The translations under genes were made by a program, and so were the position numbers. From Chloroflexota bacterium (GTDB taxonomy: Bacteria > Chloroflexota > Dehalococcoidia > JACPQF01), in assembly GCA_016190625.1 (NCBI GenBank), contig JACPQF010000075.1:1-62537 (forward strand): a stretch of DNA of 62,537 bases. The letters run 5' to 3'. Below, piece by piece: positions 1 through 62,537 of the stretch; the stretch's first letter is position 1, and every line of letters starts with the position of its first letter. Below the pieces are notes generated by a model. That model did no database searches. It had not been told where the DNA came from and was given only the letters and a program-made list of their open reading frames with translations.

Positions 1-30
1 AAAAGCGGTGGGGAATCGCATCCGCTTTTT
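1..30. terminator. weak hairpin with A-run/T-run flanks (AAAAGCGG-N13-CCGCTTTTT); possible bidirectional intrinsic terminator
   Basis: Read directly from the sequence. Short GC stem extended by A:T pairs, with a T5 tail. Lies upstream of the kinase ORF. Confidence 0.3.
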
Positions 31-139
31 GGCACTATGTGGGGGGCAACAGCAGGTCTGGCAAACAATTCAGACCTCCTAGTGGGGACAGAATTCGCGG
101 GTCTCTGCATATTGCCAGTTTTCGGCTGCATTTCTAGGC

Positions 140-1378
140 ATGCTATTCGGCATGCTTCAGGAGGGCTATAACCTCTACCGTGCCGAGCGAACAGCAGCGC
201 TGCGTCTGGAAGCCCTGAATCAGGAAAACGCCCATCTCTACGAGCGGGCCAGAGGCATCAACGAGCGGCTGGCGGTGGCGACGATTCGGGCTCGGGATCT
301 GGCGGAGGAGGCCGAGCGCCGGGCCGACGATCTGAACGCGCTGGTCGAAAGCGTCGCCGAAGGGGTGGTCATCGTCGATCCGGCGGGCATCGTGGTAAAC
401 CTGAACCGCGCCGGCCGGGACGTCCTCGGCATACCGCCGGAAAAGTGGGTGAAGACCATCGAGGAGCTCCGCCTGGACCTTCGCACGCCGGAGGGCCGTC
501 CGCTTGCGGAGGATGAATGGCCCATCGTTCGCATCCTCCGGAGTGAAACCTTCGCACAGCAAGAGGTACTCTACCGGAGACCGGATGGCGGAGAACGCCA
601 CCTCCTCTTTGCCGGCAGCGCCACGCGAGACGACGCGGGAAACATCCTGCTGACCATTAGCGTCTTTCGGGACATCACGCCCATTCGTGACCTGGAGCGC
701 CAGCGGGAGGAGTTCATCTCCGTGGTCGCCCACGACCTGCGGGGAGCGCTCACCGCCATCAGGGGCTACACCGACCTGCTGGCAAGGCCGGCCTTCGCCC
801 ATGCCTTGCCGGAACAGATCCGCAAGGCTCTGGCCACTATCGGCGCCAACAGCCGGCGGATGGAGAGGATGATCTCCGACCTTCTCGACGTCTCCCGGAT
901 CGAGGCCCGCCAGCTCGCTTTGATGAGGAAGGAAGTCGACCTCCTCTCGCTTGTACAGGGCGCGGCCCAGCGAACGGCGGATATCGGGGCGGGGCATCCG
1001 GTACGGCTGGAAGCGCACGGCGAGATTCCGCCGCTGGAGGCCGACCCCGACCGGCTCGAGCAAGTGTTGACCAATCTGCTCTCTAATGCCGCCAAATACT
1101 CGTATCCGGGCACCGAGATCGTCGTGGAGGTCGAGGCCAGGCCGGGGGAGGCGCTTGTTTCCGTTACCAATCAGGGAAAGGGCGTCAAGCCGGAGGATAG
1201 AGACAAGCTGTTCACCCGCTTCCACCGCACGAGGCAGGCAAAGGAAGAGCGGGTGCCGGGCCTCGGCCTTGGCCTGTATATTGCAAAGGGTTTGGTCGAA
1301 GCCCACGGCGGGCGAATCTGGGTGGAAAGCCAGCCCGGAAAATTCGCGACCTTCCGCTTTACCCTTCCCGTCGCGTAG
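140..1378 (+). CDS. cytoplasmic sensor histidine kinase (coiled coil - PAS - HisKA - HATPase_c)
   Basis: H-box FISVVAHDLRGALTAIRGY, N-box LTNLLSNAAKYS and G-box GLGLGLYIAKGLVEAHGGRIWVES. PAS-like VAEGVVIVDPAGIVVNLNRAG. No TM segment and no adjacent response regulator. Confidence 0.9.
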   Translation: MLFGMLQEGYNLYRAERTAALRLEALNQENAHLYERARGINERLAVATIRARDLAEEAERRADDLNALVESVAEGVVIVDPAGIVVNLNRAGRDVLGIPPEKWVKTIEELRLDLRTPEGRPLAEDEWPIVRILRSETFAQQEVLYRRPDGGERHLLFAGSATRDDAGNILLTISVFRDITPIRDLERQREEFISVVAHDLRGALTAIRGYTDLLARPAFAHALPEQIRKALATIGANSRRMERMISDLLDVSRIEARQLALMRKEVDLLSLVQGAAQRTADIGAGHPVRLEAHGEIPPLEADPDRLEQVLTNLLSNAAKYSYPGTEIVVEVEARPGEALVSVTNQGKGVKPEDRDKLFTRFHRTRQAKEERVPGLGLGLYIAKGLVEAHGGRIWVESQPGKFATFRFTLPVA

Positions 1379-1393
1379 GGTCTTTGTCACCCT

Positions 1394-1481
1394 GGGCCGA
1401 GCGAATCCTTCTGCGGAAGGATGGACTGGTGAGGGGCCTCCCCCCACCAGCCTTCTACGGAAGGATTCGCTGCGGCTCGGC
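1394..1481. repeat. compound REP-like palindrome (outer stem GCCGAGCGAATCC / GGATTCGC..GCTCGGC enclosing three small hairpins)
   Basis: Inverted repeats read directly. Contains TCCTTC-N3-GAAGGA twice, plus a central CTGGTGAGGGGCCTCCCCCCACCAG. Confidence 0.6.
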
Positions 1482-1539
1482 ATGACAGTGGGGACCGAGG
1501 GGAAAGATGTCCCGAGCTGGTTCTCCAGCCGTCTGCCTT

Positions 1540-1595
1540 CAACCCTGAACCCTCTACCCTACAACCTCTACCCTCTACCCTATCCCTTATGCCCT
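1540..1595. repeat. tandem heptamer array (CTACCCT-type, about 8 units), single arm
   Basis: Units read as caaccct gaaccct ctaccct acaacct ctaccct ctaccct atccctt atgccct. The array overlaps the stop codon of the DUF3786 gene. Confidence 0.7.
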
Positions 1596-2303
1596 CACAA
1601 GAGCCGCCGACAGATACCCTCCCACCGCGGACAGGTCCTCGGTGGCAAGGTAGTCGCTGGCCGCCTTGTCGAACAGGATGTTTATGGAGGCGGGCATCTC
1701 TTCGTCTGCCAGAAAGAGAATGCACCCCAGCCTCACGCGGGGAAAGGCCATGAACCAGTGGGCGGCGTCGCCGGTCCGGTCCATCTTCACGCCCCCCAGC
1801 GACTCGCCGGCGCGCTTGAAGCCGGGGAGGTCCCGGCCAAACGCCCGTTCGAGTGGCTCGACCGCCCGCCCGGCGAAGGCCTTCTCGTAGATGTACCCGC
1901 CCGGCAGCTCCCGAAAGGTGATCCATTGGTCGGCAATAGGCGCACCGTTTGCAGTGATGAGGTAGTGAAGAACGACGATTTGTAGCCAGAGAGAAACCGG
2001 CTTGAATTCGGTCGACACGGGCAGGGGCGAACTTCCCCCCGGATGGGTTTGGTCTCCACAGGCATTGTCTTCCGGCTCTCTTAGGGGCGTCCTTCCGCCG
2101 AAGGACGCCCCTACGGATTTGGCACTATCTGACGCCAGTTCCAGGACCTCGACCTCCGGATAGCGAACGACGAACACCCTATTGAAGAATGGCACCCGGA
2201 ACTCGTGACCGTCGAACACCACGCCAGCCCTGTTGGCCGCTACGTAGGGGCTGAGCCGCCGCAGGTCTTGTACGGCCTTGTTGTAGGCTGGATCTAGAGG
2301 CAC
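1587..2303 (-). CDS. DUF3786 domain-containing protein
   Basis: The segment LQIVVLHYLITANGAPIADQWITFRELPGGYIYEKAFAGRAVEPL matches my recollection of the DUF3786 core. Family call is by eye. Confidence 0.65.
   Translation of the reverse strand: MPLDPAYNKAVQDLRRLSPYVAANRAGVVFDGHEFRVPFFNRVFVVRYPEVEVLELASDSAKSVGASFGGRTPLREPEDNACGDQTHPGGSSPLPVSTEFKPVSLWLQIVVLHYLITANGAPIADQWITFRELPGGYIYEKAFAGRAVEPLERAFGRDLPGFKRAGESLGGVKMDRTGDAAHWFMAFPRVRLGCILFLADEEMPASINILFDKAASDYLATEDLSAVGGYLSAALVRA
2082..2113. repeat. perfect REP-like palindrome TAGGGGCGTCCTTC-CGCC-GAAGGACGCCCCTA inside the DUF3786 CDS
   Basis: 14-bp perfect stem with a 4-nt loop, read directly. Translated in frame as GASFGGRTPL. Confidence 0.85.
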
Positions 2304-2325
2304 AATTGGATCCCTTTTATGGCGT

Positions 2326-2904
2326 TCAACCTGATTCTTCCTTTTCCCGCTTGTCCATGAATTCGAGCACGCTCATAATCGCCGCTAACGACGCGCAATC
2401 GCGGATCAACTCGTTCCGCCCGATCGCCTGTCGCAGTTCGGCCAGATCGACGAATTCTACTTCGATGTTCTCGCTCTCGTCCAGAGACTGTGCTCCCACC
2501 TGCTCGAGGTCGTCGCAGTAGAAGATGTGAGCGCGGGTGGTGAGAAGAGCGGGAGAGGGGTAGAGAACGGCTACCGGCAGGATGCGGCGGGCCCGGAAGC
2601 CGGTCTCCTCCAGTAGCTCCCGCTTTGCCGCCTGGGCCGGCTCTTCCCCTGGCTCGATATAGCCAGCGGGCAGCTCGCAGACCACCTCGCCGATGCCGTG
2701 CTTGTACTGCCGGACCAAGACCACCCGCCCATCGGGGGTGACGGCGAAGACCATGACAAAATCGAAGCGCTCGACCACGTAGTAGTCGTCGATTATCAGA
2801 CCGGAGGCCAGGCGGCAGCGATCCTTTCGTACCCGCAGCCAGCGGTTGGCGAACACCACCTCGGATTCGAGGACTTCCCAATGATCCATAATTGCGCCTC
2901 GCAT
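2326..2904 (-). CDS. NUDIX hydrolase (ADP-ribose pyrophosphatase-like)
   Basis: Nudix box GYIEPGEEPAQAAKRELLEETGF. The start may be ATG 2889 (MDHWEV, GAGG 8 nt upstream) rather than 2904. Confidence 0.9.
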   Translation of the reverse strand: MRGAIMDHWEVLESEVVFANRWLRVRKDRCRLASGLIIDDYYVVERFDFVMVFAVTPDGRVVLVRQYKHGIGEVVCELPAGYIEPGEEPAQAAKRELLEETGFRARRILPVAVLYPSPALLTTRAHIFYCDDLEQVGAQSLDESENIEVEFVDLAELRQAIGRNELIRDCASLAAIMSVLEFMDKREKEESG

Positions 2905-3252
2905 AGTGGTCAGCTATCAGCGATCAGCCGTCAGCGATCAGCTTTCAGCAATCAGCCTTCAGCCTTCAGGTATTAGCCTGCGGACTCATGAAGTTCAAAG
3001 AAAACGTCGGGTGCCGGCGGCCAGGACACGGCGTCAACGAATGGACAGCGAATAAGCGAATGAAGGTGTACTGGCTATTCGCTTATTCGCTGAACATTCG
3101 CTGACGCCGCACCCTCGTATTGTGTTGAGCTTCATTTCTCCGCAGGGCTGCTGACTGCCGATGGCCAATGGCTGACCGCTGATCGCTGATAGTTGACGGC
3201 TGATAGCTGATGGCTGATAGCTGACGGCTGATAGCTGACGGCTGATAGCTAT
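2905..3252. repeat. 348-bp foldback element with heptamer-array arms (TCAGCNN x~8.7 at 2910-2970; GCTGAYR x~14.4 at 3150-3250) around a non-repetitive inverted-repeat core
   Basis: Read directly. Core arms are 2977-2998 vs 3125-3146 and 3030-3062 vs 3075-3108. Fills the whole intergenic gap. Confidence 0.9.
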
Positions 3253-3777
3253 CTAAGTTCTTTGTGCCTTTGTGTTTAAGCCTCCTCGCCGGGCCGTCTC
3301 GAACGCCTCTTTCTCTTCGTCGGACAGCGGATACACGGGCTGGCCTTTCTGAATGGGCTTAGCGTACACCCTCGTGCTGGCGCGGTTGTGTAGCGAGGTT
3401 ATCACCACGCCGTTGTCGTAGTCGTCGAGGAGGGCTACACAGAAGCTCTGGTCGCTTCCCATGTCGGCGAACGGGTTGAAGCGGATGAGGCCGACGTGCT
3501 GGACCGAGCCGCGAACTACCTCGGCGAGACGCAGGAAATCGCGGCCGAGGTCCTCGACCCGCTTGCCCGTTCCCTCGACACGAGTCATGAAGGTCTCGAG
3601 CGCCTTTTCGAGGCTCTGCCCCTCCGAATCTTTGAGCAGCCGCTGGTAGTTCTGCCTCGTCCTCGACAGGCGCTGGTGAATCAAGACCACCTCGACGACG
3701 AGGCCGATCTGAATCAGCAGCATAACTACGCCAAGAACGTAATAAAAGCGGTCGTATAGGGCAATCAACTGGTCCAA
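3253..3777 (-). CDS. DUF4446 family protein (N-terminal TM helix)
   Basis: LIRFNPFADMGSDQSFCVALLDDYDNGVVITSLHNRASTRVYAKPIQKGQPVYPLSDEEKEA resembles the DUF4446 core. Confidence 0.8.
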   Translation of the reverse strand: MDQLIALYDRFYYVLGVVMLLIQIGLVVEVVLIHQRLSRTRQNYQRLLKDSEGQSLEKALETFMTRVEGTGKRVEDLGRDFLRLAEVVRGSVQHVGLIRFNPFADMGSDQSFCVALLDDYDNGVVITSLHNRASTRVYAKPIQKGQPVYPLSDEEKEAFETARRGGLNTKAQRT

Positions 3778-3792
3778 ACGTGCTACCTCGCT

Positions 3793-3821
3793 TTGCTACC
3801 TCATCGGCGATCTAGTATAAT
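3793..3821 (+). promoter_or_regulatory. sigma70-type promoter TTGCTA-17-TATAAT
   Basis: Hexamers at 3793-3798 and 3816-3821 with a 17-bp spacer. Lies about 40 nt upstream of the 3863 ORF. Confidence 0.55.
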
Positions 3822-3862
3822 GTGACGCAAGGCATTTACGCCGCGGTTTTAGGGAGGTCTCC

Positions 3863-4162
3863 ATGGCCAAGAAAACTCAGATGACGAGCAGATATGCCGC
3901 ACCAAAGAAATCCAAGCGGCGATCGAGGCCGGTCCTGCATCCGGCGCAACCCTTCCGACCCGAATCGGGCTATCCGGAAGCGAGTCAGGCGTTGCGACCG
4001 GCGCCGGCGCCGAGCTTGTCAATCGCCCGCAGCCGGTTTCGCTCCACCGTGCAGATGCTCTCCTCCGACTACCATTACGTGGTTGCCGACTTGAAGAGGA
4101 TCGGCATAACGGCTGGCGTACTCGTGGTCGCCATGGTCTTGCTCACCTTTGTCGTGAGGTAG
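3863..4162 (+). CDS. hypothetical basic protein with C-terminal TM anchor
   Basis: RBS AGGGAGG 6 nt upstream of the ATG and its own promoter. C-terminal helix ITAGVLVVAMVLLTFVV. No family recognised. Confidence 0.5.
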   Translation: MAKKTQMTSRYAAPKKSKRRSRPVLHPAQPFRPESGYPEASQALRPAPAPSLSIARSRFRSTVQMLSSDYHYVVADLKRIGITAGVLVVAMVLLTFVVR

Positions 4163-4219
4163 CTGCGAATATAACATACAAGTGGCAATGCCGGCAAGGC
4201 CGGCGAGGGTTGAGCGATC

Positions 4220-4247
4220 GTAGGGGCGAACGGCCGTTCGCCCCTAC
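4220..4247. repeat. perfect 28-nt palindrome GTAGGGGCGAACGG|CCGTTCGCCCCTAC (REP-like)
   Basis: Read directly. Intergenic, upstream of the recA promoter. Confidence 0.85.
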
Positions 4248-4262
4248 GCGACGATGATGGAG

Positions 4263-4291
4263 TTGTCGTCTCAGAACAGATGTGCTATAAT
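4263..4291 (+). promoter_or_regulatory. recA promoter TTGTCG-17-(TGc)TATAAT with a Cheo-like LexA half-match GAACAGATGTGC (4274-4285) in the spacer
   Basis: Hexamers and extended -10 read directly. GAAC-N4-GTGC differs at one base from GAAC-N4-GTTC. Confidence 0.5.
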
Positions 4292-4332
4292 GGCGGAGGA
4301 ATCAGGCACCTCGAGGCGATAGGAGGAAGGTC

Positions 4333-5358
4333 ATGACGGAACGAGAGCGAGCTTTGGACCTTGCGCTGGCCCAGATTGAGAAGCAGTTTGGCAAGGGGTC
4401 CATCATGAAGCTAGGTGAGGCGACGGCACGCCTGCAGGTCGACGCCATTTCGACTGGCTCGATAGCGCTGGACATGGCGCTGGGGATCGGCGGCGTCCCC
4501 CGGGGGCGGGTAACCGAGGTGTTCGGGCCGGAATCGTCGGGAAAGTCCACGCTGGCCCAGCACATCATCGCCGAAGCCCAGAAGGGCGGTGGTATGGCCG
4601 CCTACATCGACGCCGAGCACGCTCTGGACCCCATGTACGCGGCCATTTGCGGCGTAAGCGTCGACGAGCTTCTGGTCTCCCAGCCGGACACCGGGGAGCA
4701 GGCGCTGGAGATCACCGAGGCTTTGGTGCGAAGCGGAGCGGTCGACGTGGTGGTAGTCGACAGCGTGGCGGCTCTGGTGCCAAGGGCGGAGCTCGAGGGC
4801 GACATGGGCGACTCTCACGTCGGTTTGCAGGCCAGGCTCATGTCTCAGGCCCTGCGCAAGCTCACGGCCGCCATAAGCAAATCACACACTTCGGTCATAT
4901 TCATCAACCAATTGCGCGAGAAGGTGGGCGTCATGTACGGCAACCCCGAGGTGACGCCAGGCGGCAGGGCCCTGAAGTTCTACAGCTCCATCCGGGTCGA
5001 GCTTAGGCGGGTGGAGGCGATCAAACAGGGCACCGAGGTTGTGGGCAACCGGGTGCGGGCCAAGGTGGTCAAGAACAAGGTCGCTGCTCCTTTCCGACAG
5101 GCGGAGTTCGACATTATGTTCAGCCAGGGAATAAGCAAAGAGGGAAGCCTGATTGACCTCGGCGTCGAGCTTGGCGTCATCCGCAAGAGCGGCGCGTTCT
5201 TCAGCGTCGGCGAAACCCGTCTCGGCCAGGGGCGAGAGAACGCCAAGGAGTTTCTCAGGCAACATCCCGAGCTAGCAGAGCAGGTCGAGCGCCAGATCAG
5301 AGGCAGCACGCCGCAACAGCGCAATCTAGGATCGTTGCCTGAGGAAGCATCCGACTGA
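4333..5358 (+). CDS. recA: recombinase RecA
   Basis: Walker [11 protein letters not shown] plus canonical RecA sequence throughout. RBS AGGAGGAAGG. Confidence 0.99.
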
Positions 5359-5403
5359 CCCAACCGATCGGTCTGATCAGTCGGATCAACAACTGGCAAT
5401 CCA

Positions 5404-5445
5404 AAGAGAGAACGTTTCTATATTGCAACGTTCTCTTTTTTTCTG
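5404..5445 (+). terminator. intrinsic terminator after recA
   Basis: Stem AGAGAGAACGT / ACGTTCTCT followed by a T7 run. Confidence 0.75.
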
Positions 5446-5510
5446 TTTTATTGGGCGACAAATAGGATATAATAGATAATAAGACACAGCACTGAATCGA
5501 GCAGCATTAC

Positions 5511-6149
5511 GTGAGAACCATCACAGCCATCGAAGCCCAGCGAGGCGATCGACAACGCGTCAACGTGCATCTCGATGGATGCTATGCCTTTAGTCTTGAC
5601 GTGGCCCTCGCCCTGAAAGCTAACCTTTGTGTCGGCCAATCCCTCGCCGATGAGGAAATCGCCCATCTAGGCCAGCAGGACGAGGCCCAGCGCGGCTATG
5701 ACGCGGCTGTGCGATTCCTGGGCTATCGACCTCGTAGCAGCGCTGAGGTACGGCGGCGACTGCGCCAGCGGGGCTTCTCGGATGAGACGGCGGACGAGGT
5801 CCTCCAGAAGCTCGTGGAGGGGCGACTTGTCGACGATTCTGCCTTTGTCAAATACTGGGTGGAAAACCGTCGAACGTTCAAACCTTGTGGGGGGCGTTTA
5901 CTCGGCCTCGAGCTGCGCCAGAAAGGCGTCGACGCCGAAACGATTCGGGAGACGGTGGGCGAGGTCGACGAAGAGGCGGCGGCGTATAACGCCGGCAAGA
6001 AGAAGTCCCGCTCCCTAACCGGCTGCGACGAGAGACAATTTCGCCAGCGGCTCGGGGCATTCCTCCAAAGGCGAGGCTTCGATTATGAGGATGCGACCAG
6101 AGTGACAGCCCGCCTCTGGGACGAGCGAGAAGATGACGAGCAGCAGTGA
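5511..6149 (+). CDS. recX: recombination regulator RecX
   Basis: Position after recA and repeated three-helix modules (RRRLRQRGFSDETADEVLQKL ... LELRQKGVDAETIRE ... FLQRRGFDYEDA). GTG start. Confidence 0.85.
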   Translation: MRTITAIEAQRGDRQRVNVHLDGCYAFSLDVALALKANLCVGQSLADEEIAHLGQQDEAQRGYDAAVRFLGYRPRSSAEVRRRLRQRGFSDETADEVLQKLVEGRLVDDSAFVKYWVENRRTFKPCGGRLLGLELRQKGVDAETIRETVGEVDEEAAAYNAGKKKSRSLTGCDERQFRQRLGAFLQRRGFDYEDATRVTARLWDEREDDEQQ

Positions 6150-6179
6150 ACACGCCTCCCTGATATGCTGCTTCTCTCC

Positions 6180-6208
6180 TTGACACTATCGAGGAAAACG
6201 GCTAATAT
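6180..6208 (+). promoter_or_regulatory. sigma70-type promoter TTGACA-17-TAATAT upstream of rny
   Basis: Hexamers at 6180-6185 and 6203-6208. Confidence 0.55.
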
Positions 6209-6285
6209 TGGCGTATGTTTCTCGATTACGAACCTGACCATAGCAAGAATGAAACTGAGATATTCTGGACAGGGAGGAGGTGAGG

Positions 6286-7818
6286 ATGCCTTTCAACTTA
6301 ATAGAGCTGCTCGTAGCGCCGGGCGCCGCCGTCATTGGGGGTCTCGTGGGCTTCTACATCCGCCAGACTCTCAGCGCCTCGAAGGTCAAGGCCTGCGAAG
6401 AGGAAGCAACAAAGCTGCTTGACGAGTCAAAGACCACAGCCCGCGAGGCCATCCTCGAGGCTAGGGACGAGGCAATCAAAATACGAGCGGCCGCCGACAC
6501 GGAAAACCGAGAACGGAGAGCAGAGCTCCAGCGACAGGAAAGGCGCGTGGCGCAAAAGGACGAGGCGGTGGAGAGGAAGCTGGAGTCCATAGATCGACGA
6601 GACAAGTCGCTGGCCACCAAAGAAAAGGAGGCCGAGGCTCTTCGCAGCCAAGCGGAAGAGTACAGGCGCCAGCAGCGTCAGGAAATGGAACGGGTTGCCC
6701 GGCTATCTACTCAGGAAGCAAAGGAGCTACTCCTGCAGGCGATCGAGGATGAGGTCCGTCAGGACGCCTCTCGCCGCATAAGAGACATAGAGATTCAGGT
6801 CAAAGAGGAGTCTGAGCGACGAGCACGGGAAATAATCGCCTTGTCCATCCAGCGTTGCGCCACCGACGTAGTGTCGGAGACGGTGGTGTCCGCTGTCCCC
6901 TTGCCCAACGAGGAGATGAAGGGACGCATAATCGGACGAGAGGGACGCAACATCCGGGCCCTGGAACAGGCGACCGGCGTCGACCTCATAATCGATGACA
7001 CCCCGGATGCAGTTACGCTCTCGGCTTTCGACCCCGTTCGACGGGAGATAGCGCGAATCGCTCTGAACAGGCTCATCCTCGATGGCCGGATCCATCCGGC
7101 GAGGATCGAGGAGGTAGTGCAGAAGGCCCGCCACGAGGTCGAAGGAACGATACGCGAGGAGGGCGAGCAGGCAGCGTATAAGGCGGGCGTTCATGGATTG
7201 CACGCCGACCTGATAAAGCTGTTGGGAAGGCTCAAGTACCGGTACAGCTACGGCCAGAATGTTCTCCAGCACAGCTTGGAAGTGGCGTTCTTGGCCAGCG
7301 TGATGGCCTCCGAGTTGGGGGCCGACACGAACATATGTAAGCGAGCCGGTCTACTGCACGACATCGGCAAGGCGGTCGACCACGAGGTCGAGGGACCTCA
7401 TGCGCTGATCGGCGCCGATCTCGCCAGGAGGCTCAGCACGGCGCCCAAGGTGGTTCACGCCATTGCCGCTCACCATGGGGAGGAGGAACCCGCTAGCGTG
7501 GAGGCCTTCATCGTATCCACGGCCGATGCCATAAGCGGGGCCCGACCCGGAGCGAGGCGCGAATCCCTCGAACACTACGTGAAGCGACTGGAGGCCCTCG
7601 AGGGTGTAGCCAACAGCTTTACCGGTGTGGAGAAGTCTTTCGCTATCCAGGCCGGCCGCGAGGTTCGGATCATCGTCAAACCGGAAGAGATAGACGATCT
7701 GGCCTCAGTACGGCTGGCGAGAGATATCGTCAAAAAGATCGAAGATAGTTTGGAATATCCCGGTCAGATAAAGGTCACGGTCATACGAGAAACACGCGCA
7801 GTGGACTACGCGAAGTGA
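6286..7818 (+). CDS. rny: ribonuclease Y
   Basis: N-terminal TM helix, long charged coiled coil, KH domain ([15 protein letters not shown]) and HD domain (LLHDIGKA). ATG 6286 is preferred over the track start 6280 because RBS GGAGGAGG lies 6 nt upstream. Confidence 0.95.
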
Positions 7819-8014
7819 GGCCCTGATAGTCTGATGACGCGGCTCCGGCATCCGTCACTGGCTCTGCCGAGCCGCTGTTCATAGAAGCCAGCCACAGAGA
7901 GCGAGGTGGGCAGTCCCCGGCTTAACTGAATAGTTGACTAAACGGCAGATACTGCGGGTTCTTCGCCTTTTCTTTGCTGTCCCGCCCGCTAGATTCGCCA
8001 AGGAGGCACCCAAC

Positions 8015-8275
8015 ATGGAAGTCTTGAAAGTCTCTTCGTTGTCAAGACCAAGCGCGGTTGCAGGCGCAATCGCCGGAGTAATCAGGGAGTGTGGCAGGGC
8101 GGAAGTGCAAGCTATCGGGGCGGGAGCGGTAAATCAAGCGGTCAAAGCCATCGCCATCGCCCGCGGCTATGTCGCCGCAGCAGGAATGGATCTGATTTGT
8201 GTTCCCGCGTTTACAGATGTGTCAATAAATGACGGTGAGCGGACGGCCATCAGAATCATTGTCGAGCCAAGATGA
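8015..8275 (+). CDS. spoVS: stage V sporulation protein S family protein
   Basis: 86-aa protein MEVLKVSSLSRPSAVAGAIAGVIRE...IDLICVPAF-like. RBS AAGGAGG. The track ORF start at 7934 is an over-extension. Confidence 0.9.
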   Translation: MEVLKVSSLSRPSAVAGAIAGVIRECGRAEVQAIGAGAVNQAVKAIAIARGYVAAAGMDLICVPAFTDVSINDGERTAIRIIVEPR

Positions 8276-9113
8276 ACTAGTCGATTTACACTCCCATACT
8301 ACGGCATCGGACGGTGTTCTTTCTCCAACGGAGTTGGTGGATCTGGCAGCGTCCAGAGGTCTGAAGATCCTCGCGATCACGGATCACGATTCCACCGAGG
8401 GTATCGAGGAAGCGCTCGAAGCTGCGCGCTTCCACCCCAACCTCCAGATCGTTCCCGGCATCGAGATCGGCACCGACGTCACCAACGGTGAAGTGCACAT
8501 CTTGGGCTACCTTCTCGACTACCACAACCCGTCATTTCAGGAGCAACTGAAGGTGATGCGGGAGTCCAGACAGGGCCGGGGCAAACGGATCGTCGCCAAG
8601 CTGGCCAACCTGGGCATCAAGATCGAGTGGAAGCGGGTCCAGGAGATCGCCGGCGGGGGCTCCGTCGGTCGTCCCCACATCGCGCAGGCGATGTTCGAGA
8701 GGGGCTACATACCATCCCTACAGGAAGCGTTCATCAAGTACATCGGGCGCACCGGCCCCGCCTACGCCGAGCGGTACAAGCTCACGCCTTTAGAGGCCGT
8801 CAAGCTGATCGCTCGTGTGGGAGGCCTTCCGGTCATCGCTCATCCTGGCGACATCCAAAGCCTGGAAGCGCTGGTCAAGAAGCTCAAGCCGGCAGGTCTG
8901 GTGGGAATTGAAGTATACTACGACGGATACCCGCCTGAGGTAATGAACGACCTGCGGAAGCTGGCCGAAAGACATGGCCTCATCCCCTGCGGTGGCAGCG
9001 ACTTCCACGGGCGAACGCCGGGCGCCGAGTCGGAGCTCGGCTCCACCAAGGTGCCAATGCCGTCTGCTCAACGGCTGCTCGCCCTTGCTCAACAACAATC
9101 TGCTCGAGGGTAG
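8229..9113 (+). CDS. PHP-domain metal-dependent phosphoesterase (TrpH/YciV-like)
   Basis: [18 protein letters not shown] and GGSDFHG motifs. The start is uncertain: ATG 8229 overlaps spoVS, and an in-frame TTG at 8259 is possible. Confidence 0.85.
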
Positions 9114-9118
9114 CCGAA

Positions 9119-9544
9119 ATGATCGATGCCAGAGGTATTCAGGAAATCCTCCCCCATCGCTATCCCTTTCTGTTGGTCGATAGGATCGTCGAGCTAGAGA
9201 GCGGGGCACGGGCGGTAGGGATCAAGAACGTTTCTGCCAACGAGCCCTTCTTTCAGGGCCATTTCCCCGGCCATCCCATAATGCCAGGCGTGCTCATCGT
9301 CGAGGCCCTCGCCCAGGTCGGCGCCGTGGCCATCCTGAGCCTCGAGGCGAACCGGGGAAAGCTGGTGCTGTTCGCTGGCATCGACGGCCTTCGCTTTCGC
9401 AAACCCGTCATCCCGGGAGACACCCTCCGCCTCGAAGTGTCCCTGACCAAGATCAGGGGTCCCGTCGGCAAGGGCGCGGCCAAAGCCACGGTGGATGGCC
9501 AGGTCGCCGCCGAAGGCGAGCTTACCTTCGCCCTCTCGACGTGA
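9119..9544 (+). CDS. fabZ: 3-hydroxyacyl-ACP dehydratase FabZ
   Basis: [13 protein letters not shown] and [23 protein letters not shown]. Confidence 0.95.
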
Positions 9545-9642
9545 GGGTATAGGGCAAAGGGTAGAGGGTAAAGGGTAGAGGGTATTGGGGGGAGGCCCTC
9601 TACCCTCTACCCTCTACCCTCTACCCTCCGCCCTCAACCCTG
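9543..9642. repeat. hairpin element with heptamer-array arms (NAGGGTA x6 / CTACCCT-type x~6)
   Basis: Left arm 9543-9584, loop ttggggggaggcc, right arm about 9596-9642. Begins within the fabZ stop codon. Confidence 0.85.
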
Positions 9643-9656
9643 TTTCGTACCCCTGC

Positions 9657-9685
9657 TTGCGCCAGGGCCGTTCCTGTGGTAGTAT
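9657..9685 (+). promoter_or_regulatory. promoter TTGCGC-17-(TGg)TAGTAT for the GT9 operon
   Basis: Hexamers at 9657-9662 and 9680-9685, with an extended -10 TG. Confidence 0.5.
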
Positions 9686-9722
9686 TTCCCCTGCCTAGTG
9701 TAAGGGGACTTGTGGAAGAGAA

Positions 9723-10892
9723 ATGGGCCAGATACGCGATCTCCTTGTAAGCCTCGCTTGCCGTCTGCTTTCCCTGCCCTTTGCCGTTTTCTCGCCTGGC
9801 CTGCCGTCTGGCCGCTCCTTCTCCGCCATCGTCGTCTTCAAACCCTGCTGCATTGGCGACGTGGTGAATGCCACTCCCGCTCTCGCCGCCCTGCGCGAGG
9901 CCTACCCCAAGGCTCGCCTCGCCTTCGTGGTAGGCGACTGGGCCAGGGAGGCCATCCAGCATAACCACCTCGTCGACGAGGTGGTCGGGTGCGGAACAGT
10001 GGGCAGCGGACAGAAACAGAGCCGGCGGGAATACCTCGATCTGGTCCGGCGGATTCGCCGGGGCCGCTTCGATCTGGCAGTGGTGCTCGACCGGTCTCCC
10101 TTGGTGAGCATCATCCCCTTTCTGGCGGGAATCTCCCACCGGGCAGGCATCGACAGCGCCGACCGCGGCTTTTCTCTAACGATCAAGTCGCCTTTGCGGC
10201 GGAACCGGCATGAGGCAGAGCTCTACCTAGATGTTGTGAGGGCGCTGGGGATCAATCCGGGCCCGCACAGGTCATGCTTTCCCGTGGCGGACGCCGACAG
10301 ATCGCGGGCAGACGCCATCCTCGCCGGGGCGGAGAAAGACGCCGGCAGGCCAGGGGAAAAGCTGGCCATGGTCCATCCCGGCGGCGCCGTCAACCCCGGC
10401 ATGGTCCTTTCCGCCAAACGCTGGCTGCCCGATCGCTACGCGGCGATCGCCCGCCGCCTCGTCGAGGAGGGCTGGACGGTGCTGCTGGCCGGCGCTGCCT
10501 CTGATCGATCGGTGGTCGACGGGATCGTGAGTTCGCTCGACACCGCTGGCCAGCGAGCCACTAGTGGAATCGTCGACATGGTAGGCAGGCTGAGTCTCGG
10601 CGAATTTGCCGCTGTCGCCGCGCGTTGTGGTCTGTTCGTCGGCAACGATTCGGGACCCACTCATGTTGCCGCCGCCGTGGGTACGCCGACGGTCGCCGTT
10701 TTTGGCCCGTCCAACCCAGAGATGTACGCGCCCTACGGGCCGCGGGCGAGCGCCGTGTACAACAAGGTGACCTGCAGCCCCTGCTTCGTGGACGGCCGGT
10801 TCGTCGCCGACTGCCGTGATTTCAAGTGCATGCAGGCGGTAGAGGTCGAGCACGTGTGGCAGGCCATCGCGCAGGTGCGGGCAAAGCCATGA
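9723..10892 (+). CDS. glycosyltransferase family 9 (heptosyltransferase-like) protein 1
   Basis: IVVFKPCCIGDVVNATPALAALREAYPKARLAFVV and GNDSGPTHVAAAVGTPTVAVFGP, with a C-terminal Cys cluster. Confidence 0.85.
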   Translation: MGQIRDLLVSLACRLLSLPFAVFSPGLPSGRSFSAIVVFKPCCIGDVVNATPALAALREAYPKARLAFVVGDWAREAIQHNHLVDEVVGCGTVGSGQKQSRREYLDLVRRIRRGRFDLAVVLDRSPLVSIIPFLAGISHRAGIDSADRGFSLTIKSPLRRNRHEAELYLDVVRALGINPGPHRSCFPVADADRSRADAILAGAEKDAGRPGEKLAMVHPGGAVNPGMVLSAKRWLPDRYAAIARRLVEEGWTVLLAGAASDRSVVDGIVSSLDTAGQRATSGIVDMVGRLSLGEFAAVAARCGLFVGNDSGPTHVAAAVGTPTVAVFGPSNPEMYAPYGPRASAVYNKVTCSPCFVDGRFVADCRDFKCMQAVEVEHVWQAIAQVRAKP

Positions 10893-12052
10893 CGGGGCGG
10901 GAGAAGATCAGGCTATCTCTGCTGAGGGCGCTTGCCTTCGTGACCTTTCCCCCTGACCTGAGCAGGCTGGAGGAGACGGCGAGTATCCTCCTGGTGCGGC
11001 CAGACCACCTTGGCGACGTTCTGTTTGCTACCCCAGCGCTGCGCTTCCTCCGCCGGGCGCTGCCCAAGGCTCGCCTCACTCTACTCGTGGGTCCCTGGTC
11101 GAGAGACGCCGTGGCCAACAACCCCAATGTGGACGAGGTGATGACCTGCGAGTTCCCCGGCTTCACTCGCCGACCAAAGAGATCTCCGGTCTCGCCCTAC
11201 TCTTACCTCCGGCGGGAGGCCCGGCGCTTGAAAGAGCGGGAATACGACCTGGCCATCAACTTCCGCTTCGATTTCTGGTGGGGCGCCATGCTCACCTACT
11301 TCGCCGATATTCCCCACCGGATCGGCTACGCCACGCCCGAAACCAAGCCCTTCCTCACCTTGGCTCTGCCCCACCTTGGCGGCGTCCACGAGGTGCGCCA
11401 GAACTGGCGGCTGGCAGAAGTTGCCGCCCGGTTGGCCGGTGCGGACCTGTCTGGCTTGCCGAATGGCGTCGAGGGATCGAGTCTGGAGTTCCACGGGCAG
11501 CCGGTGGATGATGAGTTTGCTAGCAACTGGCTGAACGATAATCTGGCTGGAAGCTCGTTCGCCCTCCTCCATCCCGGGAGCGGCTCGCCGGTCAAGCTGT
11601 GGCGGGCGGATGGCTTCGCCCGCGTGGCCGACGAGCTGGTCGAGCGATTCGGGCTGCGGGTGGTGCTGAGCGGCGCAACGGCGGAGGAGCCGCTAGTCAA
11701 AGACGTCAGCCGGCAAATGCGGCAAGAGACGACCGAGCTCATAGGATTGACGCTTGGGCAGTTGGCCAGCGTGCTCGGCCGCAGCCGTTTGGCCATCGGC
11801 GTCGACAGCGGCGTCATGCACCTTGCGTCGGCGGTGAACACGCCTACCGTCCGCCTCTACGGCCCGGTGGACGACGCCACCTTCGGCCCCTGGGGAAGGG
11901 AGAGTCGGCACGTGGTGGTCAAATCTGACATGGATTGCATTCCGTGCGACCGACTCGACTACGACCCGCGTGACCTGGGCGAGCACCCCTGCGTGAGGAA
12001 CATCGACGTCGAGCAGGTCCTCGCCGCGGTGACGCGGATTCTCGCGACGTGA
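10889..12052 (+). CDS. glycosyltransferase family 9 protein 2
   Basis: ILLVRPDHLGDVLFATPALRFLRRALPKARLTLLV and GVDSGVMHLASAVNTPTVRLYGP. Its ATG overlaps the upstream stop (ATGA). The track start at 10826 is over-extended. Confidence 0.85.
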   Translation: MTGREKIRLSLLRALAFVTFPPDLSRLEETASILLVRPDHLGDVLFATPALRFLRRALPKARLTLLVGPWSRDAVANNPNVDEVMTCEFPGFTRRPKRSPVSPYSYLRREARRLKEREYDLAINFRFDFWWGAMLTYFADIPHRIGYATPETKPFLTLALPHLGGVHEVRQNWRLAEVAARLAGADLSGLPNGVEGSSLEFHGQPVDDEFASNWLNDNLAGSSFALLHPGSGSPVKLWRADGFARVADELVERFGLRVVLSGATAEEPLVKDVSRQMRQETTELIGLTLGQLASVLGRSRLAIGVDSGVMHLASAVNTPTVRLYGPVDDATFGPWGRESRHVVVKSDMDCIPCDRLDYDPRDLGEHPCVRNIDVEQVLAAVTRILAT

Positions 12053-13272
12053 GCGCGGCCGCCGGGGGACCGGCTCCGAAATTCCCGCTTCGGCGCCGGC
12101 TTAAGAGCGCCGGGCGCCGGCTACTCGTCCTGCTTGTCTGGTTTGCGGCGACGGCTGCCGGGCTAGCAGCCTGGCCTTTTGGTCGACGACGGACAGATTT
12201 CGTTCCGGAATCCGTCCAAAGGATTCTGGTGATCAGGTTAGATCTGCTCGGCGACCTGGTTCTATCACTGCCGGCAATAGAGGCCCTCCATACCGCCTAT
12301 CCCAGGGCCGCCATATCGGTCCTGGCGCTGCCCTACACGGCGCCCCTTCTCGACAGGTGCCCTCATCTCGCCAAAGTGTTTTCCTTCGACGTGAATCGGC
12401 TGCGCCCCTCGGGCGACCTGTTCCGGGCCTCAACGTATCGCGACCTCTGGCGCCTGCTGCGGTCACTGCGGGCCGAGCGCTTTGACCTCGCCGTAAGTCT
12501 GCATGGCCTGTGGGCCAGCCTGCTCGCCTTCGCCAGCGGCGCTCTTTTCCGCGCTGGCTACCGTGACGAAAGCTGCCCTTTGGTGTTGAACCTGGCGATT
12601 CCGGGCAAACGTTACGAAGAGAGGAAACACGAAGCGGAGTACTGCCTGCACCTCGCCCGCTCCCTGGGTGCGCGAGTTGGTGGATACCCGCCGGTACTGA
12701 CGCCTGCCCCGGCGGCGGTGGCTGCCATCGATCGTCTGGTGGGCCTGCGGTCCCCCAGTCTTGTCGTCCTTCATGCGGGCGCGGCAAACGGCGCAGCTAA
12801 ACGCTGGACGGCAAGAGGCATGGCCGCTCTGGCGGACCGGCTCATCGGAGAGGACAGACTGCAAGTGGTGTTCACGGGGTCGGCTGGCGACCTTCCGGTG
12901 GTGGAGAGCATCACGGCTCTCATGCGTCACGTTCCCCTGGTTCTTGCGGGAAGGACCTCCATACCCGAGCTGGCCGTCCTGCTTGCGCACTGCCGTCTTC
13001 TCGTCAGCGGCGACACGGGACCGATGCACCTGGCGAATGCCCTCGGCACGCCGGTCGTCGCCATCCACGGCCCCACTGACCCGGCGCTCTCCGGACCCTA
13101 CGGCGGGTCGGCCATCGTCGTTCGCAAAGAAGTTCCCTGCGGCCCCTGCTACGACCTCAGCGAGACCGCCGACTGCCCCAGAAACGATCCCGTCTGCATG
13201 ACCGGCATCACCGTGGATGAAGTCTACGCCGCGGCGAAGCGGCAGTTGGAGAGAAACCACCAGAATTCCTAG
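12049..13272 (+). CDS. glycosyltransferase family 9 protein 3
   Basis: ILVIRLDLLGDLVLSLPAIEAL and SGDTGPMHLANALGTPVVAIHGP. Its GTG overlaps the upstream stop (GTGA). Confidence 0.85.
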   Translation: MSAAAGGPAPKFPLRRRLKSAGRRLLVLLVWFAATAAGLAAWPFGRRRTDFVPESVQRILVIRLDLLGDLVLSLPAIEALHTAYPRAAISVLALPYTAPLLDRCPHLAKVFSFDVNRLRPSGDLFRASTYRDLWRLLRSLRAERFDLAVSLHGLWASLLAFASGALFRAGYRDESCPLVLNLAIPGKRYEERKHEAEYCLHLARSLGARVGGYPPVLTPAPAAVAAIDRLVGLRSPSLVVLHAGAANGAAKRWTARGMAALADRLIGEDRLQVVFTGSAGDLPVVESITALMRHVPLVLAGRTSIPELAVLLAHCRLLVSGDTGPMHLANALGTPVVAIHGPTDPALSGPYGGSAIVVRKEVPCGPCYDLSETADCPRNDPVCMTGITVDEVYAAAKRQLERNHQNS

Positions 13273-13565
13273 CGGTCTTTCGCCCGCCGGTAGGCGGTGT
13301 CGTGGACGCCGATGGCGACGATGCACACGCTTTGTCGGGCGTCGTCGACCTCAAAAACAATTCGATAGGGCACACCGCGAAAGGAAAAGCCGTAGGCCCG
13401 GACGTGGGATAGGTCGCCTTTTTTTCGCTCTCCGACCCCTATCGGGTCCTTAGCGATTAGAGGAATGTGCTCGGCAATCAGCCGCACGGCCAAAGTGGGA
13501 TTGTGCTTGATCAGCTTGCCCAGATCGTCCACTGCCGAGGTGAGGAACTCGAGGTCGCAGGCCAA
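13269..13565 (-). CDS. type II toxin, RelE/ParE family
   Basis: GVPYRIVFEVDDARQSVCIVAIGVHDTAYRR is typical of the ParE/RelE C-terminus. Small size and location 6 nt downstream of a small partner ORF. TTG start. Confidence 0.7.
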   Translation of the reverse strand: MACDLEFLTSAVDDLGKLIKHNPTLAVRLIAEHIPLIAKDPIGVGERKKGDLSHVRAYGFSFRGVPYRIVFEVDDARQSVCIVAIGVHDTAYRRAKDR

Positions 13566-13571
13566 GTCGAG

Positions 13572-13928
13572 CTACTTCAGACCAAGACGCGCCCTGGCTG
13601 CGGTGACGACTTCCGCACCCTGAACCCGCTTCTCGCCAAGCCGGGCGCGCACCAGCTCGTTTTCATCAGGCCCACCAAGTAATGGCACTCCCGATTGCGC
13701 CGCTAGTTGGCGCTCCAGCCCAGCGATCAGGTCGAGGAGCTCCGCATGGTCCGATGTCAACTCCACCAGTCCCTCCAGAGGCACCACAGCCATATCCTCG
13801 TGTTCGCCAAAGCGAAGGCTGTATACCATCCCCTCTTGGCCAACCTCCCGGTGAATGTCGTTTGCCTTCTTCTTGAGGTCGCTTATCGTCACGCTCTTCC
13901 TTCTCGCCACAGATGCCAGGTCGATCAT
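13572..13928 (-). CDS. putative antitoxin (Phd/YefM-like position)
   Basis: Immediately upstream of the toxin. RBS GGAGG lies 5 nt before ATG 13928. Family not recognisable by eye. Confidence 0.5.
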   Translation of the reverse strand: MIDLASVARRKSVTISDLKKKANDIHREVGQEGMVYSLRFGEHEDMAVVPLEGLVELTSDHAELLDLIAGLERQLAAQSGVPLLGGPDENELVRARLGEKRVQGAEVVTAARARLGLK

Positions 13929-13977
13929 GAATACCTCCATATCCTTCCGATATCCCTACCGTACTTTCCGCGTATTC

Positions 13978-14006
13978 ATTATAGGGCATGTAGAGTATGC
14001 TCGCAA
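13978..14006 (-). promoter_or_regulatory. promoter TTGCGA-17-TATAAT for the toxin-antitoxin operon
   Basis: Reverse complement of 14001-14006 and 13978-13983. The spacer contains GCAT-N7-ATGC. Confidence 0.55.
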
Positions 14007-14138
14007 CACCCATCCCGCCGAGGACACTGTTCAATGGTGTTAGTAGAGGTCCTCTTGCCCAACCGTCGGGGACGGCTGCTTGACTCCCCAAGAGCTTCGC
14101 ATGTACACTGGAACCCAGTTCGAGATGGAGGTGCGGAG

Positions 14139-15329
14139 ATGGCGCGGCCGTTGGAAGGCGTCACAATACTGGACCTAACGTGGGCGCTGTCGGGGCCGTT
14201 CGGGACGATGGTGCTGGCCGACCTGGGGGCGGAGGTCATCAAGGTAGAGCGACGGGTCGTCGGCGACCTCGCCCGGAGCACCGGCCCTTTCGTCGGCGGC
14301 GTCAGCACCTACTTCTTTAGCATCAATCGCGGCAAGAAGAGCGTCACGCTCGACTTGAAGACGGACAGGGGAAAGGATGTCTTCCTTGGGCTGGTCGAGC
14401 GCGTCGACGTGCTTACCGAGAACTTCGTCCCGGGAACAATGGCGAGCCTCGGCCTCGACTACGCGGTTCTCCGCCAGCGTAACCCCCGCCTCATCTACGC
14501 CGCCACCTCCGGTTTTGGCCAGACTGGACCATACGCCAACAGGCCGGCCCTCGACATTATCGTCCAGGCCATGTCGGGCCTGATGAGCATCACTGGTGAG
14601 CCGGACAGACCCCCCATGAGAGTTGGCGCCTCCGTTGGCGATACAACGGCCGGCCTGTTCATGGCTATTGGCATTCTCGCCGCTCTCCACGAGCGCAGCA
14701 GAAGCGGCCAGGGACAAATGATCGACGTCAGCATGCTCGACTGCCAGCTCTCGATAATGGAGAACGCCTATGTCAGGTACCTCAACACCGGCGAGATACC
14801 CCGTCGCATTGGCACTCGCCATCCGGTTATCGCGCCTTTTCAGGCCTTTCCCACCAGGGACAACTGGATCGTTATCGCCATGGGAGGCGGAACCAATCGT
14901 TGGGCGCTGTTCTGCGCTGCCATCGACCGGCTGGACCTGATCGACGACGAGCGCTTTCAATCCGGCTACTCTCGCAGTCGGAACGTGTACGAGCTGGAGC
15001 CGATCATCGCCGACGCGCTGAAGAAAAAGACGACGGCCGAGTGGCTCGCCGATTTCGCCTCCATCGGTCTACCCTGTGCCCCCATCAACCGAATCGACCA
15101 GGCAGTCGCAGATCCCCAAATCTCCGCCCGCCAGATGATCGCCGAGGTGCCGGCGGGAAACGGCACAAGCATGCGCCTCGTGAACACTCCAGTCAAGATG
15201 TCCCGCACGCCGTGTACGGTCGAGCAAGGCTCACCGGCCCTAGGCCAACACACCCGCGAGATCATCTCCTCCCTGCTCGGCCTGAGCGAGGAGGAGCTGG
15301 ACGGGCTGGAAAAGGAAGAGGTAATCTAG
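14139..15329 (+). CDS. family III CoA-transferase (CaiB/BaiF family)
   Basis: MARPLEGVTILDLTWALSGPFGTMVLADLGAEVIKVE. The track ORF start at 13707 is an antisense over-extension across the toxin-antitoxin genes. Confidence 0.9.
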   Translation: MARPLEGVTILDLTWALSGPFGTMVLADLGAEVIKVERRVVGDLARSTGPFVGGVSTYFFSINRGKKSVTLDLKTDRGKDVFLGLVERVDVLTENFVPGTMASLGLDYAVLRQRNPRLIYAATSGFGQTGPYANRPALDIIVQAMSGLMSITGEPDRPPMRVGASVGDTTAGLFMAIGILAALHERSRSGQGQMIDVSMLDCQLSIMENAYVRYLNTGEIPRRIGTRHPVIAPFQAFPTRDNWIVIAMGGGTNRWALFCAAIDRLDLIDDERFQSGYSRSRNVYELEPIIADALKKKTTAEWLADFASIGLPCAPINRIDQAVADPQISARQMIAEVPAGNGTSMRLVNTPVKMSRTPCTVEQGSPALGQHTREIISSLLGLSEEELDGLEKEEVI

Positions 15330-15330
15330 T

Positions 15331-15553
15331 AGCTGTCAGCTATCAGCCTACAGAATAGCCCACGAATCCTATGAAGATTAACAAATAAAGCGGATATTTG
15401 CCCGTAGGGGCGATGTCCTTCGGCTGAAGGATGCTCGCCCCCGTCCCCCACCTTGGCCGCCACGGAGGGTCGGCCACTGCGACGAACACTCGGTTGTGTT
15501 GTCAACGTTCATTCGTCCGCAGGCTGACGGCTGACGGCTGACGGCTGACGGCT
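15331..15553. repeat. second copy of the heptamer-armed foldback family (TCAGCNN x~2 at 15336-15349; GCTGACG x~4.4 at 15523-15553) with a nested REP palindrome (15404-15442)
   Basis: Core ends ..ATAGCC..CG.A.TC.TATGAAG.. and CTCGGTTGTGTTG..TTCATT..TCCGCAGG match the 2905-3252 element. Fills the whole gap. Confidence 0.85.
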
Positions 15554-15572
15554 AATGGGGTATAATGCAAGG

Positions 15573-16118
15573 GTGAAATGCGCTCAGCACCCTAACGTCG
15601 ATACCAACCTTCGCTGCGGGAAATGTGACAAGCCCATATGTCCCAAGTGCATGGTCTACACCCCGGTTGGAGCGCGGTGCAAGGCTTGCGCTCATCTCAA
15701 GCGGCTGCCTATGTTCGAGGTCACGGCTTCCCAATACGCTCTGGCCGCCGGGCTGGGCATCGCGCTCACTTTGGTCGCCGGCAGCCTGTGGGCGCTGCTG
15801 CTAGTCGCCATTCCCTTCGTCGCCGCCTTTGTCCCCCTTGCGGCGGGCTATCTCGTCGGCGAGGCTATCAGCCTGACGGTCAACCGCAAGCGAAGCGTCG
15901 GGCTTCAAGTCATCGCCGGCGTCACCGTTCTTGCCGCCTACGTTTTCAGCCGGATGGCTCCCTTTATCGTTGCCAGTCTGGCTAGCTCGCAGAGTCCCTT
16001 GAACGCCCGCATGCTTCTCCGGCTGGGTGGCTTGATCGTCGCCGGCACGGTCGGCCAACCGCTGGCCCTGTTGTTCCTGGCTCTGGGCATCTATCTGGGT
16101 GTTTCACGCCTGCGCTGA
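15573..16118 (+). CDS. zinc-ribbon (B-box-like CxxC x4) membrane protein, 4-5 TM
   Basis: CAQHPNVDTNLRCGKCDKPICPKCMVYTPVGARCKAC followed by hydrophobic helices. GTG 15573 is preferred because TATAAT (15561-15566) lies inside the track ORF start at 15555. Confidence 0.6.
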   Translation: MKCAQHPNVDTNLRCGKCDKPICPKCMVYTPVGARCKACAHLKRLPMFEVTASQYALAAGLGIALTLVAGSLWALLLVAIPFVAAFVPLAAGYLVGEAISLTVNRKRSVGLQVIAGVTVLAAYVFSRMAPFIVASLASSQSPLNARMLLRLGGLIVAGTVGQPLALLFLALGIYLGVSRLR

Positions 16119-16290
16119 CGCCCGGGCCCAACCAGACATTTGCGGCTAATCGCCGGCCTGGCGGCTTGAGTTTGCTTTGGCGGTCGCCCGGGAGACATAA
16201 ATCGCCGGACTGCGCACTAAACTCATTTGCATACCTGAGGCGAGCATTTGAAGAGATCTGACCCCGAGCTACCTGAGGGAGGGGAACTAG

Positions 16291-16485
16291 GCAGCTCCGA
16301 ATCCGGGCCGGGATCTACCCCGCCATCGCAGGGATGTTCCCGTCACGGTTGTCCTGCCGGAGTTCGTCCCCAACCACTGGTGGGAGTTCTTCTTGCACAA
16401 CCAGACGGCTCTCCGGCTGAATCTCGCCCTCTTCTTTCGGCCAAACACCATAGTGGTCGACGTGCCTTATCGCACGCGAGGCTGA
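16291..16485 (+). pseudogene. C-terminal remnant resembling the conserved tail of Actinobacteria/Chloroflexi-type amino-acid (APC) permeases
   Basis: Translated by me: ...VTVVLPEFVPNHWWEFFLHNQTALRLNLALFFRPNTIVVDVPYRTRG*. Bounded upstream by an in-frame TAG, with no start codon or N-terminal domain. Confidence 0.4.
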
Positions 16486-16533
16486 GAACCCTCCTTCTCC
16501 GGCGTTGTGATACAATAGGAGCGGGAGGCAGTC

Positions 16534-17490
16534 ATGCGCCTAGTTTTTATGGGAACCCCTGAGATAGCCGTGCCCATCCTCGAGGCTCTGGTCGGCGCCG
16601 GCCACGAGATCGTCGCCGTGTATACTCAGGCCGATAGGCCGGCAGGCAGGGGACAGACCGTATTCCCGTCACCGGTGAAGCAGGCCGCTTTGAAGCACAG
16701 CATTCCGGTCATGCAGCCCGCCAGCCTCCGCGACCCGGAGGAGTTCGAGAGGCTGAGTCGGTCGGCTCCCGATCTGATCGTGGTGGCCGCTTTCGGCCAG
16801 TTTCTTCCCAAAGCCGTTCTCGACCTTCCTCCTTTCAAATGCTTGAACGTTCACCCGTCACTTCTTCCGCGCCATCGGGGCCCGGCGCCCATCGTCAATG
16901 CCATACTGGAGGGCGACGAAGAGACTGGCGTCACTATCATGCGCCTAACCGCCAAAATGGACGCCGGGCCCATTCTAGCACAAAGAAGAGTGCCCATCGA
17001 CGCCAAAGACACGGCGGCGACTCTCCAAGCCCGGCTTGCCCAAGTGGGGGCCGATCTCCTTGTCGATACCCTGCCGCGCTGGCTTGGCGGCGAGATCGCA
17101 CCCCAACTTCAGGACGAAGCCAAGGTCACTTTCTCGAAAATGGTGGCCAAGGAGGACGGCTTTCTCGACTGGGGCCAGGCGGCGGTCGACCTCTGGCGCC
17201 GGGTTCGCGCCTTCCAACCCTGGCCGGGCGCTTACACTCGATGGCGGGGGAAGATGCTGAAAGTGATCGAGGCGAAACCGCTCGGCCGGGGGCAAGAGCA
17301 GAGGCCTGGCAGCGTCTTGAAGCTGGACCCCACCAAGACCGGCTTTGGCCTCGGCGTCCAGACCGGCGACGGAGTTCTCGCCTTGGGAATGGTCCAATTC
17401 GAAGGCCGCAAGTCCATGTCTGGCGAAGATTTTCTGCGCGGCCACCGCGAGATCGTGGGAGAGGTCCTTCCTGGGGAAGGAGCAACCTAG
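16534..17490 (+). CDS. fmt: methionyl-tRNA formyltransferase
   Basis: MRLVFMGTPEIAVPILEAL and NVHPSLLPRHRGPAPI. RBS GGGAGG. Confidence 0.95.
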   Translation: MRLVFMGTPEIAVPILEALVGAGHEIVAVYTQADRPAGRGQTVFPSPVKQAALKHSIPVMQPASLRDPEEFERLSRSAPDLIVVAAFGQFLPKAVLDLPPFKCLNVHPSLLPRHRGPAPIVNAILEGDEETGVTIMRLTAKMDAGPILAQRRVPIDAKDTAATLQARLAQVGADLLVDTLPRWLGGEIAPQLQDEAKVTFSKMVAKEDGFLDWGQAAVDLWRRVRAFQPWPGAYTRWRGKMLKVIEAKPLGRGQEQRPGSVLKLDPTKTGFGLGVQTGDGVLALGMVQFEGRKSMSGEDFLRGHREIVGEVLPGEGAT

Positions 17491-17512
17491 AGGTTTCTGG
17501 CTATCACATCGA

Positions 17513-17554
17513 TCGTATGGGCGGATCCTTCCGCCGAAGGATTCGCCCATACGA
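17513..17554. repeat. REP-like palindrome TCGTATGGGCGGATCCTTC-CGCC-GAAGGATTCGCCCATACGA
   Basis: Near-perfect stem of about 18 bp, read directly. Lies 3' of fmt. Confidence 0.85.
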
Positions 17555-17587
17555 CATTTGGGAATATCCCAGAGGCGGGCATGTGCC

Positions 17588-18088
17588 CTAGCGCCGCGGT
17601 GTGGCCGTGGCCGTCGGCGGTTTTGCAGTGGGTGTCCTGCCTACCGGTCGGGTGGCGGATGCCATTGGCGCTCTGGTCGCCGTGGGCGTGGATGGGCGCG
17701 GCGCGGAAGGAGCAGCACTGCCGCTGCGAGTAGCCGTCGGCACTGACGTATTCGCTGGCTTTGGCGTCTGCGTGGCGGCGACGTCGCCGCGCGGAGTGAC
17801 CAAAGCGGAATTCGATCTTGCTGGGGAAGTGACGCTAGCTAGAGCCGTTCTCGTAACCGCCACCGTCCCAGTAACGCCAATGGCGGACGTCTGAACCTGA
17901 GGCGGACCCGGGCTGGGGGTACTTTCGTCGGCCAACTCGTCCAGAGACATTGTCCCGCTCTGGCCATCATTAGTGTTGGCTGCCAGTGTCGGGTAGACGA
18001 CGACATAGATAAAGGCAGACAGAATCGCCAGAAAACTGAAGATCACGAACGAGTTTTCCATTAGAGTCTTTAGAAGGCCCTTGAACAT
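17588..18088 (-). CDS. membrane-anchored Thr/Pro/Ala-rich low-complexity protein
   Basis: N-terminal TM helix (FVIFSFLAILSAFIYVVVY) followed by about 120 aa of T/P/A/S-rich sequence. Start taken at MFKGLL. Coding status rests on the ORF and the TM helix only. Confidence 0.5.
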   Translation of the reverse strand: MFKGLLKTLMENSFVIFSFLAILSAFIYVVVYPTLAANTNDGQSGTMSLDELADESTPSPGPPQVQTSAIGVTGTVAVTRTALASVTSPARSNSALVTPRGDVAATQTPKPANTSVPTATRSGSAAPSAPRPSTPTATRAPMASATRPVGRTPTAKPPTATATPRR

Positions 18089-18138
18089 TGGCGCTAACAC
18101 CGGCGGCGGGCTCTGCCCGGTCAATCACCCAAAATAGG

Positions 18139-18167
18139 TTGAATACTTCGCGGGAAGCTGATATAAT
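18139..18167 (+). promoter_or_regulatory. promoter TTGAAT-17-TATAAT for the GT2-methyltransferase-DUF2079 operon
   Basis: Hexamers at 18139-18144 and 18162-18167. Confidence 0.6.
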
Positions 18168-18285
18168 CTGGCAAAATTGCCTTTCTTTCCATAATACGGG
18201 ACTGCACCAGTATAAAGCAAGGATTCCGGCAAGTCAAGGCGGTAGTCGGACAGCCTGGCCCGAGCAGAAAGAGTATGGAGGGAGC

Positions 18286-19071
18286 ATGAAGACAGACAAG
18301 AGCATCTCAGTGTTTTTCCCGGCATACAACGACGGCGGGACCATCGCCAGCATGGTCATCACTGCCCTGCTTACGTTGCGAGAAGTCACCGACGACTACG
18401 AGGTGATCGTCATCAACGACGGTAGCGCCGATTTCACCCCCCATATTCTCGACGAGCTGGCGAGGAAGTACCAGGAGGTACGGATCGTGCACCACCCACG
18501 AAACAGGGGCTACGGCGGGGCGCTGTGCAGCGGCTTCGCCAATGCCACCAAGGAACTGGTGTTTTACACGGATGGCGATGCCCAGTATGACGTTAGAGAG
18601 CTGAAGCTTCTGCTGCCGGCCCTCCACGACGACATAGACCTGGTCAACGGCTACAAGATCGAGCGCCACGATCCATTCCATCGCGTCGTCGTCGGCAAGC
18701 TCTATCAGCACTTCATCAAGCTGGCCTTCCAGTTGAGGCTGAGAGACGTGGACTGCGACTTCAGGCTGATGCGCCGCAGCATCTTTGACAAGGTGCAACT
18801 CAAGTCGAACAGCGGCGTTATTTGCGTCGAGCTCATGAAGAAGATTCAAGACGCTGGCTTCCGTCTGGCCGAAGTGCCCGTCCATCACTTCCACCGCGCC
18901 CATGGCAAGTCGCAGTTCTTCAACTTCCCGCGCGTTCACCGCACCTTGGTCAACCTGACCGAGCTCTGGCAAGAGCTGATGCTTCCCAAGCTCGCCCGGG
19001 GACGCCGGCCGAAATCCGCCGGCTTAGAGGTTGCCAATCCTTCCGGCGGAAGGACCAACGAGGCCCTCTAG
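18286..19071 (+). CDS. GT2 glycosyltransferase (polyprenyl-phosphate sugar synthase, DPM1/Ppm1-like)
   Basis: ISVFFPAYNDGGTI, VIVINDGSAD and YTDGDAQYD (DxD). RBS GGAGGGA. The track start at 18088 is over-extended. Confidence 0.9.
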   Translation: MKTDKSISVFFPAYNDGGTIASMVITALLTLREVTDDYEVIVINDGSADFTPHILDELARKYQEVRIVHHPRNRGYGGALCSGFANATKELVFYTDGDAQYDVRELKLLLPALHDDIDLVNGYKIERHDPFHRVVVGKLYQHFIKLAFQLRLRDVDCDFRLMRRSIFDKVQLKSNSGVICVELMKKIQDAGFRLAEVPVHHFHRAHGKSQFFNFPRVHRTLVNLTELWQELMLPKLARGRRPKSAGLEVANPSGGRTNEAL

Positions 19072-19073
19072 AA

Positions 19074-19817
19074 ATGAACAGCGAAGAGTACCACCTCATG
19101 TATCAGATCGAAGACGGATATTGGTGGTACAAAGGAATGCGGCAGATCACCTTCGCCCTTCTGAACGGGATCGCTTCAGGCCGGCAAGAACGGAGGGTCC
19201 TTGACGCCGGCTGCGGCACCGGCGGAAACATGGTACCACTCGGCCGGTTCGGCTCGGTCGTCGGCATGGACTATGCCGAAGAGGCGACGCGCTTGTCTCG
19301 CCAGCGGGAGCGCGGGGCGGTCCTGCGCGGCTCCATTGCCGACCTGCCCTTCCCCCAATCCACTTTCGACCTCGTCACCTGCTTCGACGTCCTCTACCAC
19401 CTGGCAGTGGTGGACGACGTAGCGGCGCTGGGGGAGATGGGCAGGGTACTCAAACCCGGCGGCATGTTGCTTGTTAGGGTTCCTGCCTACGACTTTCTGC
19501 GCGGCAACCACGACGTCGTCGTCCATACCCGGCACCGCTACACCCTGGGAGAGCTCACCGCCAAGGTTCGCCAGGCCGGATTGCAGCCGATAAGAGCAAC
19601 TCACGCCAACACGGTCCTTTTTCCGCTGGCCGGAGCCAAGCGCCTTTGGGAATCTCTGCCGACGTCGCGTTCGCGTGCCCAGTCCGATCTGAAGCCAGTG
19701 CCGAAGCTGCTAAACGAAGCTCTGGCGGGGATTCTAGGTTTCGAGGGCTGGTTGATTAGAAGGACCAGTCTTCCATTCGGCCTATCGGCAATCTGCCTTG
19801 CCGTGAAAACGGCATAG
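19074..19817 (+). CDS. class I SAM-dependent methyltransferase
   Basis: Motif I VLDAGCGTGGN and LKPGGMLLV. The ATG lies 2 nt after the GT2 stop. Confidence 0.85.
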   Translation: MNSEEYHLMYQIEDGYWWYKGMRQITFALLNGIASGRQERRVLDAGCGTGGNMVPLGRFGSVVGMDYAEEATRLSRQRERGAVLRGSIADLPFPQSTFDLVTCFDVLYHLAVVDDVAALGEMGRVLKPGGMLLVRVPAYDFLRGNHDVVVHTRHRYTLGELTAKVRQAGLQPIRATHANTVLFPLAGAKRLWESLPTSRSRAQSDLKPVPKLLNEALAGILGFEGWLIRRTSLPFGLSAICLAVKTA

Positions 19818-19835
19818 GGGAGGAGAAACCGGGTC

Positions 19836-21806
19836 TTGGCAGCCCTTGACGCGCTTCTATCCAAGTTCCTTCCCAGCCTGGTCGGCGGCCTCGCCGTTGC
19901 CGCCTTGTGCCTCCTCCTGTTGCGAGCCCACGGGGATTCTCTCAAGTCGCGCCTGCGGCCCTATCTATCGTTCGTCGACACATCTTCGGACCGTCTCATC
20001 TTCGTGTTCATGGCCATCTACTTTCTCGTCTTCGGGGCCTTGTCCGTTCTTCGCCATGATTCACTCCGCTCCAACGCCTACGACCTGGGAATTTTCGACC
20101 AGGTGATCTGGAACACTTCACAGGGCCGCCTGTTTGACGAAACGGTGATGATCGAGTACACTTCCACGCTTCTTGGCAACCACTTCTCACCCATTCTCCT
20201 ATTCTTCGTTCCGTTGTATTGGCTGTTTTCCGACGCTCGCGTTCTGCTGATCGCCCAGACTGCTGCGTTAGCCGCCGGGGCACTTCCCGTTTACTGGCTT
20301 GCCCGCGATAAACTCGGCAGCCGTCCGGCAGCTCTGGCTTTGGCCTCCAGTTACTTCCTCTTCCCCGCTTTGCATTATGTCAATCTGTTTGACTTTCACG
20401 AGGTGGCGATCGCTAGCCCATTTATAGGGTTCGCCATCTACTTTCTCGTCAACCGCCGCTATCGTCCTTTCGCCGTTTGCCTGTTCTTCGCACTTATCTC
20501 CCGGGAGGAGATAGCTGTCGTCACCGTGGGGTTGGGTGTTTGGATCATCATCCTGCAGAGACAGCGCCTGATCGGAACGGCAGTGCTCGCCACGGGAGCG
20601 ATATATGGTTATTTGACGATCATGGTTCTTATTCCTCATTTTCAAGGTGCTAACGAGTACTACTACGTCGTGCGCTACGCCCATTTGGGTAAGAGCGTAG
20701 GCGAGATCGCGAAAACCGTTTTTCTGAATCCCCTGTACGTCCTGGAGCTGCTTACTTCTCCCCAACGCATCGAGTATGTCCTGCATCTGCTCGTTCCCCT
20801 CGGCCTACTCCCGACCCTTGGACTCGACCTGCTGGCCTTGTCCTTTCCCAGCTTCACCTACCTCCTACTGAGCAATTACAAGGAGATGTACGACGTCACG
20901 AACCAATACAGCGCGGTCCTCATTCCCCCCATTTTTCTCGCCTCCGTCCATGGCGTGGGGGTTCTCATGAGGCGAAAGCGCGGCAATGGCAACCTGTATC
21001 TGTGGGCCGCAGTTAGCTACGTGCTGGTGAGCAGCGCCGTGAGCTACTATCTTTATAGCCCAGGCCCATTTTCCCAGCGATTCAGGCCTGAAAGGTACGT
21101 GATCGACGAGCACACGGCGCAAGGGCTGCAGATCATCGACACCATGATCTCGCCCAAGGCTTCGGTCTCTGCCCAAACCGATCTGGTGCCGCATCTATCA
21201 CATCGCAAAGAAATCTACGTGTTCCCCTATCTTCATAACGCCAAATACGTGCTGCTGGACCGCTACGGCCGGACCTGGCCGCTCAAGAAGTCCCAGTTCG
21301 ATTACGCCGTCGAGGACCTCCAGTCCAACCCGGCCTACGAGCTGATCCTCGACCAAAACGGCTATCTTCTGTTCCGCCGGAAGCCTGGCCCGCTGCCCTA
21401 TACCTATGCTGGCTTGAAGCTGGGCGATTCTCTCGAGGCGGTAGGCTACGAGCTTAGCCAGCCGTCCACCCACGTGGGTGGCTCCATCGAGATATCCGTT
21501 TATTGGCGGGCATCAGACGACATGGAAGATGATCGGAGGCTGCCCAGGTTGTTCACTGTTCTCGAACTCATGGACCGGGATGGGAACGTGGTTTCAGGCC
21601 ATGGCAAGGAGCCGGGCAACGGATCGTTGCAAACGGACCGCTGGACAGCAGGAGATCTGGTGAGGGAGCGCTACACCATTCCTGTACCCATCAATATCGA
21701 GGCCGGCGAGTACACCGTTACGGCTAACATTCGGACTGACAAGAAGAGCTCCCGGAATCCGTCCCTCAGCTATACCGGCGAGCTCACGAAGGTGAAGGTG
21801 CGCTGA
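19836..21806 (+). CDS. DUF2079 polytopic membrane protein (GT-C-like) with a C-terminal extracytoplasmic repeat module
   Basis: SNAYDLGIFDQVIWNTSQGRLF signature and many TM helices. The C-terminal module is shared with the 22444 gene. TTG start. Confidence 0.85.
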   Translation: MAALDALLSKFLPSLVGGLAVAALCLLLLRAHGDSLKSRLRPYLSFVDTSSDRLIFVFMAIYFLVFGALSVLRHDSLRSNAYDLGIFDQVIWNTSQGRLFDETVMIEYTSTLLGNHFSPILLFFVPLYWLFSDARVLLIAQTAALAAGALPVYWLARDKLGSRPAALALASSYFLFPALHYVNLFDFHEVAIASPFIGFAIYFLVNRRYRPFAVCLFFALISREEIAVVTVGLGVWIIILQRQRLIGTAVLATGAIYGYLTIMVLIPHFQGANEYYYVVRYAHLGKSVGEIAKTVFLNPLYVLELLTSPQRIEYVLHLLVPLGLLPTLGLDLLALSFPSFTYLLLSNYKEMYDVTNQYSAVLIPPIFLASVHGVGVLMRRKRGNGNLYLWAAVSYVLVSSAVSYYLYSPGPFSQRFRPERYVIDEHTAQGLQIIDTMISPKASVSAQTDLVPHLSHRKEIYVFPYLHNAKYVLLDRYGRTWPLKKSQFDYAVEDLQSNPAYELILDQNGYLLFRRKPGPLPYTYAGLKLGDSLEAVGYELSQPSTHVGGSIEISVYWRASDDMEDDRRLPRLFTVLELMDRDGNVVSGHGKEPGNGSLQTDRWTAGDLVRERYTIPVPINIEAGEYTVTANIRTDKKSSRNPSLSYTGELTKVKVR

Positions 21807-21815
21807 GCAAGCTGC

Positions 21816-22100
21816 TCATACCACTTCGTAGATCACGCTGGGTTCCCTCACCCTGAATCGACGCCCTTCCTCCAGGCTATGCCCTCGCTCCTCACTGTTC
21901 TTCCACTTGTTGTAGGCGTCCAAGCTCTCCCAGATTTGGACCACCATGTAGACCGATGGATCGTAGGACTTGCGCAAGATGATCTGTTCATTCATCCCCC
22001 ACTGCCGGCGGATGATCTCGCCATCTCGCAGCCAGCGGACCGCCTCGTCCGCTTTGCCAGGCAGCAAGTGCACAGTCTGCACGAGCGCTATTCGTCCCAT
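21816..22100 (-). CDS. ABM (antibiotic biosynthesis monooxygenase)-like small protein
   Basis: 94 aa with a ferredoxin-like pattern (MVVQIWESLDAYNKWKNSEE). RBS GAAGGAG. Confidence 0.65.
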   Translation of the reverse strand: MGRIALVQTVHLLPGKADEAVRWLRDGEIIRRQWGMNEQIILRKSYDPSVYMVVQIWESLDAYNKWKNSEERGHSLEEGRRFRVREPSVIYEVV

Positions 22101-22326
22101 CTGTCGAACTCCTTCAGTTGTCCCCAGTTAAGGCCGCCTTCAGCCTCTTCGGCCCGGTAGGAACCTTTCGTTGTTGGCCCCGACCGTCATACTGAGCCTG
22201 GTGGGGGAGGCTCCTCACCCCCCGAGACACTTCGCCGCGGCTTAGGGTGGTAACCACCAGACCGCGTCGAACTGCTGGTCTTACTAGCCCTCGACTATTG
22301 TAGCACATCTACCCAGCCAGACTCAA
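22101..22326 (-). promoter_or_regulatory. promoter TTGAGT-18-TACAAT (22297-22326) plus a structured leader of about 190 nt for the ABM gene
   Basis: Hexamers read on the minus strand. The leader contains several GC hairpins and a duplicated GTTCGAC, one copy next to the SD. Confidence 0.4.
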
Positions 22327-22340
22327 CAGCCATTCGGGAA

Positions 22341-22369
22341 TTGACCCTGCCCTCGCCAAATGCTATAGT
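22341..22369 (+). promoter_or_regulatory. promoter TTGACC-17-TATAGT for the large membrane protein gene
   Basis: Hexamers at 22341-22346 and 22364-22369. Divergent from the ABM promoter. Confidence 0.6.
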
Positions 22370-22443
22370 TGGCGCGGAGCCGGCCTGCTGGCCGCCATTC
22401 AAATTCAGCATGCGGCCGTCTCACGAAGCCGATTGTGGTGCCG

Positions 22444-25400
22444 ATGGACCGAAAACATAGCAAGTTCTGCGCTGTCGTGGTTGCGCTCTCCGCCGCGTTT
22501 TCCTTCATGCCCCTGCTTCAACCGTACTTCTTCGCCTCCAGCGACGGGCTGTTCCACCTGTACAGGCTGATGGAGTATGACCTACTCCTCAAGAGCGGCG
22601 TTTGGCTTCCCCGTTGGGCGCCCGACTTCAACTTTGGCTCAGGGATGCCCCTGTTCAATTTCTACGCGCCGCTGACTTACTACCTGGCGGAGATCTTTCG
22701 CCTGTTCGGCGCCGGCTATGTCGATTCCCTTCGCCTATTTGTGGCGGCAATGATGGTTCTGTCGGGTCTCGGCGCTTTCCTCTACTCCCGAACCCTGTTT
22801 TCGCCCCTAACCTCTTCGCTCGTGGCCGTGGTGTACATGTATGCTCCATATCACCTCGTCAACCTCTACTACCGGGGAGACGTCGCCGAGTACGCCGCTT
22901 TCACTTGGTTTCCCTTTATCCTGTGGACCACGACGAAGCTTATCCGGCGACAGAGTTACGCCTATCTGCTGGTTGGCGCCATCTTCTACGGTATGCTTAT
23001 CCTAACCCACAATCTATCGGCCTTCATCTTCTCCGGTTTCCTGGCTATCTATGCCATCGGCACCCTTGTGGAAAAACATCTGGCCGGTGGGCTACACTGG
23101 CGGGCGCTTCAGAACGATGCCCTTCGCCTGCTGGCCATGGTCGCGTCGGCCTTGACGCTAACCGCTTTCTTCTGGCTACCGGCGGCAGTGGAGAAATCTC
23201 AACTTAGCTTCGAGCGATTGCTCGCCGCTTTCGATTTCCGCGAGCACTTTCCCACCATGGGAGAGTTGGTCTCAACCGACCTGATACACCGGTACGGCGT
23301 CGTGTTCCGCAGCGCCGAGGTCTACGGCTATCGGCTGGGACTTCTCCAAACGGCGTTTCTGGTCGCAGGCTTGATCTTGTTGATTTGGCAGCGCCGCCGC
23401 CTAGGGCTGGGAACCAAAGCTCAGGCTATCGTCTCCCTAGCCGTAACGGCCGTTTCCCTGTTCTTCATTTTCCCCGTGTCTCAAGGGATTTGGGAAACGA
23501 TTCCTATGCTGGACCTGACGCAGTTCTCCTGGCGTTTTCTGGCTTTCATCGCTCTGCCCAGCGCCTTTCTGGCTGGCTTGCTGATCGAGCTGCTTTCGGA
23601 CCGATTGCGGACGCTGGCCGTGCTCGTAATAGCCCCGGCGGTGGTCGCTTCGAGCGTTGCCGCCATGTTCCCGATCATGTCCCACATCAGCGAGGCACAG
23701 GTCACGCCGCAGGGTAGCATGGTCTTCGAGATGATGACCGGTGCAGTCGGTACCACGGCGGCAGCCGAATACCTGCCACGCTGGGTGAAGGAGATTGCGC
23801 CTAATAGTCCCTATGCTCTGGCCAGCGCTCTCGATGAATCGACGGCCGGCTCATCGCGACGGTCGTCCTCTGGCGTGGCTGCCGTCCAGACCGAGAGAAC
23901 TGGTGACCGGATTGGCTACCGGGTGAATGCTACCAGCCCCGGCGCGTTCATTTCGGACATTGTCTACTTCCCCGGCTGGATCGCCCGTATCGACGGGCGA
24001 CAGGTGATAAGTTTCATCGACGAGCCTTCGGGATTGATAAAGCTAGAAGTGCCCGCCGGAGAGCATGTGGTCGGCCTCGAGTTCCAGAGCACGCCGCTGC
24101 GCTCGCTGGCCGATGCCGTCTCTCTCGCCACGCTGGTCGCGCTCGCCATCCCGGCGATTTGGCGCCGCCGACGATCGCTCGCCTCTGGCAGCCCGGCGAT
24201 TCGGCTCAGCCGCTTGGCGGCCGGATCAGACTCGGAGGCTAAGGCCGGTGGGCAGGGTCGGGATGGGATGATGCGGATTGCCGGCGTCCGTATTACCCGA
24301 GAGCATCTCGCCAAGGCGCTGATTCTGGTGGCGCTGGCGTCCGTTTGGCTGGTAGCCAAGTCATCCTACGATTCAACTTACGCTGCCGCACCGTCGTTTG
24401 GCTCTCCGCTGGTGGCGAATCTGGACGGCCAGGTGATGATCGACGGCTATGCCCTGTCGGGACAGGACGGGAAACTCGATCCCGCCACCCAAATTGCCCC
24501 GGGCTCCACGCTGAAAACAACCGTTTTCTGGCACAAGCTAGACGGCGGCCGGGGGAATGATTACAGGCCATTCGTGCGGCTGACCAATAGATTCGATCGG
24601 ACCTGGGCTTTCGCCGCCGCCTTCGACGAACGGCCCGACGCCGGCCCGGGGCGCCCGGACATCATGGCCACGACCTTCGAAATGGCGGTGCCGGCAGGCG
24701 TTCCACCGGGCATCTACGAGATCGAGGTGGCATTCGAGAGCGCCGCAACCAATAAGCTGCTCGAAGTCAAAAGGGTGTGGGTAGTTCCCGTTCTGCCAGC
24801 CCACTCCGGCGTGAGAATTGGCCCAGTTGTCGTGGGAAGAGATAAGTCTCACCTGGCCGGTGAGGTCCCACCGGCGGCGATTCAGGGAAAACCCTATTTG
24901 GCAAGCCCGGTTAGCTTCGGCGACGACCTGCGCCTGTTGGACCTCTCTGTGGTCAGCGGGGAGGCTACCAAGTCCGGCAAGCCTGGCGTAGCCTTGTCTC
25001 GGGAGGCGGGATCGGATTCCTGGCAGTTGCGGGCGGGTGAAGCGGTGCACATCGACCTGCTTTGGCATACCCTGCGGAAACTATCCAGCAACTTGACGGT
25101 CACAGCTCGTTTGGTGGGAGCGGACCGCAGCTTTTGGGCCATTCGCGATAGCCAGCCTGCCGATGGCACGTATCCCACCACTTACTGGGCGTCCGGTGAG
25201 CGAGTGCGCGATCAACTAGATATCCTCGTTCCCCCCGAAACTCCGCCAGGCCAGTACGAGCTGCAGTTGGAGGTAGTTTCTCCCACGGGACCTCTGAGCA
25301 TTATCGGCAACAACCGCGCACCGATCGGGCCAACGCTCCGGATCGGCAGCCTATCCCTGCTGCCGGCCGCAGTTCCCGCCCGGCTCAAGGACCTGAAGGT

Positions 25401-26241
25401 TCAGAAACATGCAGAGATACAAGTGATTGATGGCCTGGACCTCGTGGGCTACAGCTTGAGCAGACCGGAGATGAGGCCCGGGGAGTCCTTGACCGCGGAT
25501 TTGATTTGGCGGGCTACGAAGGCCATAGCCGCCGATCTGGTAGCAAGCGTCGAGCTAGTGGATCCCGCTGGGAACACGCTGGCAAGCGATAAGCGAAGAC
25601 CGGCTGGGAACGCCTACCCGACCACAGCCTGGCGCCCGGGTGAGTTTCTTCGTGGAAAACACACCTTCACGCTGCCGCCCGGCGCTCCCGAGGGCGAAGC
25701 CGGCCTGCGAGTCACTCTGAACAACGCCGGCGGGGGCGAACCGCTGGGCCACGTCGGCATAGGGAAAGTTCGTATACTGCCGCGCACCAGGATATTCAGC
25801 GCCACGCCCAGCCGCCCGCTGGGAGTCGATTTCGAGGACAGGGCGCGCCTCTTAGGATATGACCTGGCCGGCGACGCGGGGCTCGGCGGCGGTGAGACGC
25901 CCAGGTTAGCTCCTTCCAGCCTTCTCACCGTAACGCTGTACTGGCAAGACATTCGAGAGATGCAAACCGGCTACACAGTATTCGTTCAAGTCCTAAACAG
26001 CGCGGGCAGGCTGGTGGCGCAAAACGATTCGCCGCCGAAAGGCGGAGAAGCGCCCACGACGGCCTGGGTCCGTGGAGAGGTGGTCATCGACGACCACCAC
26101 ATTGCCATCCCGGCGGAGCTGCCGGATGGCATATATACGATCATAGCTGGTCTCTACGACGCGACCACGGGAAAACGACTCTCGCTAGAAGGAGGCGACT
26201 ACATTGCGCTCACACGCTTACTCGTCTCCTCCCGAGGATAG
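22444..26241 (+). CDS. very large polytopic membrane protein, PTPS-related/YfhO-like (GT-C-like) N-domain plus four C-terminal repeat modules
   Basis: The segment SSDGLFHLYRLMEYDLLLKSGVWLPRWAPDFNFGSGMPLFNFYAPLTYY is typical of the 6-pyruvoyl-tetrahydropterin-synthase-related membrane family. The start is moved to ATG 22444 because the promoter overlaps the track start. Confidence 0.85.
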   Translation: MDRKHSKFCAVVVALSAAFSFMPLLQPYFFASSDGLFHLYRLMEYDLLLKSGVWLPRWAPDFNFGSGMPLFNFYAPLTYYLAEIFRLFGAGYVDSLRLFVAAMMVLSGLGAFLYSRTLFSPLTSSLVAVVYMYAPYHLVNLYYRGDVAEYAAFTWFPFILWTTTKLIRRQSYAYLLVGAIFYGMLILTHNLSAFIFSGFLAIYAIGTLVEKHLAGGLHWRALQNDALRLLAMVASALTLTAFFWLPAAVEKSQLSFERLLAAFDFREHFPTMGELVSTDLIHRYGVVFRSAEVYGYRLGLLQTAFLVAGLILLIWQRRRLGLGTKAQAIVSLAVTAVSLFFIFPVSQGIWETIPMLDLTQFSWRFLAFIALPSAFLAGLLIELLSDRLRTLAVLVIAPAVVASSVAAMFPIMSHISEAQVTPQGSMVFEMMTGAVGTTAAAEYLPRWVKEIAPNSPYALASALDESTAGSSRRSSSGVAAVQTERTGDRIGYRVNATSPGAFISDIVYFPGWIARIDGRQVISFIDEPSGLIKLEVPAGEHVVGLEFQSTPLRSLADAVSLATLVALAIPAIWRRRRSLASGSPAIRLSRLAAGSDSEAKAGGQGRDGMMRIAGVRITREHLAKALILVALASVWLVAKSSYDSTYAAAPSFGSPLVANLDGQVMIDGYALSGQDGKLDPATQIAPGSTLKTTVFWHKLDGGRGNDYRPFVRLTNRFDRTWAFAAAFDERPDAGPGRPDIMATTFEMAVPAGVPPGIYEIEVAFESAATNKLLEVKRVWVVPVLPAHSGVRIGPVVVGRDKSHLAGEVPPAAIQGKPYLASPVSFGDDLRLLDLSVVSGEATKSGKPGVALSREAGSDSWQLRAGEAVHIDLLWHTLRKLSSNLTVTARLVGADRSFWAIRDSQPADGTYPTTYWASGERVRDQLDILVPPETPPGQYELQLEVVSPTGPLSIIGNNRAPIGPTLRIGSLSLLPAAVPARLKDLKVQKHAEIQVIDGLDLVGYSLSRPEMRPGESLTADLIWRATKAIAADLVASVELVDPAGNTLASDKRRPAGNAYPTTAWRPGEFLRGKHTFTLPPGAPEGEAGLRVTLNNAGGGEPLGHVGIGKVRILPRTRIFSATPSRPLGVDFEDRARLLGYDLAGDAGLGGGETPRLAPSSLLTVTLYWQDIREMQTGYTVFVQVLNSAGRLVAQNDSPPKGGEAPTTAWVRGEVVIDDHHIAIPAELPDGIYTIIAGLYDATTGKRLSLEGGDYIALTRLLVSSRG

Positions 26242-26242
26242 C

Positions 26243-26353
26243 GACCGGCGCCGCCGGGAACGGATCCTCAGAAGCCGGCACACCAGGCTGCTGCTCGTGC
26301 TGCTGGCGATCGCGGTTGCCGTGTTTTTCCGCACCTATCATCTCCACTCGTAG
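26243..26353 (+). pseudogene. N-terminal remnant resembling the first TM helix of GT39/ArnT-like glycosyltransferases
   Basis: Translated by me: DRRRRERILRSRHTRLLLVLLAIAVAVFFRTYHLHS*. It stops where the family normally continues with the PPG..DE loop. Confidence 0.3.
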
Positions 26354-26406
26354 CGTTGTCTATCCTCTCCGTAGGCGTGTAGCTGTGCCACCCACCAGAA
26401 AGTTTG

Positions 26407-27663
26407 TCACGCTCCCGCCCTCTCGATCTGGCCCCTCTCCACCTTGAAAATCGCCGCGTCGGCGAAAAAGTCCGAGCGGTAGCGGTCCAGATCGGTGGTG
26501 GTGATGAGAACTTGCTCATTCTGCCTCAAGCCTTCGAGAAGATGCCCCCGCCTTTCGCCGTCCAGCTCTGACATCATGTCGTCCAGCAGCAGAATTGGCT
26601 GTTCGCCCGTTTCGGCGAGCATTAACTTGGCTTCGGAGAGCTTTAGGGACAGGGCAGCCGTGCGCTGTTGTCCTCGCGAGCCGTAGACGTTCAGGTCTAC
26701 ACCGTCGGCTCTGAGCTGCAAGTCGTCTCGGTGGGGTCCTACTACCGACATCCCAAGCAGGACCTCTTTTTCTACCACCTGTCCGAGCCTAGCGCGAAAC
26801 GCGTCCTTGATTCCCGTGAGATCAAGCGAAGTTGCTGGGGCGTCTGGGAGGATTCTTGGAGAGTCGACAGACGACCCCCCGACGACGAGGGCCACGTCAT
26901 TCTCCTCCCTTGAGCCATTCACCATGAGGCTGGACAAATAGGAGACCTTCAAGTGCTCCTGTCGTCCCGTCAATCGAGGGTGCAGACCCTGGGCCAGGTC
27001 GCTCAGCTCTTCCACCGTTTGCTGGCGGCGGGCCATGATGTAGGCGCCCGAATCGACCAACTGCTGGTTCCAGAACTCCAGTTGGTCAGGCCTGGCCTGA
27101 TGGTCCCGAATCTGCCTGAGCAGATGGTTGCGCTGCACGAGGACGCGAGCGTAGACCTGCAGAGACCTCAGGTAGTGAGAGTCGACCTGCGAGTTCATGA
27201 TGTCGAGGTACCGGCGGCGCAAGTGGGGAGGGCCGCTGATCAGCTCGATGTCCTGCGGGCTGAACATGACGACGTTCACCTGTCCCACCAGGTCCGTGGC
27301 CCGCTTTGGCAGGCCATTCAGGCGGATGCGTTTGGACATGGCGAGCGGCGTCCCATTTCCCGACCCGTCCTCGTCCGCCCGGGGCAGCAAAGTGATATCT
27401 ACTTCGAGAGACGACCTTGCCCGGTGAACCTTGCCGGTTACTTTGGCGAATGGCATATCATCTTCTTGGGCCAGCCAGTTTACCAGCTCTCTGTCCGCCG
27501 AGGCGCGTGGCGAGCGGGTGGTGCCTAAGTAGAAAACCGCTTCCAGCAGGTTTGTCTTGCCCTGAGCATTGTCGCCGTGAAAAACGACGAAACACGCCGG
27601 TAAATCAAGCTCGAGACGAACATAATTGCGAAAGTTTGTTAGACTCAGGTGAGCAACATGCAT
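26407..27663 (-). CDS. recF: DNA replication/repair protein RecF
   Basis: LSLTNFRNY, Walker A GDNAQGKTNLLEA, signature SRGQQRTAALSLKL and Walker B ILLLDD. Confidence 0.95.
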   Translation of the reverse strand: MHVAHLSLTNFRNYVRLELDLPACFVVFHGDNAQGKTNLLEAVFYLGTTRSPRASADRELVNWLAQEDDMPFAKVTGKVHRARSSLEVDITLLPRADEDGSGNGTPLAMSKRIRLNGLPKRATDLVGQVNVVMFSPQDIELISGPPHLRRRYLDIMNSQVDSHYLRSLQVYARVLVQRNHLLRQIRDHQARPDQLEFWNQQLVDSGAYIMARRQQTVEELSDLAQGLHPRLTGRQEHLKVSYLSSLMVNGSREENDVALVVGGSSVDSPRILPDAPATSLDLTGIKDAFRARLGQVVEKEVLLGMSVVGPHRDDLQLRADGVDLNVYGSRGQQRTAALSLKLSEAKLMLAETGEQPILLLDDMMSELDGERRGHLLEGLRQNEQVLITTTDLDRYRSDFFADAAIFKVERGQIERAGA

Positions 27664-27822
27664 TACTATCCTTGCTCGTGCTAGTACGGATGCCGTGCGA
27701 ATGAATTATACCATACCGGACAATACCTCATCGGTCTCGATCTTGCTCCAATGCAAATCAGAGATCCTTCATATTTTGAGGAATAATGTCTTGCAATCTG
27801 CGAAGCAGAGCGCCGTCTCGCC

Positions 27823-28077
27823 ATGATCCGTCAACTGCCGGTCATCTGGCTAGATCGCGTCGATGAACCCGTACTGACCGCCGCGGGCCGATTCAAGGCG
27901 CAGCATCGGCTGTCCTTCGCCGATGCCATCATCGCCGCCTTCGCTCATGTCGCCGGAGCGATTCTAGTCCACAAGGATCCGGAATATTTGCTGCTAAAAT
28001 CCATCGTCGTTCAAGAGCAATTGCCTTTGAAGGACTCGTCCTCGCAGGCTGGGTTTTCGTCGCATACTGGAAGTTAG
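27823..28077 (+). pseudogene. PIN-domain (VapC-like) C-terminal fragment
   Basis: LSFADAIIAAFAHVAGAILVHKDPEY matches the distal acidic-residue region of VapC. The N-terminal half and the antitoxin are absent. Confidence 0.5.
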
Positions 28078-28303
28078 TCTAAGGTTAAGGCGACTCACTC
28101 ATCAGCGATTTTTCTTTTCCCCTGGTCTCTGCTGGCGACTATAGCGCCACCTGAAGTCCCGAACCGCCAGCACCGTGGCCAGATCGCCACCGCGGCGAGC
28201 ACGAGGAATGACCCTCCGTTCCAACCACCCTGAAAACCGTAGGTTTTCCGGAGGTACTCGACCTCGATGACCCGCATCATCGCCCCCCGCTGCGAACAAT
28301 TCG

Positions 28304-29746
28304 CTAATCGGGAACCGGTTTCACTGCTCGCCGCCGCTCTTCACGCGCTGCAACATGGCGCTGGCGGGCAGTGTCCGGAATCAGGAAGACCACCGGCACG
28401 GCAAGAATCGAGACCAGCCCAAAAGCAAAGAATACCCCCTGCACGCCCATCGCCTGCTGCTGTTGCTCGAATTGGCTAGCTACCAGGATTACGATTGCCG
28501 TTCCGAACACGCCGCCCGTCGACCGGAACATGCCACGCAAGCCCACCATGGCCGCCACTTTTCCCGGCATCAGGTCTAGGCACGCGTTGTTGGAGGCCGG
28601 CGCCGCTATCCCTTGGCCCGCACCTGCGAGCAGGACTATGAGCGACAAGAGCACGAAATTCGGCACCTGCAGGCCCAGCAGAGACACGTCATGGAAGCCC
28701 TGACTAACCAGAAACAAACTCGGCGCGTTGAGCACCAGGCCCAGCACCATGGGTAGACGAAAGCCCCAGCGAATCACAAAGATGCTGCTCAACGCCGAAG
28801 CGGTCGCCATGGCCACCGAACGCGGCGCCAAAATCGAACCGCTTTCCGCCGCGCTCATCCCATAGGCCACGGTCGCATAATAAGGCACGAACGACGAAAA
28901 ACCGAACAGGACCAGCCCAAAGAGAAAATTGTAGATATTGCTAGCCGCGAGCGGGCGGCTGGTGAGCAACTCCAGCTCGATGACCGGCGAAGGGGTACGG
29001 CCCTCGTGCCAGAGGAATACTACCATGGCGACCATTCCCACGACGATAAGCATCAAGACCAGCGGGTGTCGGATAGACTGCGCGTCGTTGGCCCAGGCGG
29101 TCATCGCCAGCAAGATGGCGACCATCGAGCCGGTGAAAAGTCCACCGCCGATAGCGTCGACCCGCTTTCTCTGGCTCAGCAGCTTAGTCTGGGGGATAAG
29201 CGCTAGAGCGGCCAGGAATATGGCCACGGAGATCGGCACGCAACCATAGAACAACCAGCGCCAGGAGAAGTGGTCGATGACGAATCCCCCAATAGTGGGT
29301 CCGACCACGCCGCCGACGGGATAGATGCTAGAGAAGAGGCCGATGGCGGTGGCGCGCCGTTCGCCGAAAGAATCGCTTACTATGCTCGTTGCCGACGGCA
29401 ACTGGGCGCCAGAAGCGACCGCCTGCAGTATGCGGGCGAAGATGAGCACGTAAACGTTTGGAGCAAAGCCAGCCATGAAGGTGCCGACCGCAAAGCCGAC
29501 CATTGAGACGAAAAGCACCCGGCGGGCGCCCCATTCGTCGCTTATCTTGCCTGCCAATGCCATCGCGATGCCCTGAGCGAGCATGAATCCAGTCAGAGTC
29601 CAACCCACCCAGGCGAGGCTAGTATTCAAATCGTCCAGCATCCTCGGTAGGGCAACCGCAACTATGGTCCCATTGATCGAGGTAATCAGAAAGGCGGCGG
29701 ATACGATGCCAAAGACGATGTACGAACGGCGATTGGGCAGAGTCAT
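28304..29746 (-). CDS. MFS transporter, DHA2/EmrB-like (14 TM), paralog 1
   Basis: MTLPNRRSYIVFGI..., LAGKISDEWGARRV and FARILQAVASGAQLP motifs, with about 14 hydrophobic segments. Confidence 0.9.
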   Translation of the reverse strand: MTLPNRRSYIVFGIVSAAFLITSINGTIVAVALPRMLDDLNTSLAWVGWTLTGFMLAQGIAMALAGKISDEWGARRVLFVSMVGFAVGTFMAGFAPNVYVLIFARILQAVASGAQLPSATSIVSDSFGERRATAIGLFSSIYPVGGVVGPTIGGFVIDHFSWRWLFYGCVPISVAIFLAALALIPQTKLLSQRKRVDAIGGGLFTGSMVAILLAMTAWANDAQSIRHPLVLMLIVVGMVAMVVFLWHEGRTPSPVIELELLTSRPLAASNIYNFLFGLVLFGFSSFVPYYATVAYGMSAAESGSILAPRSVAMATASALSSIFVIRWGFRLPMVLGLVLNAPSLFLVSQGFHDVSLLGLQVPNFVLLSLIVLLAGAGQGIAAPASNNACLDLMPGKVAAMVGLRGMFRSTGGVFGTAIVILVASQFEQQQQAMGVQGVFFAFGLVSILAVPVVFLIPDTARQRHVAAREERRRAVKPVPD

Positions 29747-29804
29747 CTATCGCTCACAGACAGTCGTGTGGTCGGTCAAGGGCATGTTGTCCTATCGGAT
29801 GACG

Positions 29805-29842
29805 GCAGTATAGCCTGCTCTTACGGTTACGTCAAGGTTAGA
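29805..29842 (-). promoter_or_regulatory. conserved 38-nt promoter/operator block, copy A (TTGACG-17-TATACT)
   Basis: -35 at 29830-29835 and -10 at 29807-29812 (minus strand). 37 of 38 positions are identical in all three copies (copy B has C for T at one site). Confidence 0.7.
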
Positions 29843-29999
29843 GACAAGAACATCAACGGTCAGGCTGACTGGCGTCTCATTGGTGTTTCCAGACAGAGCC
29901 CATGTCATGATGTACCCAATCTATGAATGGCCTCCGTCCCCGGTAGACTGATCGGCTGGCTATTCCACGTAATCTGACATGGACGCCAATGGCTGATCC

Positions 30000-31436
30000 C
30001 TAATCGCGGGCCGGCGGCCCCGCCGCTCGCCGGCGCTCCCTCCGCGCCGCCACGTAGCGCTCGTGAGCAGAATCTGGAATGAGTAAAGCCAACGGCACGG
30101 CGAGCAAGCCAAGCAAGGCAAGTGCCAAGATTATCGTTTGCATGCCAGATGCCTGCTGTTCCCCAAATCGACTGGCTGCCAGTACAATCGCGGCTGTTCC
30201 GAGCAGGGCGCCCGTAGTCCGGAACGTGCCACGCAGCCCCACCGCAGCCGCTAGCTTTCCCGGCACCAGGTCCAGCGACGCGTTGTTAGAAGGTGGCGCC
30301 TGAATTCCATGTCCAAATCCTGCCATCATAACCATGGACGATAAGAGCACGAGGTTTGGCACTTGCAAGCCTAATAGCGATAGGTCGTGAAAACCCCGAC
30401 TGACCATGAGCATGCTCACCGAGTTGAGGACAAAGCCTAAAACCATCGGCATTCGATAGCCCCAACGCATCAGAAAGACGCTGCTAACGATCGAGGCAAT
30501 GGCCATGGCCGCGGAACGTGGCGCCAGGACCGCGCCGCTCTCGCCGGCGCTCATCCCGTAGACAACCGCCGCATAATAGGGAATAAAGGAAGAGACAGTA
30601 GACAGCACCAACCCGTATAGGAAATTGTAGAGGTTGGCCGCCACAAGTGAGCGACTGGTAAGCAGCTCAAGCTCGATCACCGGCGACGGAGTTCGCCCCT
30701 CATGCCAGAGAAATATGCCCAAAGCCACCGCGCCGGCGACGACGAGCAGCCAGGTGAGCGGATTTTCAATAGATTGCACGTCGTTTCCCCACGCCGTCAT
30801 CGCCGACAATATGGCCACCATGGAGCCGGAGAACAAGCCAACGCCGATCAAGTCAAGCCCCTTGCCTTGGCTGAGGGATTTGCTCGGCGGAATGAATGCC
30901 AAGCCCACGAGGTATAACGCCGCTCCGATAGGTGCGCTACCGTAGAACATCCACCGCCAGGAGAAGTGGTCGATAACGACTCCTCCGACGGTGGGGCCGA
31001 GTACACCACCCAAGGGAAAAATGCTGGTGAAGAGGCCAATGGCGGTCGCTCGCCGTTCGCCAAAGGCGTCGCTCACTATGCTCGTGGCCGATGGCAACTG
31101 GGCGCCTGCAGCGACTGCCTGCAAAATGCGCGCAAAGATGAGCACGTAGACATTCGGGGCAAATCCGGCGAGAATCGTGCTCGCGGTGAACACGATCATG
31201 GATACCGAGAATACCCGGCGGGCGCCCCAATCATCGCTCAGCTTTCCAGCCAGTGGCATGACAATACTTTGGCCCAGTTGGTAGCCCGTGAGGGTCCAGC
31301 CAACCCAGGTTAGACTAGTATCCAAATCCGCCAGCATCTTCGGAAGGGCAACCGCCACAATGGTGGCACTAACGGAAGTGATTGTCAAGCCAGCAGATAC
31401 GATGCCGAAAACAATATAAGAGCGCAGAGACGTCAT
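30000..31436 (-). CDS. MFS transporter, DHA2-like, paralog 2
   Basis: Homologous along its full length to paralogs 1 and 3. Start taken at MTSLRSY, 22 nt after the paralog 3 stop. The track start at 31556 is over-extended. Confidence 0.9.
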   Translation of the reverse strand: MTSLRSYIVFGIVSAGLTITSVSATIVAVALPKMLADLDTSLTWVGWTLTGYQLGQSIVMPLAGKLSDDWGARRVFSVSMIVFTASTILAGFAPNVYVLIFARILQAVAAGAQLPSATSIVSDAFGERRATAIGLFTSIFPLGGVLGPTVGGVVIDHFSWRWMFYGSAPIGAALYLVGLAFIPPSKSLSQGKGLDLIGVGLFSGSMVAILSAMTAWGNDVQSIENPLTWLLVVAGAVALGIFLWHEGRTPSPVIELELLTSRSLVAANLYNFLYGLVLSTVSSFIPYYAAVVYGMSAGESGAVLAPRSAAMAIASIVSSVFLMRWGYRMPMVLGFVLNSVSMLMVSRGFHDLSLLGLQVPNLVLLSSMVMMAGFGHGIQAPPSNNASLDLVPGKLAAAVGLRGTFRTTGALLGTAAIVLAASRFGEQQASGMQTIILALALLGLLAVPLALLIPDSAHERYVAARRERRRAAGPPARD

Positions 31437-31458
31437 CCTGCCTTCCGTCCGCCGATAG

Positions 31459-32895
31459 CTAATGGACAACCGGTGTCGCCCCACGCCGCCGCTCCCGCGT
31501 CGCGACAAAGCGCTGGCGGGCGGTGTCCGGGATCGCGAAAACGGCAGGCACGGCAACCAGGCCGATTAGGCCAAGAGCCAAGAATACCGTTTGCATGCCC
31601 TCTGCTTTCTGCGGCCCGAACTGGCTGACCACCAGAATAGTGGCCGCCATGCCGAACACGCCGCCTGTCGCCCGAAACATGCCCCGCAGTCCCACGGCCG
31701 CCGCGATCTGCCCCGGCACCAGGTCGAGAGAGGCGTTATTGGCCGGCGGCCCACACACTCCCTGTCCGAGGCCGGCCAGCATCACTATGGACGATAGCAG
31801 CACAACGTTGGGCACTTGCAGGCCCAACAAGGACAGATCGTGAAAGCCCTGGCTGACCAGGAACAAGCTCACCGAGTTGAGGACCAGGCCCAAGATCATG
31901 GGCATGCGATAGCCCCAGCGAATGAGAAGAACACTACTCACCGTCGAGGCGATGACCATTGCCGCCGACCGCGGCGCTAGCACTGCCCCGCCTTCCCCTG
32001 CGCTCATTCCGTAGGCAACCGTAGCATAATAGGGAACAAAAGAAGACAGGGTGAAAATCGAGACCCCGAAGAGGAAATTGTAGAAGTTGCTAGCCAGGAG
32101 AGGGCGATCGGTAAGCAACTTGAGCTCGATTACCGGCGCCGGACTGCGCTTTTCGTGTCGAAGGAACACCACCAAAGCGATCACTCCCGCGATGACGAGG
32201 AGCCACGTGAGAGGGTTTCGCATGGACTGAGCGTCATCGCCCCAGGCCGTCATTGCCGACAAGATGGCAACCATCGAGCCGGCGAACAGTCCGGCGCCGA
32301 CGACGTCCACCGGCTTTCCTCCTTCCAGGCGTTCACTCCGGGGAATGAGGGCCAATCCCGCGAGGAGAGTCAGAGCCGAGACTGGAACGCCCCCGTAAAA
32401 CATCCACCGCCAGGAGAAATGGTCGATGACAAACCCGCCGATGTTGGGGCCGATCACGCCACCCAGAGGATAGATGGCGGTGAACAGGCCAATGGCCGTG
32501 GCCCTTCGCTCGCCAAACCCATCGCTCGCTATGCTGGTAGCTGCCGGCAGCAGGGCACCCCCCGCAATTGACTGCAGCACGCGGGCAAAGATGAGGACGA
32601 ATATGTTGGGAGCAAACCCACAAAGAAAGGAACCGACCGTGAACAAGGCCGTTGCCCAAAGGAACACCCGCCGTGCTCCCCAATCGTCGCTCAGCTTGCC
32701 AGCCAGTGGCATGGAGACGCTCTGGGCCAACTGATAACCGGTCAGGGTCCAGCCGGCCCAGGCGAGGTTGGTTTCGAGATCTTCCATCATTTTCGGCAGG
32801 GCAACCGCCACCATGGTGTTGCTAATGGAACTGGTGAGAAAGCCAACGGATATGATGCCGAAGACAATGTAGGAGCGCCGGTTGGGCAATGTCAT
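31459..32895 (-). CDS. MFS transporter, DHA2-like, paralog 3
   Basis: The N-terminus MTLPNRRSYIVFGI is identical to paralog 1, with the same motif set. Confidence 0.9.
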   Translation of the reverse strand: MTLPNRRSYIVFGIISVGFLTSSISNTMVAVALPKMMEDLETNLAWAGWTLTGYQLAQSVSMPLAGKLSDDWGARRVFLWATALFTVGSFLCGFAPNIFVLIFARVLQSIAGGALLPAATSIASDGFGERRATAIGLFTAIYPLGGVIGPNIGGFVIDHFSWRWMFYGGVPVSALTLLAGLALIPRSERLEGGKPVDVVGAGLFAGSMVAILSAMTAWGDDAQSMRNPLTWLLVIAGVIALVVFLRHEKRSPAPVIELKLLTDRPLLASNFYNFLFGVSIFTLSSFVPYYATVAYGMSAGEGGAVLAPRSAAMVIASTVSSVLLIRWGYRMPMILGLVLNSVSLFLVSQGFHDLSLLGLQVPNVVLLSSIVMLAGLGQGVCGPPANNASLDLVPGQIAAAVGLRGMFRATGGVFGMAATILVVSQFGPQKAEGMQTVFLALGLIGLVAVPAVFAIPDTARQRFVATRERRRGATPVVH

Positions 32896-32954
32896 CTTTC
32901 GATCACAGTTGGTCGACCTCGAAGAGCCAAGGAATGTCGTTCCAAGGAATGACA

Positions 32955-32992
32955 GCAGTATAGCCCGCTCTTACGGTTACGTCAAGGTTAGA
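32955..32992 (-). promoter_or_regulatory. conserved 38-nt promoter/operator block, copy B
   Basis: -35 at 32980-32985 and -10 at 32957-32962 (minus strand). Confidence 0.7.
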
Positions 32993-33078
32993 GCCAGAAT
33001 TATCCTGCTTGACTGGTTGACGACCACCTGAACACCGTGATAAACTGGCGCAGGATTGGTTGCGCTAAGGAGGAAGGA

Positions 33079-33627
33079 ATGGCCCGCATACCCGAGGTTC
33101 TCTTCAAGTCAGCGCTCCCCAAAGATAAGCAGCACATCTTCGATTCCATCGCCGAGAGCAGGGGAAGGGTAGCCGGCCCTTTCTCCTTTCTGCTACAAAG
33201 CCCGGAAGTGGCAGGCCGGGTGGCCCACCTTGGCGCCTACATCCGCTTCGAATCCGGCCTGTCTGGGGCGGAAAAGGAGCTGGCGATTATCACTGCGGCT
33301 AGAGAGAACGATTGCGGATATGAGTGGGCAGCCCACGTCAAGCTGGCCCGCAAGGCTGGCGTGCGCGATGAGGCCATTGACGCCGTAGGCCGTCGTGCTC
33401 CCCTCGATTCGCTCACCGAAGCAGAAACGGCCATCGTGGAGTATGGGCGCGAGCTACTGCGCGATCATCGCGTGTCCGACCAAACCTTCGAGGCGGCCAG
33501 ATCCCGCTTCGGCGATTCCGGCCTCATTGAGTTGACGACCACTTTTGGCTACTACGCCATGTTGGCTTGCGTGCTCAATGCTTGCGGTGCCGAGCCACCT
33601 CCCGGCTCCGAACGCCTGCCCGTGTAG
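33079..33627 (+). CDS. carboxymuconolactone decarboxylase (AhpD-like) family protein
   Basis: ELAIITAARENDCGYEWAAH core. RBS AAGGAGGAAGG. Confidence 0.8.
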   Translation: MARIPEVLFKSALPKDKQHIFDSIAESRGRVAGPFSFLLQSPEVAGRVAHLGAYIRFESGLSGAEKELAIITAARENDCGYEWAAHVKLARKAGVRDEAIDAVGRRAPLDSLTEAETAIVEYGRELLRDHRVSDQTFEAARSRFGDSGLIELTTTFGYYAMLACVLNACGAEPPPGSERLPV

Positions 33628-33694
33628 GAGTCGGGAGACAGGGGTCAAGCCATCGTCCCCGGAATCCTGCCTCCCTTTCCCCTGCCCCCACAAC

Positions 33695-33967
33695 CTAACC
33701 GCCCTGAAGCGCCGGCAGGAACTCGATCTCCGACTCGTCCCCCACGGGCTGGAGTAGGCGTAGGTCTGTCACGACGCCGTCGACGGCCACGCCGAGATAA
33801 GGGTTGATCTGGTCGCCCTGGCACAGGCGACCACGAAACCCTGGATAGGTCGACTCTAAAGCCCTCAGCACCTGGTCGACCGTCGCTCCCGGAGCCGCCA
33901 CTCGTGCCTTGCCGCCGGTCAGGTCCCGCATAAGCGGAGGAACCAGCACACTGGCCAAGACTTGCAT
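33695..33967 (-). CDS. MoaD/ThiS-family ubiquitin-like sulfur-carrier protein
   Basis: 90 aa ending in ...EIEFLPALQGG (C-terminal Gly-Gly). Start taken at MQVLAS. Confidence 0.75.
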   Translation of the reverse strand: MQVLASVLVPPLMRDLTGGKARVAAPGATVDQVLRALESTYPGFRGRLCQGDQINPYLGVAVDGVVTDLRLLQPVGDESEIEFLPALQGG

Positions 33968-34234
33968 CCACCCCCTTCTGTGTCGAGATTCTCGAGCCGA
34001 GGTCGCCTCCCTCACGCCGGAGTCATGGCAGGCCGTTGCAGCTATGGTATACTTAGGGCGACGAGAAGCCCAGGATCGAGGGAGTTGCGGCGTCCATTCT
34101 AGCATCCGTCGCTCGTGTCGTCAACGTCCGTAGCGATGAGGGGTTGAATGGGAGGAAAGACATATCCGTGCAATCTCTACAGAAATCCGTTGACAGCCGC
34201 GTCCCCACGCTCGTCCAAGAAGAGGGGACATGCA

Positions 34235-34840
34235 ATGAAGCGAGACAAAGCGAAGATTGCTGGCTTGGTCCTGGCCGCCGGCTACTCTAGCCGTATGGGC
34301 AGCTTCAAGCCTTTGCTCCCCCTTGGTGACGCTACCGTGATTGAAAAGTCCGTGGGCAGTCTCCTCGGAGCCGGCGTGAAGGACGTGAGTGTGGTCGTCG
34401 GCTGGCGGGCCAACGAGATCGTCTCCCTCTTGGGCACACCCGGAGTGAAGGCGGTTTACAATCCCCATTATGACTTGGGCATGTACTCCTCGGTTGTGGC
34501 CGGCGTTGGCAGCCTGGGTCCGGCAGTCGACGCCTTCCTCCTGCTGCCAGGCGACTATCCGCTGGTAAAGCCCCATACCGTGCAGTCTCTGATTGGCGCC
34601 TACCTAAACAGCCGGGCGGGAATCGTCTACCCCCGCTATCTGGGTCGCCGGGGCCATCCCCCCCTTATCGAAAGGAGGTACGTGGAAGAAGCCCCCGACG
34701 CTAGCCAGCCAGGCGGACTAAGAACAGTGCTGAGACGTCATGAAGACGAAGCGATAGACGTCGTGGTAGACGATCAGGGTGTAATCATGGATCTGGATAT
34801 TCCTGACGATTACGCGAAGGCGCTGTTCCGTTGCAAGTAG
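34235..34840 (+). CDS. MobA/MocA-like nucleotidyltransferase (molybdenum cofactor cytidylyl/guanylyl-transferase family)
   Basis: GLVLAAGYSSRMGSFKPLLPL and LLPGDYPLV. Confidence 0.8.
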   Translation: MKRDKAKIAGLVLAAGYSSRMGSFKPLLPLGDATVIEKSVGSLLGAGVKDVSVVVGWRANEIVSLLGTPGVKAVYNPHYDLGMYSSVVAGVGSLGPAVDAFLLLPGDYPLVKPHTVQSLIGAYLNSRAGIVYPRYLGRRGHPPLIERRYVEEAPDASQPGGLRTVLRRHEDEAIDVVVDDQGVIMDLDIPDDYAKALFRCK

Positions 34841-34854
34841 CTCGCAGCTAGCCT

Positions 34855-36300
34855 TTAGTCCGTCGTCGAGACAGCGTCCCGCCGCTGCTTGTCTCGCGCG
34901 GCCACAAAGCGCTGACGCGCCGCATCCGGGATGAGAAACACCAGCGGAATAGCTGCTAGGGCGGCGAGACCAAGTCCCAGAAACACCACCTTTAGTCCCA
35001 TTGCTTCATCCTGAAACTGGCTGACCACCAGGACGGTGGTCGCCAACCCGAACGTGCCGCCTGTCGAGCGAAACATGCCGCGGATGCCAACCACTGCTGC
35101 CACCTTCCCTGGCACGAGGTCCAGGGAGGCGTTGCTGGATGGCGGCGCCGCCGTCCCGTGTCCGAGGCCTAACAGCATCACTATCGCCGAGAGCAGCACA
35201 ACGTTTGGTATCTGCAGACCCATGAGCGATGCGTCGTGATAGTACTGGCTTACCAGCAGCAAGCTCGTCGCACTGAAGAGAAAGCCCAAGATCATCGGGA
35301 AGCGATAGCCCCAGCGAATGAGGAACACGCTGCTCACCGTCGAGGCGGCTATCATTGCCAATGAACGGGGCGTCAGGATCATGCCGCTCTCTGCGGCGGT
35401 CATGTCATAGACTTTAGTGGCCAAATACGGGATATACCCCATTGCGCTGAACAGCACAAGTCCGTAGAGAAAGTTATACAAGTTCGTCGCCAGAAACGGG
35501 CGAGTGCGGAGCAGTTCCAGCTCGATTATCGGCGAGGGAGTGCGGCCCTCGTGCCGCAGGAATAACACCAGGATGATCAGGCCGACGACAGCCACCACCC
35601 AGGTAGTCGGGTTCCCGAGAGATGTTGTATCGTTGCTCCAAGTGGTCATGGCCGCCAGGACGGCGACCATACCGCCGGCGAAGAGGCCGATGCCGAAGGT
35701 ATCTACCTGCTTGCCCCCGGCGGACCGTCCTCCCCGGGGAATGAGCACTAGCCCGAGGAGAAATATGATGGCCCCAAAGGGGATGTTGCCGTAGAACATC
35801 CAGCGCCAGGAGAAGTGGTCGATGATAAACCCGCCGATGTTGGGGCCGATCACGCCGCCGATTGGCATGACCGAGGTGAACATGCCGATGGCGGCCGCCC
35901 GGCGGTCGCCAAAGCAATCGCTTACGATACTCGTCGCCGAAGTCATCAGGCCGGCATGCGACAGCGCCTGCAGCATACGAGCGAGAACAAGAACGTAGAC
36001 GTCGGGCGCCGCTCCCGCCAGAATAGAGCTGAAGACGAAGAGCACCACCGCCCCCAGGAAAACCCGGCGGGCCCCCCAATCGTCGGCTAGCTTACCCGAG
36101 ATCGGCATGAGTATGCTCGAAGCGAGCTGATAGCCGGTCAGCGTCCAGCCTACCCAGGCGAGGTTGGTATCCAAGTCCTTCAGCATAGTCGGAAGAGCAA
36201 CCGACACAATGGTACCCGTTATGGAGGTCATCAGGAAACCACCGGACAGAGCCGCAAAGATCAAGTAGGCTCGCCTGTCAACCAAGCTCATCTCTCGCAC
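34855..36300 (-). CDS. MFS transporter, DHA2-like, paralog 4
   Basis: Same architecture and motifs (ISGKLADDWGARRV). The start may be ATG 36291 (MSLVDRR). Confidence 0.9.
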   Translation of the reverse strand: MREMSLVDRRAYLIFAALSGGFLMTSITGTIVSVALPTMLKDLDTNLAWVGWTLTGYQLASSILMPISGKLADDWGARRVFLGAVVLFVFSSILAGAAPDVYVLVLARMLQALSHAGLMTSATSIVSDCFGDRRAAAIGMFTSVMPIGGVIGPNIGGFIIDHFSWRWMFYGNIPFGAIIFLLGLVLIPRGGRSAGGKQVDTFGIGLFAGGMVAVLAAMTTWSNDTTSLGNPTTWVVAVVGLIILVLFLRHEGRTPSPIIELELLRTRPFLATNLYNFLYGLVLFSAMGYIPYLATKVYDMTAAESGMILTPRSLAMIAASTVSSVFLIRWGYRFPMILGFLFSATSLLLVSQYYHDASLMGLQIPNVVLLSAIVMLLGLGHGTAAPPSSNASLDLVPGKVAAVVGIRGMFRSTGGTFGLATTVLVVSQFQDEAMGLKVVFLGLGLAALAAIPLVFLIPDAARQRFVAARDKQRRDAVSTTD

Positions 36301-36350
36301 ATCGTCAATTAAAGCGGACGTATCTCAAACGGCGTCTCTAGCGAATAGGA

Positions 36351-36388
36351 GCAGTATAGCCTGCTCTTACGGTTACGTCAAGGTTAGA
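36351..36388 (-). promoter_or_regulatory. conserved 38-nt promoter/operator block, copy C
   Basis: -35 at 36376-36381 and -10 at 36353-36358 (minus strand). Confidence 0.7.
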
Positions 36389-36426
36389 CTGGCGAACAAC
36401 TGCCTGCTCTATTGCGACAGGGCGGC

Positions 36427-36475
36427 GAGAAAAGACACAGGCGAGAGAATGGCATTTGCTGTCATCTCTCGCCTG
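36427..36475 (-). terminator. intrinsic terminator after the cytochrome gene
   Basis: Stem CAGGCGAGAGA / TCTCTCGCCTG followed on the minus strand by TGTCTTTTCTC. Confidence 0.6.
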
Positions 36476-36500
36476 CGCGATGCTCACGTGATCTTACGAA

Positions 36501-38522
36501 CTATCTAGCGTGTACCTTGCTTACGGCGAACTCACGCCCCTCATTGTGGCAGACTTTGCAGCTCTCAGCGCCGTCCACAGTCTGAGCAGCGGCATGAGTC
36601 TTGGCCGGCCCACTGTCGTGGCAGCCTGTACAGGCAGCCGTGATCGGCGGTATCGAGGTGACGACCTTATCGCCAACTTTCACCGTCGTCGGAATGACAC
36701 CCCGAGCGAAGTTCAGCAACTGGGAGCCGGGCACGTGGCACTTCTCGCAGTTCCGTCGGTCGCCTGGGAAGCGCACCTCAGACAGATCGATCGGTCGGAC
36801 GTTGCTTGCGCCTCCGCCATAGATGACGAGCTTATCGTTCTGCTCCTCGCCGGTGTGGATCTTGTGGATCAACCGCTTGAAGTCGATAGGCTCGGGTGGC
36901 AGCGGGCCGCCAACGGATGCTCTCTTGACAGCGTCGCTGTTGTTGGGATTGTGGCAGAGCACGCAGAACTCCGTGTTGACGCGGCTACCGCCGTGCAGCG
37001 CCAGCTTCTCGTGGCAGACGTTGCAGTTATTGACGTCGACGATCTGTTTGCGCGACTGAGCTACAGTGCCGGTCACGGCGGCGTACGCAACCTTGTTGAA
37101 CCCAACGTTCCGAGCTGCAACTGTATTGCCTGCCCAATCCTTGAGATTCTGATTCAAGATGCCCTGAACACCTGCCGCATACGTGCCTGTGGCGTCAGCG
37201 GGTATCTTTGCCGTGAAGGTGTAGCTGTAGTTGCCGTCACCAGTCGCCGTGGCGCCGGTGGCCGTCTCTGCTACGGGAATGGTAGCATAGTCGGTGGTCG
37301 GCCCGGAAAGGACGAAAGATAGGCTGGACATCTCCGATGGTTTGATGGGCTGGCCGGCGTTGTCCTTGATATTGAACACAACCGTCGGCGACTGGCCGGG
37401 CTTCGCCGTCAAGTTCACGATCTCGAAGTTGACTCCCCTCAGTTGTTTCGACCGGTCGGGAATCGTGTGAGCTCCGGTCACCGATAGGTCAAACTCCTGG
37501 CCGTCCGCCGGGTGGCAGGTTTTGCAAGCCGTATTGGGCTGTGCGCCACCGCCATGATTGGCGCCTGTCTGGAAGTTGACATTGTCGTGGCAGGCCCCAC
37601 AGGCCTCGGCGCTGGGTTGAGTCTTCCATACATCGCCCTGCTTTCCTTTATGGCAGGTCGTGCAATTGCGGGTATCCTGCGGAAAGACGATGTCGCTGAA
37701 ATTGTGATTCTCGCCGCCGATAAAGTAGGCCTTGCCTGCCTTCACGCTGGGAAGATTCGCTCCGCTATGGATTTTGTGGACGAGAACACGGAATTCCACG
37801 GAGTTTCCGCTTTGCGGGTCGACGTTTTGCCCGGTGTGGCAGGTTACACAGTAATCAGTTTCCCGACGCGTCGTTCCGTGAACGGCCAGCGGATCGTGGC
37901 ATTGATTACAGGCCGCTGTCGTGACAACCTCCCGCTGGGCTTTCGTTCCGCCTGACGGAACAAAATCGAAGGTAGCATTGCTAACGGCTGCCCGATTGTC
38001 TCGCGTGACCTGGCTACCGATGCGATACGTGGCCGCCGGGTCGAATCCGGCTGGCACGGCAGCCTTGAACGCGTACTGAAACGAGCCGCCGCCCTGGTCG
38101 GTAAACGTTCCGCCGCTATCGGCGCCAGGCTGAGTCGCGGTGTCGAGAGCGGGCTTGCGAGTCTCGCCCTTGAACACGAAATCCCTTCCCTGAACCTGAT
38201 TCACGACGAAGTTTTCCCAAAAGGTGCGCCCGGTACCTGTCTCCTGCTTGAGCACGGCAATGTCGAACCGCAGGCTGTTGGCGTCGACATCGGTCAGGCG
38301 AAGCGGGCTTCCCTTGGCGTCGGTCAGCTTGAACGACACCACGGGCTTGCGGTCGCCGGGAATGGACGCGCTGGTGATAGCCAGCTTCACGCCACCTGTA
38401 GCCGGCGTAGATTCACCATTCACGACCGAGTTGGAATGAACAAGCTGATACACAACCATGAACAGGGACAATGTTACGATTGAGCCGACGATTGTCAGAA
38501 TCGTTCTGACGCGATGGTGCAT
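36501..38522 (-). CDS. membrane-anchored decaheme c-type cytochrome (MtrC/OmcA-like four-domain architecture)
   Basis: Ten CxxCH motifs arranged 5 + 5 around beta-rich segments, with an N-terminal TM helix. RBS AGGAGGGAGA. Start taken at MHHRVRT, so the track start at 38684 is over-extended. Confidence 0.9.
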   Translation of the reverse strand: MHHRVRTILTIVGSIVTLSLFMVVYQLVHSNSVVNGESTPATGGVKLAITSASIPGDRKPVVSFKLTDAKGSPLRLTDVDANSLRFDIAVLKQETGTGRTFWENFVVNQVQGRDFVFKGETRKPALDTATQPGADSGGTFTDQGGGSFQYAFKAAVPAGFDPAATYRIGSQVTRDNRAAVSNATFDFVPSGGTKAQREVVTTAACNQCHDPLAVHGTTRRETDYCVTCHTGQNVDPQSGNSVEFRVLVHKIHSGANLPSVKAGKAYFIGGENHNFSDIVFPQDTRNCTTCHKGKQGDVWKTQPSAEACGACHDNVNFQTGANHGGGAQPNTACKTCHPADGQEFDLSVTGAHTIPDRSKQLRGVNFEIVNLTAKPGQSPTVVFNIKDNAGQPIKPSEMSSLSFVLSGPTTDYATIPVAETATGATATGDGNYSYTFTAKIPADATGTYAAGVQGILNQNLKDWAGNTVAARNVGFNKVAYAAVTGTVAQSRKQIVDVNNCNVCHEKLALHGGSRVNTEFCVLCHNPNNSDAVKRASVGGPLPPEPIDFKRLIHKIHTGEEQNDKLVIYGGGASNVRPIDLSEVRFPGDRRNCEKCHVPGSQLLNFARGVIPTTVKVGDKVVTSIPPITAACTGCHDSGPAKTHAAAQTVDGAESCKVCHNEGREFAVSKVHAR

Positions 38523-38989
38523 TCTTCTCTCCCTCCTACAGATTACGGTGCAGGCTACGTAATCTCGGTTCTCATTATCGTTGCTACGTGATAACCGATG
38601 GCCCGGACTTCTGACCTGACCTTCCGACCTTTGCCTGCCTTCCACCACGCAGTAGAAGTCCCCGATTCTCCTATTCCATCGCAATCACCCCCCTTTCCCA
38701 CCAGGTCGGTCGCCAGCAGGCCATTAGCTGCCTTGACAGGCAAAAGAAGAAAGCCCATGGCTGGGCACGTGAGCCGCCAAGCCATAGGCGTTCATCATTG
38801 CCTACAGTCGGGATGCCAACGTCAACATCCACTGGTTCGACCTTATGCTAGTGCGATTGAGTTATAGCATACACACGAACCAAATACAACGGGTTGCCGG
38901 TCTAATTGTAAAGTAATTCACGAATCGATATCGGCAGAAAAGGGCCTGTTTGGCTATCAATCGTATCCTTTCGCCATCGCACTGTCCTG

Positions 38990-39181
38990 TTGAGTGACCC
39001 CAACGCCCCTGCCGTGACGCCATTCACCTTTGAAGGCCGCCCGGTAGTCGAGATCGCCCGGTCGGGCGATGCGCCGGGCAGCGTCGAGACGTCAACCGGT
39101 GTGGCCGTTGGCGTGAAGGGCGATGTGTTCGTCGCCGACCGGGCGAAAAAACAAATACTGCGGTTCATCGCCGAGCATTAA
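38990..39181 (+). pseudogene. isolated NHL-repeat-like fragment
   Basis: GVAVGVKGDVFVADRAKKQILRF resembles a single NHL blade. 63 aa with no context. Confidence 0.25.
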
Positions 39182-39363
39182 CATTACTTTCATGAGATGA
39201 TCATGGTCGAGTCGTCGTATCCCGCCAGAAAACCAGGGATGGAAAGTAGCATTTGTCAGTTCTCAGCCGAATTGGCACAGATGTTGCATCCCTTTGATAT
39301 CACTGCTCTTTGAAGACCGATGGAAAAGACAGGCTTAGGCCTGCAGACATGAGGGTGAGCGCG

Positions 39364-40482
39364 ATGGTACGACGACAGAAGTTGGTTTTCGCCACAGTTA
39401 TCTTGGCTGCCGCACTCCTGTTGCTGCCAGCCTCGGTCGCGACGTTTCCTTCGCCCGGCGCCGTTCGCGGCCCAACAGGTGATAGCATCTCCTCTCTGCC
39501 GTCTGAGGATGATGGCGCGGCAGAGCCGGCGCGCGCCAGGTTCCTCAAACCCGGGCCGTCACAGGTGGCGGTCGGGTCCTTGGCCAACGGCGACCAGCTT
39601 CAAGTTGTGTCCAAGATAACCCACTCTTTCATCAGTTGGCGACCTGAAGATTTGCCGTCAATCGAGAACGCCGCACGCAAAGCCACGGAAAACGGCCAGG
39701 TGGCCATGATCAGTTGGGAGCCGAGGCTAGCCGAGAGACCCGATCCTTCGTCCACAGGCCCCGACCGACTCGTTCTGCAACGCATCGCCGATGGCGAGCT
39801 TGACGACTACATCAGAGATGCGGCCCGCGTCCTGAAAGGTAGCTCACAGCCCATCATCCTGCGTTTCGCCCACGAGATGGACCTGCCCTTCGACAATTAT
39901 CATGGCTGGTACGGCCTGGCGCCAGATGTCTACATCGTCGCTTTCCGGCACGTCCACGACATCTTCGCCGAGGAGCAGGTCGACAACGTCATCTGGCTAT
40001 GGTCTCCTGGAGGGCGCCTCGACGATAACGGCAAGCTCACCTCTCTAGCGTGGTATCCGGGCAATGACTACGTGGACATGGTAGGCCTCTCGGTATTTGT
40101 GTATTGGCGGTGGGAGGAGATAGTCTCGCCGAGCAGGCAGCCGGCGCATTCCTTTCGGTCTCCCCAAGAGGCCATCGAGCCGGCGTACAGAGATCTAGCG
40201 CTGCTGAACAAGCCCATAATCCTCGCCGAGGTCGGGGCGGATCTTCATCCTAGTCGAAAGGGCGAAAGAGCTCGCTGGCTGTTATCCCTTCTCGACCTGG
40301 TCAAGCAGCCGTCCTTCGACAAGATCGTGGCGGTCGTCTTCTTCAACGCCCCTCACCCCGTCGACAACTACAGCGCCGACTGGCGCCTTGGTCCCGACGA
40401 AATGAACGCGGTCATAAATGCCATGAAGGGCGACGCGTTGTTTGATGCCGGGCCACGGCAGGATAGTGGAAACACGCCATAA
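39364..40482 (+). CDS. secreted glycoside hydrolase, GH26-like (beta-mannanase/endoglucanase COG4124-like)
   Basis: ISWEPR, LRFAHEMD, WLWSPGG, YPGNDYVDMVGLS and ILAEVGA. Signal-peptide-like MVRRQKLVFATVILAAALLLL. Alternative starts at 39349 and 39310. Confidence 0.65.
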   Translation: MVRRQKLVFATVILAAALLLLPASVATFPSPGAVRGPTGDSISSLPSEDDGAAEPARARFLKPGPSQVAVGSLANGDQLQVVSKITHSFISWRPEDLPSIENAARKATENGQVAMISWEPRLAERPDPSSTGPDRLVLQRIADGELDDYIRDAARVLKGSSQPIILRFAHEMDLPFDNYHGWYGLAPDVYIVAFRHVHDIFAEEQVDNVIWLWSPGGRLDDNGKLTSLAWYPGNDYVDMVGLSVFVYWRWEEIVSPSRQPAHSFRSPQEAIEPAYRDLALLNKPIILAEVGADLHPSRKGERARWLLSLLDLVKQPSFDKIVAVVFFNAPHPVDNYSADWRLGPDEMNAVINAMKGDALFDAGPRQDSGNTP

Positions 40483-40535
40483 CCCGCCAATGGCCGAGAC
40501 GCTGTCCGAAGCAGTCAGAGACGATCTATGATCCT

Positions 40536-40925
40536 TCATGGGGCAGCGAACTTCCGCTTCAAACTTGAGCCGCCCCGGCTCTCATGGATACTCCGATCTA
40601 GGACCTCTCTGACGTTGGCCCGGAGTGCCGGTAGCTTGTTGACAACCACATCCCACACGATGTCAAAGTCAACGCCAAAGTAGCCATGAATGAGACGATC
40701 GCGCATTCCTGCCGTGGCGCGCCATTCGATGGCAGGATACTTCTGGCGGAAGGAAGGAGGGATCTGCTTAACCGCTTCGCCAATAATCTCAATGCTGCGT
40801 ACCCAGGCGCGCTTAAGGGTCTCATCCTCCAAGAATGTTGCCATTTCGAGTCCTTTGGCGCTCCTTAAGAGAAAGTCCGCCTCGTCCATAATATGCTGGA
40901 GGTATTCACGCACCGACAGGGGCAT
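40536..40925 (-). CDS. hepT: HepT-like (DUF86) ribonuclease toxin
   Basis: Rx4HxY motif RDRLIHGY. Overlaps the upstream MntA gene. Confidence 0.85.
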   Translation of the reverse strand: MPLSVREYLQHIMDEADFLLRSAKGLEMATFLEDETLKRAWVRSIEIIGEAVKQIPPSFRQKYPAIEWRATAGMRDRLIHGYFGVDFDIVWDVVVNKLPALRANVREVLDRSIHESRGGSSLKRKFAAP

Positions 40926-41217
40926 ACTCAACCTCGCGTAGGATATACGGGCCGATGTACGGACTCAACGACTCAGTTGTGATGAGATCGACTGGCCGTC
41001 CAAACAAATCTTCGAGGTAGAAGGCAATCTGCATAAAGTGGTCAAATGTCTTCTGACCCGGCTCGAAGTCGACGAGGATATCAACGTCACTCTGATCCCT
41101 CGAAACATTCCGCACGAACGAGCCAAAGAGACCGCAGCGCCGCACGCCCAGTCGCCGCAGCTCCGCATGGTGCTTCTGCAAAAGAGCCAGGATTTCTTCT
41201 TTGTTTTGAACTGTCAT
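40906..41217 (-). CDS. mntA: MntA-type nucleotidyltransferase antitoxin
   Basis: LFGSFVRNVSRDQSDVDILVDF (GSx10DxD). Confidence 0.85.
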   Translation of the reverse strand: MTVQNKEEILALLQKHHAELRRLGVRRCGLFGSFVRNVSRDQSDVDILVDFEPGQKTFDHFMQIAFYLEDLFGRPVDLITTESLSPYIGPYILREVEYAPVGA

Positions 41218-41388
41218 TCCGTACCTCGCATTCAGATTTCGCGCTTAGACAGGCAGGAAGAACGCCTGTGCTCTCAACGGCAACCTGAGAGCGCAGGCGT
41301 CCTGCCCTGCAGTGTCGGAACATGGTGAGTGTGAACTCGCCTGTGAACCACCCTCGCGGCCATGCTTGGCAATCGTCGCCTTCGCATT

Positions 41389-41973
41389 CTAGCCGGCGTG
41401 AGGCACCCAACTTATGTCCAGTATCGTATTCGTCGGATTCTCCGTGCGGAAGCGGGCTTCCACCTGCATCCCGATGGTGGGAGTCCCGTGCTCCAAGCAG
41501 CCCTTGAAGATGGTGCAAACGCCGGGCAGCTCGACGTCCACCTGATAATAGGGCGTTGTCGGCTCGATAGCGGTGCCAGCGTACTCCACACGGGCGTAGG
41601 TATGCACCGTACCGATCACGGGTTGCAGTATCTCCTGCCAGGCCATGGGCTGGTTGCAGTCCGGACAGTCGGCCCGGGGCGGCAGCCAGAGCCTCTTCTC
41701 CTCGCACTCAGGATTGACACACCTGGTGGCCAATAGTCTGCCTTCGGTTAGGGCCTTGAAGAAGGGGGTCAGTTTCCCATAGGTGTGCCTGTGAGTCAAG
41801 CTTCTCGGCCACTCGATCACCACGGCGCGCTCCGAAGACAGCACTGTGGCAGGTTCGCCGATGTATTTGGTACATTCATCAGTCGATTTCATCTTTTTCC
41901 CCTCTGTCATATCTCTGCGAGTGACCAGCAGGCGATCAATCGTATCGCTGTGGTCGCCGTCCGTTCCCGCCAT
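41389..41973 (-). CDS. DUF35 Zn-ribbon/OB-fold protein
   Basis: CVNPECEEKRLWLPPRADCPDCNQPM zinc ribbon followed by an OB-like segment. The start is uncertain (internal MTEGKK or MKSTDE). Confidence 0.7.
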   Translation of the reverse strand: MAGTDGDHSDTIDRLLVTRRDMTEGKKMKSTDECTKYIGEPATVLSSERAVVIEWPRSLTHRHTYGKLTPFFKALTEGRLLATRCVNPECEEKRLWLPPRADCPDCNQPMAWQEILQPVIGTVHTYARVEYAGTAIEPTTPYYQVDVELPGVCTIFKGCLEHGTPTIGMQVEARFRTENPTNTILDISWVPHAG

Positions 41974-41992
41974 GCTGATAGCTGACCTCTAC

Positions 41993-42337
41993 CTAGAAAG
42001 CCTTCCTCATCATCCCCACCGTCACGTGCGATCCCACGCCGGCATGGGAAACCCACAGCGCCTGTTTGGCAGCCGGAACCTGCAGGCTAGACCAGTCGTC
42101 CGGCTTCTTCTTGCCGAAGGACTCCCAGATCTTGGGGTCGCCGTGAAACTTGTCGTACTTGTTCTGGAGCTGCCAGAGGCATTCAACCCCCTGGAAGATG
42201 CCCGTGGCGCCCACGGCGTGCATAGTGCCGATCAGGCCACCGGACAAGTTGGCCGGGCATTTGCCGCCGTAGTAGGCGTCCCCCGATTCGATGTAGTCTG
42301 GCTCCCGCCCAGTGGTCGGCGAAACTGCCGGCGGCAA
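41993..42337 (-). pseudogene. thiolase-superfamily C-terminal fragment
   Basis: PANLSGGLIGTMHAVGATGIFQGVECLWQL corresponds to the last ~100 aa of SCP-x-type thiolases. About 280 N-terminal residues are missing. Confidence 0.6.
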
Positions 42338-42915
42338 TGAAATTGATGAGACCTTTGACCTCGCGCGGCGACAGTTTCAGATCATTCTGTCGAGCATCTG
42401 GCGAAAGGCCACCATCACCTGTTCCTCGACCCTCATTTCCGAACAGAATTTCTTATACTCGGTCATCCGCCGGCAACGGCGAATACTCTTCTGTTTCACT
42501 TGGGAACCCGCCAGTTGCCCTCCTTCAGAACTATCATCGATTGCTCCTTTCCCGCCCAAGCGGTTCATGGCAAGGGTGATCCTCAGATCTATTATACAGG
42601 ATATTAAGATACGAGTAGAACGGGAACCAGCCCACCATCGGCCAACCCTGGGACAGGCCAACCCTGGGATGTTGATACTTTCGCCTGTTGCCCGTATACT
42701 GGAAGTAAGGTGACAGTAGACTTCACAAACTACCAGCTCGGACCCCAGCCAGATAGTCTTTTCGAGCTTCCGCCGGGGACCAAGGTCATCGACCTTCCGT
42801 CGAACCTGCTGGGCATGCCTGGCAGCATGCCGACGCCAGGGCGCTAGAGGCTCACCAGGTCGCTGAGATTTGCGTCGTGCAAGGAATAAGAGAACAGTAG
42901 AAGGAGGATCCCGAT

Positions 42916-43203
42916 ATGTATGGCACCATAGCTAAGCTACGCGTCAAGCCGGGCCACGTGGGTGGCCTGAAACTTGTGATGGAGGGCAGTGCAACGCCGC
43001 CGGGAGCGGTGGCCATCTACGGCTATGAGATGGATGCCAACCCCAACGAGGTCTGGTTGGCAGTGGTTTTCGAGAGCAAAGAGGCCTACGTGGCCAACGC
43101 CAACAGCCCGGAGCAACACCAGCGATATCTGGAGATGATGGCCTACCTCGAGGCCGAGCCGGAATGGCACGATGGAGGATTATTGTTCTCAAAAACGATC
43201 TAG
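42916..43203 (+). CDS. ABM-like small protein
   Basis: 95 aa with VWLAVVFESKEAYVANANSPEQHQRY. RBS GAAGGAGGA. Confidence 0.6.
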   Translation: MYGTIAKLRVKPGHVGGLKLVMEGSATPPGAVAIYGYEMDANPNEVWLAVVFESKEAYVANANSPEQHQRYLEMMAYLEAEPEWHDGGLLFSKTI

Positions 43204-43354
43204 CGGTCTACAAGCTGCGTGCGCAGGGCGTAACGGCGAGTGCCTATGTCTTGCGGAGAAGCCAACCGATCACCGGAAGGGAATGATCGCTGAGCCCGCG
43301 TCGGTTAACGAGATGCATAGACGAATTGTAGACGATTAATAGTCGATTTTCAAC

Positions 43355-45088
43355 CTACCTCCTCCCGAACTCCTTCTCAAGGAGGGAGGAGCTCAGGTGG
43401 ACCATCGTTGGCCTGCCGTGAGGACAAGTGCGGGGAAGGTTAGTCTTTTCCAGTTGCTTGATGAGCTCTCTCATCTCGTCGAGGGTGAGCGTCTGACCTG
43501 CCCGCACGGCGCCGTGGCAGGACAGGGTCATGGCCAGCTTTTCTTTCCACTCCAGAGTTGCCGAGCCCGCGCTTAGCTCGTCCAGAATCGCCACAAACGC
43601 GTCCTTGGGATTTGACTCCTGGAGAAGCCAGGGAACGGCGCGGAGAAGACAGGCGTTGCTGCCAAAGGCTTCTACCTCGAATCCGCCCGAGGCCAGGGTC
43701 GAAAGATTCGACTCAAGGCGATCGCCTTGGGAAGGGGTCAGCTCGACCAGCAGTGGCTCCAGCAGACCCTGTGACTGCACCCGGCTCTCCTCCAGTTGGC
43801 GCCTTATCTTCTCGAACAAGATCCGCTCGTGCGCCGTGTGCTGGTCGATCAGGTACATGCCGTCAGGACCCTCGGCGACCACGTAGGTTTCTCCCAGTTG
43901 ACCCACCACACGCAGTACCGGCAGCCCGCAAACGACTTCCTGAGTCTGTGGACTCCGGGCCTCAGCCCGGTCGTCCCTGCGATCCGTTGTCAAGCTGGTG
44001 GTCCAGCCTCCGGCATCAAAGGCAGCGGGCGGGGCGCTGGCCCCATCTTGGCGCCTGACCTCGGCCGGCAGATGCATTGCCGGCACCGACGACGAGCCGA
44101 CGATGACCGCCCGTATCGGCCTGTAGACCGCATCGAAGACCTCGTCCTCTCGCGTGAACTTGACCTCCCCCTTGGCCGGATGGACGTTCACGTCCACGTC
44201 GGTGGGCGGAAGCTCAACGTTGAGCACGACAACTGGGTGCCGGCCAACCTGCAGCATTCCCCGATAGGCTTCCTCCGTGGCAACGGCGATACGCCGGTTC
44301 TGAACCCAGCGCCGGTTGACAAACAGGCTGATGTAGGTGCGATTGTTTCTCGTGATAGATGGAGGGCTGACGCAGCCCCAAACCCGCACGCCATCTTTAT
44401 CCTCCCGGCTACGTCGGTCGATCTCGATCATCTGTTTGGCGGTTTCCAGACCGTAGAGTTGGGCAACGACGTCGAGAAGCTTGCCGCTCCCGGGAGCACG
44501 GAAGACGTCCCTGCCGTCTATGAGCAAGCTGAACCGCACCTGGGGATAGGCAAGGGCGTACTGCGTCACCAACTGGCTGATGTGGCTGACCTCCGTCGAA
44601 GACGCTTTCAGGAACTTGAGACGGGCGGGAACAGTAGCAAAGAGATGGCGCACGGTAACGGTAGTTCCCTCGGGGCAGCCCCGGCTGCCCTGCTCCACCA
44701 TCATTCCCCGCTTGAAGGCGACGTAGGTCCCGGCAAGCTCTGTTCTGGTTCGCGTCAACAGGGAGATTTCCGCCACGGCGATGATGCTGGGTAGCGCTTC
44801 ACCCCGGAAGCCCAAGGTATTCACGGACTGCAGATCCGCCAGGCCGGAGATCTTGCTCGTGGCGTGGCGCCGAAACGCCAGGTCCACCTCGTCCGCCGGA
44901 ATACCGCCGCCATCGTCGGTGACTCTGATGAGCTGGGTTCCCCCGCCTCTCACCTCTACCGTCACCTGCGTGGATCCCGCGTCCAACGAGTTCTCGACTA
45001 GCTCCTTGACGACCGAAGCAGGCCGCTCGATTACCTCGCCGGCGGCGATCTTCATGGCGACCTCTGGCTGCAGGACCCTGATTGGCAT
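43355..45088 (-). CDS. mutL: DNA mismatch repair protein MutL
   Basis: IAAGEVIERPASVVKELVENSLDAGS and GFRGEALPSI, with a C-terminal CPHGRP motif. Start taken at MPIRVL. Confidence 0.95.
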   Translation of the reverse strand: MPIRVLQPEVAMKIAAGEVIERPASVVKELVENSLDAGSTQVTVEVRGGGTQLIRVTDDGGGIPADEVDLAFRRHATSKISGLADLQSVNTLGFRGEALPSIIAVAEISLLTRTRTELAGTYVAFKRGMMVEQGSRGCPEGTTVTVRHLFATVPARLKFLKASSTEVSHISQLVTQYALAYPQVRFSLLIDGRDVFRAPGSGKLLDVVAQLYGLETAKQMIEIDRRSREDKDGVRVWGCVSPPSITRNNRTYISLFVNRRWVQNRRIAVATEEAYRGMLQVGRHPVVVLNVELPPTDVDVNVHPAKGEVKFTREDEVFDAVYRPIRAVIVGSSSVPAMHLPAEVRRQDGASAPPAAFDAGGWTTSLTTDRRDDRAEARSPQTQEVVCGLPVLRVVGQLGETYVVAEGPDGMYLIDQHTAHERILFEKIRRQLEESRVQSQGLLEPLLVELTPSQGDRLESNLSTLASGGFEVEAFGSNACLLRAVPWLLQESNPKDAFVAILDELSAGSATLEWKEKLAMTLSCHGAVRAGQTLTLDEMRELIKQLEKTNLPRTCPHGRPTMVHLSSSLLEKEFGRR

Positions 45089-45211
45089 CGCTCGGTTCCT
45101 CCAAGCCATATTATAACATAGTCGGGGCGTCCGGAGCCTCTGGCACCCTTCCTGCACTCTGTTGTTGGTCGTCATGCCCAGATCAGTTCCGGCAAAAGGA
45201 GGGATGACATC

Positions 45212-46414
45212 ATGCCGCGGCCAATTCTGGCCCTATTTGCCCTCTTCTTCGCTCTGGCCGCCTCCCCGGCCTATTCCCGGGGAGCCCCCGTTGGCCAGAG
45301 CTTCGTACGCGATGATAAGAGCTACAGCGACAGAATAACCCTAACGATGGTCGGGATGTCCGCCATTCCCAGAGACAAGATATACGAGGCCTGGCTGGTC
45401 ACCGATAACGGACTCGAGCAGAGCAGCCTAGGCAATCTCAAAGTGGAATCTGACGGCACGGTCAGACACAGCCTTACCAGAGACGAGAACTTCCTGGCAA
45501 GATACAACCGCGTGCGGATCAGCGTCGAGCCGCGAGGCAAGGAGGATCCCAAGCAAGCCGGCGAGACGGTGGTCGAAGGAGATATCCCGATGCCAGTCCT
45601 CGCCGAGCTTCGCCTGATGCTCGTCTTTTCTTCGGATGCGCCCGGCGGAACCGCCCTGGCCGTTGGCATTAGAACGCAGACGAGTCTGATGTTAAAGCAC
45701 ACCAACCTTGCGGCATCCGCTTTGGCCGGTGGCGACCTTGGCAAGGCCAAGGAGAACGCCGAAGCGGTTGTCAACGTCGTCGAGGGATCCAGAGGCCCCC
45801 AATACGGCGATCTAAACCAGGATAGCAGCATCCAGAACCCCGGCGATGGCTACGGCCTCCTCACCTACATCGACAAGCTCATAGAACACGCCGAGGCGTT
45901 GGCGAGCGCCGACGGCGCCACTTCCGACGTGGCAGCCAAGGTCAGGAGCGCCGAGGTCGCCGCCAACAACGTGGCCAACTGGGCCAAGGCCGGTAGAGAT
46001 GATGCGGCAATGCTGGTGCTCCAGGGCGACAGCCTCGACGCCGCCAAGCCCCTACTCGACAACATGACCAAGAACGGGATCGCCGCCTTGAATGGCCAAG
46101 ATGCCAACGACAACGGTCTGGTCGAGCCGATCGAAGGCGAAGGCGGGGCGACCACCGTTTATGCAACCGTCCAATCCATTGCCAGATACGACATGCACTC
46201 CGTCGATTCAGCGCCGTCAGGCGAGCAGACTGGAAACCAGACGAAGCAGGGTGAAAGCCATGCCGGAAGCAAGGCTGAGGGAGCCCTTTCGCCTGCGCCT
46301 TTAAATGCGGGCGTGATTCCCATAATCGCGGTCGGCCTGCTGGCAGGCGGACTGCTCTTCACTGTCCTCGCCCTGCTCTGGGCACGGTCACGGGAGAGCC
46401 TTATGCGGCAGTAG
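45212..46414 (+). CDS. hypothetical secreted protein with signal peptide and C-terminal TM anchor
   Basis: Signal-like LALFALFFALAASPAYS and C-terminal IPIIAVGLLAGGLLFTVLALLW. The N-terminal segment KIYEAWLVTDNG is faintly RskA-C-like. RBS AAGGAGGGA. Confidence 0.7.
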   Translation: MPRPILALFALFFALAASPAYSRGAPVGQSFVRDDKSYSDRITLTMVGMSAIPRDKIYEAWLVTDNGLEQSSLGNLKVESDGTVRHSLTRDENFLARYNRVRISVEPRGKEDPKQAGETVVEGDIPMPVLAELRLMLVFSSDAPGGTALAVGIRTQTSLMLKHTNLAASALAGGDLGKAKENAEAVVNVVEGSRGPQYGDLNQDSSIQNPGDGYGLLTYIDKLIEHAEALASADGATSDVAAKVRSAEVAANNVANWAKAGRDDAAMLVLQGDSLDAAKPLLDNMTKNGIAALNGQDANDNGLVEPIEGEGGATTVYATVQSIARYDMHSVDSAPSGEQTGNQTKQGESHAGSKAEGALSPAPLNAGVIPIIAVGLLAGGLLFTVLALLWARSRESLMRQ

Positions 46415-46537
46415 CCATCGTGCATGGCGGGCAGCCCACCGTCGGGGCTGTGCCCTGAACGCGCCTCGGTAGCGAGTCCGGCCGTCGACACGTCTGATGA
46501 CGTCAAGTAATGAGTAGCAGAGACGTGGCCAATCATG

Positions 46538-47203
46538 TCACAGCTCGATCTCCCTGATGTCTGTGGCCACGATAAGCTTCGGCTCCGTCACTGCCTGTAC
46601 TTCTTCCACGGTGTAGCCAGGGGCGATTTCCTTGAGAACCAATCCATCTTTCGTTACGTCGATCACTGCCAGGTCGGTGACGATCAAATCGACGCATTCT
46701 TTCGCCGTCAGCTCGTAGGTGCATTCCCTCAGTATCTTCGGCTCACCTTCCTTGGTCGTGTGCTCCATCACGACGATTAGCCTCTTGGCACCCACGGCGA
46801 TATCCATTCCCCCACCGACGTTCCCCACTCCCCGGCGGGGATTGAGCCAGTTGGCCAGGTCGCCTCTCTCCGAGACCTGCAGGCCGCCTAAGACGGCCAC
46901 GTCCAGATGTCCTCCCCTGACAATGGCGAAAGAAAGAGCCGAGTCGAAGAAAGAGATGCCGGGCATTAGAGTAATAAACTGGCCACCGGCATTTATCAGG
47001 TTTATGTCGTACTCCGCGGGGTCACTGGCGAGCGGGCCAAAGCCAATGGCGCCGTTTTCGGTGTGGAACAGCACGGTTCTTCCCTCCGGCACGAAGTCGG
47101 AGGCTAGAGTGGGGATGCCGATCCCAAGGTTTACAATGTCACCATCCTGAAATTCCTTGGCTACCCTCAGGGCCATGGTCGTCCGCTCGAGTCTAGCCTT
47201 CAT
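46538..47203 (-). CDS. scoB: 3-oxoacid CoA-transferase subunit B
   Basis: NLGIGIP, ENG and SERGDLANW motifs. ATGA overlap with subunit A. Confidence 0.9.
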   Translation of the reverse strand: MKARLERTTMALRVAKEFQDGDIVNLGIGIPTLASDFVPEGRTVLFHTENGAIGFGPLASDPAEYDINLINAGGQFITLMPGISFFDSALSFAIVRGGHLDVAVLGGLQVSERGDLANWLNPRRGVGNVGGGMDIAVGAKRLIVVMEHTTKEGEPKILRECTYELTAKECVDLIVTDLAVIDVTKDGLVLKEIAPGYTVEEVQAVTEPKLIVATDIREIEL

Positions 47204-47925
47204 TGGTCACCTTCCCTTGTCCTCTTGACAATACGCTTCACAAACACGCCGGGAGTAACGATGGCTTCCGAGTCAAGCCCGCCCGGCTCCACAATCTCGT
47301 CGACTTCGACGATCGTGACGTTGGCCGCTGTGGCCATGATTGGATTGAAATGGCGAGAGGTCATGTTGTAGATGAGGTTTCCATAGGTGTCGGCTCGGAG
47401 CGCCCTGATCAGGGCAAAGTCGGCCCGGAGCGGCTTTTCGAAGATGTACTCCTCCCCATCGATCACCCTGTGCTCCTTGCCCACAGCCATGCGGGTGCCC
47501 ACGCCTGTGCGCGTGAAGAATCCCCCGATGCCTGCGCCACCGGCCCGAATTCGCTCCGCAAGAGTTCCCTGCGGCACCACCTCCAGCTCGGCTTTGCCTT
47601 CGAGATAGAGCTTCTCGAAGGCTGTGGGACGGGAGGACGACGGAGACACGGGAAAGGAGGCGATTGCCTTGCTTACCTGTCCGTTTTCCACCAGCATCGT
47701 CACGTTTGGGAAGGACAAAGCTGTAGCAGTCTTGGGCACGCCGGGTTCCGGATCGAAGCCGTACATGCCGACGCTATTGGAGATGATGGTCAGATTCTTA
47801 GCCCCCTGGTCGCGAAGGGCAACCAGCAACTGACTCGGCGCGCCGCCCGGCCCGCCGAAGGAAGCCACCATCATAGTAGCGCCGTCGCGAATGTCTTTCA
47901 CCGCCTCTGCGCAGTTTCTCCACAC
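47200..47925 (-). CDS. scoA: 3-oxoacid CoA-transferase subunit A
   Basis: AVKDIRDGATMMVASFGGPGGAP and EVVPQGTLAERIRAGGAGI. GTG start. A rare CTG start nearer the RBS cannot be excluded. Confidence 0.9.
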   Translation of the reverse strand: MWRNCAEAVKDIRDGATMMVASFGGPGGAPSQLLVALRDQGAKNLTIISNSVGMYGFDPEPGVPKTATALSFPNVTMLVENGQVSKAIASFPVSPSSSRPTAFEKLYLEGKAELEVVPQGTLAERIRAGGAGIGGFFTRTGVGTRMAVGKEHRVIDGEEYIFEKPLRADFALIRALRADTYGNLIYNMTSRHFNPIMATAANVTIVEVDEIVEPGGLDSEAIVTPGVFVKRIVKRTREGDQ

Positions 47926-48142
47926 TTTGTTGATTGCCAGCGCCGTTCACCTCCTTAGTTTGGATGGAGCGTCACTTCTCGGTGTCCGGCCCCTCTGTCG
48001 CCACCGCCATGCCAGGCGGTTGGCCGGAGTTCCCGTGGAACCAGAACCTCCCACACGAGCTTGCAGCAGCCCATGAAGAAGTTGATGGCAGTTCCTGCTA
48101 TGGCCCAAGACGCCTATCCTTAGGCCACCGTGGGAGGCGAGG

Positions 48143-48559
48143 TCACGGCTTGCCGAGCGGGCGAAACTTGGGTAGAGCGAACTCAGCCGTAATATCCTCG
48201 AACGCCACTTCTACCGGCATACCAATGTCTATCTCGTCAAGCGGGCACGCAATAATGTTCGTCAGCATGCGTGGCCCCTCTGCCAGCTCAACTATGGCCA
48301 CCGCGTAAGGAACGATACCCGCGAAAAACGCTCCGTAAGCCTGGTGAAAAACGACCCATGAGTAGATGGTTCCTTTCCCACTCATCGACGCCCACTCGGA
48401 GTTCTCGGAATAACACTTGGGGCAGATGACGCTGGCCGGATAGCGAACGTGGCCACAGTCGAGACATTTCTGCATACGAAGCTCATGCTTCCGACAATGC
48501 TCCCAGAATGGAGCAGTGTCGATAGTAGGAGTTGGCAACGGTCCGGCGTACTCAGTCAT
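48143..48559 (-). CDS. DUF35 Zn-ribbon/OB-fold protein
   Basis: MQKCLDCGHVRYPASVICPKC. RBS AAAGGAGG before ATG 48559. Confidence 0.85.
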   Translation of the reverse strand: MTEYAGPLPTPTIDTAPFWEHCRKHELRMQKCLDCGHVRYPASVICPKCYSENSEWASMSGKGTIYSWVVFHQAYGAFFAGIVPYAVAIVELAEGPRMLTNIIACPLDEIDIGMPVEVAFEDITAEFALPKFRPLGKP

Positions 48560-48601
48560 TTCTGCCTCCTTTCTGTTCATAGTATCCCCCGGTTCGGGGG
48601 G

Positions 48602-49735
48602 TCAACGCCGTAAGATCAGCGTAGCGTGGGTGGTGAGTATGCCGCCTTGGCTGCTGGCGATGGCGATTTCGGCATTGTTGACCTGTCTCGGGCCGCACTC
48701 GCCACGCAGTTGGCGTACCGCCTCGACGAGCAACAGCATCCCCGGCATACCGCTCTCGGATAGCAGGCCCCCCGCCGTGTTGCATGGTAGCTCGCCGCCG
48801 AGTTCTATGCGCCCATTCTGGACAAACGATCCCCCCTCGCCCTTCTTGCAGAAGCCGTAGTCTTCCAGCGTAACGAGCGCGGTATAGGTGAAGCAGTCAT
48901 AGATCTCGGCCAGGTCGATATCCTTCGGGGACACGCCGGCCATCTTGAACGCCATCTCGCCAGAGCGCTTGGCGCCGGTAACGGTCAGGCTCTCCCTCTG
49001 AGCGATGTCCCACGCTGGGTGCGCCTGTCCCCAACCCATCACGTAAACCGGCTTCTTGTTCAGCGTTTTCGCTCGCTCGGCAGAGGTTACAACTACCGCC
49101 GCGCCTCCATCTGAGACGAGGCAGCAATCGAGCAGATGGAAAGGCTCGACTACCCAACGGGATCTCTGATGATCTTCCAGCGTTATGGGCTTCTGCATCT
49201 GGGCATTGCGATTCATTGAGGCATGCTTGCGGAAAGCAACGGCGATAGCGCCCAGTTGCTCACTTGTGGTGCCATACTCTTTCATGTGACGTCTTGCGGC
49301 CATTGCGTATCCGGCAGGCGCGCCGACGAAGCCAAAGGCGGCGTCGTCACTATTTACCCTGCCGTAGGTTCCGGGCGGTCCTGTTAGCGGATTATCCCCA
49401 TAGCTGCATACCACAGTGGTCGCCAGGCCGGCGTCGATGGCCATGGCAGCATACTGAACCATTGTACCGATTGTCGCACCAGCTAGGTCGATAACCGCCA
49501 TCAGCTTGTTCGTGATTCCTAGGGCCTGACATAGTTTTCCAGAGAAGAGCGAACTAAAGCCTGAGGTCGGATACTTCACCAGAACGCCGTCCACGTCCTC
49601 GCGTGTCAAACCGGCATCTTCCAACGCCGCCTTGATTGCTAGCACGTTAAAACCTATCGAGCTGACGCCGGGTACCTTCCCCAGCTTAGTATGCCCCACA
49701 CCAACAATAGCATATTTGTCTCCTAGGGAGCCCAT
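48602..49735 (-). CDS. thiolase-like protein (SCP-x / lipid-transfer-protein type)
   Basis: YAIVGVGHTKLGK, LLDCCLVSDGGAAVVV and NTAGGLLSESGMPG. Confidence 0.85.
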   Translation of the reverse strand: MGSLGDKYAIVGVGHTKLGKVPGVSSIGFNVLAIKAALEDAGLTREDVDGVLVKYPTSGFSSLFSGKLCQALGITNKLMAVIDLAGATIGTMVQYAAMAIDAGLATTVVCSYGDNPLTGPPGTYGRVNSDDAAFGFVGAPAGYAMAARRHMKEYGTTSEQLGAIAVAFRKHASMNRNAQMQKPITLEDHQRSRWVVEPFHLLDCCLVSDGGAAVVVTSAERAKTLNKKPVYVMGWGQAHPAWDIAQRESLTVTGAKRSGEMAFKMAGVSPKDIDLAEIYDCFTYTALVTLEDYGFCKKGEGGSFVQNGRIELGGELPCNTAGGLLSESGMPGMLLLVEAVRQLRGECGPRQVNNAEIAIASSQGGILTTHATLILRR

Positions 49736-49749
49736 TGCCACTTCCTTTC

Positions 49750-50523
49750 TCATCTCCCTTTCCAAACAGGCTTTCGCTTGGCCTTAAATGCTTCACGTCC
49801 CTCGACGGCATCCTCGGTTTCCTGCAAGAGGCTGCCAAGAAACCCTTCGAGCTTGATGCCTTCGTTCAGCGTCAGGTCATAACCCTTTATCGCAGCCTCC
49901 TTGATCGCCCGCACAGCTAAGGGGGGGCAATCGAGCAACCTCCGGGCGTAATCGAGGGCGGTGGGCATTAGTTCCTCCTTGGGCACGATCTTGTTTAACA
50001 TGCCCAGACGATAGGCTGCCTGAGCGTCAATACGGTCGCCGATGAGGAGGAGTTCCATAGCCAGGGGATAGGGTAACTGACGAATGGCCCGCTGGGTACC
50101 ACCGTTTCCTGGGAGGATGCCGCGCTTGACTTCTGAAAGGCCGAAGGTGGCGTGCTCGGCCGCGACGCGGATGTCACAAGCAAACAGCAGAGTAAGCCCG
50201 CCGCCCAGACAGTAGCCGTTCACGGCGGCGATCACCGGCTTGAACACGTCTAGGCCGCGGTTCAGAATGGGGAAAGGCGGGCGAATGAAGTAAGCTTCGG
50301 ACGGGCTCATGCGCCCGAAATTCGTCTTGAGGTCCGCCCCCGCCGAAAAGGCCCGATCCCCGGCGCCGGTGATGACCGCCACCCACATGTCCGGATCGTC
50401 GCGGAAGTCGACCCAGGCCTCCGAAATGCGCTGGTACATGTCCGGATCCATGGCGTTCATGGCCTCCGGCCGATTCATGGTAAGGAAAGCAATGTGGTCT
50501 TTTTTCTCGTAGATTAGTCCCAT
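49750..50523 (-). CDS. enoyl-CoA hydratase/isomerase (crotonase) family protein
   Basis: AFLTMNRPEAMNAM, VITGAGDRAFSAGADL and AAVNGYCLGGG. The track start at 50790 is over-extended. Confidence 0.9.
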   Translation of the reverse strand: MGLIYEKKDHIAFLTMNRPEAMNAMDPDMYQRISEAWVDFRDDPDMWVAVITGAGDRAFSAGADLKTNFGRMSPSEAYFIRPPFPILNRGLDVFKPVIAAVNGYCLGGGLTLLFACDIRVAAEHATFGLSEVKRGILPGNGGTQRAIRQLPYPLAMELLLIGDRIDAQAAYRLGMLNKIVPKEELMPTALDYARRLLDCPPLAVRAIKEAAIKGYDLTLNEGIKLEGFLGSLLQETEDAVEGREAFKAKRKPVWKGR

Positions 50524-50548
50524 GGTTCCGCCTTTCCTATTGCTAGTC

Positions 50549-51700
50549 CTAGTCGCGAAGCAAGTTGCGCGCGATGATGAACCGGTGAATCTCCGAAGGG
50601 CCCTCCCCGATTCGCATGACCCGAGCCTCACGATACCATCTCTCCAGAATGAGATCCTTCGATACCCCAAGACCGCCGTGAATCTGAATTGCCCTGTCGA
50701 CCACACGTCCGACCATCTCCGTGGAATAGACCTTGGCGATGGAGGCCTCGCTGCGCACGTCTTCGCCTCTCTCCGCCTTGAAGGCGGCATCCCAAGTGAG
50801 CCAGCGGGCTGCCCGCAGTTCTATTTCCGAATCAACCAGCATCCACTGGACCGCCTGCCGTTCGGCTAACAATCGGCCAAAGGTGGTCCTCTGCTTGGAG
50901 TAATCGATGGCCATCTTAAGGCTTCGCGACGCCATACCAAGCGGACGGGCGGCGTAGGTGATGCGGCCGTGAGTGAGGAAGTCCTGTGCCAGCATGAAGC
51001 CACGGCCAACTTCGCCTAGCCGGTTGGCATCCGGCACCACACAGTCCTCTAACACCAACTCGGAAGGATAGAGAGGCCTTATCACCTCCACGAGTCGGGC
51101 GACCTTGAATCCCGGCGTGCCTTTGTCGACCAAAAAGCAGGTTACGCCGTTCCGACCGGTGGTCCCGGGGATTCGCGCGAAGATCATGACGAAGTCGGCC
51201 TTATCACCCCCGGTGATGAAGATCTTGGTGCCGTTTAGGATCCAGTTGTCGCCATCTCTCACGGCGGTGGTGGCCAGCATCGAGGGATCGGCGCCCGCCC
51301 CGGGTTCGGTTTGGCCGAAAGCGGATTTCTTCTCGCCACGAATTGAAGGATAAAGGTAATGCTCCTTCTGGTCTTCGGTGCTTTCGTAGAGGGCCGCCGG
51401 TATGTCGCCACCGAATATGGGAGTGGAGGTGCCGGTGAGTACCCAGAGGCAGTGTCCCATCTCCTCGCCCACGATCACCTGCCCGAAGAGGCCAATACCC
51501 GGTCCGCCGAACTCCTCCGGAACGTCAAGGCACCACAGGCCCATCTCCTTAGCCATACCCTGCAGTCGGCCGATATGTGGCTCGGGAATCTCCACCGTGT
51601 CGACGGGCAACTCCTTTTCCAACGGGATGACCTCGCTATAGACGAAGCGCCTCACCGTGTCGCGCAGCATCTTCAACTCTTCCGGGATTTCGAAAGCCAT
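50549..51700 (-). CDS. acyl-CoA dehydrogenase
   Basis: FGQTEPGAGADPS, ITGG and IHGGLGVSKDLILERWYREARVMRIGEGPSEI. Confidence 0.9.
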   Translation of the reverse strand: MAFEIPEELKMLRDTVRRFVYSEVIPLEKELPVDTVEIPEPHIGRLQGMAKEMGLWCLDVPEEFGGPGIGLFGQVIVGEEMGHCLWVLTGTSTPIFGGDIPAALYESTEDQKEHYLYPSIRGEKKSAFGQTEPGAGADPSMLATTAVRDGDNWILNGTKIFITGGDKADFVMIFARIPGTTGRNGVTCFLVDKGTPGFKVARLVEVIRPLYPSELVLEDCVVPDANRLGEVGRGFMLAQDFLTHGRITYAARPLGMASRSLKMAIDYSKQRTTFGRLLAERQAVQWMLVDSEIELRAARWLTWDAAFKAERGEDVRSEASIAKVYSTEMVGRVVDRAIQIHGGLGVSKDLILERWYREARVMRIGEGPSEIHRFIIARNLLRD

Positions 51701-51711
51701 AACGTCTCCTT

Positions 51712-52962
51712 TCACAATGGTTCATCGCCGATGACCCCTTCTCGCCTCAAAGCGTCTCGTTCCTCACGCGACAGGCCTAAGATTTCGCCGAGTACGAAGT
51801 CGTTATGCTCGGCGAAAAGAGGCGGCGGCCGATGGATGCTTCCCGCGGTCTTGCTCAGCTTCCAAGCAACCCCCGGATAGGGGTAGGTTCCGGTGGCGGA
51901 ATGGAAAACGTTCTCAAAATAGCCACGGGAGACAAAATGCGGATTCGCCAGGATCTGCCTGATATTGAGGACGGCCGCGGCGGGAACCCCCGCTTCTTGG
52001 AGGATATGCATCACTTCGTCGTTGTCATGGCGTCGAGTCCATTCGTCTACCAGTTGGTCGAGATCGTCACCGTGGCGCCAGCGACTACTGGCACCAGTAA
52101 ACCGGTTGTCCTGCGCCAACCCAGGCTTGTCCATAGCCCGACAGAAGGCCTGCCATTCCTGGTCGTCGCTTACGGCGATGGCGACCCAGTTATCCTCGCC
52201 CTTGCAGCGATAGCAACCATGAGGCGCCATAGATGGATGGCGGTTTCCCTCCCGGCGCTGGACGCGGCCATTCATCGTGTAGTCCATGACTGCGTCGCCG
52301 AACATTTGGATGAGACTCTCGCGCAGGGACAGATCCACATATTGCCCCCGTCCCGTTTTGTTTCGGTATCGGATCGCCGCCAATAGGGCAAATGCGGCAA
52401 ACATACCCCCCGTAGGGTCGCCATAGGCAATGCCAGGCTTGAGAGGCGCCCCGTCAGCATAGCCTGTTAGGTCGGAGCATAAGGCCATTGCTTCGGTGCC
52501 CGTTCCATAGGTTACATAATCCCGATAGGGCCCCGACATGCCATAGCCGGGCATGGACACCATAACGAGGTCTGGCTTGATCGCACGCAGGGTTCCATAG
52601 TCGAGGCCGAAGTTTTTCATCACACGGGCGCTGTAGTTCTCGACCACCGCGTCGCTTACCTTCACCAGCTTGTTGAATACCTCTTTGCCCGTCGCATGAG
52701 TTAGGTCCAGAGTGATGGCATACTTGCTCCGGTTGAGCTCGTTGTAGTAGGCACCCCTGTTGTAGGGTTCGTCCCCTGGCTTGTCGTCGGGAAACATGCC
52801 TGTACCGGGGGCAACCGGTCCGTGGGGCCTGTCACATCGCACGCAGGACTCGATCTTAATGACCTCTGCCCCCATATCGGCGAGCAACTTCGTCGCATAG
52901 GGCCCGGCAAATACCTGCGTCAGATCTGCGATTCGCAACCCCTCAAGAGCCAGCCTAGGCAC
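51712..52962 (-). CDS. family III CoA-transferase (CaiB/BaiF family)
   Basis: LEGLRIADLTQVFAGPYATKLLADMGAEVIKIE. Confidence 0.9.
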   Translation of the reverse strand: MPRLALEGLRIADLTQVFAGPYATKLLADMGAEVIKIESCVRCDRPHGPVAPGTGMFPDDKPGDEPYNRGAYYNELNRSKYAITLDLTHATGKEVFNKLVKVSDAVVENYSARVMKNFGLDYGTLRAIKPDLVMVSMPGYGMSGPYRDYVTYGTGTEAMALCSDLTGYADGAPLKPGIAYGDPTGGMFAAFALLAAIRYRNKTGRGQYVDLSLRESLIQMFGDAVMDYTMNGRVQRREGNRHPSMAPHGCYRCKGEDNWVAIAVSDDQEWQAFCRAMDKPGLAQDNRFTGASSRWRHGDDLDQLVDEWTRRHDNDEVMHILQEAGVPAAAVLNIRQILANPHFVSRGYFENVFHSATGTYPYPGVAWKLSKTAGSIHRPPPLFAEHNDFVLGEILGLSREERDALRREGVIGDEPL

Positions 52963-53009
52963 TCTATTCCACCTTCCCCAAATAATCGAGAGTCCTTCTC
53001 TATCCTACC

Positions 53010-54197
53010 TCACACCACTCCCAACTCCCCTAGTCTCACTAAATCATCCTCCGCATATCCCAAACGCCCACCCAGAGTCTCGGTTGTGTGCTCCCCCAGA
53101 AGAGGGGCTCGTCCCGCCTGCCAGGGTGTCTCGCTCATCTTAAACGGCGCTCCCGGGTAGAAGATGGGGCCCGTCACCGGGTGATGGATCTCGGCGAAGA
53201 AGTCGCGACTGCTGAACTGAGGGTCGTCGAGCAGCTCGTCGACGCGGCAAACTATGGCAAATGGCAGACGCCAGAGCTGGGCCATAGCGAAGATCTCCTG
53301 CTTGTTGTGCTGCATTAGCCACGGCAGGATGAGGGCGTCGATCTCGTCGGCGTGCACTCTCGGCGCCTTTTGCAACTCCTCGTCCAACAGGCGTGGCTCG
53401 TCTACAAAAGCCGCCAGGCGCTCCCACTCATGAACTGCGCCGTGCACATGGACGTAGCCATCTTTGCAGGGCAAGATCGTCGACGGATAGGCGACGTGAT
53501 GGCGAGCTCCATTGCGAGTTCTGATCTGGCCAGTGTAGTTGTGCATCATGGTTGTGGCTTCCATTATCGAGGTTATGCATTCGACCACCGCGATGTCCAC
53601 GTGCTGGCCAATGCCCGAGACATCGCGACAGTAAAGGGCGGTTAACGTGGCTACGGCGGCGTTAAGGCCGGCCTGCATCTCGGCCTGCGAACCGCCCGTT
53701 TTTAGCGGCTCCCGCTCTGGGAGGCCGGTAACGTGCATTAGACCACCAAGGGCGAGGGCAATCATGTCCGAGCCTTTGTAGTCGCGGTAAGGCCCTGTTT
53801 GTCCAAAATAGGAGATGGAAGTGACAATGATGTCGGGTTTAATTGCCTCCAGATCCTCGTAGCCCAGGCCTAGGCTGGTCATGACGCCGGGAGAAGAGCT
53901 TTCCACCACTATGTCGGCCTGTTTGACTAGCTTCTTGAAGATACTGGCGCCGGTTTGGCAGGCAATGTCGAGGGTTAGGCTCTTCTTATTGGTATTGAGG
54001 AAGAGGAAGGTCCCACTGCGCTCCGGCCCCGGATGATCCTCGAGACAAGGGCCGAGGCGGCGCGTCGGCTCGCCTGAGAGGGGTTCCACCTTAATCACTT
54101 CGGCACCAAAATCGGCCAGCAATTTGGTGCAAAAAGCCCCCGAGATACCCTGGCTGAGGTCGAGAACCAGCATACCAGTTAGAGCCTGATCATGCAC
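53010..54197 (-). CDS. family III CoA-transferase (CaiB/BaiF family)
   Basis: LTGMLVLDLSQGISGAFCTKLLADFGAEVIKVE. GTG 54197 with GGGAGGG 6 nt upstream. The track start at 54341 is over-extended. Confidence 0.85.
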   Translation of the reverse strand: MHDQALTGMLVLDLSQGISGAFCTKLLADFGAEVIKVEPLSGEPTRRLGPCLEDHPGPERSGTFLFLNTNKKSLTLDIACQTGASIFKKLVKQADIVVESSSPGVMTSLGLGYEDLEAIKPDIIVTSISYFGQTGPYRDYKGSDMIALALGGLMHVTGLPEREPLKTGGSQAEMQAGLNAAVATLTALYCRDVSGIGQHVDIAVVECITSIMEATTMMHNYTGQIRTRNGARHHVAYPSTILPCKDGYVHVHGAVHEWERLAAFVDEPRLLDEELQKAPRVHADEIDALILPWLMQHNKQEIFAMAQLWRLPFAIVCRVDELLDDPQFSSRDFFAEIHHPVTGPIFYPGAPFKMSETPWQAGRAPLLGEHTTETLGGRLGYAEDDLVRLGELGVV

Positions 54198-54370
54198 GAA
54201 AGACCCTCCCTTACGAGCCTGTTCACTCCAATGGCTTCGAGTGGAAACACCCTCAAAGCATCTTTGTCGCACCGCTCTCCCCAGTAGATATATGCTTGGA
54301 ATGTCATACGTTGCTTGATAGTAACAGAGGCTTCGCCCCAAGTCAATTCACCAGTTGATCCAATGATCAT

Positions 54371-56161
54371 CTAATCTGTTGGCGCGTCGGCCGGTTCCAA
54401 ATGATGTCCAGGGTCACAGGGTCGTACTGCGTATCTGCTCCTTCTATCAAAACACCATTTCCCTACCGGCCGAGACCCTCTCAGCTTTTTCGTGCCTTCC
54501 CAGTCCACCCTTTCCGTCGCCATATCTAGCGCTACCCCGTAGCTCGCGTCCGCTTGCTCCGGGGAAACCAGCCCCGAAATCACATCCTCTAGCACCAACG
54601 CCGGGTCTCGCTCCAAGGGGTCACCAACGCCCCCTCCTCCATCCATTTTTACGCTTATTAGGTCGCCACCTCTCACGTCAAACGTTCGCATGGCTGGAAG
54701 CGGAGACCCATTGATGGCAAGATTACCTCCTTCACCCGGATGGCCGCCGAGCAAGCCACGTGCCTGATGCATGGTTCCCTTCATCTTAGGCAAACATGCC
54801 CCAGATGCCTTACCCATGATCCGCACATCGTACTCCACACCACATCCCCCTCGATGCCTCCCCGGTCCGCCTGAATCAGGCCTCAACTGGACCCTCTCGA
54901 CGAGGAGGGCAGGCGTAACGTACTCCTGAACCTCCGTGGGTGTACTTGTGATGGTGCTAGGCCAGGCAACACCAGACGGCCCATCGCCGCTATACCGGCC
55001 GCCCATGCCGGATGAGTGGAGCAGCACAGCCTCGAACAACCTACCATAGTCGTCGACGCCCTGTATCCTGAACGCCCCGGTGCAGCCACGGGTTTCTGCC
55101 TGCAACCGCTCTGGAAGGGCTTTAGCCAGCGCAGCGTATACTGCAGATAGGCATAAGTCACCCAGAACAGTGCGAGAGGCAGCGCCAACCGACCGTGGCC
55201 TCGGGTTCACTATGGTTCCCAAAGGCATTGTCACTGTCACCGGCCGCATCTGCCCACTGTTGTTGGGCAAATGGGGAGCCACTAGTGCTTTGATGCCGAT
55301 GAGGGTCTGAGCCTTGCTGTACAGGGGCATAGAGTTGATAGACCACTCGCTTTGCGGAGAGGTGCCAGTGTAGTCAACATGTATGTCTGTGCCCCGAACG
55401 CTTACGCTCACCTTGACGGTAAAGTCGCCGTCAATGCCATCCCCCTCGATCTCGCCCTCGAAGTCCCCATCTGGTATCTTGGCTACGGCCTCCCGCATCG
55501 CCCCTTCCGAGCGGGAGAGAATGGTCTCCGACAACGTGCCAAAATCCGCGATCCCCTGCATTTCAATCAGCTCTATCAGCTTGTTCCTCATTAGGTTGTT
55601 ACCGACAAGCTGAGAGTTAAAGTCCCCCATCACCTCGTCGGGGTAGCGCACGTTGTCGCGAATGATCTGCAGCACCTCCTCGTTGAACTGCCCTTTCTTG
55701 GCGATCTTGACCGACCACAAGAGGAGGCCTTCCTCGAAGATGGAGCGATTATCCGGCATGGGGCCACGGCCGCCGATGTCAGGCCAGTGGACGACACTGC
55801 CAGCTAAAGCCACCAGCTTTCCCTTGTAGAAGATGGGTTCCAACGCGAAGATGTCGTAAAGGTGGCCGGAGTTCTCCCAGGGGTTGTTGTTGATTACGAC
55901 ATCCCCTGGTTCCAGCGTCTCCGCCGGAACTCTTTGCAGAACTTCCTTTGCAATGAGAGGTATGCAGCCGGCGAAGACGGCAATGCCGAGGGAGCCCTGA
56001 GCTATGCAATCACCCTTGGGGTCAAGCAGGCAACAGCAGAAATCCCTCGACTCTCTGATGACGAGGGAGAAGGCCGTCCTAATTACCCCGGCCTCCGCTT
56101 CGTCACAGATCGAGATCAGTCTGCTCCAGAAGGTATTCAGGGCGACCGAATCGTACTGCAT
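54371..56161 (-). CDS. hydantoinase B/oxoprolinase (HyuB) family protein
   Basis: FWSRLISICDEAEAGVIRTAFSLVIRESRDFCCCLLDPKG and PGGGGVGDP-like GGGGVGDPLERD. RBS AAGGAG. Confidence 0.9.
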   Translation of the reverse strand: MQYDSVALNTFWSRLISICDEAEAGVIRTAFSLVIRESRDFCCCLLDPKGDCIAQGSLGIAVFAGCIPLIAKEVLQRVPAETLEPGDVVINNNPWENSGHLYDIFALEPIFYKGKLVALAGSVVHWPDIGGRGPMPDNRSIFEEGLLLWSVKIAKKGQFNEEVLQIIRDNVRYPDEVMGDFNSQLVGNNLMRNKLIELIEMQGIADFGTLSETILSRSEGAMREAVAKIPDGDFEGEIEGDGIDGDFTVKVSVSVRGTDIHVDYTGTSPQSEWSINSMPLYSKAQTLIGIKALVAPHLPNNSGQMRPVTVTMPLGTIVNPRPRSVGAASRTVLGDLCLSAVYAALAKALPERLQAETRGCTGAFRIQGVDDYGRLFEAVLLHSSGMGGRYSGDGPSGVAWPSTITSTPTEVQEYVTPALLVERVQLRPDSGGPGRHRGGCGVEYDVRIMGKASGACLPKMKGTMHQARGLLGGHPGEGGNLAINGSPLPAMRTFDVRGGDLISVKMDGGGGVGDPLERDPALVLEDVISGLVSPEQADASYGVALDMATERVDWEGTKKLRGSRPVGKWCFDRRSRYAVRPCDPGHHLEPADAPTD

Positions 56162-56214
56162 GTTGCTCCTTGATGAGTGGTCTAATGCCGGTTGTGATTG
56201 CCTGCGCGCCGAAT

Positions 56215-56238
56215 AGGGGCGAGCGGCCGCTCGCCCCT
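56215..56238. repeat. perfect 24-nt palindrome AGGGGCGAGCGG|CCGCTCGCCCCT (REP-like)
   Basis: Read directly. Lies between the SBP and HyuB genes. Confidence 0.85.
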
Positions 56239-56422
56239 GCACTCCCTTGCGTCACCTCGTTTGGGACCTACCCTGCAGGGGCACTCCTGATCTGTTTTCA
56301 TCCTCGGTAGCGCCCCGACTGGAGCATCAATGACTTCACATTGGTCAAGGATGCCGTGAAGCCTTCCTCATAAAGTCAAACTCTGGCGAGTTCCCCTGAT
56401 GACAGGATCGAGACATGCTCGG

Positions 56423-58072
56423 TCACTTGGCATGGGTGATCGTAGCGTAGACGGGTCCCCACATTGACGCGCCGCCCTTGACGGGGGTAAACTCGCCAAT
56501 CTTCGGGCCAATGGCAAGTATGGTCTCGATGTCCAGGTAGGAGATATGGGCGTGATTTTGCTGGCCCATAATGGCAATCTTAGCTGCCACCTGCTTTCTC
56601 TCCGCTTGGTCCTTGATCAGGGGAAGCGAGTCCAGCAGCTTGTCTAGCTCGGGGATGTTGATATTGTGATAGCTACCTGCCGAGTGGTAGATCGACGCCA
56701 GGCTTTCATCTTGCCACAGGTTTCCCCCGCTGGTACCGGGTTGAATCGTATTCCAGACTTCCGGTTTCGCGGGACCGGCAAGCCACAGGGGCGTGAAGGC
56801 GCTGTATTGTATGGGCGTGATCTTTGCCTCAATCCCAACCTTGCGCCAGTAAGCAGCCAGAGCTTGGGTTGACGTGCTGCCAATGCCACCTGCGGAGGTG
56901 TCCCACACCGTCACGTTAAAGCCACTGGGGTATCCCGCCTCAGCTATCAGCTTCTTTGCTCGGTCGGGGTCAAAGGGGTCTGGCTTCATCGTGTTTGCAT
57001 CGAAAAAGTAAGCCGTGGGGGGCACCTGAAATGCGAAGCCCGGCTTCGCGTATCCCGCGAATAGGGTGTTGGCTAGCTCTTGCCGGTTGACTGCTAGAGA
57101 TATCGCAGTACGCACCTTAACGTTCCCTAGCGGCTGCTTCTCCGGATTGCTAAGATCATACCATGACACAGAGTAGAGCCTGCTCTGTCCATCGAAGGAT
57201 GAAACACGAAGGCCGGCCGCCTTGAGGCCGGCTACGGAATCGGGCGCTACCTGAGCTAGGTCGAGCTCTCCGGTCTTCAGCATGGCAACCTTGGTCGACT
57301 CCTCTGTCAAATTGAGGATAGTCAGGTTCTTGAACTTGGGGATCTCGCCCCAGTAGTTCTCGTTGGCCTCGAGCTCGAGCCGATCTCCAGGCACATAGTT
57401 CACGACCTTCCACGCCCCGCTGCCCATAGGATGCGCGGTCAGGTAGTCTTCGCCGCGTTCCTGAACATACTTCTTGGACAGGACCATCGTAGATGCAGTA
57501 AAGCCGGGCCGCTCGAAGCCAGCCAGAACCCGAAACTGCGGCTGTTTTAGGTGAAGGATCACGGTGTAGCCGTCCTTGACCTCGATGCTGTCTATCTGCT
57601 TAGGCCAACTGGCGCGCTCATTATTGCTGGCGTGGACGACCTTGGGATCCATGATCCTCTCGAGGCTGAACTTGGCATCCTCCCCGGTGAGGTCGCTGCC
57701 ATCGTGAAACTTGACCCCTTTTCGGAGATAGAACGTATGGGTCAAGCCATCGGCGGAAATCTCCCACCGCTCCGCCAGCCCCGGTGCTAGCTGGCCATCT
57801 GACGTCAGCTTGAGGAAAGAGTCGTAGATGGCGGAACCCTTGCCAGCGCCGGCGTTGCCGTATTCATGGACGCGACCGACATCTTGGTAACTCCAAGCGA
57901 CTCTGAGGGTGCCGGAGGGCCTTGCAGGCGTCGGGGTAGCCGCCGCTGTAGGTTGAGAAGCAGGGGAACCCACGGACGTAGTGGGCGCTGTGGGCGTCGT
58001 CGAGCAAGCGGTCGCCAGCAGGATACCGACCAGCGTAGCAACCAGAGTTAACCTCACTGATTTGGAACGCAT
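56423..58072 (-). CDS. ABC transporter substrate-binding lipoprotein, family 5 (Opp/Dpp/Nik-like)
   Basis: Lipobox LLATAC, with family 5 length and pattern (WKVVNYVPGDRLELEANENYWG). RBS AAGGAGG. No permease or ATPase genes nearby. Confidence 0.85.
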   Translation of the reverse strand: MRSKSVRLTLVATLVGILLATACSTTPTAPTTSVGSPASQPTAAATPTPARPSGTLRVAWSYQDVGRVHEYGNAGAGKGSAIYDSFLKLTSDGQLAPGLAERWEISADGLTHTFYLRKGVKFHDGSDLTGEDAKFSLERIMDPKVVHASNNERASWPKQIDSIEVKDGYTVILHLKQPQFRVLAGFERPGFTASTMVLSKKYVQERGEDYLTAHPMGSGAWKVVNYVPGDRLELEANENYWGEIPKFKNLTILNLTEESTKVAMLKTGELDLAQVAPDSVAGLKAAGLRVSSFDGQSRLYSVSWYDLSNPEKQPLGNVKVRTAISLAVNRQELANTLFAGYAKPGFAFQVPPTAYFFDANTMKPDPFDPDRAKKLIAEAGYPSGFNVTVWDTSAGGIGSTSTQALAAYWRKVGIEAKITPIQYSAFTPLWLAGPAKPEVWNTIQPGTSGGNLWQDESLASIYHSAGSYHNINIPELDKLLDSLPLIKDQAERKQVAAKIAIMGQQNHAHISYLDIETILAIGPKIGEFTPVKGGASMWGPVYATITHAK

Positions 58073-58207
58073 CGTCGAACCTCCTTTGCAGTTTTGTCTT
58101 CTACATCACGATACGCCTCGTCGTGGCCTGTGGCATGGCAAGAACCCATTGATGCCTTCCACCGCCTCTTCGTAGGTCTTTCTTATCTTGCTCGTGGCCC
58201 TGATTAG

Positions 58208-58669
58208 CTAATTGGCCGGCCTAAAGTAGCTGATGTCCAGAATACTCGCCTTGCGGGACTCGCTGTATACTGGCTCTACCTTCATGCCCACCTTGATTTT
58301 CTCCAGGTCAATTTCACCCAGCAAATGTGTCAAACTGGTATCAGCCCCATCGAGCTTGATCAATGCGAAGGCAAAGGGCGCCGCCATGGGGTGGACGGGC
58401 AGGCTGTAACGGACAACGGTGTAGCTTTCCACCGTGCCGGAACCTTCGAGTTCAACCCACTCATCCATCCTGCCGAAGCAGTGCAGGCACGTCTCTCGGG
58501 GAGGCACATAGACCATATTGCACCGGCTACACCTGATACCAAGGGTCTTCTTGCTGTCGCGCAGAGCAATCAGGAACCGGCTCATCACTCCGCCCGCTGC
58601 ATATCGATAAGGCAGAATTATCGCGCCCTCTATTGATAGCGGAGCTTTTGGCTTTGTCTCTTGACTCAA
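58208..58669 (-). CDS. DUF35 Zn-ribbon/OB-fold protein
   Basis: GIRCSRCNMVYVPPRETCLHC. TTG start with GAGGAGG 5 nt upstream. Confidence 0.85.
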   Translation of the reverse strand: MSQETKPKAPLSIEGAIILPYRYAAGGVMSRFLIALRDSKKTLGIRCSRCNMVYVPPRETCLHCFGRMDEWVELEGSGTVESYTVVRYSLPVHPMAAPFAFALIKLDGADTSLTHLLGEIDLEKIKVGMKVEPVYSESRKASILDISYFRPAN

Positions 58670-58679
58670 CTTGGCCTCC

Positions 58680-59180
58680 TCATTCCTGAACTGTTTTGAA
58701 GTGAATGATGTCCCCCAGGTCGCCCTTACGCTGCGCCTCTGGCTTGAGCACCGCTTCTACCCTCATTCCCACCTTCAGATTCTCAGGATTGGTCTCTTTC
58801 AGGAAGTGTTCGAGGGCGCAGGGAGCACCATCAAGCTGGATGGTGGCCACACAGTAAGGGACATGCCTCGGCTTGCCGGTTTCTGGGTCAAGGAACGGAG
58901 CCAGTGTGACAGTGTAGACCAGCACGGTACCCCGGGGACCCACCTGCACCCACTTGTCAAAGCCATCCATCTCGACATGGCACCTGCCGCAGACTTTTCG
59001 GGGTGGTAGATGATAGCGCCCGCACTGGGGACACTCGTTGGCATATATCTTGCCATTATCCCGCAGTTCCTCGAACGCCTTGCTCAGAAAATCGCCGGCG
59101 CCCCAACGATAGGTCATGTTCATCTCCCCGTGAATCCCGCAGGGAACAATGATAAGGTCCTGAGTCTGTTCCGTAGCCAT
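58680..59180 (-). CDS. DUF35 Zn-ribbon/OB-fold protein
   Basis: ANECPQCGRYHLPPRKVCGRC. RBS AGGAGGG. Confidence 0.85.
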   Translation of the reverse strand: MATEQTQDLIIVPCGIHGEMNMTYRWGAGDFLSKAFEELRDNGKIYANECPQCGRYHLPPRKVCGRCHVEMDGFDKWVQVGPRGTVLVYTVTLAPFLDPETGKPRHVPYCVATIQLDGAPCALEHFLKETNPENLKVGMRVEAVLKPEAQRKGDLGDIIHFKTVQE

Positions 59181-59188
59181 TTACCCTC

Positions 59189-60361
59189 CTAGTCCAAGTT
59201 CTTCTTGAGGAGAAACAGGTTCGTCCAGTTGGCACCGCCAAAGGAACTGGCGAGGGCCGAATTAACATTCTTGGTTACTTGGTGTCCCCCGGCATCGCCG
59301 CGGATCTGTAGTGCGGCCTCAGCCACGCGAATCATAGCCGTTGCCCCGATCGGGTTGGTCGACTGCACACCGCCCGAGGGGTTTACGGGGAAGGCACCGT
59401 CCAGAGCGGTAACGCCCTTTTCCGCCAGCTTCCACGCCTCCCCCTTTTCGCAGATAAGAAAGTCTTCCAGCCAGGCGATCTCTGCCCAGGCAGCAGGGTC
59501 ATACATTTCAAACATATCAACCTGTTTCATCGGATTGGTTATGCCGTTCCTCTTGAACAGTTTGATCGCTGAATCAGTCTGTGATTGCATGCTGGGTATT
59601 GGGTCAGGCGCAAACGTTGCCCTCCACGCTTCCATATGCGAGGTGACGAAGTCGGTAATCCACACCGGCTTCTTCGTCATCTTTTTGGCCTTCTCCTCGG
59701 ACGCTAACACTATGGCGCAGGCTCCGCTGGACTGCGGACACATGTGCAAAAGCCTCAACGGCCAGATAAGGATGGCCGAGTCTAGAACGTCGTCAACAGT
59801 CAGTGTTAGCTTCAGATGGGAATAAGGGTTCTTCAAGGCATTCCCAGCAGCTTTGACCCGGACTATTGCCCCCGGCTCCTCTCCGCAGCGATATTGGTTC
59901 ATATAGCTCGCTGCAACAATGGCCAGTGCGCCTACTGCCCCGGTATGATAGGGTCGCAAAGTCAGCGGGTCAGCGCAGGTGATAATGGCCGAAGTCGTGT
60001 TGCCGCCACTTTCCTCCAGCTTCTCGCTGCCTATGATAAGCACCACGTCATATTTCCCTGAAGCCACGTGATACCATCCCGATGCGACCATCGTACCGCC
60101 GGTAGTACCCCCCGTATTCATCTTGAGGCCGGGCTTCATGTAGGCACCGCTTCCCTCGACAGTCATCGCATCCATAAGGTTATGCCCCTCGAACAGGTCC
60201 ATATTACCATTAAGGACGGCATCAACGTCCTCGATGGTAATCTCCGCATCTTGGAGTGCCTTCCTGGCGGCCTCATTAATAAGCTCGGTATGGTTGCGGT
60301 CGATGTGACGCTTCTTGTGCAAGGTTTGACCGATACCTACAATTGCAACTCTTCTTCCCAA
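59189..60361 (-). CDS. thiolase-like protein (SCP-x/Ltp type)
   Basis: VAIVGIGQT, LLHMCPQSSGACAIVL and NPSGGVQSTNPIGATA. TTG 60361 with GGAGG 5 nt upstream. The track start at 60412 overlaps the upstream gene. Confidence 0.85.
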   Translation of the reverse strand: MGRRVAIVGIGQTLHKKRHIDRNHTELINEAARKALQDAEITIEDVDAVLNGNMDLFEGHNLMDAMTVEGSGAYMKPGLKMNTGGTTGGTMVASGWYHVASGKYDVVLIIGSEKLEESGGNTTSAIITCADPLTLRPYHTGAVGALAIVAASYMNQYRCGEEPGAIVRVKAAGNALKNPYSHLKLTLTVDDVLDSAILIWPLRLLHMCPQSSGACAIVLASEEKAKKMTKKPVWITDFVTSHMEAWRATFAPDPIPSMQSQTDSAIKLFKRNGITNPMKQVDMFEMYDPAAWAEIAWLEDFLICEKGEAWKLAEKGVTALDGAFPVNPSGGVQSTNPIGATAMIRVAEAALQIRGDAGGHQVTKNVNSALASSFGGANWTNLFLLKKNLD

Positions 60362-60372
60362 AGCAGCCTCCT

Positions 60373-61527
60373 CTAAATACCAAGCACCATGACGTTGTGC
60401 AACTGCCCGCAAGCCCCGTCTACCCCATGGGCAACGGCCACCCTGGCACCGGGCACCTGCCTGGCTCCCGCTTGATTACTTAGCTGTAAGAAAGCCTCGG
60501 CGACGCGTACCGCGCCGTCTACTGTCACCGGGTTGCCCACGAGCGAACCACCAGAAGGGTTGACCGGCAACCTGCCGCCCATGTCTGTAACGCCTTTGGC
60601 CAGCAACTCTTTGGCCTCTCCCTCTCCACATAGCCCAAGTCCCTCGGTATACATCAGTTCCTGATAGGCGTAGGAAGCCGATATTTCGGCCAGGCTGATC
60701 TCTTTGGCCGGGTCCTTGATACCAGCCTCTTTGTAAGCCTGCCTGGCGGCTGACACCAGTGCATCGCACTTGGCGAGGTCCCGGTCTCCCGGCATATGCG
60801 CATCATAGCAACTGCCAAAACCCTTGATCCAAATCGGATTGCTGGTGATCTTCTTGGCCTTGTCCTCGCGCGCCAGGATTATGGCGCAGGCTCCGTCAGA
60901 GGTCGGCTTAGCGTCCAGCTCACGAATCGGCGAAGCCAACTCCTTAGACTTGAGCACATCCTCAACGCTGAGTTTCCGGGGCGATTGAGCATACGGGTTG
61001 TTCCGAGCATTGCTGTGCGCCCTCACGACAACCCTGGCGCAGTCTTCGGGAGTGACGGAATACTTATCCATATACCTTCTGGCCTGGAGCGCCGCTGCCG
61101 CGCAGAAGTCCATGCCCAACATCCGGTGGACGAACGGCTCCATCGACATCCATTCGACCAGCCTTCCGTTGGTTATGGACTCGCGGCACCATGCGACCAT
61201 GAGCACAACGTCATAGTGCCCCGAGAGTATCTGCATGCAGCCGTAAGCGGCTGCACTCACACCGTTACCAGCCACCTTTTCCTCAGGGCGTAGGTGCGCG
61301 CCAGCCACATCAGATGCAAACATCCCCGAGATGGTGCGACCATCCCAAAGGTCCTGAGAGCAAGTCACCGTTGAGTCAATTCCGGTGCCATCCAAAGTAA
61401 ATTTGAGGCCGGTCTGCTCTCGGACCTGTTTTACCACATCAAAGATCATCTCGCTGAGATCGACACCTTCTTTTAGCGGCTCGTATTTGGTCTGGGCTTG
61501 CGCTACAATGCCTACCTTTTCATTCAT
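60373..61527 (-). CDS. thiolase-like protein (SCP-x/Ltp type)
   Basis: VGIVAQAQTKY, DAKPTSDGACAIIL and NPSGGSLVGNPVTVDG. ATG 61527 with GGAGA 6 nt upstream. Confidence 0.85.
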   Translation of the reverse strand: MNEKVGIVAQAQTKYEPLKEGVDLSEMIFDVVKQVREQTGLKFTLDGTGIDSTVTCSQDLWDGRTISGMFASDVAGAHLRPEEKVAGNGVSAAAYGCMQILSGHYDVVLMVAWCRESITNGRLVEWMSMEPFVHRMLGMDFCAAAALQARRYMDKYSVTPEDCARVVVRAHSNARNNPYAQSPRKLSVEDVLKSKELASPIRELDAKPTSDGACAIILAREDKAKKITSNPIWIKGFGSCYDAHMPGDRDLAKCDALVSAARQAYKEAGIKDPAKEISLAEISASYAYQELMYTEGLGLCGEGEAKELLAKGVTDMGGRLPVNPSGGSLVGNPVTVDGAVRVAEAFLQLSNQAGARQVPGARVAVAHGVDGACGQLHNVMVLGI

Positions 61528-61546
61528 CAATTATCTCCACACACCG

Positions 61547-61900
61547 CTATTGGGTCTTGACGGACTCCCTTTCTTTTGCCGAGTCGAGGAACTGGGCCAG
61601 CCAGTTCAATTCATAGGGAACTACCTCAGCCATCCAAGTCCCGAAATCCCTCGCCCTCTGGATTGTCCCCATCTCTCCAAAGTAGGGGCGGCAAATGGAA
61701 TGAAGCCACGCAATTGTTTACCGCTTGCCGTTCCTGTGGCAAGGGCCAGGGGCAAGCTGCTCCGTTTCGAGCATTATACCATGCATGTCAAGTGCCATCG
61801 CAGCGACCACCGATTTGTCCAACGACGATCCAATCATCTCAGCGGCATAAAAACGAACTTGGCGTTCTGGGTCCCGCAAGTCAAGAGAACCGCCCGCCAT
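61547..61900 (-). pseudogene. hypothetical gene interrupted by an in-frame TAA (61718-61720)
   Basis: My translation reads MAGGSLDLRDPERQVRFYAAEMIG...HRNGKR*TIAWLHSICRPYFGEMGTIQRARDFGTWMAEVVPYELNWLAQFLDSAKERESVKTQ*. Both halves are in the same frame. Confidence 0.35.
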
Positions 61901-61903
61901 TCC

Positions 61904-62419
61904 TCAACCGACAGCTTTAGCCACAGCTTCTTCTAGCAGCTCCATGAATTGGGCGAAGGTCGTCTGCTGAAAATCCAGCACGGATTGAGCCTCGGCTGTG
62001 TCATACCAGTCAGAGTAGTGTGGACTATCAGGATACACCGCCTCCTCGATAGGAATATCCAGGATGGGGAAGACCCGAGCGACGTATTCGCGGCCAAGCA
62101 TTTGCCAGGTCCTGCCGCCAGCGATGTTGAAGACCTTGTCGGCCGCCTCACTCCGCTCGACAGCGGCGATGAGCGCCTTGACCACGTCGGCCCTGTTTAT
62201 GAACTCCATTCTCTGTTCCGCTACGAAAGGCCACTCGGGCGGATCCTGAAGGGCTGGCACGACTATCGCCGATATTCTCAAGATAGTGAAAGGAATTCCC
62301 GCTGCAAGAATGAGCCGTTCTGCCTCGACTTTGCTTTCACTGTATAGGCTGTTGGGCCGCTGCAGATGATCGATGCGAATGGGAGGCTGATCGTGCGTCG
62401 TATCGCCATAGGTGGCGAC
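61904..62419 (-). pseudogene. NAD-dependent epimerase/dehydratase (extended SDR) gene, apparently interrupted by an in-frame TAG (62420-62422); runs off the window
   Basis: My translation reads ..FGVFVSSFTGPL*VATYGD..PNSLYSESKVEAERLILAAGIPFTILRISAIV... The catalytic YxxxK region is present and the Rossmann N-terminus lies beyond the stop and window edge. Confidence 0.5.
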
Positions 62420-62537
62420 CTATAGTGGACCCGTAAAACTGGACACGAAAACGCCGAATAATAAGTTAGAATGGCGACATGAGAAAGCGCTACTCGAACA
62501 CGTTTAAGGCACAAGTTGTCCACGAGGTCCTGAGGGA

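Follow-up and report, generated by a model that had tools for sequence, protein, structure and literature searches.

A probable mosaic catabolic locus with BbsEF-like CoA-transferases and a predicted retro-aldolase in an uncultured Chloroflexota bacterium

We analysed a 62.5-kb contig of an uncultured Chloroflexota bacterium, referred to here as the window. It contains a minus-strand array of 14 genes with no gene intervening (Table 1). ORF calls and Pfam matches reproduced exactly the gene families and order given in an earlier, sequence-only reading, which had proposed a bbs-like beta-oxidation module that activates its substrate by CoA transfer. Gaps of 135, ~261, ~173 and 217 nt probably divide the array into five units. 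One of these is a tightly packed six-gene unit, CoAT1-CoAT2-ACAD-ECH-thlC-DUF35c (54197–48143). From CoAT2 through DUF35c its genes overlap or are at most 22 nt apart after start-codon correction, and the CoAT2 stop codon and the ACAD start overlap by 4 nt. A promoter and terminator scan gave a signal no higher than that of shuffled sequence, so that co-transcription is not readable from sequence, and the 135–261-nt gaps allow the modules to be transcribed independently.

Table 1. Genes and gene remnants of the array and its 5' border, with positions in the window
Feature	Position	Strand	Basis
thlA, SCP2-thiolase-fold	60373..61527	-	Pfam Thiolase_C_1 1.9e-29
thlB, SCP2-thiolase-fold, start codon uncertain	59189..60412	-	Pfam Thiolase_C_1 2.1e-28, Thiolase_N 4.3e-09
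DUF35a, Zn-ribbon + OB-fold partner	58680..59180	-	Pfam zf-ChsH2 + OB_ChsH2_C
DUF35b, second Zn-ribbon + OB-fold partner	58208..58669	-	Pfam zf-ChsH2 + OB_ChsH2_C
SBP5, family 5 solute-binding lipoprotein	56423..58072	-	Pfam SBP_bac_5 4.4e-82
HyuB-like (hydantoinase B/oxoprolinase family)	54371..56161	-	Pfam Hydantoinase_B 3.4e-130
CoAT1, family III CoA-transferase subunit, start inferred from homologues	~53010..54197	-	Pfam CoA_transf_3 2.2e-101
CoAT2, family III CoA-transferase subunit	51712..52962	-	Pfam CoA_transf_3 8.7e-113
ACAD, acyl-CoA dehydrogenase, short/medium-chain type	50549..51715	-	three ACAD Pfam domains
ECH, crotonase-fold, presumed enoyl-CoA hydratase	~49750..50526	-	Pfam ECH_1 8.6e-63
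thlC, Sal/SLP-type thiolase-fold, predicted 3-hydroxyacyl-CoA retro-aldolase	48602..49735	-	residue motifs, Foldseek
DUF35c, Zn-ribbon + OB-fold partner of thlC	48143..48580	-	zf-ChsH2 4.2e-11, OB_ChsH2_C 3.9e-23
ScoA, 3-oxoacid CoA-transferase subunit A, family I	47200..47925	-	TIGR02429; Pfam CoA_trans 3.1e-56
ScoB, 3-oxoacid CoA-transferase subunit B	46538..47203	-	TIGR02428; Pfam CoA_trans
Two gene remnants, 5' border of cluster	61547..62419	-	tblastn + translations
Radical-SAM-like gene, C-terminal stub	~61717-61547	-	tblastn
NAD-epimerase-type gene, 5'-truncated	62419-61904	-	translation

Among the ORFs scanned in the whole window we found no AMP-binding/acyl-CoA ligase, in line with the earlier reading, and no ABC permease, 3-hydroxyacyl-CoA dehydrogenase (3HCDH), intact SDR or true thiolase. 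The translations of the two border remnants have in-frame stops and a missing N-terminus. The radical-SAM-like stub matches (35 aa, 51% identity, tblastn E 4.7e-07) a 332-aa protein that precedes HyuB-HyuB-SBP5 in a related locus, L003. The other remnant had been read as a disrupted SDR-like gene; it is indeed 5'-truncated, keeping YSESK and lacking the Rossmann N-terminus, and its type is NAD-epimerase.

The two adjacent family III CoA-transferases resemble different subunits of benzylsuccinate CoA-transferase. The top PDB match of CoAT1 is chain A of this enzyme (9fn0_A, 185 bits, with 137.6 for 9fn0_B) and that of CoAT2 is 9fn0_B (214.6 bits). In a neighbour-joining tree each pairs with a different Bbs subunit, with bootstrap values of 91 (the clade of CoAT1 and 9fn0_A) and 70. 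CoAT1 is thus BbsE-like (9fn0 chain A) and CoAT2 BbsF-like (9fn0 chain B). The catalytic Asp of the pair is kept only in CoAT2 ('AYGDPTGG'). The site is Glu in CoAT1 ('SQAEMQAG' versus 'NQAYRMA' in 9fn0_A), and the BbsE-like chain A of benzylsuccinate CoA-transferase likewise lacks the Asp. The CoAT1-CoAT2 tandem is kept in four other loci (L001, L002, L094 and L103). Bit scores and tree agree with the proposal of substrate activation by a paired transferase, and CoAT1 and CoAT2 are a probable heteromer that would activate the substrate by CoA transfer. The claim of an additional family I 3-oxoacid CoA-transferase also held, as ScoA and ScoB score above the NCBIfam subfamily cut-offs (260.5 bits against 128.5 for TIGR02429, and 287.2 against 243.55 for TIGR02428). 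ScoB further contains the catalytic-Glu motif 'TENG' in 'FHTENGAIG', and by these signatures ScoAB is a genuine 3-oxoacid CoA-transferase.

Between the transferase pair and thlC lie ACAD and ECH. ACAD best matches 1ukw in the PDB (252 bits) and carries its catalytic Glu within 'IGEGPSE'. In ECH the first catalytic Glu is replaced by Thr ('GGGLTL' aligned to rat 'GGGCEL') and the second is retained ('SEVKRG'); the Thr is found in 44 of 45 co-located orthologs. Because only one of the canonical pair of catalytic Glu remains, ECH may have a different activity, for instance that of an isomerase.

Neither the nucleophilic Cys nor the GHP His, both kept in BbsB, is present in any of the three thiolase-like proteins. 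They score 118–146 against the NCBIfam BbsB equivalog, whose cut-off is 750, and the BbsA equivalog score is 27 against a cut-off of 250. On these grounds a BbsAB-type thiolytic step is not supported. The thlC nucleophile site 'DLAGAT' aligns to 'DLGGAS' of CtSal, and its 'IYDCFTYT' to 'IYDCYTIT'. In CtSal the corresponding Tyr and Cys are catalytic by mutagenesis, and the thiolase Cys is replaced by Gly (PMC12329534). Within the thlC family, the YDC[FY] motif keeps its Tyr in 84/84, its Asp in 83/84 and its Cys in 80/84 sequences, and the nucleophile column never holds Cys. The top Foldseek matches of thlC are 4u4e, Ltp2 (6ok1) and Sal (9myr), of which 4u4e, the closest solved homologue, is an uncharacterised protein. 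DUF35c best matches Shy-DUF35 (9myr_B, 85.8 bits) and ChsH2-DUF35 (6ok1_B, 83.8 bits), with 23.7 bits to BbsA. In sequence and fold, thlC and DUF35c are therefore nearest to the Sal-Shy(DUF35) and Ltp2-ChsH2(DUF35) steroid side-chain aldolases, and not to BbsAB. All three thiolase-like proteins look like retro-aldol C–C lyases by their residue patterns, and thlC is predicted to be a 3-hydroxyacyl-CoA retro-aldolase.

The thlA-thlB-DUF35a-DUF35b module shows further substitutions. In thlA, Ala occupies the nucleophile site, 'SASY' replaces HDCF and Asn replaces the GHP His; its ATG at 61527 directly follows a TTG at 61530. In thlB the nucleophile site is Gly, Asn-Pro stands where His-Pro is expected, and the Y-D-x-type motif is kept in the window, Cupriavidus and Streptomyces ('EMYDP', 'EMYEP' and 'EIYVP'). 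DUF35a, whose translation contains CxxC-x10-CxxC, is 36% identical to DUF35b. The four-gene order is identical in Cupriavidus necator p1 (thlA ortholog 44% identical, third gene 33% identical to DUF35a, fourth 39% to DUF35b), and both the module and its residue pattern are conserved in Cupriavidus and Streptomyces. Because thlB retains the Tyr of the motif, it is likely the catalytic subunit, and thlA is probably a non-catalytic subunit. The module would thus constitute a second, heteromeric lyase of the kind with two thiolase-like and two DUF35 proteins, with a catalytic-type Tyr only in thlB.

The family 5 lipoprotein has a lipobox-like 'LLATAC' at its N-terminus and is presumed to be an uptake receptor, in a window without permease or ATPase. 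Its ortholog in L003 (55% identity) adjoins HyuB genes. The HyuB-like gene was called at 596 aa, with N-methylhydantoinase (208 bits) and caprolactamase beta (161 bits) as best PDB matches. In 80 control loci, which were anchored on HyuB homologues, HyuB almost always follows a HyuA gene; HyuA was found neither in the window (ORF scan and tblastn with a HyuA query) nor in L003, and the HyuB-like protein belongs to a HyuA-lacking clade.

Neighbours were counted around thlC orthologs in 23 metagenomic loci that extend 5 kb or more to either side. DUF35 was present in 22/23, ECH in 21/23, ACAD orthologs (45–57% identity) in 18/23 and family III CoA-transferases in 17/23, whereas just 2 of the 80 HyuB-anchored control loci contained a thlC-like and DUF35 pair. 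The clustering is therefore not due to chance. This core (CoAT, ACAD, ECH, thlC and DUF35) is widespread in metagenomes and co-occurs across phyla. Of the proposed bbs-like module, the transferase pair, ACAD, crotonase, DUF35 partner and conservation of the core as a unit are supported; the thiolytic BbsAB step is not. In no relative did we find all 14 genes together. Scrambling of the cluster in relatives had been named as evidence against it, and the closest relatives do split the modules: CoAT1-CoAT2(-ACAD) adjoins chorismate mutase and DAHP synthase in L001 and L002, HyuB-HyuB-SBP5 stands alone in L003 and thlC-ECH-DUF35 alone in L084. However, much of the set recurs independently in a distant locus, L103, where the CoAT pair and the core share one block with a contiguous SBP5, Dpp-type permeases and, downstream of the core, ScoA and ScoB.

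From these patterns we infer a chromosomal catabolic locus that is a mosaic of five separately conserved modules and probably shortens an imported acid without classical beta-oxidation; as a whole, this is the best explanation and a somewhat better than even one. A carboxylic acid would be imported with help of the family 5 lipoprotein and thioesterified by the BbsEF-like heteromer, with CoAT2 catalytic, CoAT1 divergent and succinyl-CoA or acetyl-CoA as donor. ACAD would introduce a 2,3-double bond, which the Thr/Glu crotonase would hydrate to a 3-hydroxyacyl-CoA. thlC-DUF35c would then split the C-alpha–C-beta bond by a retro-aldol reaction, yielding an aldehyde or ketone and a short acyl-CoA that could be reused as CoA donor; the window contains no aldehyde dehydrogenase for an aldehyde product. 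ScoAB would connect the pathway to succinyl-CoA or a 3-oxoacid product, and the HyuA-less HyuB would have an accessory role. On such a route ligase, 3-hydroxyacyl-CoA dehydrogenase and thiolase would all be unneeded.

The main competitor, which we consider possible at well under even odds, is that independent modules from paralogue-rich families lie side by side, with the six-gene core as sole functional unit and SBP5/HyuB, thlA-thlB-DUF35-DUF35 and ScoAB serving other substrates. The modules indeed stand alone in L001, L002, L003 and L084, thlA/thlB lie near thlC orthologs in 0/23 loci and ScoAB in 1/23, the intergenic gaps separate them and the border remnants indicate rearrangement. Yet the 14 genes form an uninterrupted array on one strand, and the L103 block joins the CoAT pair and the core to an SBP5 and ScoAB. 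Moreover, CoAT1-CoAT2-ACAD in L001 is immediately preceded by a ScoB-like gene (60% identity), the core has SBP5 genes beside it in L088–L091, and HyuAB from another subfamily precedes it in 6/23 loci.

True bbs-like beta-oxidation, in which the thiolase-like/DUF35 pairs thiolyse a 3-oxoacyl-CoA and the 3-hydroxyacyl-CoA dehydrogenase is encoded at another site or disappeared along with the truncated upstream gene, is improbable. It draws on the BbsEF-like pair, on a gene content parallel to BbsEF, G, H and AB, on the dehydrogenase family of the truncated gene and on the SDR adjoining the core in proteobacterial relatives, but the residue losses and BbsB/BbsA scores described above oppose it, as does the match of DUF35c to aldolase partners (84–86 bits) over BbsA, and the truncated gene is not of the BbsCD type and lies amid decayed remnants. 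Since the thiolase-like proteins lack the catalytic residues and thlC-DUF35c is aldolase-like, retro-aldol chemistry accounts better than gene loss for the lack of a BbsCD-type dehydrogenase, and the missing SDR is probably not a gap. A dehydrogenase and true thiolase could lie outside the contig, and the proteobacterial SDR makes an oxidative step conceivable in core systems generally. Marginally less probable still is a Chloroflexota counterpart of Sal/Ltp2 and Ltp3/Ltp4 that acts on a steroid, a hopanoid or another such alicyclic compound and degrades its carboxylated side chain. Steroid side-chain aldolases are the nearest characterised relatives of thlC and DUF35c, and EchA19 is the second-best NCBIfam match of ECH, but at 245 bits it falls under the cut-off of 400, and genes for steroid ring degradation or oxygenases are absent from the window. 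Elsewhere the core is accompanied by LivK-, TctC- and Dpp-type uptake systems, whose usual substrates are small polar acids. The paired thiolase-like genes and their two DUF35 domains do mirror the layout beside ltp4-ltp3, where Rv3521 presumably carries DUF35 domains. The adjacency of Rv3521, Rv3522 and Rv3523 is documented (PMC6429209).

The preferred retro-aldol route differs from its nearest characterised counterparts at the hydration step. The Sal and Ltp2 systems use a MaoC-type hydratase with fused DUF35 and no crotonase, whereas the hydratase candidate here is a crotonase. A stand-alone DUF35 and an aldolase that act with a crotonase-type hydratase are known from Mycolicibacterium atf1/chsH4 (PMC10398937).

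The cluster comprises 14 consecutive ORFs on the minus strand between 46538 and 61527 (ORF and Pfam scan), and their Pfam assignments agree one for one with the gene list of the sequence-only reading. Once start codons had been corrected against homologues, the ORFs fell into five blocks. Neighbouring genes of one block either overlap or are separated by no more than 47 nt, and the gaps separating the blocks measure 135, about 261, about 173 and 217 nt. A scan for promoters and terminators gave counts not above those of shuffled sequence (8 vs 7.0 and 10 vs 13.3, respectively) and is thus uninformative on operon structure; an Rfam search of 45000-62537 found no regulatory RNA. As none of the 12 proteins other than ScoA and ScoB, the subunits of the family I 3-oxoacid CoA-transferase, reached an NCBIfam curated equivalog or subfamily cut-off, no named pathway can be assigned. 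The cluster is not described in the literature found by searching for DUF35 with hydantoinase, CoA-transferase and acyl-CoA dehydrogenase (ACAD), or for Chloroflexi with family III transferase.

The closest database relatives of the window proteins are Chloroflexota/Dehalococcoidia MAG proteins with 52-85% identity, which places the contig in an uncultured member of the Chloroflexota. An exact-sequence search with CoAT2, one of two adjacent family III CoA-transferases, and with P0122, a HyuB relative with 82% identity, matched no contig. Elsewhere the window is ordinary chromosome: besides recA, recX, RNase Y, fmt and mutL, it encodes glycosyltransferases, a multihaem cytochrome and four MFS transporters. 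The ORFs scanned in these 62.5 kb, with genes beyond the contig out of view, included no AMP-binding ligase, HyuA, ABC permease, 3HCDH, intact SDR or Cys-bearing thiolase; the 3-hydroxyacyl-CoA dehydrogenase and Cys-dependent thiolase that canonical beta-oxidation requires are therefore both absent from this set.

Gene blocks of the cluster and other features of the contig
Feature	Coordinates	Strand	Remarks
thlA-thlB-DUF35a-DUF35b block	61527-58208	-	
SBP5 block	58072-56423	-	
HyuB block	56161-54371	-	
CoAT1-CoAT2-ACAD-ECH-thlC-DUF35c block	about 54197-48143	-	
ScoA-ScoB block	47925-46538	-	
C-terminal stub of radical-SAM-like gene	61547-61717	-	35-residue match at 61684-61580; remnant of the 332-aa gene preceding HyuB-HyuB-SBP5 in L003
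5'-truncated NAD-epimerase-type gene	61904-62419	-	YSESK kept, Rossmann N-terminus absent
Third family III CoA-transferase paralogue	13707-15329	+	540-aa ORF, Pfam domain from residue 149
Multihaem cytochrome	36501-38684	-	727 aa; MtrC/MtrF-like domain, 3.8e-53
Four MFS transporter genes	28304-32895 and 34855-36300	-	about 480-520 aa; three in tandem, the fourth after CMD-family and MobA-like genes
194-aa ORF	41389-41973	-	sub-threshold ChsH2-type zinc ribbon match, E 7.8e-05, 22.8 bits vs cut-off 23.2
Cell-envelope glycosylation block	9723-13272 and 18088-26241	+	three tandem GT9 heptosyltransferase-like genes, GT2, methyltransferase, DUF2079, 1290-aa PTPS-related membrane protein

Both decayed fragments, the radical-SAM-like stub and the truncated epimerase-type gene, lie directly upstream of thlA, which marks the 5' border of the cluster as a rearrangement scar. 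The third transferase paralogue is an isolated gene amid glycosyltransferase genes; it falls with Frc-like 10uh and SUGCT 9br6, not with the Bbs-like pair. The cytochrome is of the outer-surface electron-transfer type, which is unexpected on a Chloroflexota contig. The 194-aa ORF may encode a further DUF35-like protein, or its zinc ribbon match may be due to chance.

The three thiolase-like proteins of the cluster, thlA, thlB and thlC, were aligned to solved SCP2-type thiolases. The nucleophilic Cys is absent from all three, its site being occupied by Ala in thlA, Gly in thlB and Ala/Gly in thlC ('DLAGAT'). The His of the GHP motif is also absent, with Asn in thlA and thlB and 'SESGMPGM' in thlC, whereas BbsB retains both the Cys ('SACSAG') and the His ('GHPIGASG'). 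Against the NCBIfam BbsB model (cut-off 750), thlA, thlB and thlC scored 118, 120 and 146 bits; against the BbsA model (cut-off 250), DUF35b scored 27 bits, and DUF35a and DUF35c gave no match. Judged by these residues, none of the three is a thiolase, and the BbsAB-type thiolase step of the sequence-only reading is not borne out.

thlC has the SCP2-thiolase fold (Pfam Thiolase_C_1, 7e-60), and its best PDB matches are 4u4e, an uncharacterised Sphaerobacter protein, 6ok1 (231 bits) and 9myr (202 bits). Foldseek with its AlphaFold model (pLDDT 84.5) returned the same order, with TM-scores of 0.86-0.88 to 6ok1 and 9myr and with BbsB at rank 25 or lower. As SCP2 thiolases all give similar fold scores, fold alone does not discriminate. 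In the 84 members of the thlC family, the nucleophile column holds Gly (52), Ala (31) or Met (1) and never Cys, and a Y-D-C-[YF] motif is conserved (Tyr 84/84, Asp 83/84, Cys 80/84, Phe or Tyr 84/84). The 'IYDCFTYT' of thlC aligns at the YDCY position of the aldolase CtSal, in which Tyr302 and Cys304 were identified as the catalytic pair by mutagenesis and Gly takes the place of the thiolase nucleophile, making thiolysis impossible (PMC12329534). DUF35c, encoded 21 nt downstream of thlC, has a Cys4 ribbon and scored 85.8 bits to the Shy DUF35, 83.8 to the ChsH2 DUF35 and 23.7 to BbsA. We predict that thlC is a Sal-type retro-aldolase with DUF35c as its partner. A BbsCD-type dehydrogenase would then not be needed: its absence, remarked on earlier, holds among the ORFs scanned, but it would no longer represent a missing step.

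CoAT1 and CoAT2 are CoA_transf_3 paralogues (Pfam 2.2e-101 and 8.7e-113) with 35% identity, encoded 47 nt apart. The best PDB match of CoAT1 is chain A of benzylsuccinate CoA-transferase (9fn0_A, 185 bits, vs 137.6 to 9fn0_B), and that of CoAT2 is chain B (9fn0_B, 214.6 bits). A small tree was computed by neighbour joining; it contained the window proteins, transferases from related loci (both pairs and single genes) and four sequences from the PDB. The clade with chain A took in the CoAT1-type subunits (bootstrap 91) and that with chain B the CoAT2-type ones (bootstrap 70), in a tree drawn without SmtAB, Mct, BaiF and CaiB; this placement covers part of the comparison proposed earlier. The single-gene transferases of other cluster variants formed a separate clade. 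The catalytic Asp of formyl-CoA transferase (Frc Asp169) aligns with Asp in CoAT2 and 9fn0_B, Tyr in 9fn0_A and Glu in CoAT1, the CoAT1 orthologs carrying E, E, E, T and G. The tandem pair is kept in four other loci (L001, L002, L094 and L103). With each protein nearest to a different Bbs chain and Asp in one subunit type only, these data support the earlier guess of a BbsEF-like heteromeric family III CoA-transferase, whose activity is predicted.

With its catalytic Glu in place, the ACAD belongs to the generic short/medium-chain type. The crotonase (ECH) departs from the canonical pattern of two catalytic Glu: Thr (GGGLTL) stands where rat enoyl-CoA hydratase has E144 (GGGCEL), whereas E164 (SEVKRG) is retained. 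Thr is found in 44 of the 45 crotonases encoded beside thlC orthologs and is thus a feature of the subfamily. As the first catalytic Glu is replaced, hydration by ECH is a prediction only.

To examine the conservation of the core (CoAT, ACAD, ECH, thlC and DUF35c), metagenomes were scanned with the thlC alignment. This returned 80 loci, and counting was restricted to the 23 in which the thlC ortholog is flanked by 5 kb or more on either side. DUF35 was adjacent in 22, and a crotonase (21), an ACAD (18) and a family III transferase (17) were nearby, with all four present in 13. As a control, a profile search of genome contigs with the HyuB alignment gave 80 HyuB-anchored loci, with relatives all at or below 41% identity; only two of these contained a thlC-like and DUF35 pair. 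Set against this control, the counts show that the core is real and widespread, and we conclude that it is a widely distributed functional unit; our literature search found no description of it.

Two layouts dominate among the thlC loci. One is ACAD-ECH-CoAT-thlC-DUF35 with a single transferase, often after GntR-HyuA-HyuB (L118, L131, L145 and others) and often followed by TctC, SDR, LivKHMGF, AtuA and acyl-CoA synthetase. The other is thlC-DUF35-ACAD-ECH with a divergent CoAT1-CoAT2 pair upstream (L092, L094, L095, L103). The operon GntR-HyuA-HyuB-ACAD-ECH-CoAT-thlC-DUF35-(TctC)-SDR-LivKHMGF-AtuA-acyl-CoA synthetase (L131 3029-21107, L145 353-15866, also L118, L129, L132, L137 and L155) resembles the atu cluster but contains no carboxylase, and no published account of it came up in our search.

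Taken together, the 15 kb form a mosaic of modules. Comparison of gene neighbourhoods, which had been suggested as a check, thus gave a divided answer: the core recurs widely, but the closest relatives hold the modules apart. L084, whose thlC is 84% identical to that of the window, has thlC-ECH-DUF35, an order differing from that of the window, and a non-orthologous transferase pair 5 kb away, beyond opposite-strand genes and an IS fragment. ScoB-like-CoAT1-CoAT2-ACAD in L001 and CoAT1-CoAT2 in L002 are each followed by chorismate mutase and DAHP synthase. The ACAD gene of L001 (11281-12420, 53% identity to the window ACAD), directly after CoAT2, is absent from the called genes of that contig. 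L103 (41% GC) combines in one block CoAT2, CoAT1, thlC, DUF35, a 139-aa ORF, ACAD, ECH, three Dpp-type permeases, SBP5 (a family 5 solute-binding lipoprotein), ScoA, ScoB and another ECH, and in L088-L091 the core is bordered by SBP5 genes as well.

No thlA or thlB was found near the thlC ortholog in the 23 loci, and thlA-thlB-DUF35a-DUF35b is a conserved four-gene module in its own right. Plasmid p1 of Cupriavidus necator C39 carries thlA-thlB-DUF35-DUF35 in the same order (44, 45, 33 and 39% identity), where its neighbours are an SDR, a crotonase, a pair of acyl-CoA synthetases and a true SCP2 thiolase that has its Cys, and a Streptomyces clavuligerus plasmid carries [fused 2xDUF35]-thlA-thlB. 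As the thlB type keeps the Tyr of a Y-x-P motif and the thlA type is degenerate in the window, Cupriavidus and Streptomyces alike, this suggests a heterodimer with one active subunit.

ScoA and ScoB exceed the NCBIfam 3-oxoacid CoA-transferase cut-offs (TIGR02429, 260.5 vs 128.5; TIGR02428, 287.2 vs 243.55), and ScoB has the catalytic-Glu motif 'TENG'. The HyuB domain is full length, with N-methylhydantoinase (208 bits) and caprolactamase beta (161 bits) as best PDB matches. The 78 bits to acetone carboxylase alpha led us to reject an acetone-carboxylase-like role for the Hyu-type enzymes except as a low-probability case. A HyuA gene stands before HyuB in the proteobacterial core clusters and in almost every one of the 80 control loci. 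No HyuA was found in the window by tblastn with a HyuA query, and none is present in L003 1-6257 (GCA_030650265, a Dehalococcoidia MAG). There, two tandem HyuB genes (HyuB-HyuB-SBP5), 52% identical to the window HyuB, are flanked by SBP5 (55% identical to that of the window) and a 332-aa protein with a weak Radical_SAM match (E 4.5e-04). The window HyuB belongs to a clade without HyuA, and the L003 arrangement suggests a HyuA-independent HyuB system.

We consider it probable that activation by CoA transfer is followed by dehydrogenation, hydration and retro-aldol cleavage. The substrate would be activated by CoA transfer, the acyl-CoA dehydrogenated and the product presumably hydrated; retro-aldol cleavage would then release a short acyl-CoA that could be recycled as CoA donor. 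A true thiolytic route like that of bbs would agree with the BbsEF-like transferase pair, but is unlikely given the loss of Cys and His from the thiolase-fold proteins. Equally, the Sal-like active site would fit a steroid or hopanoid side-chain pathway; this we regard as very unlikely, no steroid genes lying nearby. Around the retro-aldol route, ScoAB, the second lyase module, SBP5 and HyuB are plausibly accessory parts coupled to the core. That these peripheral genes, as opposed to the core, are independent modules adjacent by chance is possible but rather doubtful: the closest relatives keep the modules apart, but the L103 block repeats much of the set, which counts against pure coincidence.

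A broader reading, which we think improbable, is that the core is a widespread and so far undescribed alternative to the second half of beta-oxidation outside steroid metabolism, serving substrates with a non-oxidisable beta-carbon, such as beta-methyl-branched or ring-substituted acids. From such an acid, hydration would produce a tertiary alcohol, which retro-aldol cleavage would split into a ketone and acetyl-CoA. The released ketone would pass to the recurrent Hyu-type enzymes and ScoAB, which might for instance carboxylate it at the expense of ATP to a 3-oxoacid and then transfer CoA, bypassing the biotin carboxylases of the Atu/Liu route. In its proteobacterial versions, the core is accompanied by AtuA, an SDR and an acyl-CoA synthetase, with no carboxylase.

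To our knowledge, thiolase-fold retro-aldolases with DUF35 partners have so far been known solely from steroid side-chain degradation. Here, the Sal-like active-site design occurs in a module that is conserved across contexts, from Chloroflexota-type loci to loci with TctC and LivK-type transporters, and in which an ACAD, an atypical crotonase and a CoA-transferase resembling BbsEF accompany it. If the retro-aldolase prediction is true, many environmental 'acetyl-CoA acetyltransferase' and 'thiolase' annotations denote C-C lyases, and chain shortening without ligase or dehydrogenase would be common in presumed degraders of recalcitrant organic acids. Absence of the nucleophilic Cys together with presence of Y-D-C offers a rule for re-annotation from sequence.

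Of the known systems, the HyuAB hydantoinases, oxoprolinases and caprolactamases share the HyuB domain and the best matches of the window HyuB, but have an ATP-binding HyuA partner that the window and its 52%-identical L003 relatives lack. By gene layout, thlA-thlB resembles ltp3/ltp4 (Rv3523/Rv3522) from the sterol side-chain degradation of actinobacteria, where two divergent thiolase-like genes sit side by side and next to a partner, Rv3521, which we take to be of DUF35 type. Wilbrink 2012 reportedly proposed an aldol-lyase role for Ltp3/Ltp4. The adjacency of Rv3521-ltp4-ltp3 is documented (PMC6429209).

The bbs operon (bbsEF, G, H, CD, AB) of Thauera aromatica and Geobacter likewise has a two-subunit family III CoA-transferase for activation. 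Each window subunit has a different Bbs subunit as its nearest relative, the order of the two genes is shared, and one subunit lacks the catalytic Asp; in both systems an ACAD and a crotonase come next, together with a thiolase-fold protein and its DUF35 partner. Unlike the bbs operon, the window has no BbsCD dehydrogenase, its thiolase-fold proteins lack the Cys and His of BbsB, the BbsA/BbsB equivalog models are not reached, and HyuB, SBP5, ScoAB and the second lyase module are additional.

In atf1-chsH4(-chsE6) with EchA19 of Mycolicibacterium neoaurum, as in the window pair, an aldolase has a stand-alone DUF35 of about 138 aa, and it acts on the product of a crotonase-type hydratase (PMC10398937). 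That system is actinobacterial, steroid-specific, KstR3-regulated and without a family III transferase, whereas the window crotonase has the Thr substitution. Sal-Shy (Comamonas testosteroni, PDB 9myr) and Ltp2-ChsH2 (Thermomonospora curvata, PDB 6ok1) share with thlC the SCP2-thiolase fold, Gly or Ala instead of the nucleophilic Cys and a Zn-ribbon DUF35 partner. The Y-D-C motif of thlC is identical to that of Sal and SLP. An Ltp2-type aldolase was ruled out for thlC, as Gly occupies the place of the second catalytic Tyr of Ltp2 (Tyr344) and the motif reads YDCF instead of YDHF. Sequence identity to the Sal and Ltp2 systems is only 34-38%. Both Sal/Ltp2 and, by predicted activities, the window follow the order ACAD, hydratase, aldolase without dehydrogenase or thiolase. 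The Sal/Ltp2 hydratase is of MaoC type with a fused DUF35 and activation is by ligase, whereas in the window the sole hydratase candidate is a crotonase-type ECH_1, DUF35c stands alone and activation would be by CoA transfer.
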